DNA of 64,000 bases. Origin: an uncultured Actinomycetes bacterium (GTDB lineage: Bacteria > Actinomycetota > Acidimicrobiia > IMCC26256 > PALSA-610). The stretch covers positions 4,446,060 to 4,510,059 of the forward strand of contig OY970186.1 of NCBI GenBank assembly GCA_963708105.1. The letters are read 5' to 3'. The notes under the pieces are model-generated. The model saw nothing but the letters and a program-made list of their open reading frames with translations. It did no database searches and was not told the DNA's origin. This document shows, one piece after another, positions 1-64,000 of this stretch. Made by a program: the position numbers and the translations under genes. Each line of letters opens with the position of its first letter. The first letter of the stretch is position 1.

Positions 1-21
1 GACGCGTTCACAAGTGTCCCC

Positions 22-654
22 GTGGACCACGCCGCGCCGACCGATACCGACCCCGGCGCAGTACCCGCGCCCGCGCCACCGGACAAGCCGGCGCGGAACT
101 CGACCAAGACCGTCATCGAGTGGGTCGTGCTCATCGCGAGCCGCGCTCGTCATCGCGGTCTTCGTCAAGACGTTCTTGTTCCAGGCGTTCTACATCCCGT
201 CCGACTCGATGGTCCCGACGCTGAAGACCAACGACCGCGTCATCGTCAACAAGCTCTCGTACAAGCTGCACCCGGTGCACCGCGGCGACATCGTCGTGTT
301 CACGACGCCGAAGGGCCCCGACGGCAAACCGATCGACCCGACGATCAAAGATCTCGTCAAGCGCGTCATCGGGCTCCCGGGCGAGACCGTAAGCGAGAAG
401 GACGGACACGTCCTACATCAACGGCAAGGCGCTCAACGAGTCGTATCTGCCCGAAGGGCACGATCAGCGACTGCTCGTCGTTCCAAGCGCAGTGCTTCCC
501 GACCGGACCGCTGCCGGCCGATCATTACTGGGTCATGGGCGACAACCGCACCGAATCGCGCGACTCGCGTCAGTTCGGCACGATCGCGAAGAGCTCGATC
601 GTCGGCCGCGTCTTCGTGCGCATCTGGCCGTTGAACCGTCTCGGTCTGTTGTAG
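22..654 (+). CDS. lepB: Signal peptidase I (frame-shifted in this sequence)
   Basis: ORF 14..634 carries FYIPSDSMVPTLKTNDRVIVNK (S26 Ser box) and KRVIGLPGETV. The C-terminal box YWVMGDNRTESRDSRQFG lies in the frame of ORF 22..654. At least 3 frame hops (about nt 140, 405, 450). Confidence 0.85.
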   Translation: MDHAAPTDTDPGAVPAPAPPDKPARNSTKTVIEWVVLIASRARHRGLRQDVLVPGVLHPVRLDGPDAEDQRPRHRQQALVQAAPGAPRRHRRVHDAEGPRRQTDRPDDQRSRQARHRAPGRDRKREGRTRPTSTARRSTSRICPKGTISDCSSFQAQCFPTGPLPADHYWVMGDNRTESRDSRQFGTIAKSSIVGRVFVRIWPLNRLGLL

Positions 655-676
655 CTCCGCTTCGGCCTCGCGGGCG

Positions 677-1374
677 CTACTCCGCGATCCACTCGCTGAC
701 CGTCGCGACCATGCGGTCAGGACGGTCGCAGTAGACCGCGTCGATCCCCATCGCGAGCACGGCGCGGATGTGCCGCGCCTCCTGGGTGTCCCAGGCGAAC
801 GCCTTCACGTCGAAGCGGTGGAACAGCGAGACGAGCCCCGCGGTCCATTCGGTGTGGTGAAAGTTCATCGCGTCGATACCGGCCGACGCGAGGTCGAACG
901 CGTGGCGTTCGAGCGGCGGTCCGATCCGGCGCGCCGATCGGAGTGGACGAGCTTCACGCCGTGTCTCCGGGCGCAGCCGTTCCAGCAGCGTCGACGTCGG
1001 GGGAGCACACCCAGAGGCGCTCGAGGGCGTCGTAGGACTGCGCCACGGCGACAAGCGCTTCGGCGGCGTCCGGTGACTTCACGTCGACGGAGCACTCGAA
1101 CGCCGATCCCAAGCTCGTCGTACACGTCGGCGAAGCGGGGGATGCCGAAGGTCGCTAGCTCCTCCGCGGTCGTGGCTGAGATGCGGCGCCGCCGCATGCC
1201 GCGGGACACAACCGGATCGTGGGCGCAGACGACCTCGCCGTCGGCCGAAAGCCACACATCGGTCTCGATGCCGCTCGCCCCGGCCTCGAGCGCGACGCGA
1301 AATGCCGGAATGGTGTTCTCCGGCTCGACGAGACGCGCGCCACGGTGGGCGAAAGTGATGACGGCCACGACCAA
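677..1374 (-). CDS. Glycerophosphodiester phosphodiesterase (GDPD family), frame-shifted
   Basis: N-terminus in ORF 865..1374: FAHRGARLVEPENTIPAFRVALEAGASGIETDVWLSADGEVVCAHD. C-terminus in ORF 677..1054: AWDTQEARHIRAVLAMGIDAVYCDRPD. Confidence 0.8.
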
Positions 1375-1517
1375 TCATCGTGCCAGGGGATACGCGACGG
1401 TCGCGCGAAACGGGACACACGTCTTCGACCAGGAACCTCAAGCGGCCCCGGGGGGCTGCCGAAGGGTGTTAGCAGCCGCCACCCGGCGGTGAATGCGGGA
1501 TTCCGAGCGGACCAGGG

Positions 1518-1872
1518 ATGGGTGACGCGGTGACAACGATCCGGGCCAACTGCCCTAGCTGTGGAGACGTGCAGCTGACGGCTGACGACCTGACCGTCCG
1601 GGTCTGCGCCGACGACGAGCGTGGCTCGTACTGCTTCCGCTGCCCCGACTGCCGCCAGGCGGTCGCCAAGGAAGCCAGCCGGCGCATCGTCGACCTGCTG
1701 GTGTCGAGCGGCGTACGCATGCAGGTGTGGCGGCTTCCGGCCGAGCTCGAGCGAGTCGCGCATCGGCCCGCCGCTCACGCCGGACGACCTCCTCGACTTC
1801 CACCTGTTGTTGGCCGACAACACCTGGTTCGAGCAGCTGGCCGCGCAGGTGCGCCGCTCGCTCAACCGGTAG
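1518..1872 (+). CDS. Small zinc-ribbon protein of unknown function (one frame hop)
   Basis: ORF 1518..1925 starts MGDAVTTIRANCPSCGD...CFRCPDCRQAV (two CxxC pairs). The tail RIGPPLTPDDLLDFHLLLADNTWFEQLAAQVRRSLNR is in the frame of ORF 1621..1872. Confidence 0.5.
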
Positions 1873-2159
1873 GGTCACTGCGTGCTCTGGATCCTTCCGC
1901 TCGCACTGTGCTGTCGTCGGCCTGATCACGCTCGCCGTGCTCGCCGACCCGCGTGCGCCGGGAAGCTGACGCCGACGGTCGCGATGGTCGACCGCTTCGG
2001 CCGTGAGCACCGCGTCGCGCTTGACGACCGCGCTGCGAGCGGCTGCGGGACGAGACCGGCAAGACGCGGCGCCGACTCTCCGGCGACTGACCACGCGTCA
2101 CTGAATCGGGCGTAGAGCCGACGCGGCGGTAAGATCGAGCTCGACGGCACCACTTCGCC

Positions 2160-2558
2160 ATGAGCCTCGGACCCGAAAAGATCATCCTCATCCTCGTGGT
2201 CGCGCTGATCGTCTTCGGCCCCCAGCGCCTCCCCGACATCGCCCGCCAGGTCGGCGCGGCATGCGCGAGCTGCGCCGGATGCAGGACACTGTGCGCGGCG
2301 AGCTCGAGAACGTGCTGCACCCCGACTTCACGCCCCCGAACTCGGGCCTTTCGACGAACGAGTTTCGAGCCACGAGGTCTCGAGCCACGACGGTCTCGAC
2401 GCCACGAGGTGCCGACGCACGACGACACGAACCACGCGGCGCTGCCGCCGAGCGACGTTCCCGACCAGCGGCAGCACCCGGCATCTGACTTCAGCGGTGA
2501 CTACCCAACCGAAGACGTCACCGACGACGGCTTCGCCGGACCTCGATCGTTCAGCTGA
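2160..2558 (+). CDS. tatA: Twin-arginine translocase TatA/TatB-type subunit (frame-shifted, 3-prime end uncertain)
   Basis: MSLGPEKIILILVVALIVFGPQRLPDIARQVG is the TatA TM helix plus hinge. It continues as MRELRRMQDTVRGELENVL in ORF 2261..2488. Lies directly upstream of tatC. Confidence 0.75.
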   Translation: MSLGPEKIILILVVALIVFGPQRLPDIARQVGAACASCAGCRTLCAASSRTCCTPTSRPRTRAFRRTSFEPRGLEPRRSRRHEVPTHDDTNHAALPPSDVPDQRQHPASDFSGDYPTEDVTDDGFAGPRSFS

Positions 2559-2583
2559 CCGGCGCGCGGCGGGGACCTGAACG

Positions 2584-3357
2584 ATGAGCGACCAGATCGC
2601 GGACGAAGGGCGGATGACGCTCGTCGAGCATCTCACCGAGCTGCGCAACGCGTCATCTGGAGCGCGATCGTCGTGGTCGTCGTTCACGGTCGTCGTGTTC
2701 GTCTTCTACAACCCGATCTTGCACTTCTTCTCGGCGCCGTACGAAGACGTCACGAAGGGCAAGACCGAGCGCAGGCGTGCGGCACGCACCACGCCGACAA
2801 CCGGCTGCAAGCTCATCGCGACCGGCCCGCTCGAGCCGTTCCTCGTCCGGTTGAAGGTCTCGACCTACGGCGGCATCGCCCTCGCGGTGCCGTTCGTCTT
2901 CTGGCAGATCTGGCGGTTCGTCACGCCCGGCTTGCACAAGAACGAACGCCGCTACGGGATCAGCTTCCTCATCGCGATCGTGCGTGCTGTTCGTCGCTGG
3001 GCGGCGTCGTGGCCTGGTTCACGGTCGAGAAGGCGCTCGAGTTCCTGCTGGGGGTCGGGGGCTCCTCGATCCAGCCATTCATCACCGCCGACAAGTACCT
3101 GACCCTCGTCACGCTGATGATCGCCGCCTTCGGGGTGGCGTTCGAATTCCCCGTGCTCTTGGTCTTCTTGTTGCTGGTCCGGGTGGTCACGACCCGCCAA
3201 CTGCGCAGCGTCCGGCGCTGGATGATCGTCGGAATCACGATCTTCGCGGCGGTCATCACCCCGAGCTCCGGACCCGTTCTCCCTATTCTTCATGGCTGTT
3301 CCCATGTACATCTTCTATGAGATCGCAATCGTGATCGGGCGGGTGATGAAACGGTGA
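2584..3357 (+). CDS. tatC: Twin-arginine translocase subunit TatC (frame-shifted)
   Basis: LVEHLTELRN, LIATGPLEPFLVRLKVSTYGGIALAVPFVFWQIWRFVTPGLHKNERRY, FEFPVLLVFLLLVRVVTTRQLRSVRRWMIVGITIFAAVITPS are spread over three frames. The tail ...FYEIAIVIGRVMKR ends at TGA 3355-3357. Confidence 0.85.
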
Positions 3358-3364
3358 TGCAGCC

Positions 3365-3716
3365 ATGAGTCCCTCGCGCGCCGCAACGCCAGTTCGTCGC
3401 CGGCGCGGCCGCGGTCGGAGGTCGTCACCGCGGTCGCGGTGGCGGTCGGCATCGTCGTCGGGCACAGCTCTGCTCATCTGGCTCATGCGCCCGGGCACCT
3501 CGGAGTGCCCGGGCGGCGGCGGCATGCTCAACCGCCAGCCCCGGATGACGATCCTCGTGCTGCTTGGCCGCTGGCGCTGATCGGCGGGCGTGGTCATCTA
3601 CGTCCTGCGCCGGCGGCAAGCCGCCCCGATTCGGCACGCCGGGCTCCATCGCGATCGGCTCGGTCGTGGCGCTGATCGTGTGCGGTCGTGGCCGGGATCT
3701 TCTGGCCGGGGCGTGA
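3365..3716 (+). CDS. Possible small membrane protein (weak call, several frame hops)
   Basis: Hydrophobic stretches AVAVAVGIVVG / ALLIWL, PLALIGG..VIYVLRRR and IAIGSVVALIVC appear in successive frames between tatC and helY. No family recognised. Confidence 0.3.
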
Positions 3717-3899
3717 TCCGTGAGCACTGTCCCAAGGCCGCCCCGGTCGAGCACCCGTGACACGACCCCGGTGTCGGTACCCTCGAGCACGCCGGCCAGT
3801 CCACACCGGCCACGACCGCGAAGACGGGTAGCAGCGTGACCGGACCACGACACCTTCCAGCGACACGAGCACGCCGACCACGCCGACCACCAAGGCCGG

Positions 3900-6544
3900 G
3901 TGACCGCCGCCGAGATCCGGGCGGCGTTCACGGCGGAGCGGCCGTTTCCGCTGGACCAGTTCCAGTCGAGCGCGCTCGACGCGCTCGACGCGGGGCGTTC
4001 GGTGCTCGTCGCCGCGCCGACCGGCTCGGGCAAGACGCTCGTGGCGGAGTACGCGATCGCCCGCGCTCTGGCCGCCGGGGCGAAGGCCTTCTACACGACA
4101 CCGTTGAAGGCGCTGTCGAACCAGAAGTACGGCGACTTCGTGCGCGGCGTACGGCGCGGACCGGGTCGGCCTGCTGACCGGCGACAACGCGATCAACGGC
4201 GACGCGCCGGTCGTGGTGATGACGACCGAAGTGCTGCGCAACATGATCTACGCGGGCTCGCACGCGCTGCGAGGGCCTGCGCTACGTCGTGCTCGACGAG
4301 GTGCACTACCTGCAGGACCGCGCCCGCGGCGCGGTGTGGGAGGAGGTCATCATCCACCTCCCGCCGAGATCGACATCGTCGCGCTCTCCGCGACGGTGTC
4401 GAACGCGGAGGAGGTGGCGGCGTGGATGCAGACGGTGCGGGGCGCGACCGAGACCGTCATCGAAGAACGCCGTCCGGTCGATCTCGTCCACCTGTACCTG
4501 GTCGGCGACCGCAGCGCGCCGAGCCTGCACCTCCTGCCCACCTTCGTCGACCACGACGGCGAATCGCGCCCGAACCCGGTGGCGACGCGGCTCGACGGGC
4601 GCAACGTGCCCGACCGCGGCCAGCGCCGGCGCCGGCTCTACAAGCCGTGGCGGACCGAGGTCGTCGAGCGGCTCGCCGAGGAACGGATGCTCCCCGCGAT
4701 CGCGTTCGTGTTCTCGCGCACCGGGTGCGACCAGGCCGTCGAGCAGTGCCTCGCCTCGGGCGATCCGGCTGACCGACGCCGACGAGCGCCGCGCGCTGCG
4801 CGCGATCGCGGAGCGCCACGTCGAGGCGTTGTCGGACGACGACCTCGACGTCTTGGGCTACGACATGTGGCTCGCGGGGATGGAGGCGGGGGTCGCCGCG
4901 CACCACGCCGGGCCTCGTGCCGCCGATGAAGGAAGCGGTCGAGGAGGGATTCTCGACGGGGCTGCTGAAGGTCGTGTTCGCGACCGAGACGCTCGGCGCT
5001 GGGCATCAACATGCCCGCCCGGTCGGTCGTCATCGAGAAGCTCTCGAAGTTCACCGGCGAGCATCACGAGTTCCTCACTCCGGGCGAATACACCCAACTC
5101 GCCGGGCGCGCCGGACGGCGGGGGATCGACGAGGTCGGCTACGTCGTCGTGCTGTGGGATCCGTTCGTGCCCTTCGACCAGGTCGCGGGGCTCGCGTCGC
5201 GGCGCACCTACGCGCTCACGTCGTCGTTCCACCCCACGTACAACATGGCGGCGAACCTCGTGCAGCGGTATCCGCCGCAACAGGCGCGCCATCTGCTGAA
5301 CCTCTCGTTCGCGCAGTTCCACGCCGACCGCGACGTCGTGGCGGTCGAACGCAATCTCGAGGTGCGAGCGCGAGCAGCTGGCCGAGGCCGAGGCGGCCGC
5401 GACGCACCCGGCCGGCGACGTGCACGAGTACCGGCGCCTGCTCGCCGACGCTCGACGCCGCCCGGCGGGCCGCGCACGGTCCGAACGATCACCGGGTTCG
5501 AGACGCTGCGGCCCGGCGACGTGCTGATCGTGCCCAAACGGGGCGGCAAGGTCGTGGTGTTGAAGCAGGAGCGGGGGAGCGGGCCGACCAGCGGGTGCTC
5601 GTCCTGACCCAGGGCAAGTCGCTCGTGCGGCTCTCGGCCCGCAGGACTTCCGCGGGCCAGCTCCGCAAGGTCGCGACGATCGACCTGCCCCGCCCGTTCG
5701 CGCCCCGCAGCCAGTCGTTCCAGAAGTCGGTCCGCCGAGACGTTGCGGCGGCTGAAGATCGCCGACGCCGAGCTCCCGGTCGACACCGACGGCGACGTCG
5801 AGGAGCTGCAAGCCGAAGATGGCGCGCGCACCCGTTGCACGATGCTCCCGGCGCCGACGTCGCGTTGCGCGCCGCGTGGCAGGCCGACCGGATCGCCCGC
5901 GACATCGCCCGGCTGGAACGCCAGGTGTCGTCGCGCAACGAGAGCCTGGCCCGCCAGTTCGACCGTGTGCTCGGCGTGCTGCGCACCTGGGGCTACGTCG
6001 AGGAGTGGACGCTCACCGACGCCGGCCGCCTGCTCACCCGGCTCAACAGCGAGGGCGAGCTGGTGGTGGCCGAGGCGGTGCGCGAAGGTCGGCTCGACGG
6101 GATCGATCCCGCGACGATGGCCGCGGTCGTGTCGTGCTTCACCTTCCAGCGCCGCGGGCCCGACAGCAACGAGCCGCATGCCGCCGCGGCGCTGGCCGAA
6201 CCAGGAGGTGGCGCGGCGCAGCCGCGCCCTCGACGGCGTGTGGCGCGACCTGCATCTCGCCGAACGGGAGGCCCGTCTGCCCGAGACCCGGCGACCCGAT
6301 CCCGGGCTTCACCGCCGCGATCTACGCGTGGGTGAAGGGCGAGGACCTGGCCGACGTGCTCGAGGACGAGGAGATGACGGGCGGCGACTTCGTCCGCAAC
6401 GTCAAGCAGACGATCGACCTCCTGCGCCAGATCGCCGACGTGGTGCCGAACGCGGAGACGGCCGCGACGGCCCGCGCCGCGGCCGACCTGTGCCTGCGGG
6501 GCGTGATCGCCGCGTCGAGCATCGTGAAGGCGCCGGCCGCGTGA
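3900..6544 (+). CDS. helY: Ski2-like DEAD/DEAH-box RNA helicase HelY (heavily frame-shifted)
   Basis: [15 protein letters not shown] (Walker A), [11 protein letters not shown] (DEVH box), [52 protein letters not shown], and the C-terminal [19 protein letters not shown]. At least 10 frame hops traced. Confidence 0.9.
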
Positions 6545-6564
6545 TCCGGTGAGCTGGTGACCGC

Positions 6565-7233
6565 GTGATCAAGCCGGGGGAGGAGTGGGGGACGCCCGAC
6601 GTCGCCGCCGCCCGATCTCGAGGTCGGACGGGAGCGACGCCGATCTCGCCGCGGCGGTCCGAGCCGCACCGGGCGCGCTCGTCCGCTTCCGGCCCGAGCC
6701 GGCGTCGGACTTCGCGGGCGCGGTCGGCCTCGGCGCGGCGCCGTCGGGCCTCGGCGTCGAGGTGGCGCTCGACCTCCTGCGCCTCGACGGCGAACCGGCC
6801 CGCACCGCGGTGAACATGGTCGTCTCGGCACCCCGCCCTTCGCGACTCGTCGCGACGAATCGTTCGACGATTCGTCGCAACGGTGCGCGTCGACGGTCGG
6901 CCGGTGTTCGACGGGCGAGTGCACCGGCGATCGTCATCGCGACCGGCCAGTTCCGGCAACGGGCTCGATCTCGTCCCCCGGGGACACCCCGGCGACGGCC
7001 GGGCCGAGGTCCAGGTGTACGCCGTACCCGCCCGCGAACGGCGCCAGCTGCGCGCCCGCCTCGCCACCGGCACCCACGTTCCGCACCCGAACGATCACCC
7101 AACGCTCGGGCGCCCACGTGAGGTCAGCGTCGACCGCCGCGTCGCCGCTCGAGGTCGACGGCCAGCCCGCGCCCACCGACCGATCGACCTCGACGTCGAG
7201 GTCGTCCCGAACGCCTATCCGCCTCCTCCTCTG
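6565..7233 (+). CDS. Hypothetical protein downstream of helY (frame-shifted, end uncertain)
   Basis: Coding-like sequence VIKPGEEWGTPD..., GSDADLAAAVRAAPGALVRF..., VRVDGRPVFDGR..., GNGLDLVPRGHPGDGRAEVQVYAV. The last block resembles the C-terminus of DAG-kinase-like proteins. The in-frame ORF runs on through the palindromic repeat, so the true stop is unclear. Confidence 0.45.
6849..6881. repeat. Family-B palindrome (GTCGCGACGAATCG TTCGA CGATTCGTCGCAAC), copy 1, inside coding-like sequence
   Basis: 14-nt arms with one mismatch around a 5-nt centre. 28 of 35 hand-aligned positions are identical to the palindrome at 18783-18823. Confidence 0.6.
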
Positions 7234-7235
7234 AC

Positions 7236-7308
7236 CGGGAATCCCCCGCAACAGTTGGCAGGAAAACCAGCGCCACGCGCCAGTTTCCCTGCCAACTGTT
7301 GGGGGCAA
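7236..7308. repeat. Family-A long palindromic repeat, copy 1 (REP/terminator-like hairpin)
   Basis: CCCCCGCAACAGTTGGCAGGAAAACCAGCGCCACGCGCCAGTTTCCCTGCCAACTGTTGGGGG; the arms are reverse complements around a CAC centre at 7274-7276. A 43-nt core is 41/43 identical to 44974-45016. Confidence 0.8.
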
Positions 7309-7358
7309 TGTGGGGTGCGCGCCGGTTGACGCGAACCGTCGCTACCATCGCCAGTCCC

Positions 7359-8965
7359 ATGCTCTACGCGCCGGAGACGTTCACCGACAGCGAAGCGGAT
7401 CGCCTTCGGCCGTATTTCACGAATCTCGACGGGCCGGTCTTCGCCCTGACCAACCTGCCCGAGGTCGTGAAGGGCGCGTTGTTCGCCCGTTACTCGCGCT
7501 CCGACAAGAGCTTGCGCCGGTTGTTCCTCGACGAGTTCGTCGGCGATCTCGACCTCACCGGCGACCTCACCGTCGACGCAACCGTCGGCCTGAAGCGCGC
7601 CGAAGATCTCTACGAGCGCGTCTTCCTCGAGTACGGCGACGACTCCGTCGCTCAACTCGGCGGGGTGCACCTCGCGTGCGAACAGGCATCGAACCTGCTC
7701 ACGAAGGTCCTCGAGTGGGGCCGCCTGATGGCGTACCTCGAACAGTCGACGCGCTACATCCCGTACGACTCGCGCCTGCAGGGCCGCTACCGGTACCTGC
7801 GCCCGTCGCAGGTGTGCTCGTCGCCGTTGGGCACCCGCTACATCGCCGACCTCGACGCGATCTTCGACACCTACAGCGCGGCGCCTGCCCGCGATGATGG
7901 ACTGGGCCCGCGAGGAATACCCGAAGCAGCCGGGCGACTCCGACTTCGTCTACAAGCAGACGATCAAGGCCAAGGCGTGCGACACGCTGCGCGGCCTGCT
8001 GCCCGCGGCAACGCTCTCGAACGTCGGCATCTACGGCACCGGTCAGGCGTTCGAGGCGCTTGCTGCTGCGCATGCGCGCCCACCCGCTGCCCGAAGTCGC
8101 AGATGTACGCCCAGCTGATGCTCGACGAGCTCCGCAAGGTCATCCCGTCGTTCCTCGTCCGGGTCGACCGGCCCGAACGTGGCGGTGCGTGGTCGGAGTA
8201 CCTCGCCGCCACCCGCGACGACACGCACGCGATCGTGCAGCGCCTCTTCGGCGACGAGCGGCCGGAACCGACGAACGAGGTCAGCCTCCTCGACTGGGAC
8301 CCCGACGGCGAAGACAAGGTGCTCGCCGCGATCTGTTACTCGCACACGCGGCTTCCCGAAGCGCAGCTGCTCGAACGGGTGCGCATGCTTGTCGGCCGAC
8401 GATCGCGTCGCGTTGTTGCGCGCGTACGTCGGCGAGCGTGTCGAACCGTAGGCACAAGCCCGGCCGCGCGTTCGAACGGACGAACTACCGCTTCGACATG
8501 CTCGGCGACTACGGCGCGTTCCGCGATCTGCAACGGCACCGGATGCTGACGATCGAGTGGCAACAGCTCACGCCGCACCACGGTTACGAGATGCCCGCAC
8601 CTGTCCGCGACGCCGGGCTCGCTCACCGCTACGACGAAGCGATGGAACGTTCGGCCGGTCTGTACGCCGCGCTCGTCGAACCGTTCCCCGAGCAGGCCGC
8701 GTACGCGGTTTCGCTCGGCTATCGCATGCGCTACGTCATGCAGATGAACGCGCGCGAGGCAATGCACCTGTGCGAGCTGCGTAGCTCACCGCAAGGTCAC
8801 CCCACGTATCGGCGCGTCGCGCAGGAGATGCATCGTCAGATTGCCGAACGCGCGGGACATCGCGCGATCGCCGAAGCGATGCGCTTCGTCGACCACGGAA
8901 CGTACGATCTCGAGCGTTTGGACGCGGAGCGCGCGGCTGAGATGCGACGCGCGTTACCAAGTTGA
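7359..8965 (+). CDS. thyX: FAD-dependent thymidylate synthase, long (about 530 aa) ThyX form, frame-shifted
   Basis: N-terminus MLYAPETF...VVKGALFARYSRSDKSLRRLF. The C-terminal half has GDYGAFRDLQRHRMLTIEWQ (ThyX RHR motif) and MNAREAMHLCELRSSPQGHPTYRRVAQEM. Confidence 0.75.
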
Positions 8966-8994
8966 ACGGATGTCGAAATTTTCGCTGAATCGTT

Positions 8995-9024
8995 GACCAG
9001 CAGCGACGCGCGTCGGTGCTGGTC
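8995..9024 (+). terminator. Hairpin 30 nt after the thyX stop (candidate intrinsic terminator)
   Basis: GACCAGCAGCGACG CG CGTCGGTGCTGGTC: 14-nt arms with one mismatch, followed by ACCGCGTTTCGCTTCCGCTT (only a weak T tract). Confidence 0.45.
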
Positions 9025-9488
9025 ACCGCGTTTCGCTTCCGCTTGACATCGTTGCGCGCGTTGAGGCTGACTACTCCCCGCCCTCGGTCTCGGTGTCGAC
9101 GACCCAGGCTGCGCCAGCCGGAGCTCGCCGGTCCGTGCTGCAGAGGGGGCGAGGCGTTAACGAAGGGGTTGGGCGGTCGTCCGGGAGTCCTCGTTAGAGA
9201 ACGTTGCGATAACCCGTCTGCCGTGTGCAGGCCGGGCCACCCAGCGGCCCCAACGGGCGCTCGAGCGGTCCGCCCACCCCTTTGCCCATCCCACCCGGCC
9301 GGCCCGACCCGGCTCTCCCCGGGCGGTTCTGGGGCCCCGTCCCGGCGCCCTAGGTTGGTCACCGAACCCCCGCTCCGCGGCGTTATACTCCGCGCCCCCA
9401 AAGGGGCGACGTGAGCGGGAAGGATTGTCGCCACCCGACGGTTACATGCCTGCTCACCGATCCATCCCCCCGCAAAAAGGCACCCTGA

Positions 9489-9949
9489 ATGAGTGACGAC
9501 GACTTCGAGGACGAGCCCACGCTCGACGAAGAAGATCTCGACGAGGACGTTCTCGAGGAGGACCTCGCCGAAGACGACGACCTCCTCGACGACGAACTGG
9601 TCGACGAAATAGACGAAGACGTCGATCGTGGTCCCGGTTCCCGGCGCGCTCGTCGAGCCCGCGCGAACCGGCGGCCGAGGACGAAGAGGACGACGTCGTC
9701 GACCTCGACGAGGAACTGCACCCCGACGACGTCGAGGAAGCCCTCGACGTGGTGCTGCGCGAGCGCACCGTCGCCCAGGGACTCGAAGAGGAAGACGAAG
9801 AAGACGACGAGCCCGACGACCGCGGCGAGACCGGCACGAAGATCGTGCCCCGCCGCGAGAACGAGTTCCTCTGCAAGAGCTGCTTCCTGGTGCTCCCTCG
9901 CCACCAGCTCGCAGACGAGAAGCGCATGATCTGCCGCGACTGCGCGTGA
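9489..9949 (+). CDS. DUF4193-type acidic protein with C-terminal zinc ribbon (frame-shifted)
   Basis: Acidic N-terminus MSDDDFEDEPTLDEEDLDEDVLEEDL. C-terminus (ORF 9749..9949): KIVPRRENEFLCKSCFLVLPRHQLADEKRMICRDCA. Confidence 0.7.
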
Positions 9950-9978
9950 GACGACCGCGACCCGCGACGGTCGCACGG

Positions 9979-11524
9979 ATGCGCCGCGGCCGCGGCGTCG
10001 GGGCTGCTCCTCGCGTTCAGTCGCCCGCCGCTCGATCTCGGGCCGCTCGCGTTGGTCGCGTTGGTTCCGCTGTTCGTCGCGTGGCGCGGTCGAACCGTTC
10101 GCGCCGCCGCCGGCCTCGCGTTCCTCGCCGGCGTCGTCTACTACGCGATCCTCTGCACGTGGATCTGGTACTTCGGCGCGGTCGCGATCATCCCATTCAG
10201 CGCGGCCGTCGCCGCCTACTGGGCCGCCGTCGGGCGCGCTCGATCGCGTGGTTGCGGACCCGGCGCATCGCGAACCCGTGGATCACCGCCGCGGTCTGGG
10301 TGTGCGGTGACGCTGTCGTGTCGCGGTGGCCCTTCGGCGGTTTCTCCTGGGGCGAGGTCGGCTACTCGTTCCACAACTTCGCGCCGGCCCGCGATGTCGC
10401 GAGCGTCGGCGGAATCACGTTCGTCACGTTCCTTGCGGTCGCACTCAACGCCTTGCTCGCCGACCTCATCGTCGAGCGGCATGCGCCGCGCGCCGTACAT
10501 CCGGACCCAGCTCGGCATCGCGGTCGTCGCGCTGGTCGTTGTCGTCGCAACCGTTACGCGGGCCGAGCCGACACCCGTCGGCCCACTGCGCGTGGCGCTG
10601 GTGCAGGGCAACAACCTCGACCGGGACCTGACCCAGGCCGAGCTCGACGAGCGACTACCTGCCCGCGAGCCACTTCGCCCTCGCGCAACAGATCACCAAG
10701 CCCGTCGACCTGATCGTCTTCCCCGAGTCGAGCATGGACGCCGACCCGACGCGACCGACGAGTACATCAAGTCGAACCTCGCGGCGTTGGCCCAGAAGAA
10801 CAACTCCTGGGTGCTCGCCAACGCCACCGTCGACGCGCCGCCCGACGGGCACAAGGTCTTGAACCTCGACGTGCTCTTCGACCCGTCCGGCGCGGTCCAA
10901 GGCACCTACACGAAACGGCATCTCGTGCCCTTCGGCGAGTCGGTGCCGTTCCGCGAATCACTGCAGCACCTGGTCACCGAGCTCGAGAAGGTCCCGCGCG
11001 ACTACGAGCCCGGGAACTCGCCCGGCCTGTTCACGGTCGCGGGGGTGCGCATCGCCACGCTGATCTGTTTCGAGTCGGCGTTCGGTTACCAGGTGCGACC
11101 GCTCGTGCACGACGGCGCGCAGGTGCTCGTGGTGTCGACCAACAATCGTTCGTACCGCCGATCGGCGAACTCCGCCCAGCACGTCGCGATCAGCCAGATG
11201 CGGGCCGCGGAGACCGGCCGCCCGGTGGTGCAGGCCGCGATCTCGGGCATCTCCGCGGTGATCGACGCCGACGGGGTGGTGCACGACCAGACCAAGCTCT
11301 TCGACCGCACGGTTCTGCAGACAACGGTCGAGGCGACGAGCGGCCAGACGCCCTACGTGCGCTACGGCGAGTGGGCCACACTGGCGTGCCTCTGGACCGC
11401 GGCGATCGCGGCGGTGGTGGCGCTGATCGGCGTTCGTCGGGAGCGCAAGCGCTCCCTAGAATCCACGAACGAGCTCGAGACCGCGCCCGATGCCGAGAAC
11501 TCCGTCGAAGAGACCGTCGTATGA
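9979..11524 (+). CDS. lnt: Apolipoprotein N-acyltransferase (frame-shifted; start uncertain, GTG 9946 is an alternative)
   Basis: N-terminal TM region LLLAFSRPPLDLGPLALVALVPLF... CN-hydrolase domain LRVALVQGNN, DLIVFPESS, KRHLVPFGESVPF, ATLICFESAF, VSTNNRSY. Out-and-back frame excursions occur near 10240-10500 and 10650-10750. Confidence 0.85.
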
Positions 11525-12201
11525 CCGAGAATCCCGATCGGATCGAACGAACGCTCGAGCTGCTGATCTACGCGCCGATCGGCATCGGCCTGTTCTTGAA
11601 GGACACCGCGCCGACGTTCGTCGACATGTTCGTCGCACGCGGCCGAGCCGAGGTCGACAAGCGCCAGGACGACGCGCAGCAGCGGGTCACGACGGCGCGC
11701 AGCCTGGGCCAGGTCGCGATCGCATTCGGCCCGCCCGTTGTCCGCCAACGGGTTGAGCAAACGATCACCGACGCGTGCCGGCGGGCGGAGTCGATTCTCG
11801 GCGCCGTAATCCCCGGAAACGCGGGTTCGGGCTCCGCGGGAACGACGGCTGCGGCGCCGACCGAGGCTCCGGTCGCTCCGGTTGCTCCCGTCGCATTCGC
11901 GCCGCCGGCCGCGCCCGCGCCCACTCCGGCGGCGCCGGCCGAGATCCCGACGAACGGCGACGCGGTTACGGGAGCCGCCGACGAGTGGCGGTCGACCACG
12001 CCGTATTCGTCGACGCCGCCGACCCCCGACGGGGGGAGCGCGGCGCTGCCGATCCCCGGCTACGACGCGCTGTCGGCGTCGCAGGTGGTCGAACGGCTCA
12101 CCGGCCTGACCGGCGCCGAGCTCGACGCGGTGCACGCCTACGAGATGGCGAACCGCCAGCGCCGCACGATCCTCGGCAAGATCGAACAGCTCGCCGGTTA
12201 G
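11521..12201 (+). CDS. Hypothetical protein with Ala/Pro-rich linker
   Basis: The ATG overlaps the lnt stop (ATGA). MTENPDRIERTLELLIYAPIGIGLFL..., low-complexity APVAPVAPVAFAPPAAPAPTPAAPA, C-terminus LSASQVVERLTGLTGAELDAVHAYEMANRQRRTILGKIEQLAG. Intact frame. Confidence 0.6.
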   Translation: MTENPDRIERTLELLIYAPIGIGLFLKDTAPTFVDMFVARGRAEVDKRQDDAQQRVTTARSLGQVAIAFGPPVVRQRVEQTITDACRRAESILGAVIPGNAGSGSAGTTAAAPTEAPVAPVAPVAFAPPAAPAPTPAAPAEIPTNGDAVTGAADEWRSTTPYSSTPPTPDGGSAALPIPGYDALSASQVVERLTGLTGAELDAVHAYEMANRQRRTILGKIEQLAG

Positions 12202-12208
12202 CCGAACC

Positions 12209-12674
12209 GTGGAGCCCGCTCGAGCGGCCGATCCGTCCGACCTCCCGGTACTCGTCGAACTCGCGCGCGCCCTGCGCGCCGAGATGCACGGTCAGCGCGG
12301 AGGTGCGTTGTGGGCGACCCGTGAGGCGCGGCCCGAGCCCCATGAGGACACGCTCAATCACTTGCTCGCGCGCGACGACGCGCGAGGTCGTGGTCGGCAC
12401 CATCGACGGCACGGTCGTCGGCTTCGGAACCGTCGAGATCGAAATCCTGCGCGACGGCACGCGGCTGGGCGTCATCGGCGACTTGTTCGTCGAGGAAGGC
12501 GCCCGCTCGGTCGGGGTCGGGGAATCGATCGCCGATCGGATCATCGAGTTCTGCTCCGGCGCGGGTTGCATCGGCATCGACGCGTACGCGCTGCCCGGTG
12601 CCCGCACCGCCAAGAACTTCTTCGAGCGATCGGGCTTCACCGCGCGGGCGCTCGTCATGCATCACAAGCTCTGA
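12209..12674 (+). CDS. GNAT family N-acetyltransferase (one frame hop)
   Basis: VVVGTIDGTVVGFGTVEI...LGVIGDLFVEEGARSVGVGESIADRIIEFC...AKNFFERSGF (GNAT motif A region). The N-terminal 50 aa are in the frame of ORF 12209..12691. Confidence 0.75.
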
Positions 12675-12706
12675 GTACCCCTTCGGTGTAACCGATCGGC
12701 TGGGTA

Positions 12707-14527
12707 GTGTCACGCCTCATGACTGCGACCGACGCCGATGCCGACCTGACCGCCGCCGATGTCGTCTGGGATCTCGGCACTCTGTTGCCCGATCCCGGCG
12801 ATCCGGGCATCGACGAGTTGCTCGACGCGGCCGACGCCCGCGCCGACGAGCTCGCCACGAAGCGGGGCCAGGTCGCCGGTCTCGACGCCGCGGAATTCGC
12901 CGCGTTCATGGGCGGGCTGGCCGAGGTGCTCGATCTCGTCGGGCGCGCCGGGAGCTTCGTCGGTCTCGAGTTCGCGACCGACACGTCGGATCCGGCGCGC
13001 GGCGCCCGCATGCAACGTGTCGAAGAACGCGTCGACCGCGATCAACACCAAGCTCTTGTTCTTCGACCTCGAATGGGCCGAGCTCTCCGACGAGCAGGCC
13101 GAGAGCCTGCTCGCCGACGAACGGCTCGCGTTCGCGCGTCATCACCTGCGATCCGAACGGCGCTATCGCCCGCACCTGCTGTCGGAGCCGGAAGAGGTTC
13201 TGCTGACCGAGAAGGCGATGACGGGCCGCAACGCGTTCGAGCGCCTGTTCGAGGAGCAGGTGTCGAGCATCAGTGTCGAGCTCGACGGCGAGACGAGCAC
13301 GCTCGAATCCGCGCTCGCGCGGTCTGCACGCGCCCGATCGCGAGGTGCGCAAGACCGCGGCCGAGTCGGTGACGAAGGGACTCGAGCCCGGGCTGCGGAC
13401 GCGAGCGTTCGTGTTGAACACGTTGTTGTCGGACAAGGCGGTCGACGATCGGCTGCGCCACTTCGACAGCTGGATCTCGAGCCGCAACCTCGCCAACGAG
13501 GCGAGCGACGAGTCGGTGCAGGCATTGGTCGACGCGGTGCAGGCCCGGTACTCGATCCCGCAGCGGTGGTACGCGCTGAAAGCCAAGCTGCTCGGCATCG
13601 ACCGGCTCGCCGACTACGACCGCATGGCGTCGGTCGCCGACGTCGAAGCCCAGATCGGCTGGGGCACCGCGAAAGAGCTCGTGCTCGACGCGTACGGATC
13701 GTTCTCGGGCGAGCTGGCCGACACCGCCCAGCGCTTCTTCGACGGTGACTGGATCGACGCACCCGCGCGACGCGGGCAAGCGGCCGGGCGCGTTCTGCGC
13801 GTACACGGTGCCGTCGCATCACCCGTACGTCTTGTTGAACTGGACGGCTCGGCGGCGCGACGTGCTTACGCTCGCGCACGAGCTCGGGCACGGGTTGCAC
13901 GCGTACCTGGCCCGCGCCCAGGGCGTGTTTCACCAGACGACGCCGTTGACGTTGGCCGAGACCGCGTCGGTGTTCGGCGAGACGGTGACGTTCGGTCGAC
14001 TGCTCGAGGAAGTCACGGATCCGCAGGAGCGGCTGGCGCTGCTCGCGTCGAACCTCGAAGACCAGATCGCGACGGTGTTCCGCCAGACCGCGATGAACCG
14101 CTTCGAGAACGCGATGCACACCGAGCGGCGCGAGGCGGGGGAGATCTCGGTCGAGCGGTTCGGCGAGATGTGGGCCGCATCGCAAGAGGCGATGCTCGGC
14201 GACTCGGTCGAGGTGACCGAGGGTTACCGCACGTGGTGGTCGTACATCCCGCACTTCATCTCGACGCCGGGTTACGTCTACGCGTACGCCTACGGCCAGC
14301 TGTTGGCCCTGTCGGTCTACGCGCAGTACGAGGCGCGGGGCGCCGACTTCGTGCCCCAGTATCTCGACCTGCTGCGCGCGGGCGGATCGATGCCGCCCCA
14401 GCAGTTGGGCGAGATCGTCGGCGTCGACCTCGCCGATCCCGGGTTCTGGGACCGCGGCATCGACATCATCGAACGCCGGCTCGAAGAGACGATCGCGGCC
14501 GCCGAGGCCGCGGGAAGGTTGTCATGA
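12707..14527 (+). CDS. pepF: M3-family oligoendopeptidase (PepF-like), frame-shifted in the N-terminal two thirds
   Basis: TLAHELGHGLHAYLA (HExxH) plus ETASVFGE in ORF 13745..14527. Upstream family-like blocks sit in ORFs 12707.., 12759.., 13273... ATG 12719 is an alternative start. Confidence 0.85.
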
Positions 14528-15582
14528 CGTATCGCGTCATCCAGTGGAGTACCGGCAACGTGGGTGTTGCCGCGCTGCGCTGCATCATCAAGCACCCCGA
14601 CCTCGAGCTCGTGGGCGTGTGGGTGCACTCGCCCGACAAGGCGGGGCGCGATGCGGGTGAGCTGTGCGGTCTCCCGGCGACGGGGGTCTTGGCGACGAAC
14701 GATGTCGACGCGTTGCTCGCGCTCGACGCCGACTGCGTCAGCTACACCGCCACGGCCGACCTACGCCCGATGGACGCGATCACCGACATGGCCAAGATCC
14801 TGGAGTCGGGCAAGAACGTCGTCTCGAGCTCTGTCGTCGCCGGGGTGTGGCCCCTTCACCTCGACCCGCCGTTGCGTACGCCGCTCGAAGAGGGGTGCGC
14901 AGCCGGCAACGTCTCGTGGTTCACGTCGGGCATCGATCCCGGTTGGGCGAACGACGCGCTGCCGTTGTTGCTGGCGGGCACGTGCGAAGACATCGAACAG
15001 CTCCGGGTCATGGAGATCGTGAACTACAAGGACTACGAGCAGCCGACGGTGCTGTTCGAGACGATGGGATTCGGCAAGCCGCTCGACGCGAAGCCGCTGC
15101 TGTTGATCCCGGGGGTCTTGACGTTCGCCTGGGGTGGCGTGCTGAAGATCCTGGCCGCGGGCCTTGGGGTGGAGATCGACGAGATCGTCGAGATCCACGA
15201 ACGCAAGCCCGCACCGGCGCGCATCGACCTCGGCTTCGGCGTGATCGAAGCGGGCACGACCGCGGCGCTGCGCTTCGAGGTGCAGGCCGTCATCAACGGT
15301 GAGCCGCGCATCGTGGTCGAACACGTGACGCGGCTCGACGACGCGTTGTGCCCCGACTGGCCCCAGCCCGTCGGCGCCGGGGGATACCGGGTGGTGGTCA
15401 CCGGCACGCCGAGCTATCAGTGTGACGTGCAGATGACGGCCAAGCCCGGCCAGGGCGACCCCGGCGTGATCGGTACCGCCGGTCGGCTCGTGAACGCGAT
15501 TCCAGCGGTGTGTGCCGCGCCCGCGGGCTTGCTGTCGGCGTTGGACTTGCCGTTGGTCCCCGGTACGGGGTTGATGCGCTGA
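14524..15582 (+). CDS. NAD(P)-binding DapB-like / amine-dehydrogenase-family protein (intact)
   Basis: MTYRVIQWSTGNVGVAALRCIIKHPDLELVGVWVHSPDKAGRDAGEL (Rossmann N-terminus). 352 uninterrupted codons. The ATG overlaps the pepF stop. Confidence 0.7.
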   Translation: MTYRVIQWSTGNVGVAALRCIIKHPDLELVGVWVHSPDKAGRDAGELCGLPATGVLATNDVDALLALDADCVSYTATADLRPMDAITDMAKILESGKNVVSSSVVAGVWPLHLDPPLRTPLEEGCAAGNVSWFTSGIDPGWANDALPLLLAGTCEDIEQLRVMEIVNYKDYEQPTVLFETMGFGKPLDAKPLLLIPGVLTFAWGGVLKILAAGLGVEIDEIVEIHERKPAPARIDLGFGVIEAGTTAALRFEVQAVINGEPRIVVEHVTRLDDALCPDWPQPVGAGGYRVVVTGTPSYQCDVQMTAKPGQGDPGVIGTAGRLVNAIPAVCAAPAGLLSALDLPLVPGTGLMR

Positions 15583-15600
15583 ACCGATAGCCGCCCGCGG

Positions 15601-18135
15601 CTAGTGCAGCCTCTGGACGAAGACGTCGCTCGCCTGGTTGTGATCGCCGTGGACCAGGTTGTCGGCGTCGGTCGAGAAGACGATGTACGCGGCGTCGGAA
15701 CTCATCACCGCCGTGGCGAACTGCGTCGTCTGATTTCCGTCGGGCAGCGTTCCGTCGGGAAGCACGCCGACCTCACGAGTGACGCCGGTCGTCAGATCCT
15801 TCACGTACACGACTCCCGTGTTGGGGTCGCACCCCGAGGCGCACGTGTAGCTGACGTAGCGGCCGTCGTCGCTGATCGCCGAGTAGTAGGTGAAGTGCGT
15901 GCCGGGCGAGTCGACCTGGGTGGTCGTACCGGTGACCCGATCGCGAAGGAACGTGTGAATACCCGCCGCGAGCCAGAAGTCCGCAGTGACCGGCGTACCG
16001 ATCAACGACGTGTCGGCACTCGCGAAGGTCACGTAGCGGCCGTCGTAGCTCAAGGCGGCGCCTTGGACGATCGGCGGGCATTCACCGAAGGCTTGCACCG
16101 ATTGCGCACCGGAGGAGCTGACGTTGACCCGCTCGGTTGTTCCCGTGGACAGGTTGCGAACGAAGTCGTCCTCACAGCCGTTCGTGTCGCCGGTAACCAG
16201 ATGGCCGGACGCCGCGACGAAGCTCACGAACTGACCGTTCCCGCTGATGATGGGGAACGAGCCGTCGGCGCCGGCTCCGTCAATTGACTGACTGACGAGC
16301 GACGTCGTATGCGTGACGAGGTCGCGCACGAACACATCGCAGTCGCCGTTGTGGTCCGTAGTCGCGACGTCGGGCGCACTCGGATCAGGGTTGGGGGAGA
16401 CGAGGTCGCTCCCATTGTTCGGCGAACACGCCCAGAACGTGATGTAGCGACCGTCGGCACTCATTGTCGAAGGCCAATCCACGACGCCGGAAACCGGCGA
16501 ACCGTCCGGGGCCACCGAGACGTCGTCGGTCTGACCGGTGACGAGGTCGTGGACATAGAGCTGACCGCCCGCCGAAACCGATCCGAGTGGTTGATTCTCG
16601 TAGAACGACACGTAACGACCATTGGCGCTGATGACAGGGGAGTCGGCCCCGATGTACGCAGGGCCGCTCGGGCCGGCGGCCGGCGACTCGCTGCCGTCGC
16701 TCGCGACGCTGGCGCGGACCGTCGTTCCGCTCACGCGGTCGTGCACGAACACGTCCCACTCGGCGTTGTCGTCGTCGGGGACGAGGTTCGTCGCGTCGGA
16801 CACGAACGCCACCTTGCTCGCGTCGGCGCTCACGCTCGGGTTGAACGAACCGAAGTGACCGAGCGGGCTGCACACGCCGCCTACCGGCTCCTTGGCGAGA
16901 ACATCCTTGCTGTTGACGCTCTCGAGCTCGACACCGTGCACCGGCAGTACCGGGAGGCCACCGTTCGGGTCGATGATGGTGCCGACGCCCTGGGCGTTGT
17001 CCGTCGTCGCCGCGTTGCCTTCGACGGCGATACTGCGCACGAACGTCGCGGCGCCGTCGGCGGTCTGGTCGGACGCGACCGAGATCGGCAGCGTCTTGGA
17101 ACGTTGCCCGGCCGAGAAAGTGATCTTGCCGGTGTCGGCCCCCGTGAAGATCCCCGTCGGGTCGTCGCACTGCGCAAAGAAGTCGACGACGATCCGACCG
17201 GGAGCCGGGAGCGACAACGTCACCGGCATGTACACGGTCTGCGCGGCGCCCGTGTCGGGCTTCACAACGCTCAGGTTGCCGATACTGACTTGCTCGGCGG
17301 ACGGGTCAACCGTCGCGTTGTCGGCGTCGTCATCGATGATCGTGACGGTTCCGTCGGATGCGTCGCCGACTTGGGCGTTGGTGGCGCTCGTGATGTCGAC
17401 CGCAAACGACTGGTCCGGTTCGACGGCCGTGTCACTGTCGACGGTCGCAGTGATGGTGCTCGTGTCGGCACCCGCCTTGATGGTGAGCTTCCCGCTCGCG
17501 GCAACGAAGTCGGTGCCCGCGGTTGCGTCGTCCGGACTGGAACCCGGCAGTGCGGTGATCGAGTACTGGAGTGTCGTCGTCGCGAGCGCGGGCCGCGAAA
17601 GGTCAACCGGGACCGTGACCGGGAGCGTGCCGCTGTCGCCTTCTACGACCGACACGTCGCCGACCGACACCGCCGGTACCGGACCTTTGCTCGCGTCGTT
17701 GTCCTTGATCGTGATGCTTCCGGAGGTGTCGGAGCCGACGACCGCGTTCTTGACGCTCGTAATGCGCACGATCACTGTCTCATCGGATTCGGCAATGACG
17801 TCGCCGAGCACCTTCACGACAATGCTGGCGCTCGTTGCACCGATCTTGATCGAGACGGATCCGGTCTTGGCTGTGAAGTCGAGTCCGGCTGTCGCGGTGC
17901 CGCCTTCAACCGAATACGCGACCGACACGGCCTTTGTCGTCGGCGCGGAGATGCTCACCGGAACCGAAACGTTGATGCTGCCGGTGTCGCCCTCGACCAC
18001 GGATACATCGCCGATTGTCGCCGTCGGCAACGGACCGGCCGGCGTCGTAGCCGCGTGCGCGGACGCAGCCGCCTGCGAACCCATGTAGCCCGTCACCATC
18101 AACGCGGCGACCGCGATCCTCGAAAAACGGCGCAT
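15601..18135 (-). CDS. Secreted protein: signal peptide, three Calx-beta-like domains, seven-bladed PD40/TolB-like beta-propeller (intact)
   Basis: MRRFSRIAVAALMVTGYMGSQAAASAHA. Three repeats of the type GDVSVVEGD.G...V.V.LS...T.V.Y....GTA.AG.DF....G.... Seven repeats of the type S.DGRYV.F.S....LV..D.N...DVFV.D..TG.T. The ORF extends to 18219, but ATG 18135 with a GGGGGG box upstream fits the signal peptide. Confidence 0.85.
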   Translation of the reverse strand: MRRFSRIAVAALMVTGYMGSQAAASAHAATTPAGPLPTATIGDVSVVEGDTGSINVSVPVSISAPTTKAVSVAYSVEGGTATAGLDFTAKTGSVSIKIGATSASIVVKVLGDVIAESDETVIVRITSVKNAVVGSDTSGSITIKDNDASKGPVPAVSVGDVSVVEGDSGTLPVTVPVDLSRPALATTTLQYSITALPGSSPDDATAGTDFVAASGKLTIKAGADTSTITATVDSDTAVEPDQSFAVDITSATNAQVGDASDGTVTIIDDDADNATVDPSAEQVSIGNLSVVKPDTGAAQTVYMPVTLSLPAPGRIVVDFFAQCDDPTGIFTGADTGKITFSAGQRSKTLPISVASDQTADGAATFVRSIAVEGNAATTDNAQGVGTIIDPNGGLPVLPVHGVELESVNSKDVLAKEPVGGVCSPLGHFGSFNPSVSADASKVAFVSDATNLVPDDDNAEWDVFVHDRVSGTTVRASVASDGSESPAAGPSGPAYIGADSPVISANGRYVSFYENQPLGSVSAGGQLYVHDLVTGQTDDVSVAPDGSPVSGVVDWPSTMSADGRYITFWACSPNNGSDLVSPNPDPSAPDVATTDHNGDCDVFVRDLVTHTTSLVSQSIDGAGADGSFPIISGNGQFVSFVAASGHLVTGDTNGCEDDFVRNLSTGTTERVNVSSSGAQSVQAFGECPPIVQGAALSYDGRYVTFASADTSLIGTPVTADFWLAAGIHTFLRDRVTGTTTQVDSPGTHFTYYSAISDDGRYVSYTCASGCDPNTGVVYVKDLTTGVTREVGVLPDGTLPDGNQTTQFATAVMSSDAAYIVFSTDADNLVHGDHNQASDVFVQRLH

Positions 18136-18362
18136 GTTCCCCCCGGAAGCCGCGACGAACTCCGACCTAAGAGCCGTGCACAGGGAAACTAACCGCGCGG
18201 GCTGAGCGGCGACAGACATTCACCTGAACAGCGTGCGGCATATTTCTGACGACTGAGAGAAATGCATAACTGCGCGTGGCGACGGTTGTGGCGCGGCACA
18301 GTTGTGCCGGCCGCGTGCGGTTTTCCCACAGGTATTCATCCTGTCGGGACGGGCCCGGCGTA

Positions 18363-18385
18363 GGATTCGTCACTGTGACGAATCC
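18363..18385. promoter_or_regulatory. Perfect palindrome GGATTCGTCAC-T-GTGACGAATCC over the GTG start of the zinc-ribbon regulator gene (candidate operator)
   Basis: The 11-nt arms are exact reverse complements. The right arm begins with the candidate start codon GTG at 18375. Sits in the divergent region shared with the Calx-beta gene. Confidence 0.5.
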
Positions 18386-18707
18386 GCGCGAGTTGTGCCG
18401 GTGGTGCGGTCGGGGATTCGCGGGCGGAGCGGCCGCGGTCGGGCGGCCGCGTTTGTACTGCAAACGGTCGTGCCGTCAGCGCGACTACGAGGCCCGGCAG
18501 CGGTCGCGAGATCTCGGCCTCGGCGAGCACGAGCTCGTCGTCACGCGTGCGGAGCTCGAGTCGATCCAGGACACGCTCTATGTGCTGGAACGCACGCTGC
18601 AGGACGCCGAGATCGATCTTGCGCAGCCCGAAGCGCGCAAGGCGAAGGAGTTGCGACGCGTGCTGACGTACGTGCTCGACGCGGCGCACGATTGCCTGAC
18701 TCCGTAG
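18375..18707 (+). CDS. Small zinc-ribbon protein, putative DNA-binding regulator
   Basis: VTNPRELCRWCGRGF...GRPRLYCKRSCRQRDYEARQR followed by a helical tail. The ORF is open from 18276, but the upstream part is Arg/Cys-rich and not protein-like. AGGA lies 9 nt before GTG 18375. Confidence 0.55.
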   Translation: MTNPRELCRWCGRGFAGGAAAVGRPRLYCKRSCRQRDYEARQRSRDLGLGEHELVVTRAELESIQDTLYVLERTLQDAEIDLAQPEARKAKELRRVLTYVLDAAHDCLTP

Positions 18708-18782
18708 CGACCGGGCGCGGGCGATGCCCGTCGGAGTCGCGGACCGAACGGAACGGACCCCGCCCGGCACACCAATCTCAAA

Positions 18783-18823
18783 CTCCGTTGCAACGAATCG
18801 TTTAACGAATCGTTGCGACGGAG
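18783..18823. repeat. Family-B palindrome, copy 2, between convergent genes (hairpin, possible bidirectional terminator)
   Basis: CTCCGTTGCAACGAATCGTT T AACGAATCGTTGCGACGGAG: 20-nt arms with 2 mismatches. Contains a tandem AACGAATCGTT x2. Lies between stop 18707 (+) and stop 18852 (-). Confidence 0.6.
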
Positions 18824-18851
18824 AATTGTGTCGGGGTGTCGGAGGTCGCAA

Positions 18852-19391
18852 CTACTCGCCGGTTTGGCCGTCGATCGCCTCTCGCAGGAGGTCGGCGTGG
18901 CCGTTGTGCCGGGCGTATTCCTCGATCATGTGGCACAGGATCCAGCGCAGGCTCGGCGTCCCACCATCGGGGAAGGACCGCTTGGCCAGCCGGCCCATAC
19001 CCCCGTCGGCCAGAGCTCCGGCGATCCGCACGCGCGCCCGGGCGACCGAGTTACTCCACAGCGCAATCAGTTGCTCGGGCGGGTCGTCAGCCGCCGAATG
19101 CCACTCCCAGTCGGGATCGGCCTTCCAGTCGACTGTGTTCCACGGCGCGTCCTTCTCCAACCCGTGCACGGAGCGCCCGAACCAATCGTCCTCCACGTAC
19201 GCCAGGTGTTTGAGCATCCCGCCCAACGTCATCGTCGATGCGGCCACCGTCGTCCGTAGTCCGACGGCATCGACCCCGTCGCACTTCCACGCGAACGTCA
19301 ACCGCTGGTAGTCGAGGAAACCGAGAAGCGTCTCGCCCTCGTCGCCGGCTAACGGAGGTTCCGTACGACCCTGCTCATCGATATGCGCCAT
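18852..19391 (-). CDS. DinB/DUF664-family protein (intact)
   Basis: MAHIDEQGRTEPPLAGDEGETLLGFLDYQRLTFAWKCDGV...LGGMLKHLAYVEDDWF...RWILCHMIEEYARHNGHADLLREAIDG. The N-terminal 174 codons of ORF 18852..19916 are antisense to the neighbouring GNAT gene and were excluded. Confidence 0.8.
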   Translation of the reverse strand: MAHIDEQGRTEPPLAGDEGETLLGFLDYQRLTFAWKCDGVDAVGLRTTVAASTMTLGGMLKHLAYVEDDWFGRSVHGLEKDAPWNTVDWKADPDWEWHSAADDPPEQLIALWSNSVARARVRIAGALADGGMGRLAKRSFPDGGTPSLRWILCHMIEEYARHNGHADLLREAIDGQTGE

Positions 19392-19430
19392 GCACTCTGT
19401 CTTAGCCTGTGCCGCGTGGCGGGGAGGGAC

Positions 19431-19928
19431 GTGACCATTCGGGACGCGGTCGCCGGCGATATGCCGGCCGTGCGCGATCTCTACAACGCGACAATCCTCA
19501 CGACGACCGCCGCGTGGACGGAACAACCGCAAACGCTGCGCGCCCGCCAGACCTGGTTTCGCCATCAGCAGCGAGACGCGTACCCGGTCCTGGTCGCCGA
19601 GACGGCCGGAAACGTCGTCGGGTTCACCGCCTACGCCAGCTTCCGGGGCTCGGGAAAGTGGCCCGGCTATCGGCATACCGTCGAGCACACGATCCACGTC
19701 GACGAGGACCATTGGGGACGGGGCATCGGCCGCACCTTGCTCGAGGCCCTCGTCGATCGGGCCCGCGACCAGGACATCCACGCCATGGTCGCCGCCATCG
19801 ACAGTGGGAACACCGAATCGATCGCCTTCCACGAACGGCTCGGTTTCACGACCGTCGCCCGGATGCCGGAGGTTGGCCGCAAGTTCGACCGCTGGCTCGA
19901 TCTCGTACTGATGCAACGCATCATCTGA
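19431..19928 (+). CDS. GNAT N-acetyltransferase, phosphinothricin-acetyltransferase-like (intact)
   Basis: VTIRDAVAGDMPAVRDLYNATILTTTAAWTEQPQT...HVDEDHWGRGIGRTLLEALVDRA...ESIAFHERLGF. GGAGGG precedes GTG 19431. Confidence 0.8.
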   Translation: MTIRDAVAGDMPAVRDLYNATILTTTAAWTEQPQTLRARQTWFRHQQRDAYPVLVAETAGNVVGFTAYASFRGSGKWPGYRHTVEHTIHVDEDHWGRGIGRTLLEALVDRARDQDIHAMVAAIDSGNTESIAFHERLGFTTVARMPEVGRKFDRWLDLVLMQRII

Positions 19929-20009
19929 TCCCCCGAACGCCGATAATGCCCGTTATGTCAATCTGGCTGGAATTGCACGGACGGGTCCGGTGCGGCGAAC
20001 CTCGCCCCT

Positions 20010-20507
20010 ATGACACCTGACGACCTCGTAGAGATCGAGCTGATCAAGCGGCTCAAGTACAAGTACGCCCGCTGTCTCGACCAAAAGCTCTGGGACGAGA
20101 TCGCCGAATGCTTCACGGTCGACGCGCACGCGGCGTACAGCGGCGGCGGATATTCGTTCGAAGGCCGCGACGCGATCGTCGACTTCCTCAGCCGTTCGAT
20201 GGGCGCCGAGACGTTCCTCTCGAGCCACAAGATGCACCATCCCGAGATCGACCTCACGGGCCCCGACACTGCCCACGGCGTATGGGCCCTCGACGACGTG
20301 GTCGTCATGACCGATTTCGAGCTCACGATCCGCGGCTGCTCCTTCTACGACGACGACTACGTCAAACAAGACGGCACCTGGCGCATCCAAAACACCGGCT
20401 ACAAGCGGGTGTACGAGGAAATGCAACCCCGGGGCAACGTCGAAGGCCTACGCCTCACCGCCTCGTGGTGGGCCACCGGCGGTCGCAGCGAGCTTCCGGC
20501 CGGCTGA
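20010..20507 (+). CDS. SnoaL-like / NTF2-fold protein (intact)
   Basis: MTPDDLVEIELIKRLKYKYARCLDQKLWDEIAECFTVDA...SSHKMHHPEIDL...WRIQNTGYKRVYEE. Confidence 0.7.
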   Translation: MTPDDLVEIELIKRLKYKYARCLDQKLWDEIAECFTVDAHAAYSGGGYSFEGRDAIVDFLSRSMGAETFLSSHKMHHPEIDLTGPDTAHGVWALDDVVVMTDFELTIRGCSFYDDDYVKQDGTWRIQNTGYKRVYEEMQPRGNVEGLRLTASWWATGGRSELPAG

Positions 20508-20556
20508 CGCCAGCGCCGCCCCTCCGATATCGCCGCCGACCGTCAATAACGTCACT

Positions 20557-21436
20557 GTGACGCAATCTGGGAGCCGATCCGTGACAACACCGCTGTGGCG
20601 CACGGCCACCGTCGCTTCCGGCGGCGAGACCATCTACTACGAAGTCATCGGCGCCGACGACGCGCCCACGATCGTGCTCACCCACGGCGCGGGCGGCTCG
20701 CACGCAGTCTGGTTCCAACAGGTGCCAGTCCTCGCGGCCGCGGGCTACCGCGTCGTCACCTGGGACAGCCGCGGTTTCGGCCTCTCGACCCTGAACACGA
20801 CCCTCGGCCCCGACGAAGCGGTCGCCGACCTGACTGCGATTCTCGACGCGATCGGCATCGAGCAGGCGCACCTCGTCGGGCAGTCGATGGGCGGCTGGTG
20901 GGTGACCGCCTTCGCGCTCGCCCACCCCGATCGGACGCGGACGATCACCTTGACGAACACCGTCGGCGGACTCTGGACCCGAGCGCTCGCCGATCACTTC
21001 GCCGCGTTCGTCGCCGCCGAAACCCGCGCCGCCGAAGCGGCGGTCGCGATCCTCGAACCCGACGGCGACAAGGCCCGGCTCGGAGTGCACAGCGCGCTCG
21101 CGCCCGGATTCGTCGAGCGCGACCCGGCCCGCGCCTTCCTCTACCAGGAACTGAACACGTTCCACTCTCCCCCGATGGGCGCGATCGGGCGGGCGCTCAG
21201 CGGCGGCGCGATCAAGCACCGTGCGCTCGACGCACTCGACATCCCGATCCTCGTGATCACCAGCACCGACGACGCGCTGTTCCCGGCTCCGTTGGTCATC
21301 GACACGGCCCAGCGGCTCGCGCGACGCGACGATCGTCGAGATCCCCGGCGCCGGGCACTCCAGCTACTTCGAGCGCCCGGCCGAGTACAACGCCGCGCTG
21401 CTCGACTTCCTCGGAGACGCAGCTAACTCGACGTGA
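20557..21436 (+). CDS. Alpha/beta hydrolase (one frame hop near 21325)
   Basis: IVLTHGAGGSHAVWFQQ, HLVGQSMGG (GxSxG nucleophile elbow). The C-terminus is restored in another frame as ATIVEIPGAGHSSYFERPAEYNAALLDFLGDAANST. Confidence 0.8.
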
Positions 21437-21872
21437 TCGGCGGCCAGCGCCAGATGCTCCAACCCTCGACCGCATCGGCGCCGATGGCCCGATAGAAGTC
21501 GTGCGCGGCGGTGTTCCAGTCGAGCACCGCCCACTCGACCCGACCCGCGGTGCGCGCCCGGAGCGCATCGAGCAGGGCCCGGCCGTACCCGTGGCGGCGA
21601 AACTCGGGCCGCACGAAGAGGTCCTCCAACCAGATCCCGTCGCGGCCGAGCCACGTCGAGAACGTCCGGTAGTACAGCGCCATTCCGGCAACCGCGCCGT
21701 CGTCGTGCACGGCGATCAGCGCGCGCGCCACCGCGTCGGTACCGAACAGGTGACCGGCGAACTCGTCGGGATCGAACACCACCGCGTCGGGTTCGCGCTC
21801 GTACTCCGCGAGCTCGCGTACAAGGGCGAGGATCTCGTCAAGGTCCCCCGGAGTCGCGTCGCGGATCGTCAC
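21423..21872 (-). CDS. GNAT N-acetyltransferase (intact)
   Basis: [29 protein letters not shown]...LEDLFVRPEFRRHGYGRALLDAL...AAHDFYRAIGA. The GTG start overlaps the gcvT stop (GTGA). Confidence 0.8.
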   Translation of the reverse strand: MTIRDATPGDLDEILALVRELAEYEREPDAVVFDPDEFAGHLFGTDAVARALIAVHDDGAVAGMALYYRTFSTWLGRDGIWLEDLFVRPEFRRHGYGRALLDALRARTAGRVEWAVLDWNTAAHDFYRAIGADAVEGWSIWRWPPITSS

Positions 21873-22948
21873 TTCTTCACGAACGGCAACGGCACCAAGC
21901 GGCCGTCGAGCAACTGCCCGCGCACGTCGACCTGTACCGGCGCGCCCACTTCCAAGGCCGGCGGGACGAACGCGAGCGCGATCCCGTGCCCGAGCATCGG
22001 CGAGAAGTTGCCACTGGTCACGATGCCGATCGGCGCGCCGTCGGCCAGCACGTGCGACCCTTCGCGCGGCGGGCGCCGGCCGTCGACCGCGATCCCCCGC
22101 AGCCGCCGGGCTATACCCCGCTCTCGTTCCGCCGCCAGCGCAGCCCGGCCCCGGAAATCGGCCTTGTCCCAGCCGACCACCCAGCCCAGGCCCGCCTGCA
22201 ACGGCGTGATGCCCGGCCCGAGCTCGTGCCCATGCAAGGGCAACCCGGCTTCCAGGCGCAGCGTGTCGCGCGCGCCCAGGCCCGCGGGCTCGATCCCCGC
22301 CGCCACGATCGCGTCCCAGAGCGCCGGCGCATCGGCCGCCGCCACGTGCAACTCGACGCCGTCCTCCCCCGTGTAGCCGGTGCCGGCCACGACGAGGTCG
22401 CCGACCCGCCGCGACCGAGAAACGCGGCACGGCGGCCGCCTCCGCGTTCACCGCGGCCAGCAGCTCCCGTGCGGAAGGTCCCTGCACCGCCAGCACCGCC
22501 CGCGTCGGGGTGATGTCGGCGAACTCGACCGCCCCGTCGGCGTGCGCCGCGCCCTGCGTCGAACGCGGCGAGCATCTCGTCGGTGTTCGACGCGTTCGGC
22601 ATCACGAAGAAACGGTCGGCGTCGACCCACCACACGATGATGTCGTCGACCACGTGCGCATCGTCCGGGTCGAGCAGGTGCGTGTACTGCGCGCGCCCGC
22701 ATTCGATCTTGCGCAGATCGTTGGTCAACAACCACTGCAACAACGAGAACGCACCGGGCCCGCGGCACTCGACGGTGCCAAGGTGCGAAACGTCGAACAC
22801 CACCGCGCCGCGTGCGACACGCACGGTGTTCTTCGAGCACGCTCGCGTACTGCAGCGGCATGTCCCAGCCGCCGAAGGGCACCAGCCGCGCGCCCAGCGC
22901 ACGATGCCGGGCGTCGAGCGGGCTGTGCCGAAGTTGCTCGTCGGTCAT
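21869..22948 (-). CDS. gcvT: Glycine cleavage system aminomethyltransferase T (frame-shifted)
   Basis: [98 protein letters not shown] are spread over four ORF fragments. Confidence 0.9.
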
Positions 22949-23313
22949 GCGCTCTCGGCCGCTTCACTGCTCGCGACAGAACGCGGCCGGCGACCGAGAT
23001 CGAACGGCGCGGGCGCAGACCCCGCGTCGGCATTCGTTTCGACGTCGACGAGCTGCGAGGGCGGCTCGAGCCCGTACTTCACGAGGAGATGCAGATAGTC
23101 GCGCTGGTACAGCACCCGGATCGAGATGTCGGGGTGCTGCTCGACGAGGCGACGCGCCTTGCGGTTCTTCTTCGTCACGAGCTTCTGGTTCAGCGTCGTG
23201 ATCTCGATGTAGAGGTCGTACGCGGGCAGGAAGAAGTCGGGGGTGAACGCCTGCACCGGTCTGCCCTCACGATCGTGCTCGAGCGTGAAGGTGCGCGGCT
23301 CGTACTCCCACAC
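22945..23313 (-). CDS. Hypothetical protein, possible PD-(D/E)XK nuclease fold; N-terminus unresolved
   Basis: [10 protein letters not shown]...[24 protein letters not shown] (D...D.YIE.T pattern, weak). Family-like sequence continues upstream (SERQFAKLLDFYSI) to the MerR stop with no ATG/GTG/TTG. GTG 23313 is the first canonical start. Confidence 0.5.
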
Positions 23314-23421
23314 GATCGAATAGAAGTCGAGCAGCTTCGCGAACTGGCGCTCGGAATTGTGCGCGAAGCGAACTACCTCGTGCGGGAGGACTTCGCTTTC
23401 GATGACGCGCTCCGCTGCTTC

Positions 23422-23889
23422 CTAGCGCGCAGCCGCGCGCGGCGGGATCGTGGTGGCGGCGGCCGCACTGGTGTCGAACGCCAGCTGCACCGCTTCGGTG
23501 ATCGTCTGCTGCAGCGGTTCGAGCTCGAGCACCATGCTCAACACGCCCTGACCGCCGCGCAGGAGATCCATCACCTGCTCGTCGCTTTGCGCGAGCACGA
23601 CGTTGGGACCCTGCAACACGATGCGCACCGACGCGAGGTCTTCGTCGAAGCCGCGCAACGACTCGACCGCCTTGCGCGCCGACTGCAACGAGATGCCGGC
23701 GTCGAGCATCTGCTTGATGACCTTGAGCTCGACGAGATCGCGGTACGAGTACAGGCGTTGCGTGCCGCTGCCGTTCGCGTCCATGACCGACGGGCGGACC
23801 AGTTCGGTGCGCGCCCAGTAGTCGAGTTGGCGATACGTGATCCCGACGATCTTGCAGACCTGCGGCCCGCGGTACCCCGGTTCGGACAT
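23422..23889 (-). CDS. MerR-family transcriptional regulator (intact)
   Basis: MSEPGYRGPQVCKIVGITYRQLDYWARTELVRPS...RLYSYRDLVELKVIKQMLDAGISL (MerR HTH). Confidence 0.8.
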   Translation of the reverse strand: MSEPGYRGPQVCKIVGITYRQLDYWARTELVRPSVMDANGSGTQRLYSYRDLVELKVIKQMLDAGISLQSARKAVESLRGFDEDLASVRIVLQGPNVVLAQSDEQVMDLLRGGQGVLSMVLELEPLQQTITEAVQLAFDTSAAAATTIPPRAAAR

Positions 23890-24016
23890 CGATGCTCCCT
23901 CGCAACCACACTGCTGAAGCACTCTCGTGCTGACACGAGTGTAGTTACACCGGGGTAGAACCGTAAACCTGAAGCTTTTCCACAGGTCCAGAACGGCCCG
24001 GGAGCCCGGCGGATCG

Positions 24017-24499
24017 CTACTGGGCGAAGTCCTCGGGGGTGATGTTGTCGAGGAACTCGCGGAATTGCTCCACTTCGTGCTCTTCCTCGTCGGCCTCGAA
24101 CAGCACCCCGGCCTCGTCGAGCACGCCCTCGTCGGCGAAGATCGGTACCTCGGCGCCGAAGCGCACCGCCAGCGCGATCGCGTCAGAGGGCCGCGACGAG
24201 ATCCGCGACTTCGTTCCGGCGCGGTCGAACTCGATCTCGGCGTAGAAGGTGCCGTCGTGCAGTGCGGTGATCTCGACCCGCTCGAACTTGACGGACATGC
24301 CGTCGAGAACGGTCTTGAACAGGTCGTGCGTCATCGGACGAGGCGTTTCCATCCCCTGCAACGCGTAGACGATCGCGGTGGCCTCGGGCGAGCCGATGAA
24401 GATCGGCAGGAAGCGGGTGCCGCCCTCCTCGCGCAAGAGCACAATCGGTTGATTCGTCGGGACTTCGACGCGAACACCGATGAGCGAAAGGCGGATCAC
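24017..24499 (-). CDS. Bifunctional nuclease family protein (DUF151) (intact)
   Basis: MIRLSLIGVRVEVPTNQPIVLLREEGGTRFLPIFIGSPEATAIVYALQGMETPRPMTHDL...SRPSDAIALAVRFGAEVPIF. Confidence 0.85.
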   Translation of the reverse strand: MIRLSLIGVRVEVPTNQPIVLLREEGGTRFLPIFIGSPEATAIVYALQGMETPRPMTHDLFKTVLDGMSVKFERVEITALHDGTFYAEIEFDRAGTKSRISSRPSDAIALAVRFGAEVPIFADEGVLDEAGVLFEADEEEHEVEQFREFLDNITPEDFAQ

Positions 24500-25122
24500 G
24501 GCTCCTCCGTGGGGACGGGGGTCACCCTACCACCGGGGTACTCGGCAGAATCCGAGCGCCGGTAGAGCTCGTCCACGTAGGCGTCCGGCCGCGCCACGAG
24601 GGTGTCTCGATCAGCGGAAACCACGTACGGGACGTTGCGGTAGAGGTCGTGCACGTGGAGTCCGTAACCGAGGACGTACTCCATTCCGAGCTCGAAACCG
24701 ATGTAGTCCACGTCGTGGGGCACGATCCGCCGGAGCGGCCGGTCGAGGAATGCGCAGGTCGACAGGCGGCGCGGCGAACGCGCCGTCAGCTGGCCGACCA
24801 GGTACGCGAGCGTCAACCCGGTGTCGACGATGTCCTCCACCAGCACGACGTCGCGGTCGGTGATGTCGGTGCCCAGATCGTGGAGGATCTTGACCCGGCC
24901 GGAGTCGGGCGCGAACCGCGATATCGACATGAAGTCGATGGTCACGTTGATGTCCGGGATCGCCCGGGCGAGATCCGCGGCGAACAGCAACGCGCCTTTC
25001 AGTACGACCACGAGCACGACGCCGTCGGGATGATCGCGGCCGATCTCCCGGCCCAGGCGTTGCACGTTGCCCTCGATCGCCGCCCGGTCGAGCAGCACGG
25101 TCAAGGTCGATGGTTCGGTCAA
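24496..25122 (-). CDS. hpt: Hypoxanthine phosphoribosyltransferase (intact)
   Basis: VVVLKGALLFAADLARAI, TIDFMSISRF, RDVVLVEDIVDTGLTLAYL (PRPP-binding loop), DYIGFELGMEYVLGYGLHVHDLYRNVPYV. Confidence 0.85.
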   Translation of the reverse strand: MTEPSTLTVLLDRAAIEGNVQRLGREIGRDHPDGVVLVVVLKGALLFAADLARAIPDINVTIDFMSISRFAPDSGRVKILHDLGTDITDRDVVLVEDIVDTGLTLAYLVGQLTARSPRRLSTCAFLDRPLRRIVPHDVDYIGFELGMEYVLGYGLHVHDLYRNVPYVVSADRDTLVARPDAYVDELYRRSDSAEYPGGRVTPVPTEEP

Positions 25123-25938
25123 TTGTTGAACGTTCGGCGAACGGTCTGGCGCAGGATCGCGGTGCGCAGCCGGCGCCCGAGCCCGGCGAGCTCACCGAGC
25201 GTCTCCGCGGTGCGCGCCTGCGCTTCCGGGTTGCGTTGGCGCCGGTACGGCAGCAACACCTGTTCGAACAGGCTCGCTTCGCGTTCCGCGAACGCGCGGT
25301 ACATACGGAGATGCCTGGGCTCGATGCCGTGCCGCATGAAGCCCGCGCACACTCGAGCCACCGCGAGCGCGTCGTCGTCGAACAACACGCGGTCGCCGGT
25401 CGACTGACTGGGCGAAACGAGCCCGTACTCCTCGAGTCGGGCGAGGTCTTCGTCGGTCATGCCCGCGGCGCGCACGAGCTCGGCGCGGCGTCAGGCTCAC
25501 TCCGCTCTCCGACGCGCCGAGATCGTCGGCGCCCTCGTCGTCGTCGCGCACCTGTGCGGAGGCCGAACGCGCCTCCGCAGTTTGCGCGGCACGGCGCGTC
25601 TCCTCGAAGAGCGCATCGACCGTTTTCGGATCGACCTTCCGCTCGGCGGCGTCGCCATCGGCGGTTTCGGTCACGGTGAATCCCCCGTCGCGGTCGACCT
25701 CGTCGAGGCGTTCCTTGATCACCTTCAACGGGAGAAAGTGCTCCCGTTGCTGGCGCAAGATGAAGCGGAGCCGCTCGACGTCGGCGGCATAGAACTTGCG
25801 GTAGCCCGACGGCGTGCGTTCCGGATCGACGAGACCCTGACTCTCGAGGAAGCGGATCTTCGAGATCGTGATGTCGGGGAATTCGTCGCGGAGCTGGTTC
25901 AACACGTCGCCGATCGACGAGTGCGCGCGCTTCGCCAT
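25119..25938 (-). CDS. MerR-family regulator (one frame hop near 25480)
   Basis: [75 protein letters not shown]. The C-terminal second MerR-like repeat is in ORF 25119..25475. Confidence 0.8.
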
Positions 25939-25939
25939 T

Positions 25940-26419
25940 TCAGGCGTCCCGCTCGCGTTCGCCGCCGACGATGAAGCTCAAGCGGTACCGACCGATCTGC
26001 ACTTCGTCGCCGTAACGCAGCTGCGCCTCGTCGACGCGCTTGCGGTTCACGTAGGTGCCGTTGAGCGAGCCGACGTCGCGCAACGTGTAGCCGTCGCCGT
26101 CGCGCTCGACCACGACGTGGCGGCGCGAGACGGTGATGTCGTCGAGGAAGATCTCGGAGTCGGGATGGCGGCCGATCGCGGTCACGGGTTCCTCGAGGCG
26201 ATACGACGAACCCGCGTTGGGTCCGTGGCGCACGACGAGCATCCCCACGCCGGGCGCCAGACCGTCGAGGAAGCGGTCGAGCTCGTCCTCTTCGGTGGCG
26301 GCCTCGACCGCGGACAGGGTCAGGGTCGACTCTTCTTCCCCGGGCCCGAGCGGCGCGCCGCACGACGAACAGAACCGCGCCTCTTCAGGGTTCTGATGTC
26401 CACACCGGGCGCAGAGCAC
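25940..26419 (-). CDS. FHA-domain protein with N-terminal zinc ribbon (GarA/OdhI-like position)
   Basis: [24 protein letters not shown]..., FHA core [46 protein letters not shown]. The stop abuts the downstream MerR start. Confidence 0.8.
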
Positions 26420-26534
26420 GGCGGTCAGGCTATCGGCGCCGCCCGGGGCCGACAACGCCGGCTCGACCTCGACCAGAGGGTGAACGTCGAGGGTTGCCCG
26501 CCGGTGCAGCCAGTGCGCCGGTGCGGCCCGGGAC

Positions 26535-26915
26535 TCAGCCCTCGGTGAGCTCGCGGTACGCGGCCGCGTCGAGCATGGCGTCGACCTCGGCCGGATCGCT
26601 GACGTCGATCTCGAACATCCAGCCCGTGCCGTACGGGTCGGAGTTGACGAGCTCGGGCGCATCGCCGAGTGCGTCGTTGACCGCCGAGACCTTGCCCGTC
26701 AGCGGGACGTAGACGTCGGAGACCGACTTCGTCGACTCGATCTCGCTCACGCTGGCCCCGGCCACGACGTCGAGCCCGACATCGGGGAGCTGGACGAAGA
26801 CGACGTCGCCCAGGCTGTCCTGCGCGAAATCGGTGATGCCGACCCGCGCCACCGTGCCGTCGAACTTCACCCACTCGTGCTCGCGGCTGTAGCGGAGATC
26901 CTCGGGAATGTTCAT
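26535..26915 (-). CDS. gcvH: Glycine cleavage system H protein (intact)
   Basis: YSREHEWVKFDGTVARVGITDFAQDSLGDVVFVQLP...VSEIESTKSVSDVYVPLTG (lipoyl-Lys in ESTKS). Confidence 0.9.
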   Translation of the reverse strand: MNIPEDLRYSREHEWVKFDGTVARVGITDFAQDSLGDVVFVQLPDVGLDVVAGASVSEIESTKSVSDVYVPLTGKVSAVNDALGDAPELVNSDPYGTGWMFEIDVSDPAEVDAMLDAAAYRELTEG

Positions 26916-26928
26916 GGCCGGAGCGTAG

Positions 26929-29425
26929 CTACCGCGTGAGCTCGGCGACCTGACCCGCGTAGATCGCCACGAGCCGCCTGGCGTCCATGTCGCTCGGTCC
27001 CTCGGCCCAGATGTGCGTGATCGCGAGCTCGGGGTCGGGCAACACGAGCGCCCAACCCTCGGGGTAGACGATCTTCACGCCGTCGACGAGCACCGTTGGG
27101 AAGTCCTTGGCCCGCTCCATCACGCCGCGCATCACGGTTCCCTTGCGCTCCCACGGCGTGGGCACGATGTCGTGCGCGACATGGGTCTCGGGCACCTCGG
27201 CGACGATCGACGACAACGAGCGGCCGCTCGCGGCGAGCAGATCGAGCAGGTGCACGAGGGTGGCCACCGCGTCGTAGGCGGGCAGGAACGCGGGCCAGAT
27301 GAATCCGCCCTCCTGCGAGGCCGCGAAGTCGACGCTGCCGCTGCCTGCGATCTCCATGAGGTGCGAGGCCGACAACTTCGTCCACGTGATGGGCGCGCCG
27401 TTGCGTTCGCCGAGCCGTTCCGCTTCGCGGCTCACCGATACCGGTAGCGCGAGTCGCGAGCCCGGGCGTTGCTCGCACACGAGCTTGACGAGCGCGAGCA
27501 GCGCGTGCTTCGGACGAGAGCGCGACTCCTTGGTCGTCGATGATCGTGGCGGTCTCGCCGTCGGGATCGAACACGTAGCCGAGATCGGAGCCCGACGTGC
27601 GCACGAGGTCGCCGATGGTCTTCACCCGCGTCTCGTGGTCGTCGCCCGCACCCATCGCCCCGCTCGTCGCCGCGAAAGGGTTGACGGCCAGCACACTCGC
27701 GCCGAGCTTGGCGAGAACGTTCGGCATCAGCATCGAAGTGGCGCCGAAGGAGTAGTCGAGCACGACCTTGAAGCCGCGGCTGCGCAAGCGGCGGGGCTGG
27801 ACGCTCGCTTCGAGCGCGGCCGTATAGAACTCGATCGCTCTCGGGCGGGAAGACGATGTCGCCGATGTCGCCCGCGAACGCACGGCGGAAGTCTTCGCGG
27901 TACAGGAGGCGCTCGATCTTGCGCTGCGCACCCTCGTCGATGTCGGCGCCGTACTCGTCCATGAAGCGGATCTCGACGCTGTCGGAGTCGCCCGAGGCGA
28001 GCCGCACGCTGATGCCGCCCTGCGCCTGCTGGGTCCGCACCTGGAAACGCGTGAGCGGCACGGTCGACAGCTCGAGGTCCATGACGTGCACGCCGCTCAG
28101 GTTCAGGCCCGCGATCAGCGCCCGCTTGAGCGCACGCGCCGAACGACTGGTGTCGCGGCTCGTGCAGACGACCGCACCCTTCTTGAGCGCGGTTCCGTAG
28201 GCCATCGCGAGCCGGACCGCGACCTCGGACGTGACGTCGACGTTCGCGAGCCCGCGCACGCCGCGGCGCCCGAACAGCGTGCGGGCGCCCTTGCTCTCCC
28301 ACACGATCGACGACGTGATGAGCGCGCCGGGCTCGACCATCTTGAACGGGTAGATCTTCACCGACGGGTTGATGATCGCGTGCGCGCCGATGAAGCACTC
28401 GTCGCCGATGACGACGTTCTCCTCGATGCGCGCGCCGTCGCGGATGTCGCTCGCCCGCCCGACGACCGCGCCGCGCAGGCGGGCCGACGGGCCGATGTAG
28501 ACGTGGTCGTGCACGACACAGCGCTCGAGCTCGGCGTCGGCCTTCACCACGACGTCGGCGCCGAGCACGGTGTACGGCCGCAGCACCGCGCCCGCTTCGA
28601 CCCGTGAGTTGTCGCCGATCAGGACGGGCCCGTAGACCTCGGCATCGGGCGAAAGGTCGGCGCCCTCGCCCAGCCACACGCCCTCGCGGACCTCGAAACC
28701 GGGCAGCTCGAGGTGCATGCGGCCGTCGAGGATGTCCTCGTGCGCGCGCCGGTACGCCTCGAGCGTGCCGACGTCTTCCCAGTAGCCGTCGATCACGTGA
28801 CCGACGAGCTTCTTGCCCTTGTCGAGCACGGCCGGGAACACGTCGCTCGAGAAGTCGACGACCTCGCCCGCGGGGATGAAGTCGAAGATCTCCGGTTCCA
28901 ATACGTAGATGTTCGTGTTGATCGTGTCGGAGAAGACCTCGCCCCACGTGGGCTTTTCGAGGAAACGTTCGATCGTGCCGTCGTCGCGGGTGATGACGAT
29001 GCCGAACTCGACCGGGTTCTCCACCCGCTTCAACGCGATCGACGCGAAGGCATCGGCCGCGCGGTGGGCCTTCATCACCGCACCCGAGGTCGACGTCGGT
29101 CAGCGCGTCGCCGGCCACGACGAGGAACGTCTCGTCGAGCTCGTCCATCGCGTTGCGCACCGAGCCCGCGGTGCCGAGGGGCGATTCCTCGGTCGCGTAG
29201 CGCATGCGCACGCCGAACTCGGAGCCGTCGCCGAAGTAGTTCCGAATGTGGTTCGCGAGGAACGCGACCGTGACGACGATGTCGTCGAAGCCGTGCGTGG
29301 CGAGCGAGCCGCACGATGTGCTCCATCATCGGCGCGTTCGCGATCGGCATCATCGGCTTGGGCTGATTGCTCGTCAGCGGCCGCAGCCGCGTGCCTTCGC
29401 CGCCCGCCAGGATCACTGCCTTCAT
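26929..29425 (-). CDS. Sugar-phosphate nucleotidyltransferase fused to a phosphomannomutase/phosphoglucomutase-like domain (frame-shifted)
   Basis: [28 protein letters not shown] (GGxGTRLxPLT) with GGAGGTG before the ATG. Left-handed beta-helix region, then PGM/PMM-like [29 protein letters not shown] and the C-terminal domain in ORF 26929..27480. Confidence 0.8.
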
Positions 29426-30033
29426 GAACCCACCTCCGCCGGAAGCCGCGCGGTTCTGCCTTCCCGCAAAGCAACGCGCGCCGCCGGAACGTATTTCGCC
29501 GCCGCGAAATACCCGAGGACGATTCCCCCGATCGCAAAACCCCAACCGAGCACGTCGAACAGCGTGCGAACCGACGGCGCGGCGTCGGCGATCAGGAACA
29601 TCGGCAACGCGAACATCAGCGCGAGCGTGCCGGCCTTGCCCGCCCACACGACATCGATGCGCCGCGCGCCGGCCAGCCCGAGCGCGACCGTTGCGATCGC
29701 GACCAGGACCTCGCGCGCGAAGATGATCCACAGGATCGATGTCGACGCCCAGTCGACAAGCCCTTCGTGCAACAGCGCGATCGCGGCGGCGACGAGCAGC
29801 ACGCGATCGGCGGTCGGATCGAGCACCTTGCCGAGCTCGCTCCCCTGGTTGAAATGCCGGGCGATCCAGCCGTCGACCCAGTCGGTCGCGCCGAGCACCG
29901 CGAGCAGCGCCGCCGCGCCCCGCCGGGCCGGATCGGGCTTCCAGAGCATCCAGAGGAAGACCGGCACGCACAGCAGCCGGGCGACCGAGATGAGATTCGG
30001 AATCGTCCAGACCTTCGATCGCGCCAGAGCCAT
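29422..30033 (-). CDS. CDP-alcohol phosphatidyltransferase family protein (intact)
   Basis: [17 protein letters not shown]...[32 protein letters not shown] (D.xDG...D...D motif). The stop overlaps the next gene's start (ATGA). Confidence 0.8.
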
Positions 30034-30094
30034 CGCGCGCCAGCGTACGGTCTGTCGGCCTGTCGGTGGGTTACGAGCCGGGTCACGAGCCGGC

Positions 30095-31667
30095 CTACAA
30101 GCCGACGGTGCCGCCCTCGGCCCGCGGATCCGAGCCGGCACCGGTAGCCGGGGCCGATGCACTCGATCGCGTGCGCGATACCCGGACCGTGGCGATAGCC
30201 GCGCACGACATCGATCTCGTGGCCGCGGCCGCGGAGGTCGTCGATCCACGCCGGATCGAAATGGTCCTCCATCGCGATGCGTCCGTTCGCGGGATCGATC
30301 GTGAACCGCGGCGCGCTGATCGCCCGCTGCGGATCGTCACCGTCGACGAGCATGCGCACCATCAGCTGCGTGTGGGTCTGCGCCTGACCGTGCCCGCCCT
30401 CGCTGCCGAACACGAGCCACGGCCGACCGTCGCGGAACGACATGGCCGGGATCAGCGTGTGCAAGCGGCATCTTGGCCGGGCCGATGCCGTTCGGGTGCG
30501 CGTCGTCGAGCACGAAGGCCGAGCCGCGGTTGTGGAGGTTGAGCCCCCACTCCCCGACGCGGAGGCCCGAACCCGCGCCGCTGAAGTTCGACTGGATCAG
30601 GCTGACCAGCATGCCGTCGCGGTCGGCCGCGCACATATAGATCGTGCCGCCGTCGGGTTCGGCGTGCGGACGCGCCGCGCCGCGCCCGCTGCGGATCGAT
30701 GTCGGCGCGGCGCGCCGCGATCCAGTCGTCGCGCAACAGGCGCTCGCGGCGCGATCGTCATCGCGTCGGGATCGCCGAGGTATTCGCGCCGGTCGGCGAG
30801 CGCGAGCTTGACCGCTTCGATCAAGCAGGTGTTCGCGATCGGGGCCGTCGGCGCCGAGATCGAGCCCGTCGACGATGCGCAGCGCCTCGAGCGCGGTCGA
30901 GCCCTTGCGTCGGCGGCGGCATCTCCAGGATCTCGACGTCGCGGAACGGCGCGCGCAGCGGCTCGACCCACGCGCCGGTGTGCGCGGCGACGTCGGCGGC
31001 GGTCATGCAGCCGCCCGCGCGCTTGCAGCCGCGTCGGCGATCGCCTCGCCGATCGGCCCGCGGTAGTACGCGTCGGGTCCGTCGGCGGCGAGCGTGCGGA
31101 TCGTGCGGGCGAGCTCGGGTTGGCGAATCCAATCGCCGGGCTCGACGTCGCCGTAGGCCTCGTGGAAATCGGGCAGGCCGAAGTGGTCGTAGAGGATCGC
31201 GCTCTGCTGGAAGAACCATGCGCCGCGCTTGGTGACGGGGAAGCCCTCCTCCGCGTAGTGCAACGCGCGCTGGACCAGCTCGCCGAACGAACGCGTCGCG
31301 AACTTCTCGATGAGCGTGAACCACGCCTCGACCGCGCCCGGCACCGTGACCGGATGCGGCCCGAACATCGGCATCTCCGGCTGCGCCGGACTGGGTCGCG
31401 CACGAAGTCGGCGGTCGCGCCCGCCGGCGCGCGCCCGACACCGCGGTACGCGTGCAGTTCGCCGTCCCAGACCATCGCGAGCAGGTCGCCACCGAAGCCG
31501 CACATGTACGGCGTGACGACCCCGAGGACGAAGTTCGCGGCGAACGCGGCGTCGATCGCGTTGCCGCCGTCGGCCAGCATCGCCGCGCCCGCGGCCGACG
31601 CCAGATAGTGCGGCGTGCACACCACGCCGTTCGGATACGCCCGCGCCTCCTCCAGCCACACGCTCAC
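30095..31667 (-). CDS. ggt: Gamma-glutamyltransferase family protein (at least 7 frame hops)
   Basis: GVVCTPHYLASAAGAAMLADGGNAIDAAFAANF, PDGGTIYMCAADRDGMLVSLIQSNF, HTLIPAMSFRDGRPWLVFGSEGGHGQAQTHTQLMV, AISAPRF are spread over seven ORF fragments. Confidence 0.85.
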
Positions 31668-31720
31668 GGCGCGCGGACGCTACGTGCCGCGGTCGGACCC
31701 GGTCAGCTAGTGTCGACCTC

Positions 31721-33322
31721 ATGGAGTTCAACCTCGCCGATCTGTTCGAAGCCGTCGCCGACGCGGTGCCCGACCGCCCCGCGGTCGATCGCCGGCGATC
31801 GCCGCCTCACGTACCGCGAGCTCGACGAGCGGGCGAACCGGGTCGCGCACTACCTGCGCGACGTCGGCGTGCTGCCCGGACAACACGTCGGCATCTACGC
31901 GTTCAACCGCGCGGAGTGGGTCGAGTCGATGCTCGGCTGCTTCAAGGCCCGGGCGGTGCCGATCAACGTGAACTACCGCTACGTCGTCGAGGAGCTGCGC
32001 TACCTGTTCGACAACGCCGACCTCGTCGCGCTTGATCTTCGAAGCCGAGTTCGGGCCGCACGTCGGCGTCGGTGCTCCCGGGCGTGCCGAAGCTGCGCCA
32101 CCTCGTCCAGCTCGACGACGGCACCGGCACCGACACCGAGGGCCTCGACGCGGTCGAGTACGAGCATGCGCTCGTCGGTCGCCGACCCGACGCGCGACGG
32201 GCTGCTCCCCCGCTCGGCCGACGACCTCTACGTCCTCTACACGGGCGGCACCACCGGCATGCCCAAGGGCGTGATGTGGCGCGCGGAGGACATCTTCTTC
32301 GCGGCCATGGGCGGCGGGAACTACGGCGGACCCGGGCATCGAAGCAGCCCGACGGACATCGCCAAGAACGTGAGCGCGTCGCCCGGGCGTGAGCTTCGCG
32401 CTCGCGCCGCTGATGCACGGCAACGCGCAGTGGTCGACTGTTCGTCGCACTGTTCGGCGGCAACACGGTGACGCTGAACGCGAGCCGCAAGTTCGACGCC
32501 GACGAGATCTGGGACCTCGTCGAGCGCGAGAACGTGACCGTCATCTCGCTCGTCGGCGACGCCATGGCCCGACCCGCTGGTCGACGCGCTCGCGCACCGG
32601 GCCGCGCCACCGTCGCTGTTCGCGCTCGTCTCCGGCGGCGCGATCCTCTCCCCCGCGATCAAGCAGGAGCTCAACGAACGCGCGCCGAACGTCGCGATCA
32701 TCGACGCGTTCGGCGCATCGGAGACGGGCGCCAACGGCGCGGTCGACGTCACCGACAAGGGTCCGCGCTTCCAGATGAACGAGTGGACGACCGTGATCAC
32801 CGAGACCGGCGACGTCGCGCCCGGTCGGCGAGGTCGGGCTGCTCGCCCGGCGCGGTCACGTTCCGGTCGGCTACTACAAGGACGCGGAGAAGACCGCGGC
32901 CACCTTCATCGAGATGCACGGCGTGCGCTGGGCGATTCCCGGCGACCGGGCCGTCATCGAGGACGACGGCAAGATCAACGTGCTCGGCCGCGGTTCGCAG
33001 TGCATCAACACCGGCGGCGAGAAGGTCTTCCCCGAAGAGGTCGAGGCCGTGTTGAAGAGCCACCCCGACGTGTTCGACGCGATCGTGGTCGGCGTGCCCG
33101 ACGAGCGGTGGGGCGAGACGGTCACCGCGGTCGTCGCGCCCGCGACCGGGCACACGCGTGACGCTCGAATCGCTGAGCGAGCACTGCCGCACCGCGCTCG
33201 CGGGCTACAAGGTGCCGCGGCGCATCGTCGTCGTCGACACCGTCGAGCGCACCCCCGCCGGCAAGCCGAACTACCGGTGGGCGAAAGAGATGGCGGTCGC
33301 GGCCGCGGCGTCCGACTCCTAG
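31721..33322 (+). CDS. Acyl-CoA synthetase / AMP-dependent ligase (at least 9 frame hops)
   Basis: LTYRELDERANRVAHYL, LYVLYTGGTTGMPKGVMW (AMP-binding motif), SGGAILSP, INTGGEKVFPEEVE, GVPDERWGETVTAVV, GYKVPRRIVVVDTVERTPAGKPNY. Confidence 0.85.
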
Positions 33323-33337
33323 ACGCGGTAGCTCGGC

Positions 33338-33634
33338 TTACGAGATCTCGTACTGCGCGGCCGAACGGCCCGCGAGGATCGGCGCGATCAGCTCCGCGAT
33401 GATCCGCTGGTGCTCAGGGTCGTCGCGGTAGGTGACGTAGTCGTCGAACGTCGCGAGATCCGCTACGACGGCAAACGTCGAGTTCCCCGTGCTGCGGCCG
33501 AGGTCGCGCCCGATGTTGTACGCGAGCAATTGCGGGAGCCGGGCCGGCAGCGTCGACAGCGCGTCGTCGACCGCTTGGATCTGTGCGTCGGTCGTGTCGT
33601 CGACGAACGTGAGGAGCGCAATGTGGCGAATCAC
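33338..33634 (-). CDS. Dabb (stress-responsive alpha/beta barrel) domain protein (intact)
   Basis: VIRHIALLTFVDDTTDAQIQAVDDALSTLPARLPQLLAYNIGRDLG...FDDYVTYRDDPEHQRI. The GTG overlaps the upstream SDR stop (GTGA). Confidence 0.75.
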   Translation of the reverse strand: MIRHIALLTFVDDTTDAQIQAVDDALSTLPARLPQLLAYNIGRDLGRSTGNSTFAVVADLATFDDYVTYRDDPEHQRIIAELIAPILAGRSAAQYEIS

Positions 33635-34373
33635 AACAACGCACCGTAGGCGCCGCCGTCGACCTGGATCGCAGTTCCGGTCACGTAGCGGGCGGTTTCG
33701 GAGCAGAGGAACGCACCGACGCGGCCGAAGTCGTCGGGATCGCCGAGCATCCCGGCCGGTATCCCGGCCGCGAGCGCGTCCGGCGATCCGTGCAGTTGCG
33801 TGACCCGCGCGGTTGCGTGCAGACCGGGAAGCAACGAGTTCACGGTGACACCGTCGGCCGCGATCTCCCGGGCGAGCGTGCGCAGGAAACCGGTGAGCCC
33901 GGCTCGGGCCGTGTTCGACAGGATGAGGTTCGGTATCGGTTGGCGCACCGCGATCGACGTGATGGCCACCACCCGTCCCCACTTGCGCTCGCGCATCTCG
34001 GGCACAGCCGCGTAACACATCGCGATCGCACCGCGGCAGTTGAGCTCGAACGCTTCCAGGTACTGGTCGACGGTCGTGTGCGCGAAGTCGCCTGCCGGCG
34101 GACCACCCGCGTTGAGCACGAGGATGTCGATGCCGCCCAGCGCGGCCCGCGCGTCGCGGACGAACCCTTCGGAGCCGTCGACGGTCGAGACGTCGGCCAC
34201 GATCGGAACTGCTTCGCCGTCGATTCCGGCGGCCGCGGCCTCGATCGTCTCCGGATCACGTCCGCAGATCGCAACCTTGACACCCTCGGCCGCGAGCGCC
34301 TGGGCGACCCCGAGACCGAGCCCCTCGAGGCCGCCGCCACCGCGGCGCGCTTTCCGCTTATCCCGAGATCCAC
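33631..34373 (-). CDS. SDR-family oxidoreductase (frame hops near the N-terminus)
   Basis: GIDILVLNAGGPP, ITSIAVRQPIPNLILSNTARAGLTGF, DGVTVNSLLPG. The N-terminus MDLGISGKRAAV... is in ORF 33840..34373. Confidence 0.8.
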
Positions 34374-34474
34374 GGGTAACCCCCTCGGTCGAATGCGCCC
34401 GATAGGCGAACGCTGCGGTCGTTCTACCCGACCACGGACTACCGGCCGGGACCGCGGGCCCTTATCCTCCGCCC

Positions 34475-36184
34475 ATGCACGATCTCGTTATTCGCGGCGG
34501 AACAGTGGTCGACGGGACGGGGGCCGCTCCGGTCGCGGCCGACGTGGCCATCGACGGGGATCGCATCTCCGCCGTCGGCCTCGTGCCCGATGCGGGTCGC
34601 CACCGAGATCGACGCGCGCGGCGCGCTACGTCACGCCGGGTTTCGTCGACGTCCATACACACCTCGACGCACAGATGGCGTGGGATCCCGACGCGACGTC
34701 GTCGTGTTGGCATGGGGTCACATCGGTGGTGCTCGGCAACTGCGGCGTCACGTTCGCACCCGTGCGCAAGGGCCAGGAGCGTTGGCTCGCCGAGCTCATG
34801 GAGTCGGTCGAGGACATCCCCGCCGACGCGATCCTCCAGGGCCTTTCCTGGAACTGGGAGACCTACGGCGAATACCTCGCCGCGATCGACGCGCTCCCGA
34901 AAGGCGTGAACGTCGGCGGGATGGTCGGCCATTGCGCGGTGCGGCACTTCGCGATGGGCGATCGCAGCCTCGACGAGACCCCCGCCACCGACGACGACAT
35001 CGCCGCGATGTGCGATCTCGTCGACGAAGCAATGGGCGCGGGCGCGCTCGGCTTCTCGACCTCGCGCACGTTGTTGCACCGCGTCCCCGATGGCCGTCCG
35101 GTGCCGGGCACGTGGGCCGACGAACGCGAACTGCTCGCGATCGCCGACGTGCTCGGTCGGCGCGGCCACGGCGTATACGAGGTCGCACCGCGCTTCGAGC
35201 GCCCCGGCGCGAACTACGAAGGAACACGCGCCGAGATGCACTGGATGGCCGAGATCAACCGGCGCACCGGTCGGCCCGTCACCTTCGGCCTCGCGCAGAG
35301 CAACGCGGGCCCGGAGCTGTTCCGCAAGATCCTCGAGCTCGTCGACGAGGAAGGCGCGGCCGGCGGCGAGCTGCGCCCGCAGACGACTGCCCGCGGCATC
35401 GGCCTGCTCTTCGGGCTGCAGCACCGCACGTTCTTCGACCGCGCACCGCGTGGACCGCACTGCAAGCGTTGCCGCTCGACGACGCGACTCGTCGCGCTGC
35501 GCGACGACGCCCGCCGGGCCGAGCTGCTCGCCGAAGCGGAAGACGGAACACTCCGCCGCTCGACTGGAACGGCGTGTACGTGCTCACCGCCGACGCGGTC
35601 GACTACTCCGCCGATCCGCGAAACTTCGCTTGCCGCCCACGCGCAGCGCAACGGCGAGACGCATCGCGGCGGCGTTCGTCACGCATCTCGCTCGAGAGCC
35701 GAGGGCCGGGCGCTTTTCAACTACCCGTTCCTCAACCAACGCATGGACGCGGTCGAGGAGCTGCTCGACCACCCGCAGATGGCGATCGGGCTCGGCGACT
35801 CCGGTGCGCACGTCGGCCTCATCATGGATGCCTCGCTCCCGACGTGGTTCCTCCTGCACTGGGTGCGCGACCGCGCCAAGTACACGATCCAGGACGCCAT
35901 CCGCCGGATGACCTCCGACACCGCCGACCTGTTCGGCGATTCCCGAACGCGGCGTGCTGCGCGCCGGTGCGTTCGCCGACGTCAACGTGCTCGATCTCGA
36001 CGCGCTCGCCCTGCACCTCCCGGAGTTCGTCCACGACTTCCCGGCGGGCGCGGGTCGTTACGTGCAGCGCGCAGACGGCTACCGCACGACGATCGTCAAC
36101 GGCGCCGTCTTCGTCGACCACGGCGAGCCGACCGGTGCGCACGCCGGACGCACGTTGCGATCGTCCCGCCCGACCCCGGAATGA
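34475..36184 (+). CDS. Amidohydrolase, N-acyl-D-amino-acid deacylase family (frame-shifted)
   Basis: MHDLVIRGGTVVDGTG, YVTPGFVDVHTHLD, HGVTSVVLGNCG, GALGFSTSR, IGLGDSGAHVG, C-terminus VNGAVFVDHGEPTGAHAGRTLR. Confidence 0.8.
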
Positions 36185-36321
36185 CCCGGCCGGACGCGCC
36201 ATATGCCGGAGTTCTGACGCGTCGCGACCGCTACTATCAGTCGCTGATACTCGGCTGTTGCGCGCTGCGCTGGGTGGGAAACATCAATTGACGCTTCGGC
36301 CGCTCCGACACCGCTCGGCCC

Positions 36322-38321
36322 GTGACTACACCCACGACTGACACGCGTCCCGCGACGCTCCGCTATCTCCCCGGGCTCGACGGCCTGCGCGCCATCTCGG
36401 TGCTGGCTGTCATCGTGTTCCACCATTATCTGGTCGGTGGGCACGAAGCCGGGTTGGGCACCCGGGGGCTTTCTCGGCGTCGAGGTTTTCTTCGTCGTCA
36501 GCGGCTACCTCATCACGTCGCTGTTGCTGAGCGAGCGGCGCGACACCGGCAGGTGTCGCTGCGCGAGTTCTACGTCCGGCGGGCCCGACGTCTGCTCCCC
36601 GCGCTCTATCTGCTGCTCGCGGTCGTCATCGCGTACTCGCTGTTGTTCCTGCCCGACGCGATCGGCACGTTGCGCGGCGACGTCATCGCCGCGCTCACCT
36701 ACACCAGCAACTGGTGGCAGATCATCGCCGCACCACTCGTACATCGCCGAGGCCGGCCGGCCGGAGCTGTTGAAGCACCTGTGGTCGCTCGCGATCGAAG
36801 AGCAGTACTACCTCGCGTGGCCGTTCCTGTTGATGTTCGGGCTGCGCAAGCTCGGCCGGCAACGGATGATCGGCGCGATGCTCGTGCACCGCGCTCTTCT
36901 CGACGGTGCTGCTCGCGTGGTTCGCGCACGGAAGCATCGACTTCGCGTACTACTCCACGTTCACGCGCCTGTCCGGGCTCCTGCTCGGCTCCGTGTTCGC
37001 GTTCTACTTCGCGCCGTACCGGATCCGCGGCCTACCCGGTCGGGGCGCACGTGTCGCCCTCGACGTGGCCGGTGCGTTCGGCTTGCTCGTGCTGCTCGGT
37101 TCGTTCGGGATGCTGCATCACTTCGGGATCAACGGCTACAGGTTCCCCACCTCGCGCTTCGACGACCTCTCGGTCTTCCACGGCGGTTTCCTGCTCGTCG
37201 ACCTCGCCTCGCTGCTCGTCATCGCGGCCGCGGTGCACCCGCCTCCGATGTCGGGCGCGCGCTCGGCTGGAAACCGTTGCGCTGGATCGGCGTGCGCTCG
37301 TACAGCCTCTACCTCTGGCACTACCCGATCTTCTGCGTCACCCGGCCCGGGCTCGACATCCATCGGCTCGGCATCTGGTTCCTGTCGATCCGCTACGCGG
37401 GCTGGCCGGTCTTCGTCGTTCGCCTGGTCCTCTCGTTCGCGGCGGCCGAGATCTCGTTCCGTTTCGTCGAAACCCCGATCCGCAAGGGCGCGATCGGCCG
37501 CTACCGCGATGGCGTCCGCGAAACCGCAGGCGGCGACCCGACAGCGCCTGGTTCGGCGCGGCGCGGTGATCGTGCGGCGCGGGCGCACTGCTCACGCTGA
37601 TGCTCGGCACCGGGCTCGCGACGCGCGACTGCGCAGCCGTCGAGCGTCCCCGGTGTGGAGGCGAGCGGCTCCGAGAACGGCGCCAAGATCGATCCGAACG
37701 CACTGCAACAACTTCTCGGCGGAACCTCGACGACGACGCCCGTCGACCACTCCGACAACGCGTTCGACGGGCGTGGGCCACAAGTCGACAACGACCACGA
37801 CCCCCAAGACCTCGACCACGCACCCGACCGTCACCCCCGCGCACGTTCTCGGGATCGGCGACTCGGTGATGCTCGGCGCGAGCACGAGTCTGCGCACGGC
37901 TATTCCGGGCATGGCCGTCGACGCGATCAAGAGCCGTCAGTTCGGCGAGGCGATCTCGATCGTGCAGCAGTACAAGAGTCTCGGCGCGCTACCGACGACG
38001 CTCGTCATTCATCTCGGTACCAACGGCCGTATCACCGACGACGTGTTCAACGAGATGATGCAGGCGATCGGCCCCGGCCATCAGGTGTACTTCCTGACCG
38101 CGCGCGTGCCGCGCCTTTGGGAGACGGAAGTGAACGCCGCGCTGCATTCCGGCGCGACCCGGTGGAAGAACGTGCACATCCTCGAGTGGCACAACTTCTC
38201 TACCTGTCACGCCGACTGGTTCGTGGAGGACGGCTTCCATCTCCGCACCGAGGGCCAGCACGAGTACGCCAACTTCGTGCGCCTCGGCCTCCTCGGCCAA
38301 GCCCCCACCACCTGCAAATAA
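36322..38321 (+). CDS. Acyltransferase-3 (OafA/YrhL-like) membrane protein with C-terminal SGNH domain (frame-shifted up to about 37850)
   Basis: [62 protein letters not shown]-terminus LGIGDSVMLGAS...VIHLGTNG. Confidence 0.8.
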
Positions 38322-38330
38322 GCGAACCGG

Positions 38331-38363
38331 CGTGAGTTGGGTGCGATATACGCACCTAACTCA
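38331..38363. terminator. Hairpin between convergent genes (candidate bidirectional terminator)
   Basis: GTGAGTTGGGTGCG ATATA CGCACCTAACTCAC: 14-nt arms (one G-T pair), AT loop. Lies 10 nt after stop 38321 (+) and 25 nt from stop 38388 (-). Confidence 0.55.
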
Positions 38364-38387
38364 CGACAGTTCGCACAATCAACGGTG

Positions 38388-38625
38388 CAAGACCCAGTCG
38401 ATGAGCTGGAGGAAGCGGTAGCCGAGGTAGACGGCGAGCGCGGAGCCCATGAGTTTGAGGTGCCAGGGGACGGCGGGGGCCGGTCTCGTCGGCGGGGCGG
38501 GTCGTCATGCCCGGGATCAGCCCCCGTTCGACCACCTTGCCGCATTTCGGGCAAGTGGCGTCGGGGAGCACCGTCGACGGTGTCAGGAACTTGTTGCAGC
38601 TCACGCACCACGGCATCGAGCCCAT
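38388..38625 (-). CDS. Small zinc-ribbon / single-TM protein (one frame hop)
   Basis: MGSMPWCVSCNKFLTPSTVLPDATCPKCGKVV... The C-terminus read in another frame is PAPAVPWHLKLMGSALAVYLGYRFLQLIDWVLHR. Confidence 0.5.
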
Positions 38626-38800
38626 TGCATCACGGAAGAGGTATCCAAACCGACCCCAGTGTGACGGGAGCAACAGCGGAGCCGGACCGAACGTTCGGCG
38701 GAGCCCCCGCTTCGGGTCGCCGCCGCGAGCGACCCAAGACATAGGTCACAACTGGGATTCGGGTGTCGGGTCGGGGGTGTCAGGCGCCGATCATCTGAGC

Positions 38801-39476
38801 GTGGCAACCGACACCAACCGCGCACTCACCGTCGCCGGGGCCCGACCCATCCGGGTCGGCGCGTTGGCGCGGGTCGAGTTCGCGAACGGCGACGTGTGGT
38901 CGGGCCGGGTCAGCTACGTCAGTGGTGAGCTCGTCGGTCTGAAGGCGTCGACGCTGGTGGCGGGGCGCGTCCGTGAGGGCGACACCGTCACGCTGGTGGT
39001 CGGCAAGGGTGAGTCGATGTCGGCGGCCCAGGCCCGGGTGCTCTCGGCATCGGGTTCGTTCATGCGCCTGTCGCGCAAAGAGTCGTCGGAGGGTCTCGAG
39101 CGCCGGCGGGCACTCCGGGTGCCGGTCGAGCAGGACGTACAGGTCGGCTACACCGCGCCCGGGCGCCGAGGGCGTCCGCACCTGCACCGCAGTCTTGACC
39201 GATATGTCGGCTTCGGGGTGTGCGGTCCGGACCACGACCGAGCTCCCGGTGGGTTGCATCGTGTCGGTGGCGCTCCGCATCGTCGGGACCGACCTCAACC
39301 TCACCGGCAAGGTCGTGCGGGCCTGGCGGGCGGATGACCCGGTCGGCGAGCACGCGGGCATCCAGTTCGATCCGGTTGCGGCGAGCGTCACCGCGATGAT
39401 CAACCGCTACCTGATCGAGCAGCTCCGGGAGACGTCGAATCCCCGGACCAACTGCGGGCGCCGGGATCCGGCCTGA
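38801..39476 (+). CDS. PilZ-domain protein, YcgR-like two-domain layout (one frame hop near 39170)
   Basis: RRRALRVP (RxxxR) followed about 30 aa later by LTDMSASGCAV (DxSxxG), the canonical c-di-GMP binding pair. An N-terminal beta-rich domain precedes it. GTG 38801 is a candidate start. Confidence 0.75.
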
Positions 39477-39577
39477 CCCGTCGGCAATCAGGTCCGGCCC
39501 GGCCGCTCGCCGGTTCGGGCCGCTCAACTCTGCGGTCGCGGCGCCGATCGAGGACCCATGAAACCGCGTGGGCGCAA

Positions 39578-40370
39578 ATGAGCCAATTCGACGAAGTCCT
39601 GGCGTCTCCGGAATGGGCGTTCACGCTCGCCGGTGCGCTCGAACAGCAACTCGGCGACGATCGCATCCTGACCGTCGGTTCGCCGCGGCCGAGCCCCGAA
39701 GAGGTCCTGCGCGACGAGCCGACCCGCACCGTCGCGCTGCGCTTCACGACTGGCGACGGCCAAGCCGGCTCCATCGCGCTCGTCGCGCTCACGTCGTTCG
39801 CGGAAGCGCTCGAACGGGCGGCCTCGGACGAGATCCTGTTGACGTCGTGCGCGTCGGCGCTCGACGCCGCGGCGCGCACGATCGGCGAGCAGGCCACCGT
39901 GGAACTCGAATCCGAAGCCGCCTACGAAACCGATCCGGAGCGCGCCGTCGACGACCCGGACGACGCCGGCCTCGCGGTCTATCCGCTCGTCGACGGCAGC
40001 GATCTGTTGGGTTGTCTCGTGCTGCGCATCACGTCCGGTGCGCAGGCCGCGGCAACAGTCGCCGCGCCGACCGACGCCCAGGGCAACGCCACCGGCGCGG
40101 CGCGGTCCGGATCGAACTCCGGCCCGTCGTACGTGTTGGCCGACGTCGAGATGGGTGTCACCGCCGAGCTCGGCCGTTGCCGCATGACGGTGCGCGAACT
40201 GCTCTCGATCACGCCCGGCGCGGTGATCGACCTCGATCGCGCCGCCGGTGCGCCGGTCGATGTGCTCGGTGAACGGAACGCTGATCGCACGCGGCGAAGT
40301 CGTGGTGATCGACGAAGAGTTCGGAATCCGGATCTCGGAGCTCGTCCCCCAACCGGCCGCGGCGCGCTAG
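39578..40370 (+). CDS. FliN/FliY-like protein with C-terminal SpoA (FliN/YscQ) domain (one frame hop near 40268)
   Basis: After removing one G the C-terminus reads LADVEMGVTAELGRCRMTVRELLSITPGAVIDLDRAAGAPVDVLVNGTLIARGEVVVIDEEFGIRISELV, a textbook FliN C-terminal pattern. The N-terminal 190 aa are unassigned. Confidence 0.75.
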
Positions 40371-40396
40371 CGGCTTCGGCGATCGGACCCAGAACA

Positions 40397-40884
40397 ATGG
40401 CGGCCCACTATCCCGCACCGAACGAACAGACCGTCGAGGGATTCCTCAGCGCGCTCGTCTCGGTGCCGACGCACGTGGCCCGGGCCGCGTCGGCGGAACC
40501 CGAACGCGAGCCGACCGGCGTCATGGTCGAGTACGTCGCCGACGACGACTCGCTCGCCGCGATCGCGTTCGCCGATCACGACGCGGTGAACTTCGTCGGG
40601 GGCGCCGATCGCCGCGGTCGAGGCCGCGACCATCCAAGAGGTGAACGGCACGTCGACGTTGCACGACGCGGCGGTGGACGAGTTTCCACGACGTCGCGAC
40701 CGGCCTCGGCGCGACCATGAACGGCGAATACACCCCGCAGCTCCGGCTGTCGGAGGTACACCAACTGCCGGGCGAGCTCCGGGAAGAGATCAAAGAGCTC
40801 TGGCGCAAGCCCGCGGGCAAGCGTGCATACAGAGTTACGGTCGACGACTACGGGTCGGGCACCGTCATCCTCTATCTGAACTGA
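40397..40884 (+). CDS. Hypothetical protein, third gene of the PilZ/SpoA cluster (frame-shifted)
   Basis: MAAHYPAPNEQTVEGFLSALVSVP...VMVEYVADDDSLAAIAFADHDAVNFVGGA..., C-terminus GEYTPQLRLSEVHQLPGELREEIKELWRKPAGKRAYRVTVDDYGSGTVILYLN. No family recognised. Confidence 0.5.
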
Positions 40885-40924
40885 CTGGCTGAATTGACGG
40901 GCTGAACTAACGGGCTGCGGGCTG
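40876..40924 (+). promoter_or_regulatory. Three to four direct repeats CTGAAyTrAC at 13-nt spacing upstream of the phosphoesterase gene (candidate binding sites)
   Basis: CTGAACTGAC (40876), CTGAATTGAC (40889), CTGAACTAAC (40902), degenerate CTGCGGGCTG (40915). The first unit overlaps the upstream stop codon; the next gene's ATG is at 40962. Confidence 0.35.
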
Positions 40925-40961
40925 CCGTGCGTGCCGACGCCGGGCGCGCTAAACCGTCGCC

Positions 40962-42509
40962 ATGCATTCTCCTGTTGGCCAAGATCCCTCCGGCGTCGAT
41001 TCCGTCGAGCCCGTCGAGCCCACTACGCCACTCAGTCGGCGCTCGGTATTGAAGGGGATCGCCATCGCGGGTCGCCGGCGTCGCGATCGCGAGTTGCTCG
41101 TCGTCGTCGAAGACGAGCGACCCACCCGCCTCGACCGCGCCCGACGAGCGCCAACACGACGTCGACGGTGCCGACTCCGTCGGCGATTCCGAAGGTGCTG
41201 CGCAAGCCCGGGTTCGCGCCCGAACCCGACGCTGCCCGAAGGCACCGACACGATGCCGAAGATCGAGCACATCGTCGTCGTGATGATGGAGAACCACTCC
41301 TTCGACGACCGCTTCGGCATGCTCGGGCGCGGTGACGGCTTCAAGCTCGACAGCAGCGGGCGGCCGCTCGACGCGAACCCGATGGCCGACGGCCGGCTGC
41401 GTGCGCGCGTTCCACATGCCGTCGACGTGCCAGCTCGACGGCGCGCCCGGGCAGAACTGGGTCGCGAGCCACACCTCGTTCAACAACGGCCGCAACGACG
41501 GTTTCGTGCGCGCGAGCGGCCCGGTCGCGATGGGCTACTGGGACGAGACCGACATTCCCTTCTACTACGGGCTCGCGCAAGACGTTTCCGCGTGCTGCGA
41601 CCGTTACTTCTGCTCGGTCGCTCGCGCAGACGTATCCGAACCGGCGCTTCCTCATCGCGGGCACCGCGTCGGGCGTCGTGAGCACGACCACCGACGAACC
41701 TCACGAAGTTCCCGCCCGCGAACGGCACGATCCTCGATCGACTCCAGGCGCACGGGATCACGTGGCAGCGACTACTCCAGCGACCTGCCCGGCGTGGCGG
41801 TGATCGTCGAAGAACCGACGACGTACCTACAAGGCGAACATCTCGCCGATCGATCAGTTCTTCACGCGACGCCGCGGCAGGGACGCTGCCGTCGGTGAGC
41901 TTCGTCGATCCGCGGTTCAACACGGTGGCGACTCGAGCCTCGCGCCGCCGCGGAGTCCGAGGAGAGACCCCGACGACATCGCGTACGGCGAGAACTTCGT
42001 CGCCAAGGTCGTGAACGCGGTGATGGACGAGCCCGAACTGGAAGAACACGATGCTCATCTACACGTACGACGAGCACGGCGGTTACTACGACCACGTCGC
42101 GCCACCGCCGGCGGTGAAGCCCGACAACATCCCGCCCGGCGTCGACGTAGCCCGGCATCACCGGCGCGTACGACCATCTCGGCTTCCGCGTTCCGACCGT
42201 CATCGTCTCGCCGTTCGCGAAGCCGAACTACGTGTCGCATGAGGTGCACGACCACACGTCGATCCTGAAGCTCATCGAGACCAAGTGGAACCTCGGCGCA
42301 CTGACCTACCGCGACGCGAACGCCAACGACCTGCTCGACTCGCTCGACCTCGATGGATCCGCCCGCGTTCATCGAGCCGCCGACCCTCCCCGCGCCCGGC
42401 AAGCTCGGGACCTGCAAGCCCGGAACGCCCGGCGGCCCGATCCCGCCCGCCGAGCGCGATCGTACCCAGCCGGCAGGCGTCGTCGCTCCGCATCGGCGCG
42501 ACGGCTTAG
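40962..42509 (+). CDS. Tat-secreted phosphoesterase (phospholipase C / acid phosphatase family), frame-shifted
   Basis: Tat-like signal [105 protein letters not shown]. Confidence 0.8.
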
Positions 42510-42518
42510 CCTCTGTTC

Positions 42519-43831
42519 ATGCAGAGCGACAGCGGAGCCGATGCCACTACCCGCGAAGCCGCACTGGCAACGGCGCAGCGCGAGCGACCATAGGGTGCAT
42601 TCGGAGTCGAGTTGACGGGCCACGCGGCGAGTTCGACCCGGCGGAGTTCTTCGACGACGAGCTGCCGGCGCGGGTCGACGGAGCACGAGGCGGAGATCGT
42701 GCCCGCGCTTGCCTTCATCCGACCCCGACCGCTGACCGTCGAGGTCGACGGCGAGGCGTGGACGCTCACCGCCGACGATCGCGGCATCGCGATCGAACGG
42801 TGTGCGCGGCCGGACGACGCCGACACGACCGCGAACGTCGCGCTCGCGCGCGAGCAACTCGCCGACCTCGTCGACGACCAACAGACGTTCATGAGCCTGT
42901 GGGCATCGGGCGCGCTCGAACAGCAGCGCCGGCAACGTCGGGCACCTCTCGACTGGTGGCTCGTGTTGCGCGCCGCGCTCGACGGCACGCCGATCTACAC
43001 GCCCGGTTCGGTCGAGCTGAACGATCCCGACGGCCGCCCGCTCGATCTCGCGTCGCGCGTTCCGGCCCGACGACGACCCCGACGAGATGCACCACTTCCT
43101 CGTCACCGCGGGCTTCCTCCACATCGAAGGGCTCTTCGACACCGCGGAGATGGACGCGATCTCGGCCGACATGGATCGCGCCGTGCCGACCTACACCGAA
43201 GGCGACGGCCGTTCGTGGTGGGCCCGCACCGCCGACGGCGGCTCCCGTCTCGTCCGCATGCAGGGCTTCGATCGCGAATCCGACGGCGCACGCGCCGCTT
43301 ACCGAAGACGTCCGCTTCCTCGAGCTCGCGGACATCGCGGCATGCCGGTCACGAGTTCGGCCGCAAGCGCGCGAACAACAAGATCGAGGCGTTGTTCAAG
43401 CCGATCGGCGTGACCGAAGGCATCTCCGACATCCCGTGGCACAAGGACTGCGGGATCGGCCGTCACTCCTACGACTGCTGCGGACTCACGGTCGGCATCT
43501 CGGTGACGGGCGCCGACGAAGTGTCGGGTCAGCTCTGGGCGCTCGCAGGCTCGCACCGCGCGCTCGTGTGGTCGGGGATCCTGCAACCCGAGCTCGACCT
43601 CCCGCAGGTTCCGCTCGCGACGCGCACCGGCGACGTCACGCTGCACCTGAGCTGCACGATGCACATGGCGCAGCCGCCCGTCGAACGCGAACGCCGCGTG
43701 ATGTACAGCGGGTTCAGCCTGCCGCCGCTCGCCGAGGCCGACACCGAAGCGCTCGCCGCGGCCCGCGCGCGGCTCGGCGCGGTCCGCGAAGGCGCGCCGC
43801 TCACGTGCTCGACCGCCACTTCAAGAGTTAG
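42519..43831 (+). CDS. Fe(II)/2-oxoglutarate dioxygenase, PhyH-like (frame-shifted; boundaries approximate)
   Basis: ISDIPWHKDCGIG (HxD) and later TGDVTLHLSCTMHMAQPP give an HxD...H facial triad. MHHFLVTAGFLHIEGLF. The N-terminus was rebuilt from ATG 42519 through two hops. Confidence 0.6.
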
Positions 43832-43844
43832 GAACGACACTGCT

Positions 43845-44962
43845 GTGCTCGAGTTCGATCCGCTCGACGAATACCCGATCCACCAGGTGCCGCTGCCGAT
43901 GCGTTACGTCGCGACGAGCGACCGCAACGTGTACGACCGGTGCATCTACCAGGGCGTCGACCACGAAGCCGACGCGTACTTCATCACCGGCATGGGCGTG
44001 TACCCGAACCTCGGCGTGATGGACGCGTACGCGACCGTGCGCCGGGGCGACAAGCAGTGGGCGATCCGCACGTCGGGCGTCGCGCCCCGACGACAAGATG
44101 AAGCCAGCAGGTCGGGCCGTACCGCATCGAGGTGATCAAGCCGTTCCACGAGCTGCGCCTCATCTGCGACGCCGACGACCAGGGCGTCGGTTTCGACCTC
44201 GTCTACCGCTCCGAGTACGGACCGATCCCCGAGCCGCAGCACATCCGCCGCCAGGGCGACCGCATCCTGCTCGAGGCGTCGCGGTTCGCCGGCGTCGGCA
44301 CGTTCGAAGGCGAGCTGCGCGTCGACGGCGAAACGATCGCGGTCACGCCCGACCGCTACACCGCGACCCGCGACCGTTCGTGGGGCATCCGTCCCGTCGG
44401 CGAGGCCGAGCCCGCGGGCCGGCCGAACGACTTCACCGGCATGTGGTGGTGCTGGATCCCGCTGCGGTTCGACGACTTCATGTTGCACGTCATCCTCGAA
44501 GAGGATCGCGACGGCCTGCGCAACACGAACTACGCGGTGCGCATGTATCCCGAGGCGTCGGGCCGCGCCGCCCGAACAACTCGGTTGGCCGCTGCCCGAG
44601 ATCCGTTACGCGTCCGGCACCCGCAATCCCGATCGGCGCGTCGATCGAGCTGACGAACCGCGAGGGCAAGAAGTCGACGCTCGAGATCGAACCGCTCATC
44701 GGCATCGCGCTCAACGTCGGCTGCGGTTACGGCGCCGACCCCGACTGGACGCACGGCCTCTGGAAGGGCGAGAACTGGCTCGAGGGATCCGTCTACGACT
44801 ACAAGGATCCCGCCGTCACCGGCCGCGCCGCGTTCTCACTCTGGGACCACGTCGCCCGGGTGACGTTCGAAGGCCACGAGGGCTACGGCATCTTCGAGCA
44901 CGGCGTGCATCGGCCCGCACGCGCCCAGCGGCTTCACCAGCTACGAAGACGTCGCCCCCTGA
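43845..44962 (+). CDS. Hypothetical protein, coding-like sequence (frame-shifted)
   Basis: VLEFDPLDEYPIHQVPLPMRYVATSDRNVYDRCIYQG..., RDRSWGIRPVGEAEP..., GIALNVGCGYGADPDWTHGLWKG..., ends ...SGFTSYEDVAP at TGA 44960-44962. No family name recognised. Confidence 0.55.
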
Positions 44963-45030
44963 GATTCCCCCAACTGTTGGCAGGAAAACTGGCGCCACGC
45001 GCCAGTTTCCCTGCCAACTTGGGGTTTGTT
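44963..45030. repeat. Family-A long palindromic repeat, copy 2, between convergent genes
   Basis: CCCCCAACTGTTGGCAGGAAAACTGGCGC CAC GCGCCAGTTTCCCTGCCAACTTGGGG, followed by TTTGTTGTG. Lies between stop 44962 (+) and stop 45036 (-). Confidence 0.8.
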
Positions 45031-45035
45031 GTGCG

Positions 45036-45821
45036 TTAGTGGGGGACGAGGCCGCCGTCGACGAGGAGGACCTGGCCGGTCATGAAGCTCGACGCGTCGG
45101 AGGCGAGGTAGAGCACGGGGCCGACCATCTCGTCGGGGCTCGCGGCGCGGCGCATGAAGCTCGCGTTCGCCATCGACTGCTGGGCCTCGGGCGTGTTGGC
45201 GCGCACCATGTCGGTGTCGACCGTGCCGGGCGCGAGCGCGTTCACGCGGATACCGCGCGGCGCGAAGTCGGCCGCCATCGAACGGGTGAACGACATCATC
45301 GCGGCTTTGGCCGCGCGCGTACATCGCCACGTTCGCCGAGAACAGGAACGCGCCCGCGGAGATCACGTTGACGATCGCCGCGTGCTCGCTGCGTTCGAGG
45401 TGCGGGAGCGCGGCCTGCACCAGGAAGACGGGACCGCGCAGGTTCACGTCGAACGACTTCTGCCACGCCTCCGGCGTGAACGAACCGAGCGGCTGGGTCA
45501 GCGCGTTGGCGGCGTTGTTCACCACGATGTCGAGCGCCGCCGAACCGATCGACGGCCGTGGTCGACGAGCGCGGTCGCGGCGTCGAGCTCGCCCATGTGC
45601 GCGGGCATCGCGACGGCGTCGCCCCCGCTCTCGGCCGCCAGCGCGCGCAGGTGCGCTTCGGTCTCCGCGCACGCCTCGGGCTTGCGGCTCCCGACCACGA
45701 CCTTGGCCCCGCCGCACACCAATCCCTCGGCAATGGCGCGGCCGATCCCCCGCGTGCCGCCGGTGACGATCGCGACCCGGCCGCGCACGTCGAACAGCGT
45801 TGCGAGCTTCGCTTGATCCAT
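45036..45821 (-). CDS. SDR-family oxidoreductase (frame-shifted)
   Basis: VAIVTGGTRGIGRAIAEGL (TGxxxGxG), IVVNNAA, the YxxxK region, RVNALAPGTVDT, C-terminus FMTGQVLLVDGGLVPH. Confidence 0.85.
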
Positions 45822-45835
45822 CGCCGGAACCTAAC

Positions 45836-48462
<2,627 letters not shown>

Positions 48463-48518
48463 TATCCGCCCTCCTCGATCAAGGGCCTTTCTACCGCGGC
48501 GAAACCGGCTACCGCGCC

Positions 48519-49243
48519 TCAGACCCGAGCCGCGAGCAGCGCGATCGCGAACAGCACGACGCCATAGGTCATCCACCGCAGCGCCCGTTCGATGGCGCCA
48601 AGCAGAAACTGTTCGTCAATCGCCCGTATGTCTCCGCCGTATTCACGAACGGTGCCGTCGATGTGCGCGACCCGCCGCCGCACGAAGCGGGCCTGTGTAC
48701 TGAGCGCGCGTTGCGCGAGCGAGAGGGCCAGTGCCGCGAGCGCGCCGACCAGCGCCGTGAGGTCGAGCGTCCCGGTCTGAACGAAATACGCAGTGAGAAC
48801 GGGGAAGGCGCCCCACGCGGCCGCGAAACCGATATCGGTGTGCAGCTTCCCGCCGAGGATCTCCAGGTTGTAACCGAGCACCAGTATCGGCCCGATCACC
48901 ATGAACACGAGGAGTCCGGCGCCGACGCGCGCGACACCTGCGCAGCCGAGGGCCAACGCGCCGACCATCGCGCCGGCCGCGGCTGCGATCAACACCCGGC
49001 CCGGGATCTGGGTGTGCAGCGGTCGGCCATGTAGTTCGTCGAGCGCGTGCGCGGCGATGCCGACCGCCAAGAAGAACGCGAGCACGGTCGCGCCGAGCTC
49101 GACCGTGTCGGTGCGAGCCGCGAGCGTCGCTCCGATCACCACGTAGGAGAGGTGCCACGCCGTATATGGGGGGTGGAGAACGGTCCACCAGTCGCGCCAA
49201 CCACCGGGCGCGCCGCGTAGAAGGCGGGCCGGGTCTTTGTCAT
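48519..49243 (-). CDS. Polytopic membrane protein of unknown function (one frame hop near 49195)
   Basis: MTKTRPAFYAARP then GGWRDWWTVLHPPYTAWHLSYVVIGATLA..., AAHALDELHGRPLHT, six or more hydrophobic spans. The ATG overlaps the methyltransferase stop (ATGA). Confidence 0.6.
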
Positions 49244-50049
49244 GCCGGGCCGCTCTTGCACGCCCACATCACGAGGCCACCGCCGAGACTCATCCGGCGG
49301 AACCGCACATCGACGAGACCGGCATCGCGCCACGCCTGCACCGTCCAGTCCACCGGGTAGAGGCGGTAGTGCGCGGAGATGTTCGGCCCCAGGAAGCGGC
49401 CAACCTCGTACCACTCGCGCCCGCCCGTGACGAAGCCGGCCGCCGGCAACAAGAAGCGCGTGTATACCCACCACCACGCTCGCCAGAACGCGTTGGGCGG
49501 TACTGCGAACTCGAGGCTCGCGATTGTTCCACCGGGCTTCAGCACCCGCGCGAGCTCGCGCAATGTCGCGGCCGGGTCGGCCACGTAGCGCAAGAGGTAG
49601 GTGAAGGTGAGCGCGTCGAAGGTCGCGTCGGCAAACGGCAGTTGTTCGGCGCGCGCGGCCGCGAGCCGAACTCGATTACGCGCGCCGGCCCGAGCAACGC
49701 GTTCCTGCCCGCGGGCCAGCATCGCCGAGGTGAGGTCGACGCCGGTTACGCCCGCCGACGTCCGCCGCGCAAGCTCGAGCGCCACACCCGCGGTGCCGGT
49801 CGCGACATCCAGAATCGAACTTGGGAGAATCGAAGTTGGGAGTACCGGCTGGTGACCGCCGACGTGGCTGACCATCTCGTGGCGCCAACGCGCGTTCTGA
49901 CAGAACGACAGCACCTCGGCGAGGGCGTCGTAGCGACGGGGCAGGCCGTCGAACAGGTCCTGCGCGAACGCGTTCGGATCGCGCGTGGTTGAGTCCACCG
50001 GCGCCTCCTCACCGAGGACCGTACCGCTACCGAACCGGCCGGAAACCAC
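49240..50049 (-). CDS. Class I SAM-dependent methyltransferase, UbiE/MenG-like (intact)
   Basis: DLFDGLPRRYDALAEVLSF, ILDVATGTAGVALELA (motif I), FDALTFTYLLRYVADP, LKPGGTIASLEF. Confidence 0.8.
   Translation of the reverse strand: MVSGRFGSGTVLGEEAPVDSTTRDPNAFAQDLFDGLPRRYDALAEVLSFCQNARWRHEMVSHVGGHQPVLPTSILPSSILDVATGTAGVALELARRTSAGVTGVDLTSAMLARGQERVARAGARNRVRLAAARAEQLPFADATFDALTFTYLLRYVADPAATLRELARVLKPGGTIASLEFAVPPNAFWRAWWWVYTRFLLPAAGFVTGGREWYEVGRFLGPNISAHYRLYPVDWTVQAWRDAGLVDVRFRRMSLGGGLVMWACKSGPA
49811..49840 (-). repeat. In-frame 15-bp tandem duplication inside the methyltransferase gene
   Basis: AGAATCGAACTTGGG AGAATCGAAGTTGGG (14/15 identical) encodes LPTSI-LPSSI immediately before motif I (LDVATGTAG). 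Confidence 0.8.
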
Positions 50050-50067
50050 ACCTCCGGGAACCGCGCG

Positions 50068-51420
50068 TCAGCGACCGCGGACGAGGGCGAGGGGATCCTC
50101 GGGCGGGCCGGCAATCGGGAGGCGCATCGTGAACGTGGTGTCCGTCGGCGACGACACGACGTTGATCACACCGTTGTGTAGCTCGACGATCTGCTTGACG
50201 ATGAAGAGCCCGAGCCCGGTGCCGGGGATCTCCTGCTCCTTGGCCCGCGCCGAGCGGAAGAACCTCGTGAAGAGTTGGTCCTGCTCGCCCGCGGGTATGC
50301 CGGAACCGTTGTCGTGCACCACGATCACGATCTCGTCGCCATCGGTGCGCGCCCTGATCTCGACGCGGCCGTGCGGCGCGTTGAACTTCACGGCGTTCGA
50401 CACGAGGTTCAGCAACGCGCGTTCGAGCTGCTCGCTGTCGCCGAGCAGCGTGAGGTTCGGGAGCACGTCGATCGCGAGCTCTACTTCGGCCGCCGCGAAC
50501 GCGGGCAGCATCGTCTCTCGGATGCGCTCGATCACGTCGCTCACATCGACGGGACCGATCTTCACTTCGAAGATCCCGGCTTCGACACGCGACATGGTGA
50601 GCAGGTCTTCGATCAATGCGAGCAGCCGCAGACTGTTGCGTTCGATGATCGCCAGCATCCGGTGTTGTCCCTCGTTCGGGATTCCGGGGCCGCCGTCGAG
50701 CAACAGCTCGACGTATCCGATGACGCTCGTCAGCGGGCTCCGCAACTCGTGCGAGACCTTCGACACGAAGTCGCTCTTGGCCCGACTCAACTCCTCCATC
50801 CGGTCGAGCATGTCGAGTTGGAACGCGAGCGCCTCCGCCGACCGGGTCGCGGCGACGCGCAGACGCGCGGCATTCTCCGTGAGCTCCAGCGTCTTGGCGA
50901 ACAGATCGGCGAACAGCGACACCTTGCCCCGCAACGCCGTCGGTACAACCGGCGCGACGACGAAGTCGACCGCGCCCATCGCGTAACCGATCGTCATCTC
51001 CTGCTCCGCGCGTTCCAGCCCGGTGATGAAGATGATCGGAGTGAGCTCCGACTCACGCCGCGACCGGACGAATGCCGCGGTTTCGAAGCCGTCTGCGCTC
51101 CCGGTGCGCACGTCGAACACGATCACCGCGAAGTCCTGACGGCGGACGAAGTGCCGCGCCTCCGCGCCGCTCGTGGCATCGACGATCGGATGGCCGAGCG
51201 GTTCGAGCATCGTGCGTAAGGCCTCGCGTGGCACGGGATCGTCGGCGACAACCAGGACACTCGGCGCGCGCCGCCCCGGGCGCGGCGCCGGGCTGTAGTT
51301 CGGAGATGCGTCGGCCCGCGGCGCATCCGCCGGCTGCGCGCCGTCGACGACACCGCTCAAGGCGCGGAACCGGTCGGGCGCGGATTCGTCGACCGGATCG
51401 TGCACCGGGCCAGCGTGCAA
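50068..51420 (-). CDS. Receiver-domain histidine kinase (REC-HisKA-HATPase_c) (intact)
   Basis: REC: VLVVADDP...VIVFDVRTGSADG...IIFITG, but DFVVAPV where K-P is expected. H box VSHELRSPLTSV, N box LVSNAVKF, DNGSGI, GTGLGL. Confidence 0.85.
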   Translation of the reverse strand: MHAGPVHDPVDESAPDRFRALSGVVDGAQPADAPRADASPNYSPAPRPGRRAPSVLVVADDPVPREALRTMLEPLGHPIVDATSGAEARHFVRRQDFAVIVFDVRTGSADGFETAAFVRSRRESELTPIIFITGLERAEQEMTIGYAMGAVDFVVAPVVPTALRGKVSLFADLFAKTLELTENAARLRVAATRSAEALAFQLDMLDRMEELSRAKSDFVSKVSHELRSPLTSVIGYVELLLDGGPGIPNEGQHRMLAIIERNSLRLLALIEDLLTMSRVEAGIFEVKIGPVDVSDVIERIRETMLPAFAAAEVELAIDVLPNLTLLGDSEQLERALLNLVSNAVKFNAPHGRVEIRARTDGDEIVIVVHDNGSGIPAGEQDQLFTRFFRSARAKEQEIPGTGLGLFIVKQIVELHNGVINVVSSPTDTTFTMRLPIAGPPEDPLALVRGR

Positions 51421-51465
51421 CCGGCGGCGTCACCGCACCGTGACGGGCGAGTATGCGGGCGGCGC

Positions 51466-52140
51466 ATGGCAGAATCCCTCGGTCCGTCCCGACCCGCCCC
51501 CGATAGCCCGCCCCGTTCCCGATTGGACCGATCGACCGTGAGCCTCACCGATCTCGCCGGCGGAGTCGCGGTCGCGTCGAGCCTGCTCTTCGTGTGGCCC
51601 CAGGCGGTCAGGCTGCTGCGCACGCGCGACACCCAGGGCATCAGCCCGGTCGGGGCGTTGTGGGCCATGGCCGGGTTCACGCTCTGGTCGGCGTACGGGC
51701 TCGACCGGGCTCTGGCGCCGATCTGGTTCGCCAACGGCCAGGCGCTGGTCGGATTCGCGATCGTGCTCGGCCTGCGGCTCCGGCTCGGCGATCCGGTGCC
51801 GGGCTTCGCGCCTCGGGCCGCGATCGCAACCGTGGTGGTGCTGGTCGTCGCGATCGTCGCGCCCGCGCCCGTCGTCGGCATCGCCGCGCTCGTGATCGCC
51901 GCGACCGGATACCTACCGCAGGCGCTGGTGGCGTGGCGCGCGGTCGATGTCTCCGGGGTGTCCCCCGCCACCTACGTGTTGCTGGCGCTGTCGGGAACGT
52001 TGTGGATCATCTACGGAGTGCTGCGCCGCGACATGCTCGTGATCACGCCGAACCTGTTGATCGTCCCGACCGCCACGGTCATCGCGGTGCGTGCGCTCCG
52101 AGCGCCGATCGCGGATCTCGACCCGCTCGCGAGTCCCTGA
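51466..52140 (+). CDS. PQ-loop (SWEET/MtN3-like) membrane protein with two PQ motifs (intact)
   Basis: LLFVWPQAVRLLRTRDTQGIS and ATGYLPQALVAWRAVDVSGVS, each followed by hydrophobic helices. The start is uncertain (GTG 51538 is an alternative). Confidence 0.6.
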   Translation: MAESLGPSRPAPDSPPRSRLDRSTVSLTDLAGGVAVASSLLFVWPQAVRLLRTRDTQGISPVGALWAMAGFTLWSAYGLDRALAPIWFANGQALVGFAIVLGLRLRLGDPVPGFAPRAAIATVVVLVVAIVAPAPVVGIAALVIAATGYLPQALVAWRAVDVSGVSPATYVLLALSGTLWIIYGVLRRDMLVITPNLLIVPTATVIAVRALRAPIADLDPLASP

Positions 52141-52164
52141 CGACGAACCCTCGATGACGAACGC

Positions 52165-53004
52165 TCAACCGCAGACGACGTCGCCGTCGAAGCCGTCTTT
52201 ACCGAGGTATTGCGTCAAACGTACGGGACCGCTCGTGAAGCCGTGGTGGCCGCACGCGGCCGCCGCGTCATAGGGCGAGTCGTAGCCCGCGAGCCACTGC
52301 GGTACGCCCGCGAACCGCGCTCGCGCGCTGGTTGCGTTGCCGGTGATCTCGGTCCACTGCGAAACCGTCGAGTAGATCCCCACTTCGGCCACACCGACGC
52401 TGTGCAACGCGTCCATCTCCCCGGCAATCGTCGCGACGTCGCGATCCTGTTCGGCGCGCGTATACGAACCGTCGGTGGTCTGCCAGCTGTTCATGGTTTC
52501 GACGTCGAGCCACCAGTCGACGTTCGCGGCGCGGTGGCTCGCGTTCTCCCAATCGACTTTGTGGAGCAGTTGCGCGGCCGCCGTGGCTTGGCGATACGAC
52601 TGCGAAGCCGCGTTCCATCCGTAGTCGAACGAGCACGCGACCGAGTTCGGGTTGGAAGCCGAGCAGAGTTGCGGACTGGTCTGACCGATGGGCCAGTGCG
52701 CGCCGCGGCCCGGACCGGGATTGCCCGTGTTGGCGTAGAACGCGGGTGCGCCCGGGAGCCGCTTGGCCCAAGCAAGTTCGGTCACCAGGCACGGGTTCTC
52801 GGTGAACGACATGCCCCCATTCGTGCCGAGTACGCCCAACGTCGACGCCCCGGCGCGGGGCAGGGCCGCACCGCACTGCGGGTAGCTGAGGTCGCGGGCG
52901 ACGACCAGCGAGTTCGACGCGCCCGCGGTTCCCGCCGCCACGAAGGTGGCCGCGACCGTCGCAATGGATATCCCGACGATGGTGAGAACACGACGAATCT
53001 GCAC
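52165..53004 (-). CDS. Secreted glycoside-hydrolase-like protein (DUF1906/GH25-like) (intact)
   Basis: Signal peptide VQIRRVLTIVGISIATVAATFVAAGTAGA; ARDLSYPQCG, FYANTGNPG, VDWWLDVE, GIYSTVSQW, LTQY. Confidence 0.6.
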   Translation of the reverse strand: MQIRRVLTIVGISIATVAATFVAAGTAGASNSLVVARDLSYPQCGAALPRAGASTLGVLGTNGGMSFTENPCLVTELAWAKRLPGAPAFYANTGNPGPGRGAHWPIGQTSPQLCSASNPNSVACSFDYGWNAASQSYRQATAAAQLLHKVDWENASHRAANVDWWLDVETMNSWQTTDGSYTRAEQDRDVATIAGEMDALHSVGVAEVGIYSTVSQWTEITGNATSARARFAGVPQWLAGYDSPYDAAAACGHHGFTSGPVRLTQYLGKDGFDGDVVCG

Positions 53005-53131
53005 GGAAAACCTCGCTGGTGTCTGGGGGTTCCCGCCTCGGTCCGCAGAACACGAAGGACCGCCCACAAGGGTATGCACGAACCACATCAGCCTCGCAAG
53101 GCGTATTTTGCCCCACCAGACACACGATCCA

Positions 53132-53171
53132 CCCGCGCCCCGGGAGTAACCGCCCGCGCCCTGGGAGTAAC
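53132..53171 (+). repeat. Tandem direct repeat CCCGCGCCCYGGGAGTAAC x2 with 21-nt period, 30 nt upstream of the monooxygenase ATG (candidate operator)
   Basis: 53132-53150 and 53153-53171 are 18/19 identical. Located in the divergent region between starts 53004 (-) and 53201 (+). Confidence 0.7.
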
Positions 53172-53200
53172 TGGCGGTCCGGGCCTGCTAAGAACCGCCC

Positions 53201-55156
53201 ATGGTCAGGGAAAACCCCCACGCCGGGCTGCCGATCACCGACGACGACGCGACGATCGCGGCCGCGCTCGAAGACGTCAGCATCCCGACGCTGATGCTCT
53301 CGCTCGTCCACATGACCGGCGATCCCGCGCTCATCCGCGGGCCGCTGAAGCCGCAGGGCCTGTTCCTCAACGAGGTGCAGGGCTACATGTCGGAGGAGGA
53401 CAAGGCCGAGGTGCGGCGCATCGCGCTCGACATCATCCGCGACCTATCGCGACCGCGGTTGCCAACTGCCCGCCGCCGCCGGGCCCGGCCCTCATCCGGG
53501 AGATGATGAGCTGGCTCGTCTGCGAGGACGTGCCCGAGGAGTACGTCCCGATGATGCTGGAGGAGATGGAGCTCGACGGCGCCGACGCGCGGCAAGGTCG
53601 AGATCTCCGCCGCGGCCGATGCGCGCGCCGACTTCCCGGTCGTGGTGATCGGCTGCGGCCAGTCGGGCCTGCTCGCGGGCATTCGGCTGCAGGAAGCCGG
53701 CATCCCGTTCACCATCATCGAGAAGAACCCCGACGTCGGCGGCACGTGGTTCGAGAACTCGTACCCGGGCTGTCGCGTCGACGTCGGGCAACCACTTCTA
53801 CTGCTACTCGTTCGAGCCGAGCGATCAGTGGACCGAGTACTTCGCCCAACAGCCGGAGATCCAGTCGTACTTCGCCGACGTGATGCACCGCCACGACATC
53901 GAACCGCACATCCGTTGGAACACCGAGGTCGTGTCGGCGGAGTGGGACGACGACCGCGGGCGTGTGGGAGCGTCGTCGTGCGTCGGCGCCGACGGCAACG
54001 CGAGACGACGCTGCCGGCGCGTGCGGTGATCTCGGCGGTCGGTCAGCTCAACCGGCCGAGCCTGCCCGACATCCCCGGCACGCGACGAGTTCGCGGGCGC
54101 GTCGTTTCACTCCGTCGCAGCTGGGATCACTCCGTCGACTACCGCGGCAAGCGCGTCGCCGTCGATCGGCGCCGGCGCGAGCGGTTTCCAGATCGTGCCG
54201 ACGATCGCGCGCGACGTCGCCGAGCTCACCGTGTTCCAGCGCACCGCGCAGTGGATGTTCCCGAACCCGAACTACCACGAGAAGGTCGGCCCCGGCGTGC
54301 AATGGGCGCTGCGCCACCTGCCGTTCTACGGCCGCTGGTATCGCTTCTTGTTGTTCTGGCCGGGTTGCGACGGTGGTCTCGCGGCCGCACGCGTCGATCC
54401 GGACTGGCCGCACCAGGACCGCGCGGTCAGCGAGATGAACGACCTCACACGCGAGATCTTCACCGCGTGGATCAGCGAACAGGTCGGCGACGATCCCGAG
54501 CTGCTCGCCAAGGTGATCCCCGACTATCCCGCCACCGGCAAGCGCACGCTGCAGGACAACGGCAGCTGGCTCGCGCGCGCTCAAGCGCCCGAACGTCGAG
54601 CTCGTGCGCGAAGGCATCGACCACATCGACGCGCACGGGATCGTCGACCGCGTCGGGCGCGCGCTACGACGTCGACATCATCGTGTTCGCCACCGGCTTC
54701 CAGGCCAACCGGTTCCTCTGGCCGATGCGTATCGTCGGCCGCGACGGAACGCTTCTGTCGGAACAGTGGGGCGACGAACCCGTCGGCGTATCTCGGCATC
54801 ACCGTGCCGAACTTCCCCAACCTGTTCTGCATGTACGGCCCGGGCACGAACCTCGCCCACGGCGGCAGCCTGATCTTCCACTCCGAATGCCAGATCCGCT
54901 ACATCACCGGCTGCATCAAGGCGCTCGTCGAAGGCGACCGCACCGCTCGATGGAACCGCGCCTCGACGTGCACGACGACGTACTACGAGCGCACGCAACG
55001 CGAGCTCGACGGCCTGGTGTGGTCGCAGCCGTCGATCAAGCACTCGTGGTTCAAGAACGCGCGAGGGCCGCATCCACGTGCTGAGCCCGTGGCGACTCGT
55101 CGACTACTGGACGTGGACCCGCGAGCCCGAATCTCGACGACTTCGTCATTCGCTGA
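53201..55156 (+). CDS. Baeyer-Villiger / flavin-containing monooxygenase with about 140-aa N-terminal extension (HAPMO-like), frame-shifted
   Basis: VVVIGCGQSGLLAGIRL (GxGxxG), IIEKNPDVGGTW, FAGASFHSSQWD after frame repair (FxGxxxHxxxWD fingerprint), VIGAGASGFQIV, IVFATGF, C-terminus SWFKNARG. Confidence 0.85.
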
Positions 55157-55464
55157 TCGTGTCCAGCTCGACGGCTTGCTTCGACGTGAACACGTCACCG
55201 AAGCGCTCGAGGAGCTCGGCCCGGCGCGCGATCGCCGAGGTAGCCCTCGAACGCGGCTCGATCCGGGAACCACAGCAGGTGCACCTCGAACGGGAGCGCA
55301 GGATCCTGTCCGGCGCGCCGCCGGCCGCGATACACGACGCGCGCGCCGTGATCGGCCAGCAGCGGCAGCACCGCATCTTCGAATGCCGCCGCGTCGTCGG
55401 CGCGGCCCGGCGCCGCGTGCCCGACGAACGCGAGCGTGATCGATTCTTCGGTTGCATTCGGCAT
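55146..55464 (-). CDS. Small hypothetical protein (one frame hop)
   Basis: MPNATEESITLAFVGHAAPGRADDAAAFEDAVLPLLADHGARVVYRG...FEVHLLWFPDRAAFEGYLGD then ...ELLERFGDVFTSKQAVELDTISE. Possibly a dimeric alpha-beta-barrel type; not confirmed. Confidence 0.4.
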
Positions 55465-55502
55465 GCGCCAGTTTCGCGCCCGACCGAGTACGCCCGCGGC
55501 TC

Positions 55503-56479
55503 CTACGGGATGCGCTGCATCCACCAGAGCGCGGCGCCGCCGGTGAGTACCGCGAGCAGCAACGCCAGGCCGATGAACCACTCGGTGATGTCGGTCTGCA
55601 CCGTGTCGAAGCCGACCGTCTTGCGGATCTGGTCGTAGACCGAGTTGAGCTCGCTGCCGTGGTGGCGGTGAACGACTTGCCGCCGCTCCCCTGCGCGATC
55701 GCGGCCATCGCCTGCGGGTCGGCGGGCACCGGCACGTTCTCGCCCTGCACCGTGACCGTGCCCGTCGGCGTGCCGAACGCGATCGTGTCGATCGGGACCT
55801 TGGCCTGTCTTGGCGGCCGCGGTCGCTGTCGGAAACCGTCTGCTCGGCGGGTCTCGCCGCGTTGCCGATCGTCGGCGAGCCGTCGCTCATGAGCACGATC
55901 GCGGCCGGCGACCTTCTTGCCGTCGACCCGGCGGGAGCGCGGCGATCGCCGCCAGCGCACTGATCGATCGGCGGAACCGGTCGCGGTTCCGCCGCCGACC
56001 GTCAGCGAGTCGACGGCCGCGAGCACCGGAACGTGATCGGTGGTCGGCGACGCCACGAGGACGCGCGCTCGGTGTCGAACTGCAGGAGCCCGATCTTCAG
56101 GCCCGCAGGGAGACCCTGGATGAAGCGTTGGGCCGCGGCCTGCGCGGCGACGAGCCGGCTCGGGCGCGACGTCGGTCGCGGCCATCGAACCCGAGGTGTC
56201 GATCGCGAGCATGACCGTTCCCCGCTGGCGCGGCGACCTTCTTGGTGCCGGTCGGTTCGGCGAAGCCGAACACCAACGCGGCGACGGCCGCGAGCATCAG
56301 CACGGCCGAGACGTGGCGTTGCCAACCGGGGCGTTTCGGCGCGACCGATGCGAGCAGGTCGACGCTCGTGAATCGCAACGCATACTTGCGCCGCGATCGC
56401 TGGGCGATGCAGGTAGAACGCCAGCAGTAGCGAGCGGCGCGATCAGGAAGACAAGCCGCCACGGTTCTTGGAAGCTCAC
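55503..56479 (-). CDS. VWA-domain membrane protein (BatA-like), frame-shifted
   Basis: VSFQEPWRLVFLIAPL (N-terminal TM), VMLAIDTSGSMAATD (MIDAS DxSxS), AIVLMSDGSPT, IDTIAFGT, C-terminal TM ITEWFIGLALLLAVLTGGAALWWMQRIP. GAGGAG precedes GTG 56479. Confidence 0.8.
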
Positions 56480-56489
56480 GGGACACTCC

Positions 56490-57470
56490 TCAAACGGGTC
56501 GCCCGTCCGCGCTGCGTGCGCGCCAGCGACGTATGGCGACGCATGGTCCGGCGGCTCGACGACGAAGCGCACGATTTCGATCAGCCAGTCGGAGTCGGTT
56601 GACAGCACGAGGTGCTCGCTGCACCGGCATCGCGGATCTGACGCGCGATGGTGTCGTGCCGTTCCTGGGCCGCGGCCGCGTAGCGATCCCGCAGCGCGGC
56701 CGAGTTCGACTGCACGTGCAAGTTGCGGCCGGTCTCGGTGTCGACGAGCGTCAGCATCCCGACCGCCGGTAGCGAGAGCTCGCGCGGGTCGACGACCTGC
56801 ACGCACAACACCTGATGCGCGAGCGACGAGCCGCGACGACGGAACGCCGCCAATCGGTGTCGTCGAGGAAGTCGGAGACGACGATGACCTGTCCCCGACG
56901 CGGGCGCGCTCGCTCGAGGGAGTGCAAGCGTCGCGGCGAGGTCGGCGCTGTCGCCCGAAGCGCTGAGTCCGGCGCGGGACGTCGTAGAGCCGGGAGAGCG
57001 ACGCGAGCAGCTGCGGGCCGCGTCGACGTCGGCGCGAAGCGCATGATCTCGTCGCCACCCGCGACGAGCATGCCGAAACGATTGCCGCTGTCGGGCGGTG
57101 AGGAAACCGAACGCGGCGGCGGCCGCGAACGCGACCTCCGCCTTCTCGCGCTCACCGGTACCGAAGCTCATGCTCGCCGACCGGTCGACGACCGCCAAGT
57201 CTGCAGCTCGCGATCGGCTTCGGTCGTGCGAATCATGCGGGCGATCGAACGGGCGGTGAGGTTCCAGTCGATCCACCGGGAGTCGTCGCCCGCTTCGTAC
57301 GACCGCGCGCCCGCGACCTCGGAACCCGGACCGCTCTGCCGGCCGAGGAACTCACCCCGCAGCAAGCCGTCGAGCCGGCGCGTCACGAGCAGCTCGAGCC
57401 GCCGAAGCTCGGCCGCCTTGCGCGCGACCGGCGCGACACCCTTCGCGCCGAACCTCGTCGGGCGTGCGCG

Positions 57471-57474
<4 letters not shown>
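56490..57474 (-). CDS. DUF58-family protein (frame-shifted; stop assigned after frame repair)
   Basis: GPGSEVAGARSYEAGDDSRWIDWNLTAR (DUF58 signature), LVDRSASMSFGT, VIVVSDFLD, VLCVQVVDPRE. The ATG overlaps the moxR stop (ATGA). Confidence 0.8.
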
Positions 57475-58505
<1,031 letters not shown>

Positions 58506-58922
58506 GAACGAGGCTCCTTGAGGGCTTTGGGATGACGGTATGAAAGTCATGATGTCGGGCGATCCTGAGAGTCACTTGGGGGCGCGCCGCAAAGTTGCTG
58601 AGGATCTCCGGTGAACCGGAATTCAAGCGTACGGCGGCCGCGACCGCCCCGGCGGGCGCGTCGAGATCGGCGCCCGGGCCCGCACCGCGGCCGTCACGCC
58701 TGCGTCACGGGCGGAATTTACCGTTCGCTCCCGGACACTCGACCGGAGTCGATATCCGGTCGGCCGCGAGAAAGTTGCTTGGTTCATGGACACGGTCGGA
58801 CGAACAGACCACTGCGCGCGCTGTATTGCCCCGGACCCTGGTGGTGCACCCGAGGCTCACGCCAGGAGAGACGGAATGATCGAAGCGCATACCTCACGGT
58901 CGACACGGCGCGGGAGACGATC

Positions 58923-61041
58923 GTGACGACCACCGCGTCCCGGCCCACGACGCTCCTGCTCATCGAAGACGCCGACGCCGCCGCCGAACACGTCGATGCA
59001 GTCCTGCGCGAAGCCGCGCCGGCCGACTTCGAAGTGGCGAGGGCAACCTCGCTCGCCGAAGCGATCTCGTACCTCCAGACCCGTAGCGCCGACTGCGCGA
59101 TCGTCGACGTCGACATCGCCGACGCGGGCGAGACTCGCGCTCGTCGAGCAGTTCGCGACCCGCTCCCCCGGTGTGCCCCTCGTCGCGATCACGGGTCGGA
59201 CCGACGACGAGATCGGGCTCGCGACCGTGCACGCGGGGGTGATCGACGTGTTGTCGAAGCGCGCGCTCGACGGCAACATGCTCGTTTCGTCGATTCGCCA
59301 CGCGATCCTCCTGAAACGCTCCGAGCTGTCGCTGGACGAAGTGCAGAGCATCGCCCGGATCGGAAGCTGGGCCGTCGAGCTCGCGAGCGGCGAGGTGAGC
59401 TGGTCGCACGAGCTGTACCGCTTGCTCGGATTCGGCGAAGACCAGACGCCCGGTTACCAGCAGATCATCGACCGCATCCACCCCGACGATCGCGAGACGA
59501 CGATCGCGGCGGTCACCGCAACGGTCGCGTCGACGAATCCGTTCACCGTCGAACATCGCGTGTTGCTCCCCGACGGCTCCGAGTGTTGGATGCGGTTCCG
59601 GGGCCGGGTCGAGCTCGACGGCGACGGCGCGCCCGAACGTCTGCTCGGCACCGCCCAGGACATCTCCGAAGAACGCGGCCGCGGTCGCTGCGCTCCTGCA
59701 CCAGGAGTTGCACGATCCGCTCACCGGTCTTCCGAACCGGCGCCTCCTCGTCGACCGCATCGAGCAGGCCCTGACGCGGCTGGCCCGCGATGCCGCTTCA
59801 TCGTCGGTGTGATCCATTTCGACATCGATCGCTTCAAGGTCATCAACGACAACCTCGGCTACGCCGTCGGGCGACGAACTGCTTCTTGCGACCGCGACCC
59901 GTCTACGCGATCTCGATCCGGCCCGAGGACACGCTGGCCCGGATCGAGGGCGACGAGTTCGTCGTGCTGTGCGAAGGGACTCTCCGATCAGGCCGAGGCG
60001 AAGAGCATCGCCGACCGCATCTGCGCGGCGATGACGCGAGCCACTCGATTGGGACGGCGGGCGAACTCGTCATCTCGGTCAGCGCGGGCGTCGCGCTCGC
60101 GTCGTCGCCGTCGGTGGAAGCCGGCGCGCTGCTCGGCGACGCCGACGCGGCGATGTACCGCGCCAAGGCGGCCGGGCGCGCCCGCTCGGCGTTGTTCGCC
60201 GAGAGCGATGCGCCCGACCGGCGTCGGCCGGCTCGACACCGAGACCTCGTTGCGGCAATCGATCGTCAACGGCGACCTGCGCGTGCACTACCAACCCATC
60301 GTCAGCCTCGTCGACGGGCAGATCCTCGGCCACGAGGCGCTCGTCCGGTGGGCGCATCCGGCGCGCGGTCTGCTCGGTCCCGACGAGTTCATCACGATCG
60401 CCGAGGAGATCGGGACTGATCGTTCCGCTCGGCGCGTGGGTGGTGCGCGAAGCGTGCATGCAGGCGAAGCGATTCCAGAGTCGCGATCCGCGGTGGCCGC
60501 GCCTGATGATGTCGGTCAACCTCTCCGGCGCGCAGCTCGGGCAGCCCGACCTCGTCGAGCTCATCACCTCCGCGCTCGAGCGACTCCGAGCTCGACGCCC
60601 GAAGACCTCCAACTCGAGATGACCGAGAGCGTCCTGATGGACGACGCCCCGACCACGATCACCGTCCTCGAAGCGCTGCAAGACCTCGGCGTGCGCTTGA
60701 GCATCGACGACTTCGGGACGGGCTACTCGTCGCTCGCGTATCTCCGGCGTTTCCCGGTCGACGTGTTGAAGATCGACCGCACGTTCGTCGGCGGTCTCGG
60801 CAAGGACCTCGAGGACTCCGCGATCGTCGCCGCGGTCGTGAACCTCGCCGACACGCTCGGCTTCACCACGATCGCCGAAGGCGTCGAGACCGAGCTGCAA
60901 CGCGACTGCCTCGTCGGCCTCGGCTGCTCGCGCGCGCAGGGCTATCTGTTCGCCCGGCCCGTCGCCGCGGCCGAAGCCGAATCGCACTCGATCACGCCAC
61001 CGGCGCGGTCACGACTCGCTCGTAACCGCAGCCGTTCGTAA
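58923..61041 (+). CDS. REC-PAS-GGDEF-EAL signalling protein; GGDEF site reads EGDEF, EAL motifs intact (frame-shifted)
   Basis: REC LLLIEDAD...AIVDVDI...LVAITGRTD; PAS IGSWAVELASGEVSWSHELYRLLGF; LHDPLTGLPNRR, LARIEGDEFVVL; EAL domain HYQPIV, GHEALVRW, QLEMTES, SIDDFGTGYSSL, LKIDRTFV, IAEGVET, QGYLFARP. Confidence 0.85.
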
Positions 61042-61067
61042 GACCGCAAGCGTTCCCTGGAGGCGCG

Positions 61068-64000
61068 ATGACCGCTCTGGCCGATGACACCGACGTCGAC
61101 GGCGGTCGACGACCGATCGAAGCCAACGCGCTGCTGACGTTCCTCGCCCAGGTGAAGACGGGCGACTTCTCGGCGCGCATGCCGCTCGACTGGACCGGCG
61201 TCGCGGGCAAGGTCGCCGACGGCTTCAACGAGATCATCATCGGCGAACGAGACGTTCAGCGCGGAGCTCGCACGCGTGAGCGACGTGGTCGGCAAACAGG
61301 GACAGCTGTCGCAGCGCATCGAGCGCGGGGGCATTGACCACGCGTTGGTCGGGACCGATCGACTCGGTCAACAGCCTCATCGACGACCTCGTCCGCCCGA
61401 CGAGCGAGATGCAGCGCGTCATCGGCGCGGTCGCCGACGGCGACCTCAGCAAGAAGGTCTCCGCCGACGTCCGCGGCGAGATGCTCGACCTCAAGAGCAC
61501 GATCAACGCGATGGTCGATCAGCTCAACGGCTTCATCTCCGAAGTGACCCGCGTCGCCCGCGAGGTCGGTACCGAAGGCAAGCTCGGTCAGGCCGCCGCG
61601 GTCACGATCGAGGTCGGCGGCGTGTGGAAGGACCTCACCGACAACGTCAACCTCATGGCCCGCAACCTGACCGGCCAGGTGCGCAACATCGCCGAGGTCA
61701 CGACCGCGGTCGCGCAACGGCGACCTCAGCAAGAAGATCTCGATCGACGTGCAGGGCGAGTTCCTCGAGCTGAAGAACACCGTCAACGCGATGGTCGATC
61801 AGCTCAACGCGTTCGCCGGTGAGGTGACCCGAGTCGCACGCGAGGTCGGGCGTCGAGGGCAAGCTCGGCGGTCAGGCGCAGTCGACCGAAGTCAGCGGCG
61901 TCTGGAAGGACCTCACCGACAACGTCAACCAGCTCGCCGCGAACCTCACCAACCAGGTGCGCGCGATCTCGGACGTGGCGACCGCGGTGACCGAGGGCGA
62001 CCTCACCCGCCAGGTGCGCGTCGAGGCGAGCGGCGAAGTCGCGGTGTTGAAGGACACGCTCAACGAGATGATCCGCACGCTCGGCGAGACGACCCGCGAG
62101 AACATCGAACAAGACTGGTTGAAGACGAACCGCGAGCGGTTCACCCGCATGCTCCAGGGTCAGCGCGACCTCTCCGAGGTGTCGAGCATGATCCTCTCCG
62201 AGCTCGCGCCGCTCGTGTCCGCGCAACACGGCGTCTTCTATTCGATGACGAATCCGTCCGACGGCACCGAACCGGTGCTCGAGCTCACCGCGGGCTACGG
62301 CTACGAGGAACGCAAGCACCTCTCCACCACGTTCCGCATCGGCGAGGGCCTCGTCGGCCAGTGCGCGAAGGAGAAGACGCGCATCCTGCTCACCGATGTG
62401 CCCGGCGACTACGTGCAGATCAACTCCGGGCTCGGATCGTCGCCGCCGCTCAACATCATCGTGCTGCCCGGTCCTGTTCGAAGGTGCGGTGCGCGCGGTT
62501 GTCGAGCTCGCGTCGTTCTCGCCGTTCAGCGTCACCCACCAGGCGTTCCTCGAGCAGCTGCCCGGAGAGCATCGGCCTCGACATGAACACCATCGAAGCG
62601 AACACGCTCACCGAGAACCTGCTGCGCCAGTCGCAGTCGCAGGCCGAGGAGCTGCGTTCGCAACAAGAGGAGCTGCGCGAGTCGAACGAAGACCTCGAGC
62701 GCCAGGCGAGCCTGCTCGCCGAACGCAACATCGAAGCGGAGCAGAAGAACGAAGAGGTCGAGCAGTCGAAGCTGCTCGTGGAGGAGAAGGCGTCCGAGCT
62801 CGCGGTCTCGTCGAAGTACAAGTCGGAGTTCATCGCGAACATGTCGCACGAACTGCGCACGCCGCTCAACAGCTTGTTGATCCTCGCCGAACAGCTCGCC
62901 GACGATCCCGAGCACAACATGACCGATACGCAGGTCGAGTACGCGGGCGTCATCCTCGGCTCGGGCCGCGACCTGCTCGGCCTGCTCAACAGCATCCTCG
63001 ATCTGGCCAAGGTCGAGTCGGGAACCGCGACGGTCGAGATGACCGACGTCTCGGTCGGGCAGCTGCACGACGACCTGATTCGCGAGTTCGACCATGTGGC
63101 CCGGGCCAAGGGCGTCGGGCTTCGCGATCGACGTCGCGGCCGAGTGCCCGGTCGAGATCGTCACCGACCCGCAGCGCCTGCGCCAGATCCTGAAGAACCT
63201 GATCGCCAACGCGTTCAAGTTCACCGAGCAGGGCGAGGTCGACCTCCGCGTCGTCGATCGGCGCGCGACGGTTGGAGCCCCGAGACGACGACCTTGGCTT
63301 GCCGCGCCCTCGGTACTCGCCTTCGCCGTGCGCGACACCGGCATCGGGATCGAGAGCACAGCAGCAACGGCGCATCTTCGAGGCGTTCGCGCAAGGCGAC
63401 GGAACCACCGCGCGCCTCTACGGCGGCACCGGGCTCGGGCTCTCGATCAGCCGTGAGCTCGTCGGTCTGCTCGGCGGCGAGATCACGCTGTCGAGCACGC
63501 CCGGCCAGGGCAGCACGTTCACCGTGTTCCTGCCGCTCGGCCGGCGTCGCGACCACGCCGACCGCGGCCCGACGACCTCCGACACCGTCGATCCCGGAAC
63601 GGCCCGCTGTCGCTCGTTGCCGCGAACGACTGGGCCGCCAAGGACACGCTCGCGCCGAAGCCGGAACGCAACCGGCGCAACGGCCTCGACGACCGTCCGT
63701 TCGAAGGCCGGAAGCATCCTCGTCATCGACGACGACTTCCGCAACGTCTTCGCGCTGACCGCGCTGCTCGAGCGGGGCCGGGCCGAGGTGACCGTCGCCG
63801 AGAGCGGAAGCGCGGCGATCGCGCTCCTCGACGGCAGCACCGCCGATGTCGACCTCGTGCTGACCGACATCATGATGCCGGGCATGGACGGCTACGACAC
63901 CATGCGCGCGATCCGCGCGCTCGACCAGTTCAAGACGGTGCCGATCATCGCGGTGACCGGCAAGGTCGTGCCCGGCGAACGGCAACGCTGTCTCGACGCG
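61068..64000 (+). CDS. Hybrid sensor kinase: poly-HAMP array, GAF, coiled coil, HisKA-HATPase_c, receiver (frame-shifted; continues beyond the window)
   Basis: About 92-aa double-HAMP units repeat ([32 protein letters not shown]... / [32 protein letters not shown]...). [18 protein letters not shown]; H box [12 protein letters not shown]; [13 protein letters not shown]; [14 protein letters not shown]...[13 protein letters not shown]. Confidence 0.85.

Follow-up and report, generated by a model that had tools for sequence, protein, structure and literature searches.

The window, the whole 64-kb stretch of DNA that was analysed, carries conserved genes whose reading frames are interrupted in some stretches and uninterrupted in others. 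Alignment to L004, a relative with about 90% DNA identity that was used for both DNA and protein alignment, placed about 79 events in a first disrupted zone (positions 1-13771), which covers lepB, a GDPD-domain (glycerophosphodiester phosphodiesterase) gene, tatA, tatC, helY, thyX, lnt and the first two thirds of an M3 peptidase gene and has a clean stretch inside it at 10751-12382. The following 7.55 kb (13772-21324), with the end of the M3 peptidase gene, a DAP-dehydrogenase-like gene, the Calx-beta gene and four more genes, contained 0 events. A short disrupted patch (21325-22807, 5 events) spans an alpha/beta hydrolase gene and a GCV_T-domain gene (21429-22948, minus strand, 4 events), and the mostly clean 6.3 kb after it (22808-29084) showed three single-base insertions only, at 25488, 27505 and 27845. 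The second disrupted zone (29085-46453, about 78 events) includes ggt, an acyl-CoA synthetase gene, amidohydrolase, acyltransferase_3, PilZ, FliN-like, phosphoesterase and PhyH genes and two SDR genes; the frame hop at 40268 belongs to the FliN/SepQ-like gene rather than to gcvT. A clean run of 7 kb (46454-53437) holds a DegT aminotransferase, a methyltransferase, a hybrid histidine kinase and others, and is followed by the third disrupted zone (53438-64000, about 66 events) with a flavin monooxygenase gene, BatA/DUF58/MoxR genes, a GGDEF-EAL gene and a HAMP histidine kinase gene. Scans of the window for tRNA and Rfam families found nothing.

To count the events, proteins encoded on contigs in synteny with the window, from close relatives at about 91% and about 81% DNA identity, were aligned to it with frameshifts allowed, giving 55,570 nt of assessable coding sequence and 17,109 aligned codons. 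In these 55.6 kb we found 229 frame-changing events: 188 one-base insertions, 13 two-base insertions, 27 one-base deletions and 1 two-base deletion. The frame hops had been described as running in both directions, and both kinds do occur, but they are strongly lopsided (201 insertions versus 28 deletions, about 7:1). The DNA-level comparison with the relative gave 176 one-base insertions and 50 one-base deletions. None of the 17,109 aligned codons is an in-frame stop, in agreement with the earlier claim that no nonsense codons lie between the hops. A reference-free frame tracker based on codon usage divided the 64-kb window into 271 segments and found 1.49 unexplained same-strand frame switches per kb of coding sequence, compared with 0.05, 0.11 and 0 in three control loci run through the same tracker. 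Its resolution is too coarse to check single homology-called events spaced less than 100 nt apart; it recovered the previously listed hop sites at 139/140, 403/404, 453/454, 4143/4144, 4269/4270, 21321/21322 and 40268/40269.

When 1-2 nt were taken out at each event, full-length and family-typical proteins were restored, and without the extra bases the proteins are 90-99% identical to the intact genes of the syntenic relative. On the most likely reading, the frame shift that every extra base brings about is all that makes the genes look broken. The stitched proteins of lepB (TIGR02227 positions 1-162 of 162), lnt (TIGR00546 positions 4-394 of 395), ggt (TIGR00066 positions 1-503 of 518) and the acyl-CoA synthetase (NF005863 positions 2-536 of 540, 677 bits) each matched its NCBIfam model as a single end-to-end alignment. 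In lepB, the three hops noted earlier within 450 nt correspond to insertions at 142, 413 and 455, and the out-and-back pair reported in tatC is present as a deletion at 2648 and an insertion at 2679. The Ski2/Mtr4-like helicase gene helY (3900-6541, plus strand), where at least 10 hops had been traced, is legible only with about 19 frame corrections (7 + 10 + 2 = 19 events against the three helY pieces of the relative), and residues 29-557 of its stitched protein align continuously with residues 67-604 of Mtr4/DOB1 (E = 1.5e-98). In ggt (30098-31667, minus strand), 10 single-base insertions were found where at least 7 hops had been seen, and in the acyl-CoA synthetase gene (31721-33319, plus strand; 92.8% identity to P0001 after frame correction) the alignment gave 9 events where at least 9 hops had been traced, with 9 or more single-base insertions in the gene. 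The apolipoprotein N-acyltransferase gene lnt (9983-11518, plus strand) is 96.5% identical to P0121 at the amino-acid level after frame correction; single-base insertions at 10229, 10242 and 10495 together restore the frame, and further events lie at 10655 and 10750, so that all five insertion events fall in the first 770 nt and 0 in the last 770 nt.

Frameshift-aware alignment did not yield an even spread of events, which upholds the earlier proposal of a regionally heterogeneous indel rate. The largest event-free gap is 6,540 nt, while 20,000 random placements gave a mean largest gap of 1,453 nt and a maximum of 3,784 nt, and the variance/mean ratio of events per 1-kb bin is 3.37. Clean runs were upheld at 13772-21324, 22808-25487, 25489-27504 and 46454-53437, the only event in the last being a doubtful deletion call at 49209, where the reference is just 71% identical. 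The patch edges cut inside genes, as in lnt, the M3 peptidase gene and an 830-aa gene at 26932-29425. The suggested dependence on GC was borne out in part: events per kb correlate modestly with GC (Spearman 0.48, p = 1e-4), and GC within 5 nt either side is 0.732 at insertion sites versus 0.692. However, the count of events can be 0 or 13 in bins with the same GC (about 0.68), and therefore GC is not what makes the clean runs; as the only cause it was ruled out by the same range among GC-matched bins.

We then considered the sequence context of the insertions at the DNA level (n = 176). The inserted bases (66 C, 64 G, 23 A and 23 T) agree with the composition of the window, and only 24% of them equal a neighbouring base, versus 51% expected under random insertion. 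Natural +1 insertions arise chiefly by slippage within runs. A search for motifs and periodicity in the three bases on each side of the insertions (offsets 1 to 3) found no shared motif and no repeat-slippage signal. The sole pattern in the context is a preference for GC-rich surroundings together with the formation of CpG-containing, genome-typical triplets, which arise at the insertions more often than by random insertion; this triplet pattern counts against a technical origin. The context also bears on classic homopolymer-length miscalls of the Nanopore R9, 454 or Ion Torrent type, to which frameshifts in long-read assemblies are most often attributed (PMC9262707). Of the 176 inserted bases, 133 (76%) stand as singletons and just 8 belong to runs of at least 3, the window has no homopolymer run longer than 6, and insertions rather than deletions predominate. 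Indels that are not concentrated in runs do not fit this error class, which we rejected as a very improbable source.

The small share of inserted bases that match a neighbour is what would be predicted if the consensus had been built from a mixture of strains, with both alleles of an SNP retained side by side as an apparent 1-nt insertion and with the clean runs being strain-specific DNA. In two clean runs, part of the DNA is indeed missing from relatives or diverged in them. One contains the intact Calx-beta open reading frame (15601-18219, minus strand, 872 codons, GC 0.655), which is part of a 2.8-kb island (15580-18358) missing from the closest relative; with the Calx-beta protein as query, GTDB representative genomes and JGI metagenomes gave only hits at 33-37% identity and thus no independent assembly of this organism, and exact-sequence look-ups of three intact proteins of the window matched no entry in the searched collections. 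The other, at 46.7-53.2 kb, has 49-76% amino-acid identity to L005. However, conservation with the relative is 94-99% in the clean runs at 13772-15579 and 22808-29084, which rejects the idea that clean means strain-specific or variable DNA. The codon phase of the insertions (55, 59 and 37, near uniform, p = 0.065) is also telling. Since 73% of the mismatches to the relative are at third codon positions, retained SNPs predict about 20, 63 and 67 insertions at the 1/2, 2/3 and 3/1 codon junctions, whereas 37, 59 and 55 were observed (chi-square about 16 against this model), a distribution compatible with a uniform spread. The junction counts thus reject the retention of both alleles, and a strain mixture appears unlikely, although it is the least improbable of the alternatives that we considered.

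A biological reading would be a real and very recent mass pseudogenisation, in which lepB, tatC, lnt, helY, ggt and dozens more genes were lost by frameshifts. The deposited sequence does contain the extra bases, deletions make up a minority of the events, and the contig of the closest relative (ENA ERZ25039458, contig_21542) also has a few +1 shifts of like kind, in helY and thyX. Some of the DNA-level deletions are probably insertions in that relative (L004 positions about 4861, 5018, 5915 and 8451). But the shifts of the relative are at other positions than those of the window, and therefore they are not inherited. Bacterial gene decay has a deletional bias, opposite to the 7:1 excess of insertions, and most of the inserted bases do not extend a run. 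Instead of the mixed nonsense and frameshift lesions of reductive evolution, the aligned codons carry no nonsense change. Pooled dN/dS, which should be raised in inactivated genes, is 0.114 in intact genes, 0.087 in genes with 1-3 shifts and 0.136 in genes with at least 4 shifts, and it is implausible that a gene would gain ten indels without a matching rise in substitutions. Between genes, the disrupted zones hold 10.8 insertions per kb against 5.2 deletions, and the net surplus of about 5.6 per kb is matched by the genic insertion rate there (5.55 per kb). In addition, the patches slice through genes, and the genes hit include lepB, tatC, lnt and thyX, which are presumed essential or broadly conserved. 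Mass pseudogenisation is thus highly unlikely.

The intergenic excess likewise speaks against recoding, in which real extra bases would be skipped at expression through transcriptional slippage, programmed frameshifting or deletional RNA editing. The otherwise perfect preservation of the reading frames is consistent with such a bypass, and nothing further favours it. Instead of conserved sites with a common motif, the insertions share only their GC-rich context, their positions are not conserved, the genes of the relatives are uninterrupted, and multi-kb runs of genes contain no event at all. We regard recoding as the most improbable of all readings. Very little probability is also left for the broader proposition that the extra bases are real, either from a recent insertion-specific mutational burst or as hundreds of +1 insertions tolerated or bypassed at expression, in kb-sized domains of the chromosome.

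Taken together, nearly all events are +1 insertions, placed with no regard to codon phase, to gene boundaries or to whether the DNA is coding, and signs of decay are absent from the broken genes. The initial annotation had favoured an uncorrected consensus error, and the insertion bias, the non-homopolymer context, the intergenic excess, the lack of nonsense codons, the unchanged dN/dS and the patch edges within genes all support that choice. Judged from the sequence, we consider it very likely that the interruptions are an artefact of assembly or consensus, in which the genes would be functional in the organism and an uneven consensus quality would have left stochastic +1 errors in kb-sized patches. 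The window is a consensus from the genome, most likely metagenome-assembled, of a soil actinobacterium (Acidimicrobiia). Single-base insertion errors may have been left stochastically in kb-scale stretches at about 5-10 per kb, while the consensus of other stretches would be essentially correct. The patches presumably mirror local read depth or polishing success, with local GC as a modest secondary factor, and the errors could have come from a low-depth long-read consensus or from a hybrid assembly whose correction reached some stretches only. The interruptions are a flag of data quality rather than biology and affect about 60% of the window. In the disrupted stretches of this genome, gene calls, pseudogene counts, completeness estimates, and pangenome and selection analyses will be wrong, and re-polishing or frameshift-aware correction would recover the genes. 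For builders and curators of long-read catalogues, it may be useful to know that such errors can be dominated by insertions, lie mostly outside homopolymers and occur in multi-kb patches.

The window shares with the reductive genomes of Mycobacterium leprae and of recent insect symbionts like Sodalis that many conserved genes are frameshifted. In those genomes, frameshifts are mixed with nonsense mutations, deletions and IS insertions, with a deletional bias and relaxed selection. In contrast, the window has no nonsense codons, is dominated by insertions, has an unchanged dN/dS, and has patches that ignore gene boundaries. Editing in the mitochondria of kinetoplastids and Physarum and frameshifting in bacterial prfB and dnaX likewise involve a genomic frame that needs correction for a conserved protein to be read. 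These systems act at defined sites or motifs, at conserved positions and in expressed sequence only, whereas the sites in the window are random, lack conservation in relatives and occur in intergenic DNA too. Long-read genome and metagenome assemblies with indel errors, which IDEEL measures and proovframe corrects, are similar to the window in that conserved genes are split over frames and are restored by corrections of 1-2 nt, with the selection signal at the level of substitutions also intact; a dependence on local data quality is expected there. Low-depth long-read metagenome bins are known to retain indels that fragment gene calls (PMC9262707; 10.1101/2021.08.23.457338). While the best-documented Nanopore consensus errors are homopolymer indels (PMC9262707), those of the window are almost only insertions and mostly outside homopolymers. 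The excess of insertions resembles the profile of PacBio raw reads, with about 8% insertions versus 3% deletions (proovframe preprint, 10.1101/2021.08.23.457338), which is a likeness of profile only.

The top matches of three stitched proteins from the window all came from metagenome assemblies of the Acidimicrobiia (Actinomycetota), and homology places the window in this class. Two loci of its closest relative (L003 and L004), both from a single 1.35-Mb contig (ENA ERZ25039458, contig_21542), are collinear with window positions 37-43167 at about 90-91% DNA identity, and 43021-63999 lines up, at about 80-82%, with a locus (L005) on a contig from another sample. Three intact proteins of the window, looked up by exact sequence, gave no existing record, and the genome and metagenome collections searched contained no contig near-identical to the window. 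The GC content is 0.65-0.74 per 1-2 kb bin, with no ambiguous bases and a longest homopolymer of 6, and scans of the 64 kb for tRNA and tmRNA genes and for Rfam families at the gathering score returned none.

A self-trained codon-usage Viterbi model, which calls the reading frame without a reference, partitioned the window into 271 segments, with frequent changes of frame on one strand, and recovered all the hop sites that the initial annotation had named. Proteins joined across the switches contained few or no stops (none in 7 of 10 chains). Stitched signal peptidase I (1-162 of 162), Lnt (4-394 of 395) and GGT (1-503 of 518) each matched a curated family model in a single stretch, as the stitched acyl-CoA synthetase matched its family model (2-536 of 540, 677 bits), and residues 29-557 of stitched HelY aligned with the Mtr4/DOB1 helicase core, also in a single stretch. 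With the same tracker, the rate of same-strand switches left unexplained, per kb of coding sequence, was 1.49 in the window, 0.44 in L004, 0.11 in L005, 0.05 in L003 and 0 in an unrelated locus. Thus the tracker, the stitched-protein matches and the control loci show that the frame hops described in conserved genes are real. The hop at 40268, however, lies in a FliN-like gene and not in gcvT. The segment 38741-40881 has a PilZ-domain gene, then this FliN/SepQ-like (FliMN_C) gene, then a small ORF, an order kept in the relative.

A purpose-written frameshift-aware protein-to-DNA aligner was then used to align to the window about 60 proteins predicted on L003, L004 and L005, with an assessable scope of 55,570 nt and 17,109 aligned codons. 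Of the 229 frame-changing events, 188 inserted one base and 13 inserted two, 27 deleted one base and 1 deleted two, and none of the 17,109 aligned codons was an in-frame stop. These protein alignments gave 19 events in helY, 17 in a phosphoesterase gene, 16 in a monooxygenase gene, 10 each in ggt and an amidohydrolase gene, 9 each in the acyl-CoA synthetase and acyltransferase_3 genes, and 5 in lnt; the DNA-level alignment gave three in lepB, at 142, 413 and 455. Frame-corrected proteins were 90-99% identical to those of the closer relative. Aligning the DNA itself to L003 and L004, as an independent count, gave 176 single-base insertions versus 50 single-base deletions. The insertion bias is probably even stronger than counted, because several 'deletions' in the window coincide with L004's own +1 switches in helY (near 4861, 5018 and 5915) and thyX (8451). 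L004 helY (3963-6593) is called as three genes of 355, 347 and 191 aa, and L004 thyX (8028-8976) is split at 8451/8452; the positions of these +1 shifts differ from those of the window's events. Otherwise, about 40 kb of contig_21542 is clean.

Clusters of 5-10 events per kb occupy 1-13.8 kb, 29.1-46.5 kb and 53.4-64 kb, while the run 13772-21324 has none, 22808-29084 has only three, and 46454-53437 has one doubtful call. The largest event-free gap was 6,540 assessable nt, whereas when 229 events were placed at random 20,000 times the longest gap had a mean of 1,453 nt and a maximum of 3,784 nt; together with a variance/mean ratio of 3.37 per 1-kb bin, this bears out the regionally uneven indel rate proposed in the initial annotation. 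Patch borders also occur within genes: all five events of lnt lie in its first half, an M3 peptidase gene has three events followed by 750 clean nt, and in an 830-codon gene (26932-29425) events near either end flank 1,240 clean nt. A dependence on GC, also suggested earlier, holds in part. Event density per kb and GC are positively correlated (Spearman 0.48, p = 1e-4), GC within 5 nt either side is 0.732 at insertion sites versus 0.692 (p = 3e-5), and the 7.5-kb clean run is the GC-poorest part of the window (0.666), but clean runs at GC 0.68-0.71 coexist with dirty clusters of 6-9 events per kb at GC 0.675. GC tunes the event rate and does not set the patch limits.

A 2.8-kb island of lower GC (0.655) at 15580-18358 contains an undisrupted Calx-beta-domain ORF of 872 codons on the minus strand (15601-18219), with nearest homologues found at 33-37% identity. 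The collinear relative lacks this island, L004 position 15632 joining directly to window position 18359, and it looks like a lineage-specific acquisition. The block at 46700-53200 encodes a DegT/EryC1 aminotransferase, for which L005 has no counterpart, along with a methyltransferase, a histidine kinase fused to a response regulator, and other proteins; its amino-acid identity to L005 is 49-76% versus 83-93% in the flanks. This is a variable region that happens also to be error-free. Seven short deletions at 11842-11948 relative to L004, summing to 27 nt and in frame, fall within low-complexity sequence of the 11521-12198 gene and, unlike the single-base insertions elsewhere, look like genuine length variation.

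Bacterial mutation and genome decay have a deletional bias, and one-base insertions in nature come mostly from slippage in runs. In the window insertions outnumber deletions 7:1, the reverse of that bias, and the inserted base equalled a neighbour in 24% of cases versus 51% expected for random insertion. Inserted bases mirrored base composition (66 C, 64 G, 23 A, 23 T), and 133 of the 176 were singletons. Within 1-43167, about 48% of insertions generated a CpG together with an adjacent base, roughly double the frequency expected at random, existing CpGs were seldom split (8% of junctions versus a background of 17%), and the triplets most often produced were GCG, CGC, TCG and CGA. The codon phase of insertions was close to uniform. 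Mismatches to the relative pile up at third codon positions (17% versus 2.5-3.9%), and pooled dN/dS was 0.136 for genes with at least 4 shifts, 0.087 for those with 1-3 and 0.114 for intact genes; ten indels per gene without extra substitutions are unlike the product of neutral decay. Intergenic DNA of the dirty zones had 10.8 insertions and 5.2 deletions per kb, a net excess equal to the genic insertion rate of 5.55 per kb. Disrupted in the window and intact in the syntenic relative are lepB, tatC, lnt and thyX, which are expected to be indispensable. Taken together, the insertion bias, base context, lack of nonsense codons, dN/dS, intergenic excess with codon phase, and involvement of core genes point to error over biology, in support of the consensus-error reading preferred by the initial annotation over mass pseudogenisation. 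The feature is very probably a sequence-quality artefact, of low biological interest; it is worth a data-quality flag because gene calls are corrupted over roughly 60% of the window.

As to the source of the error, retention of both alleles at strain SNPs was rejected by the codon-junction distribution of insertions. The closest relative's contig, from a metagenome assembly with a metaFlye-style name, has a few +1 shifts of like kind, a hint that the cause may lie in the pipeline. Patches on the kb scale would fit variation in local depth or polishing; a hybrid assembly, with accurate segments alternating with uncorrected long-read segments, would also fit. Low-coverage long-read bins need extra polishing (PMC9262707), and large Nanopore-only catalogues rely on one round of Medaka (PMC12313526). 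The signature is not that of miscalled homopolymer lengths, the classic weakness of Nanopore consensus sequences (PMC9262707). A consensus or polishing step that is biased towards insertions at low depth would look the same as raw PacBio continuous long reads, which carry about 8% insertions versus 3% deletions (proovframe preprint, 10.1101/2021.08.23.457338), an insertion excess like that in the window.
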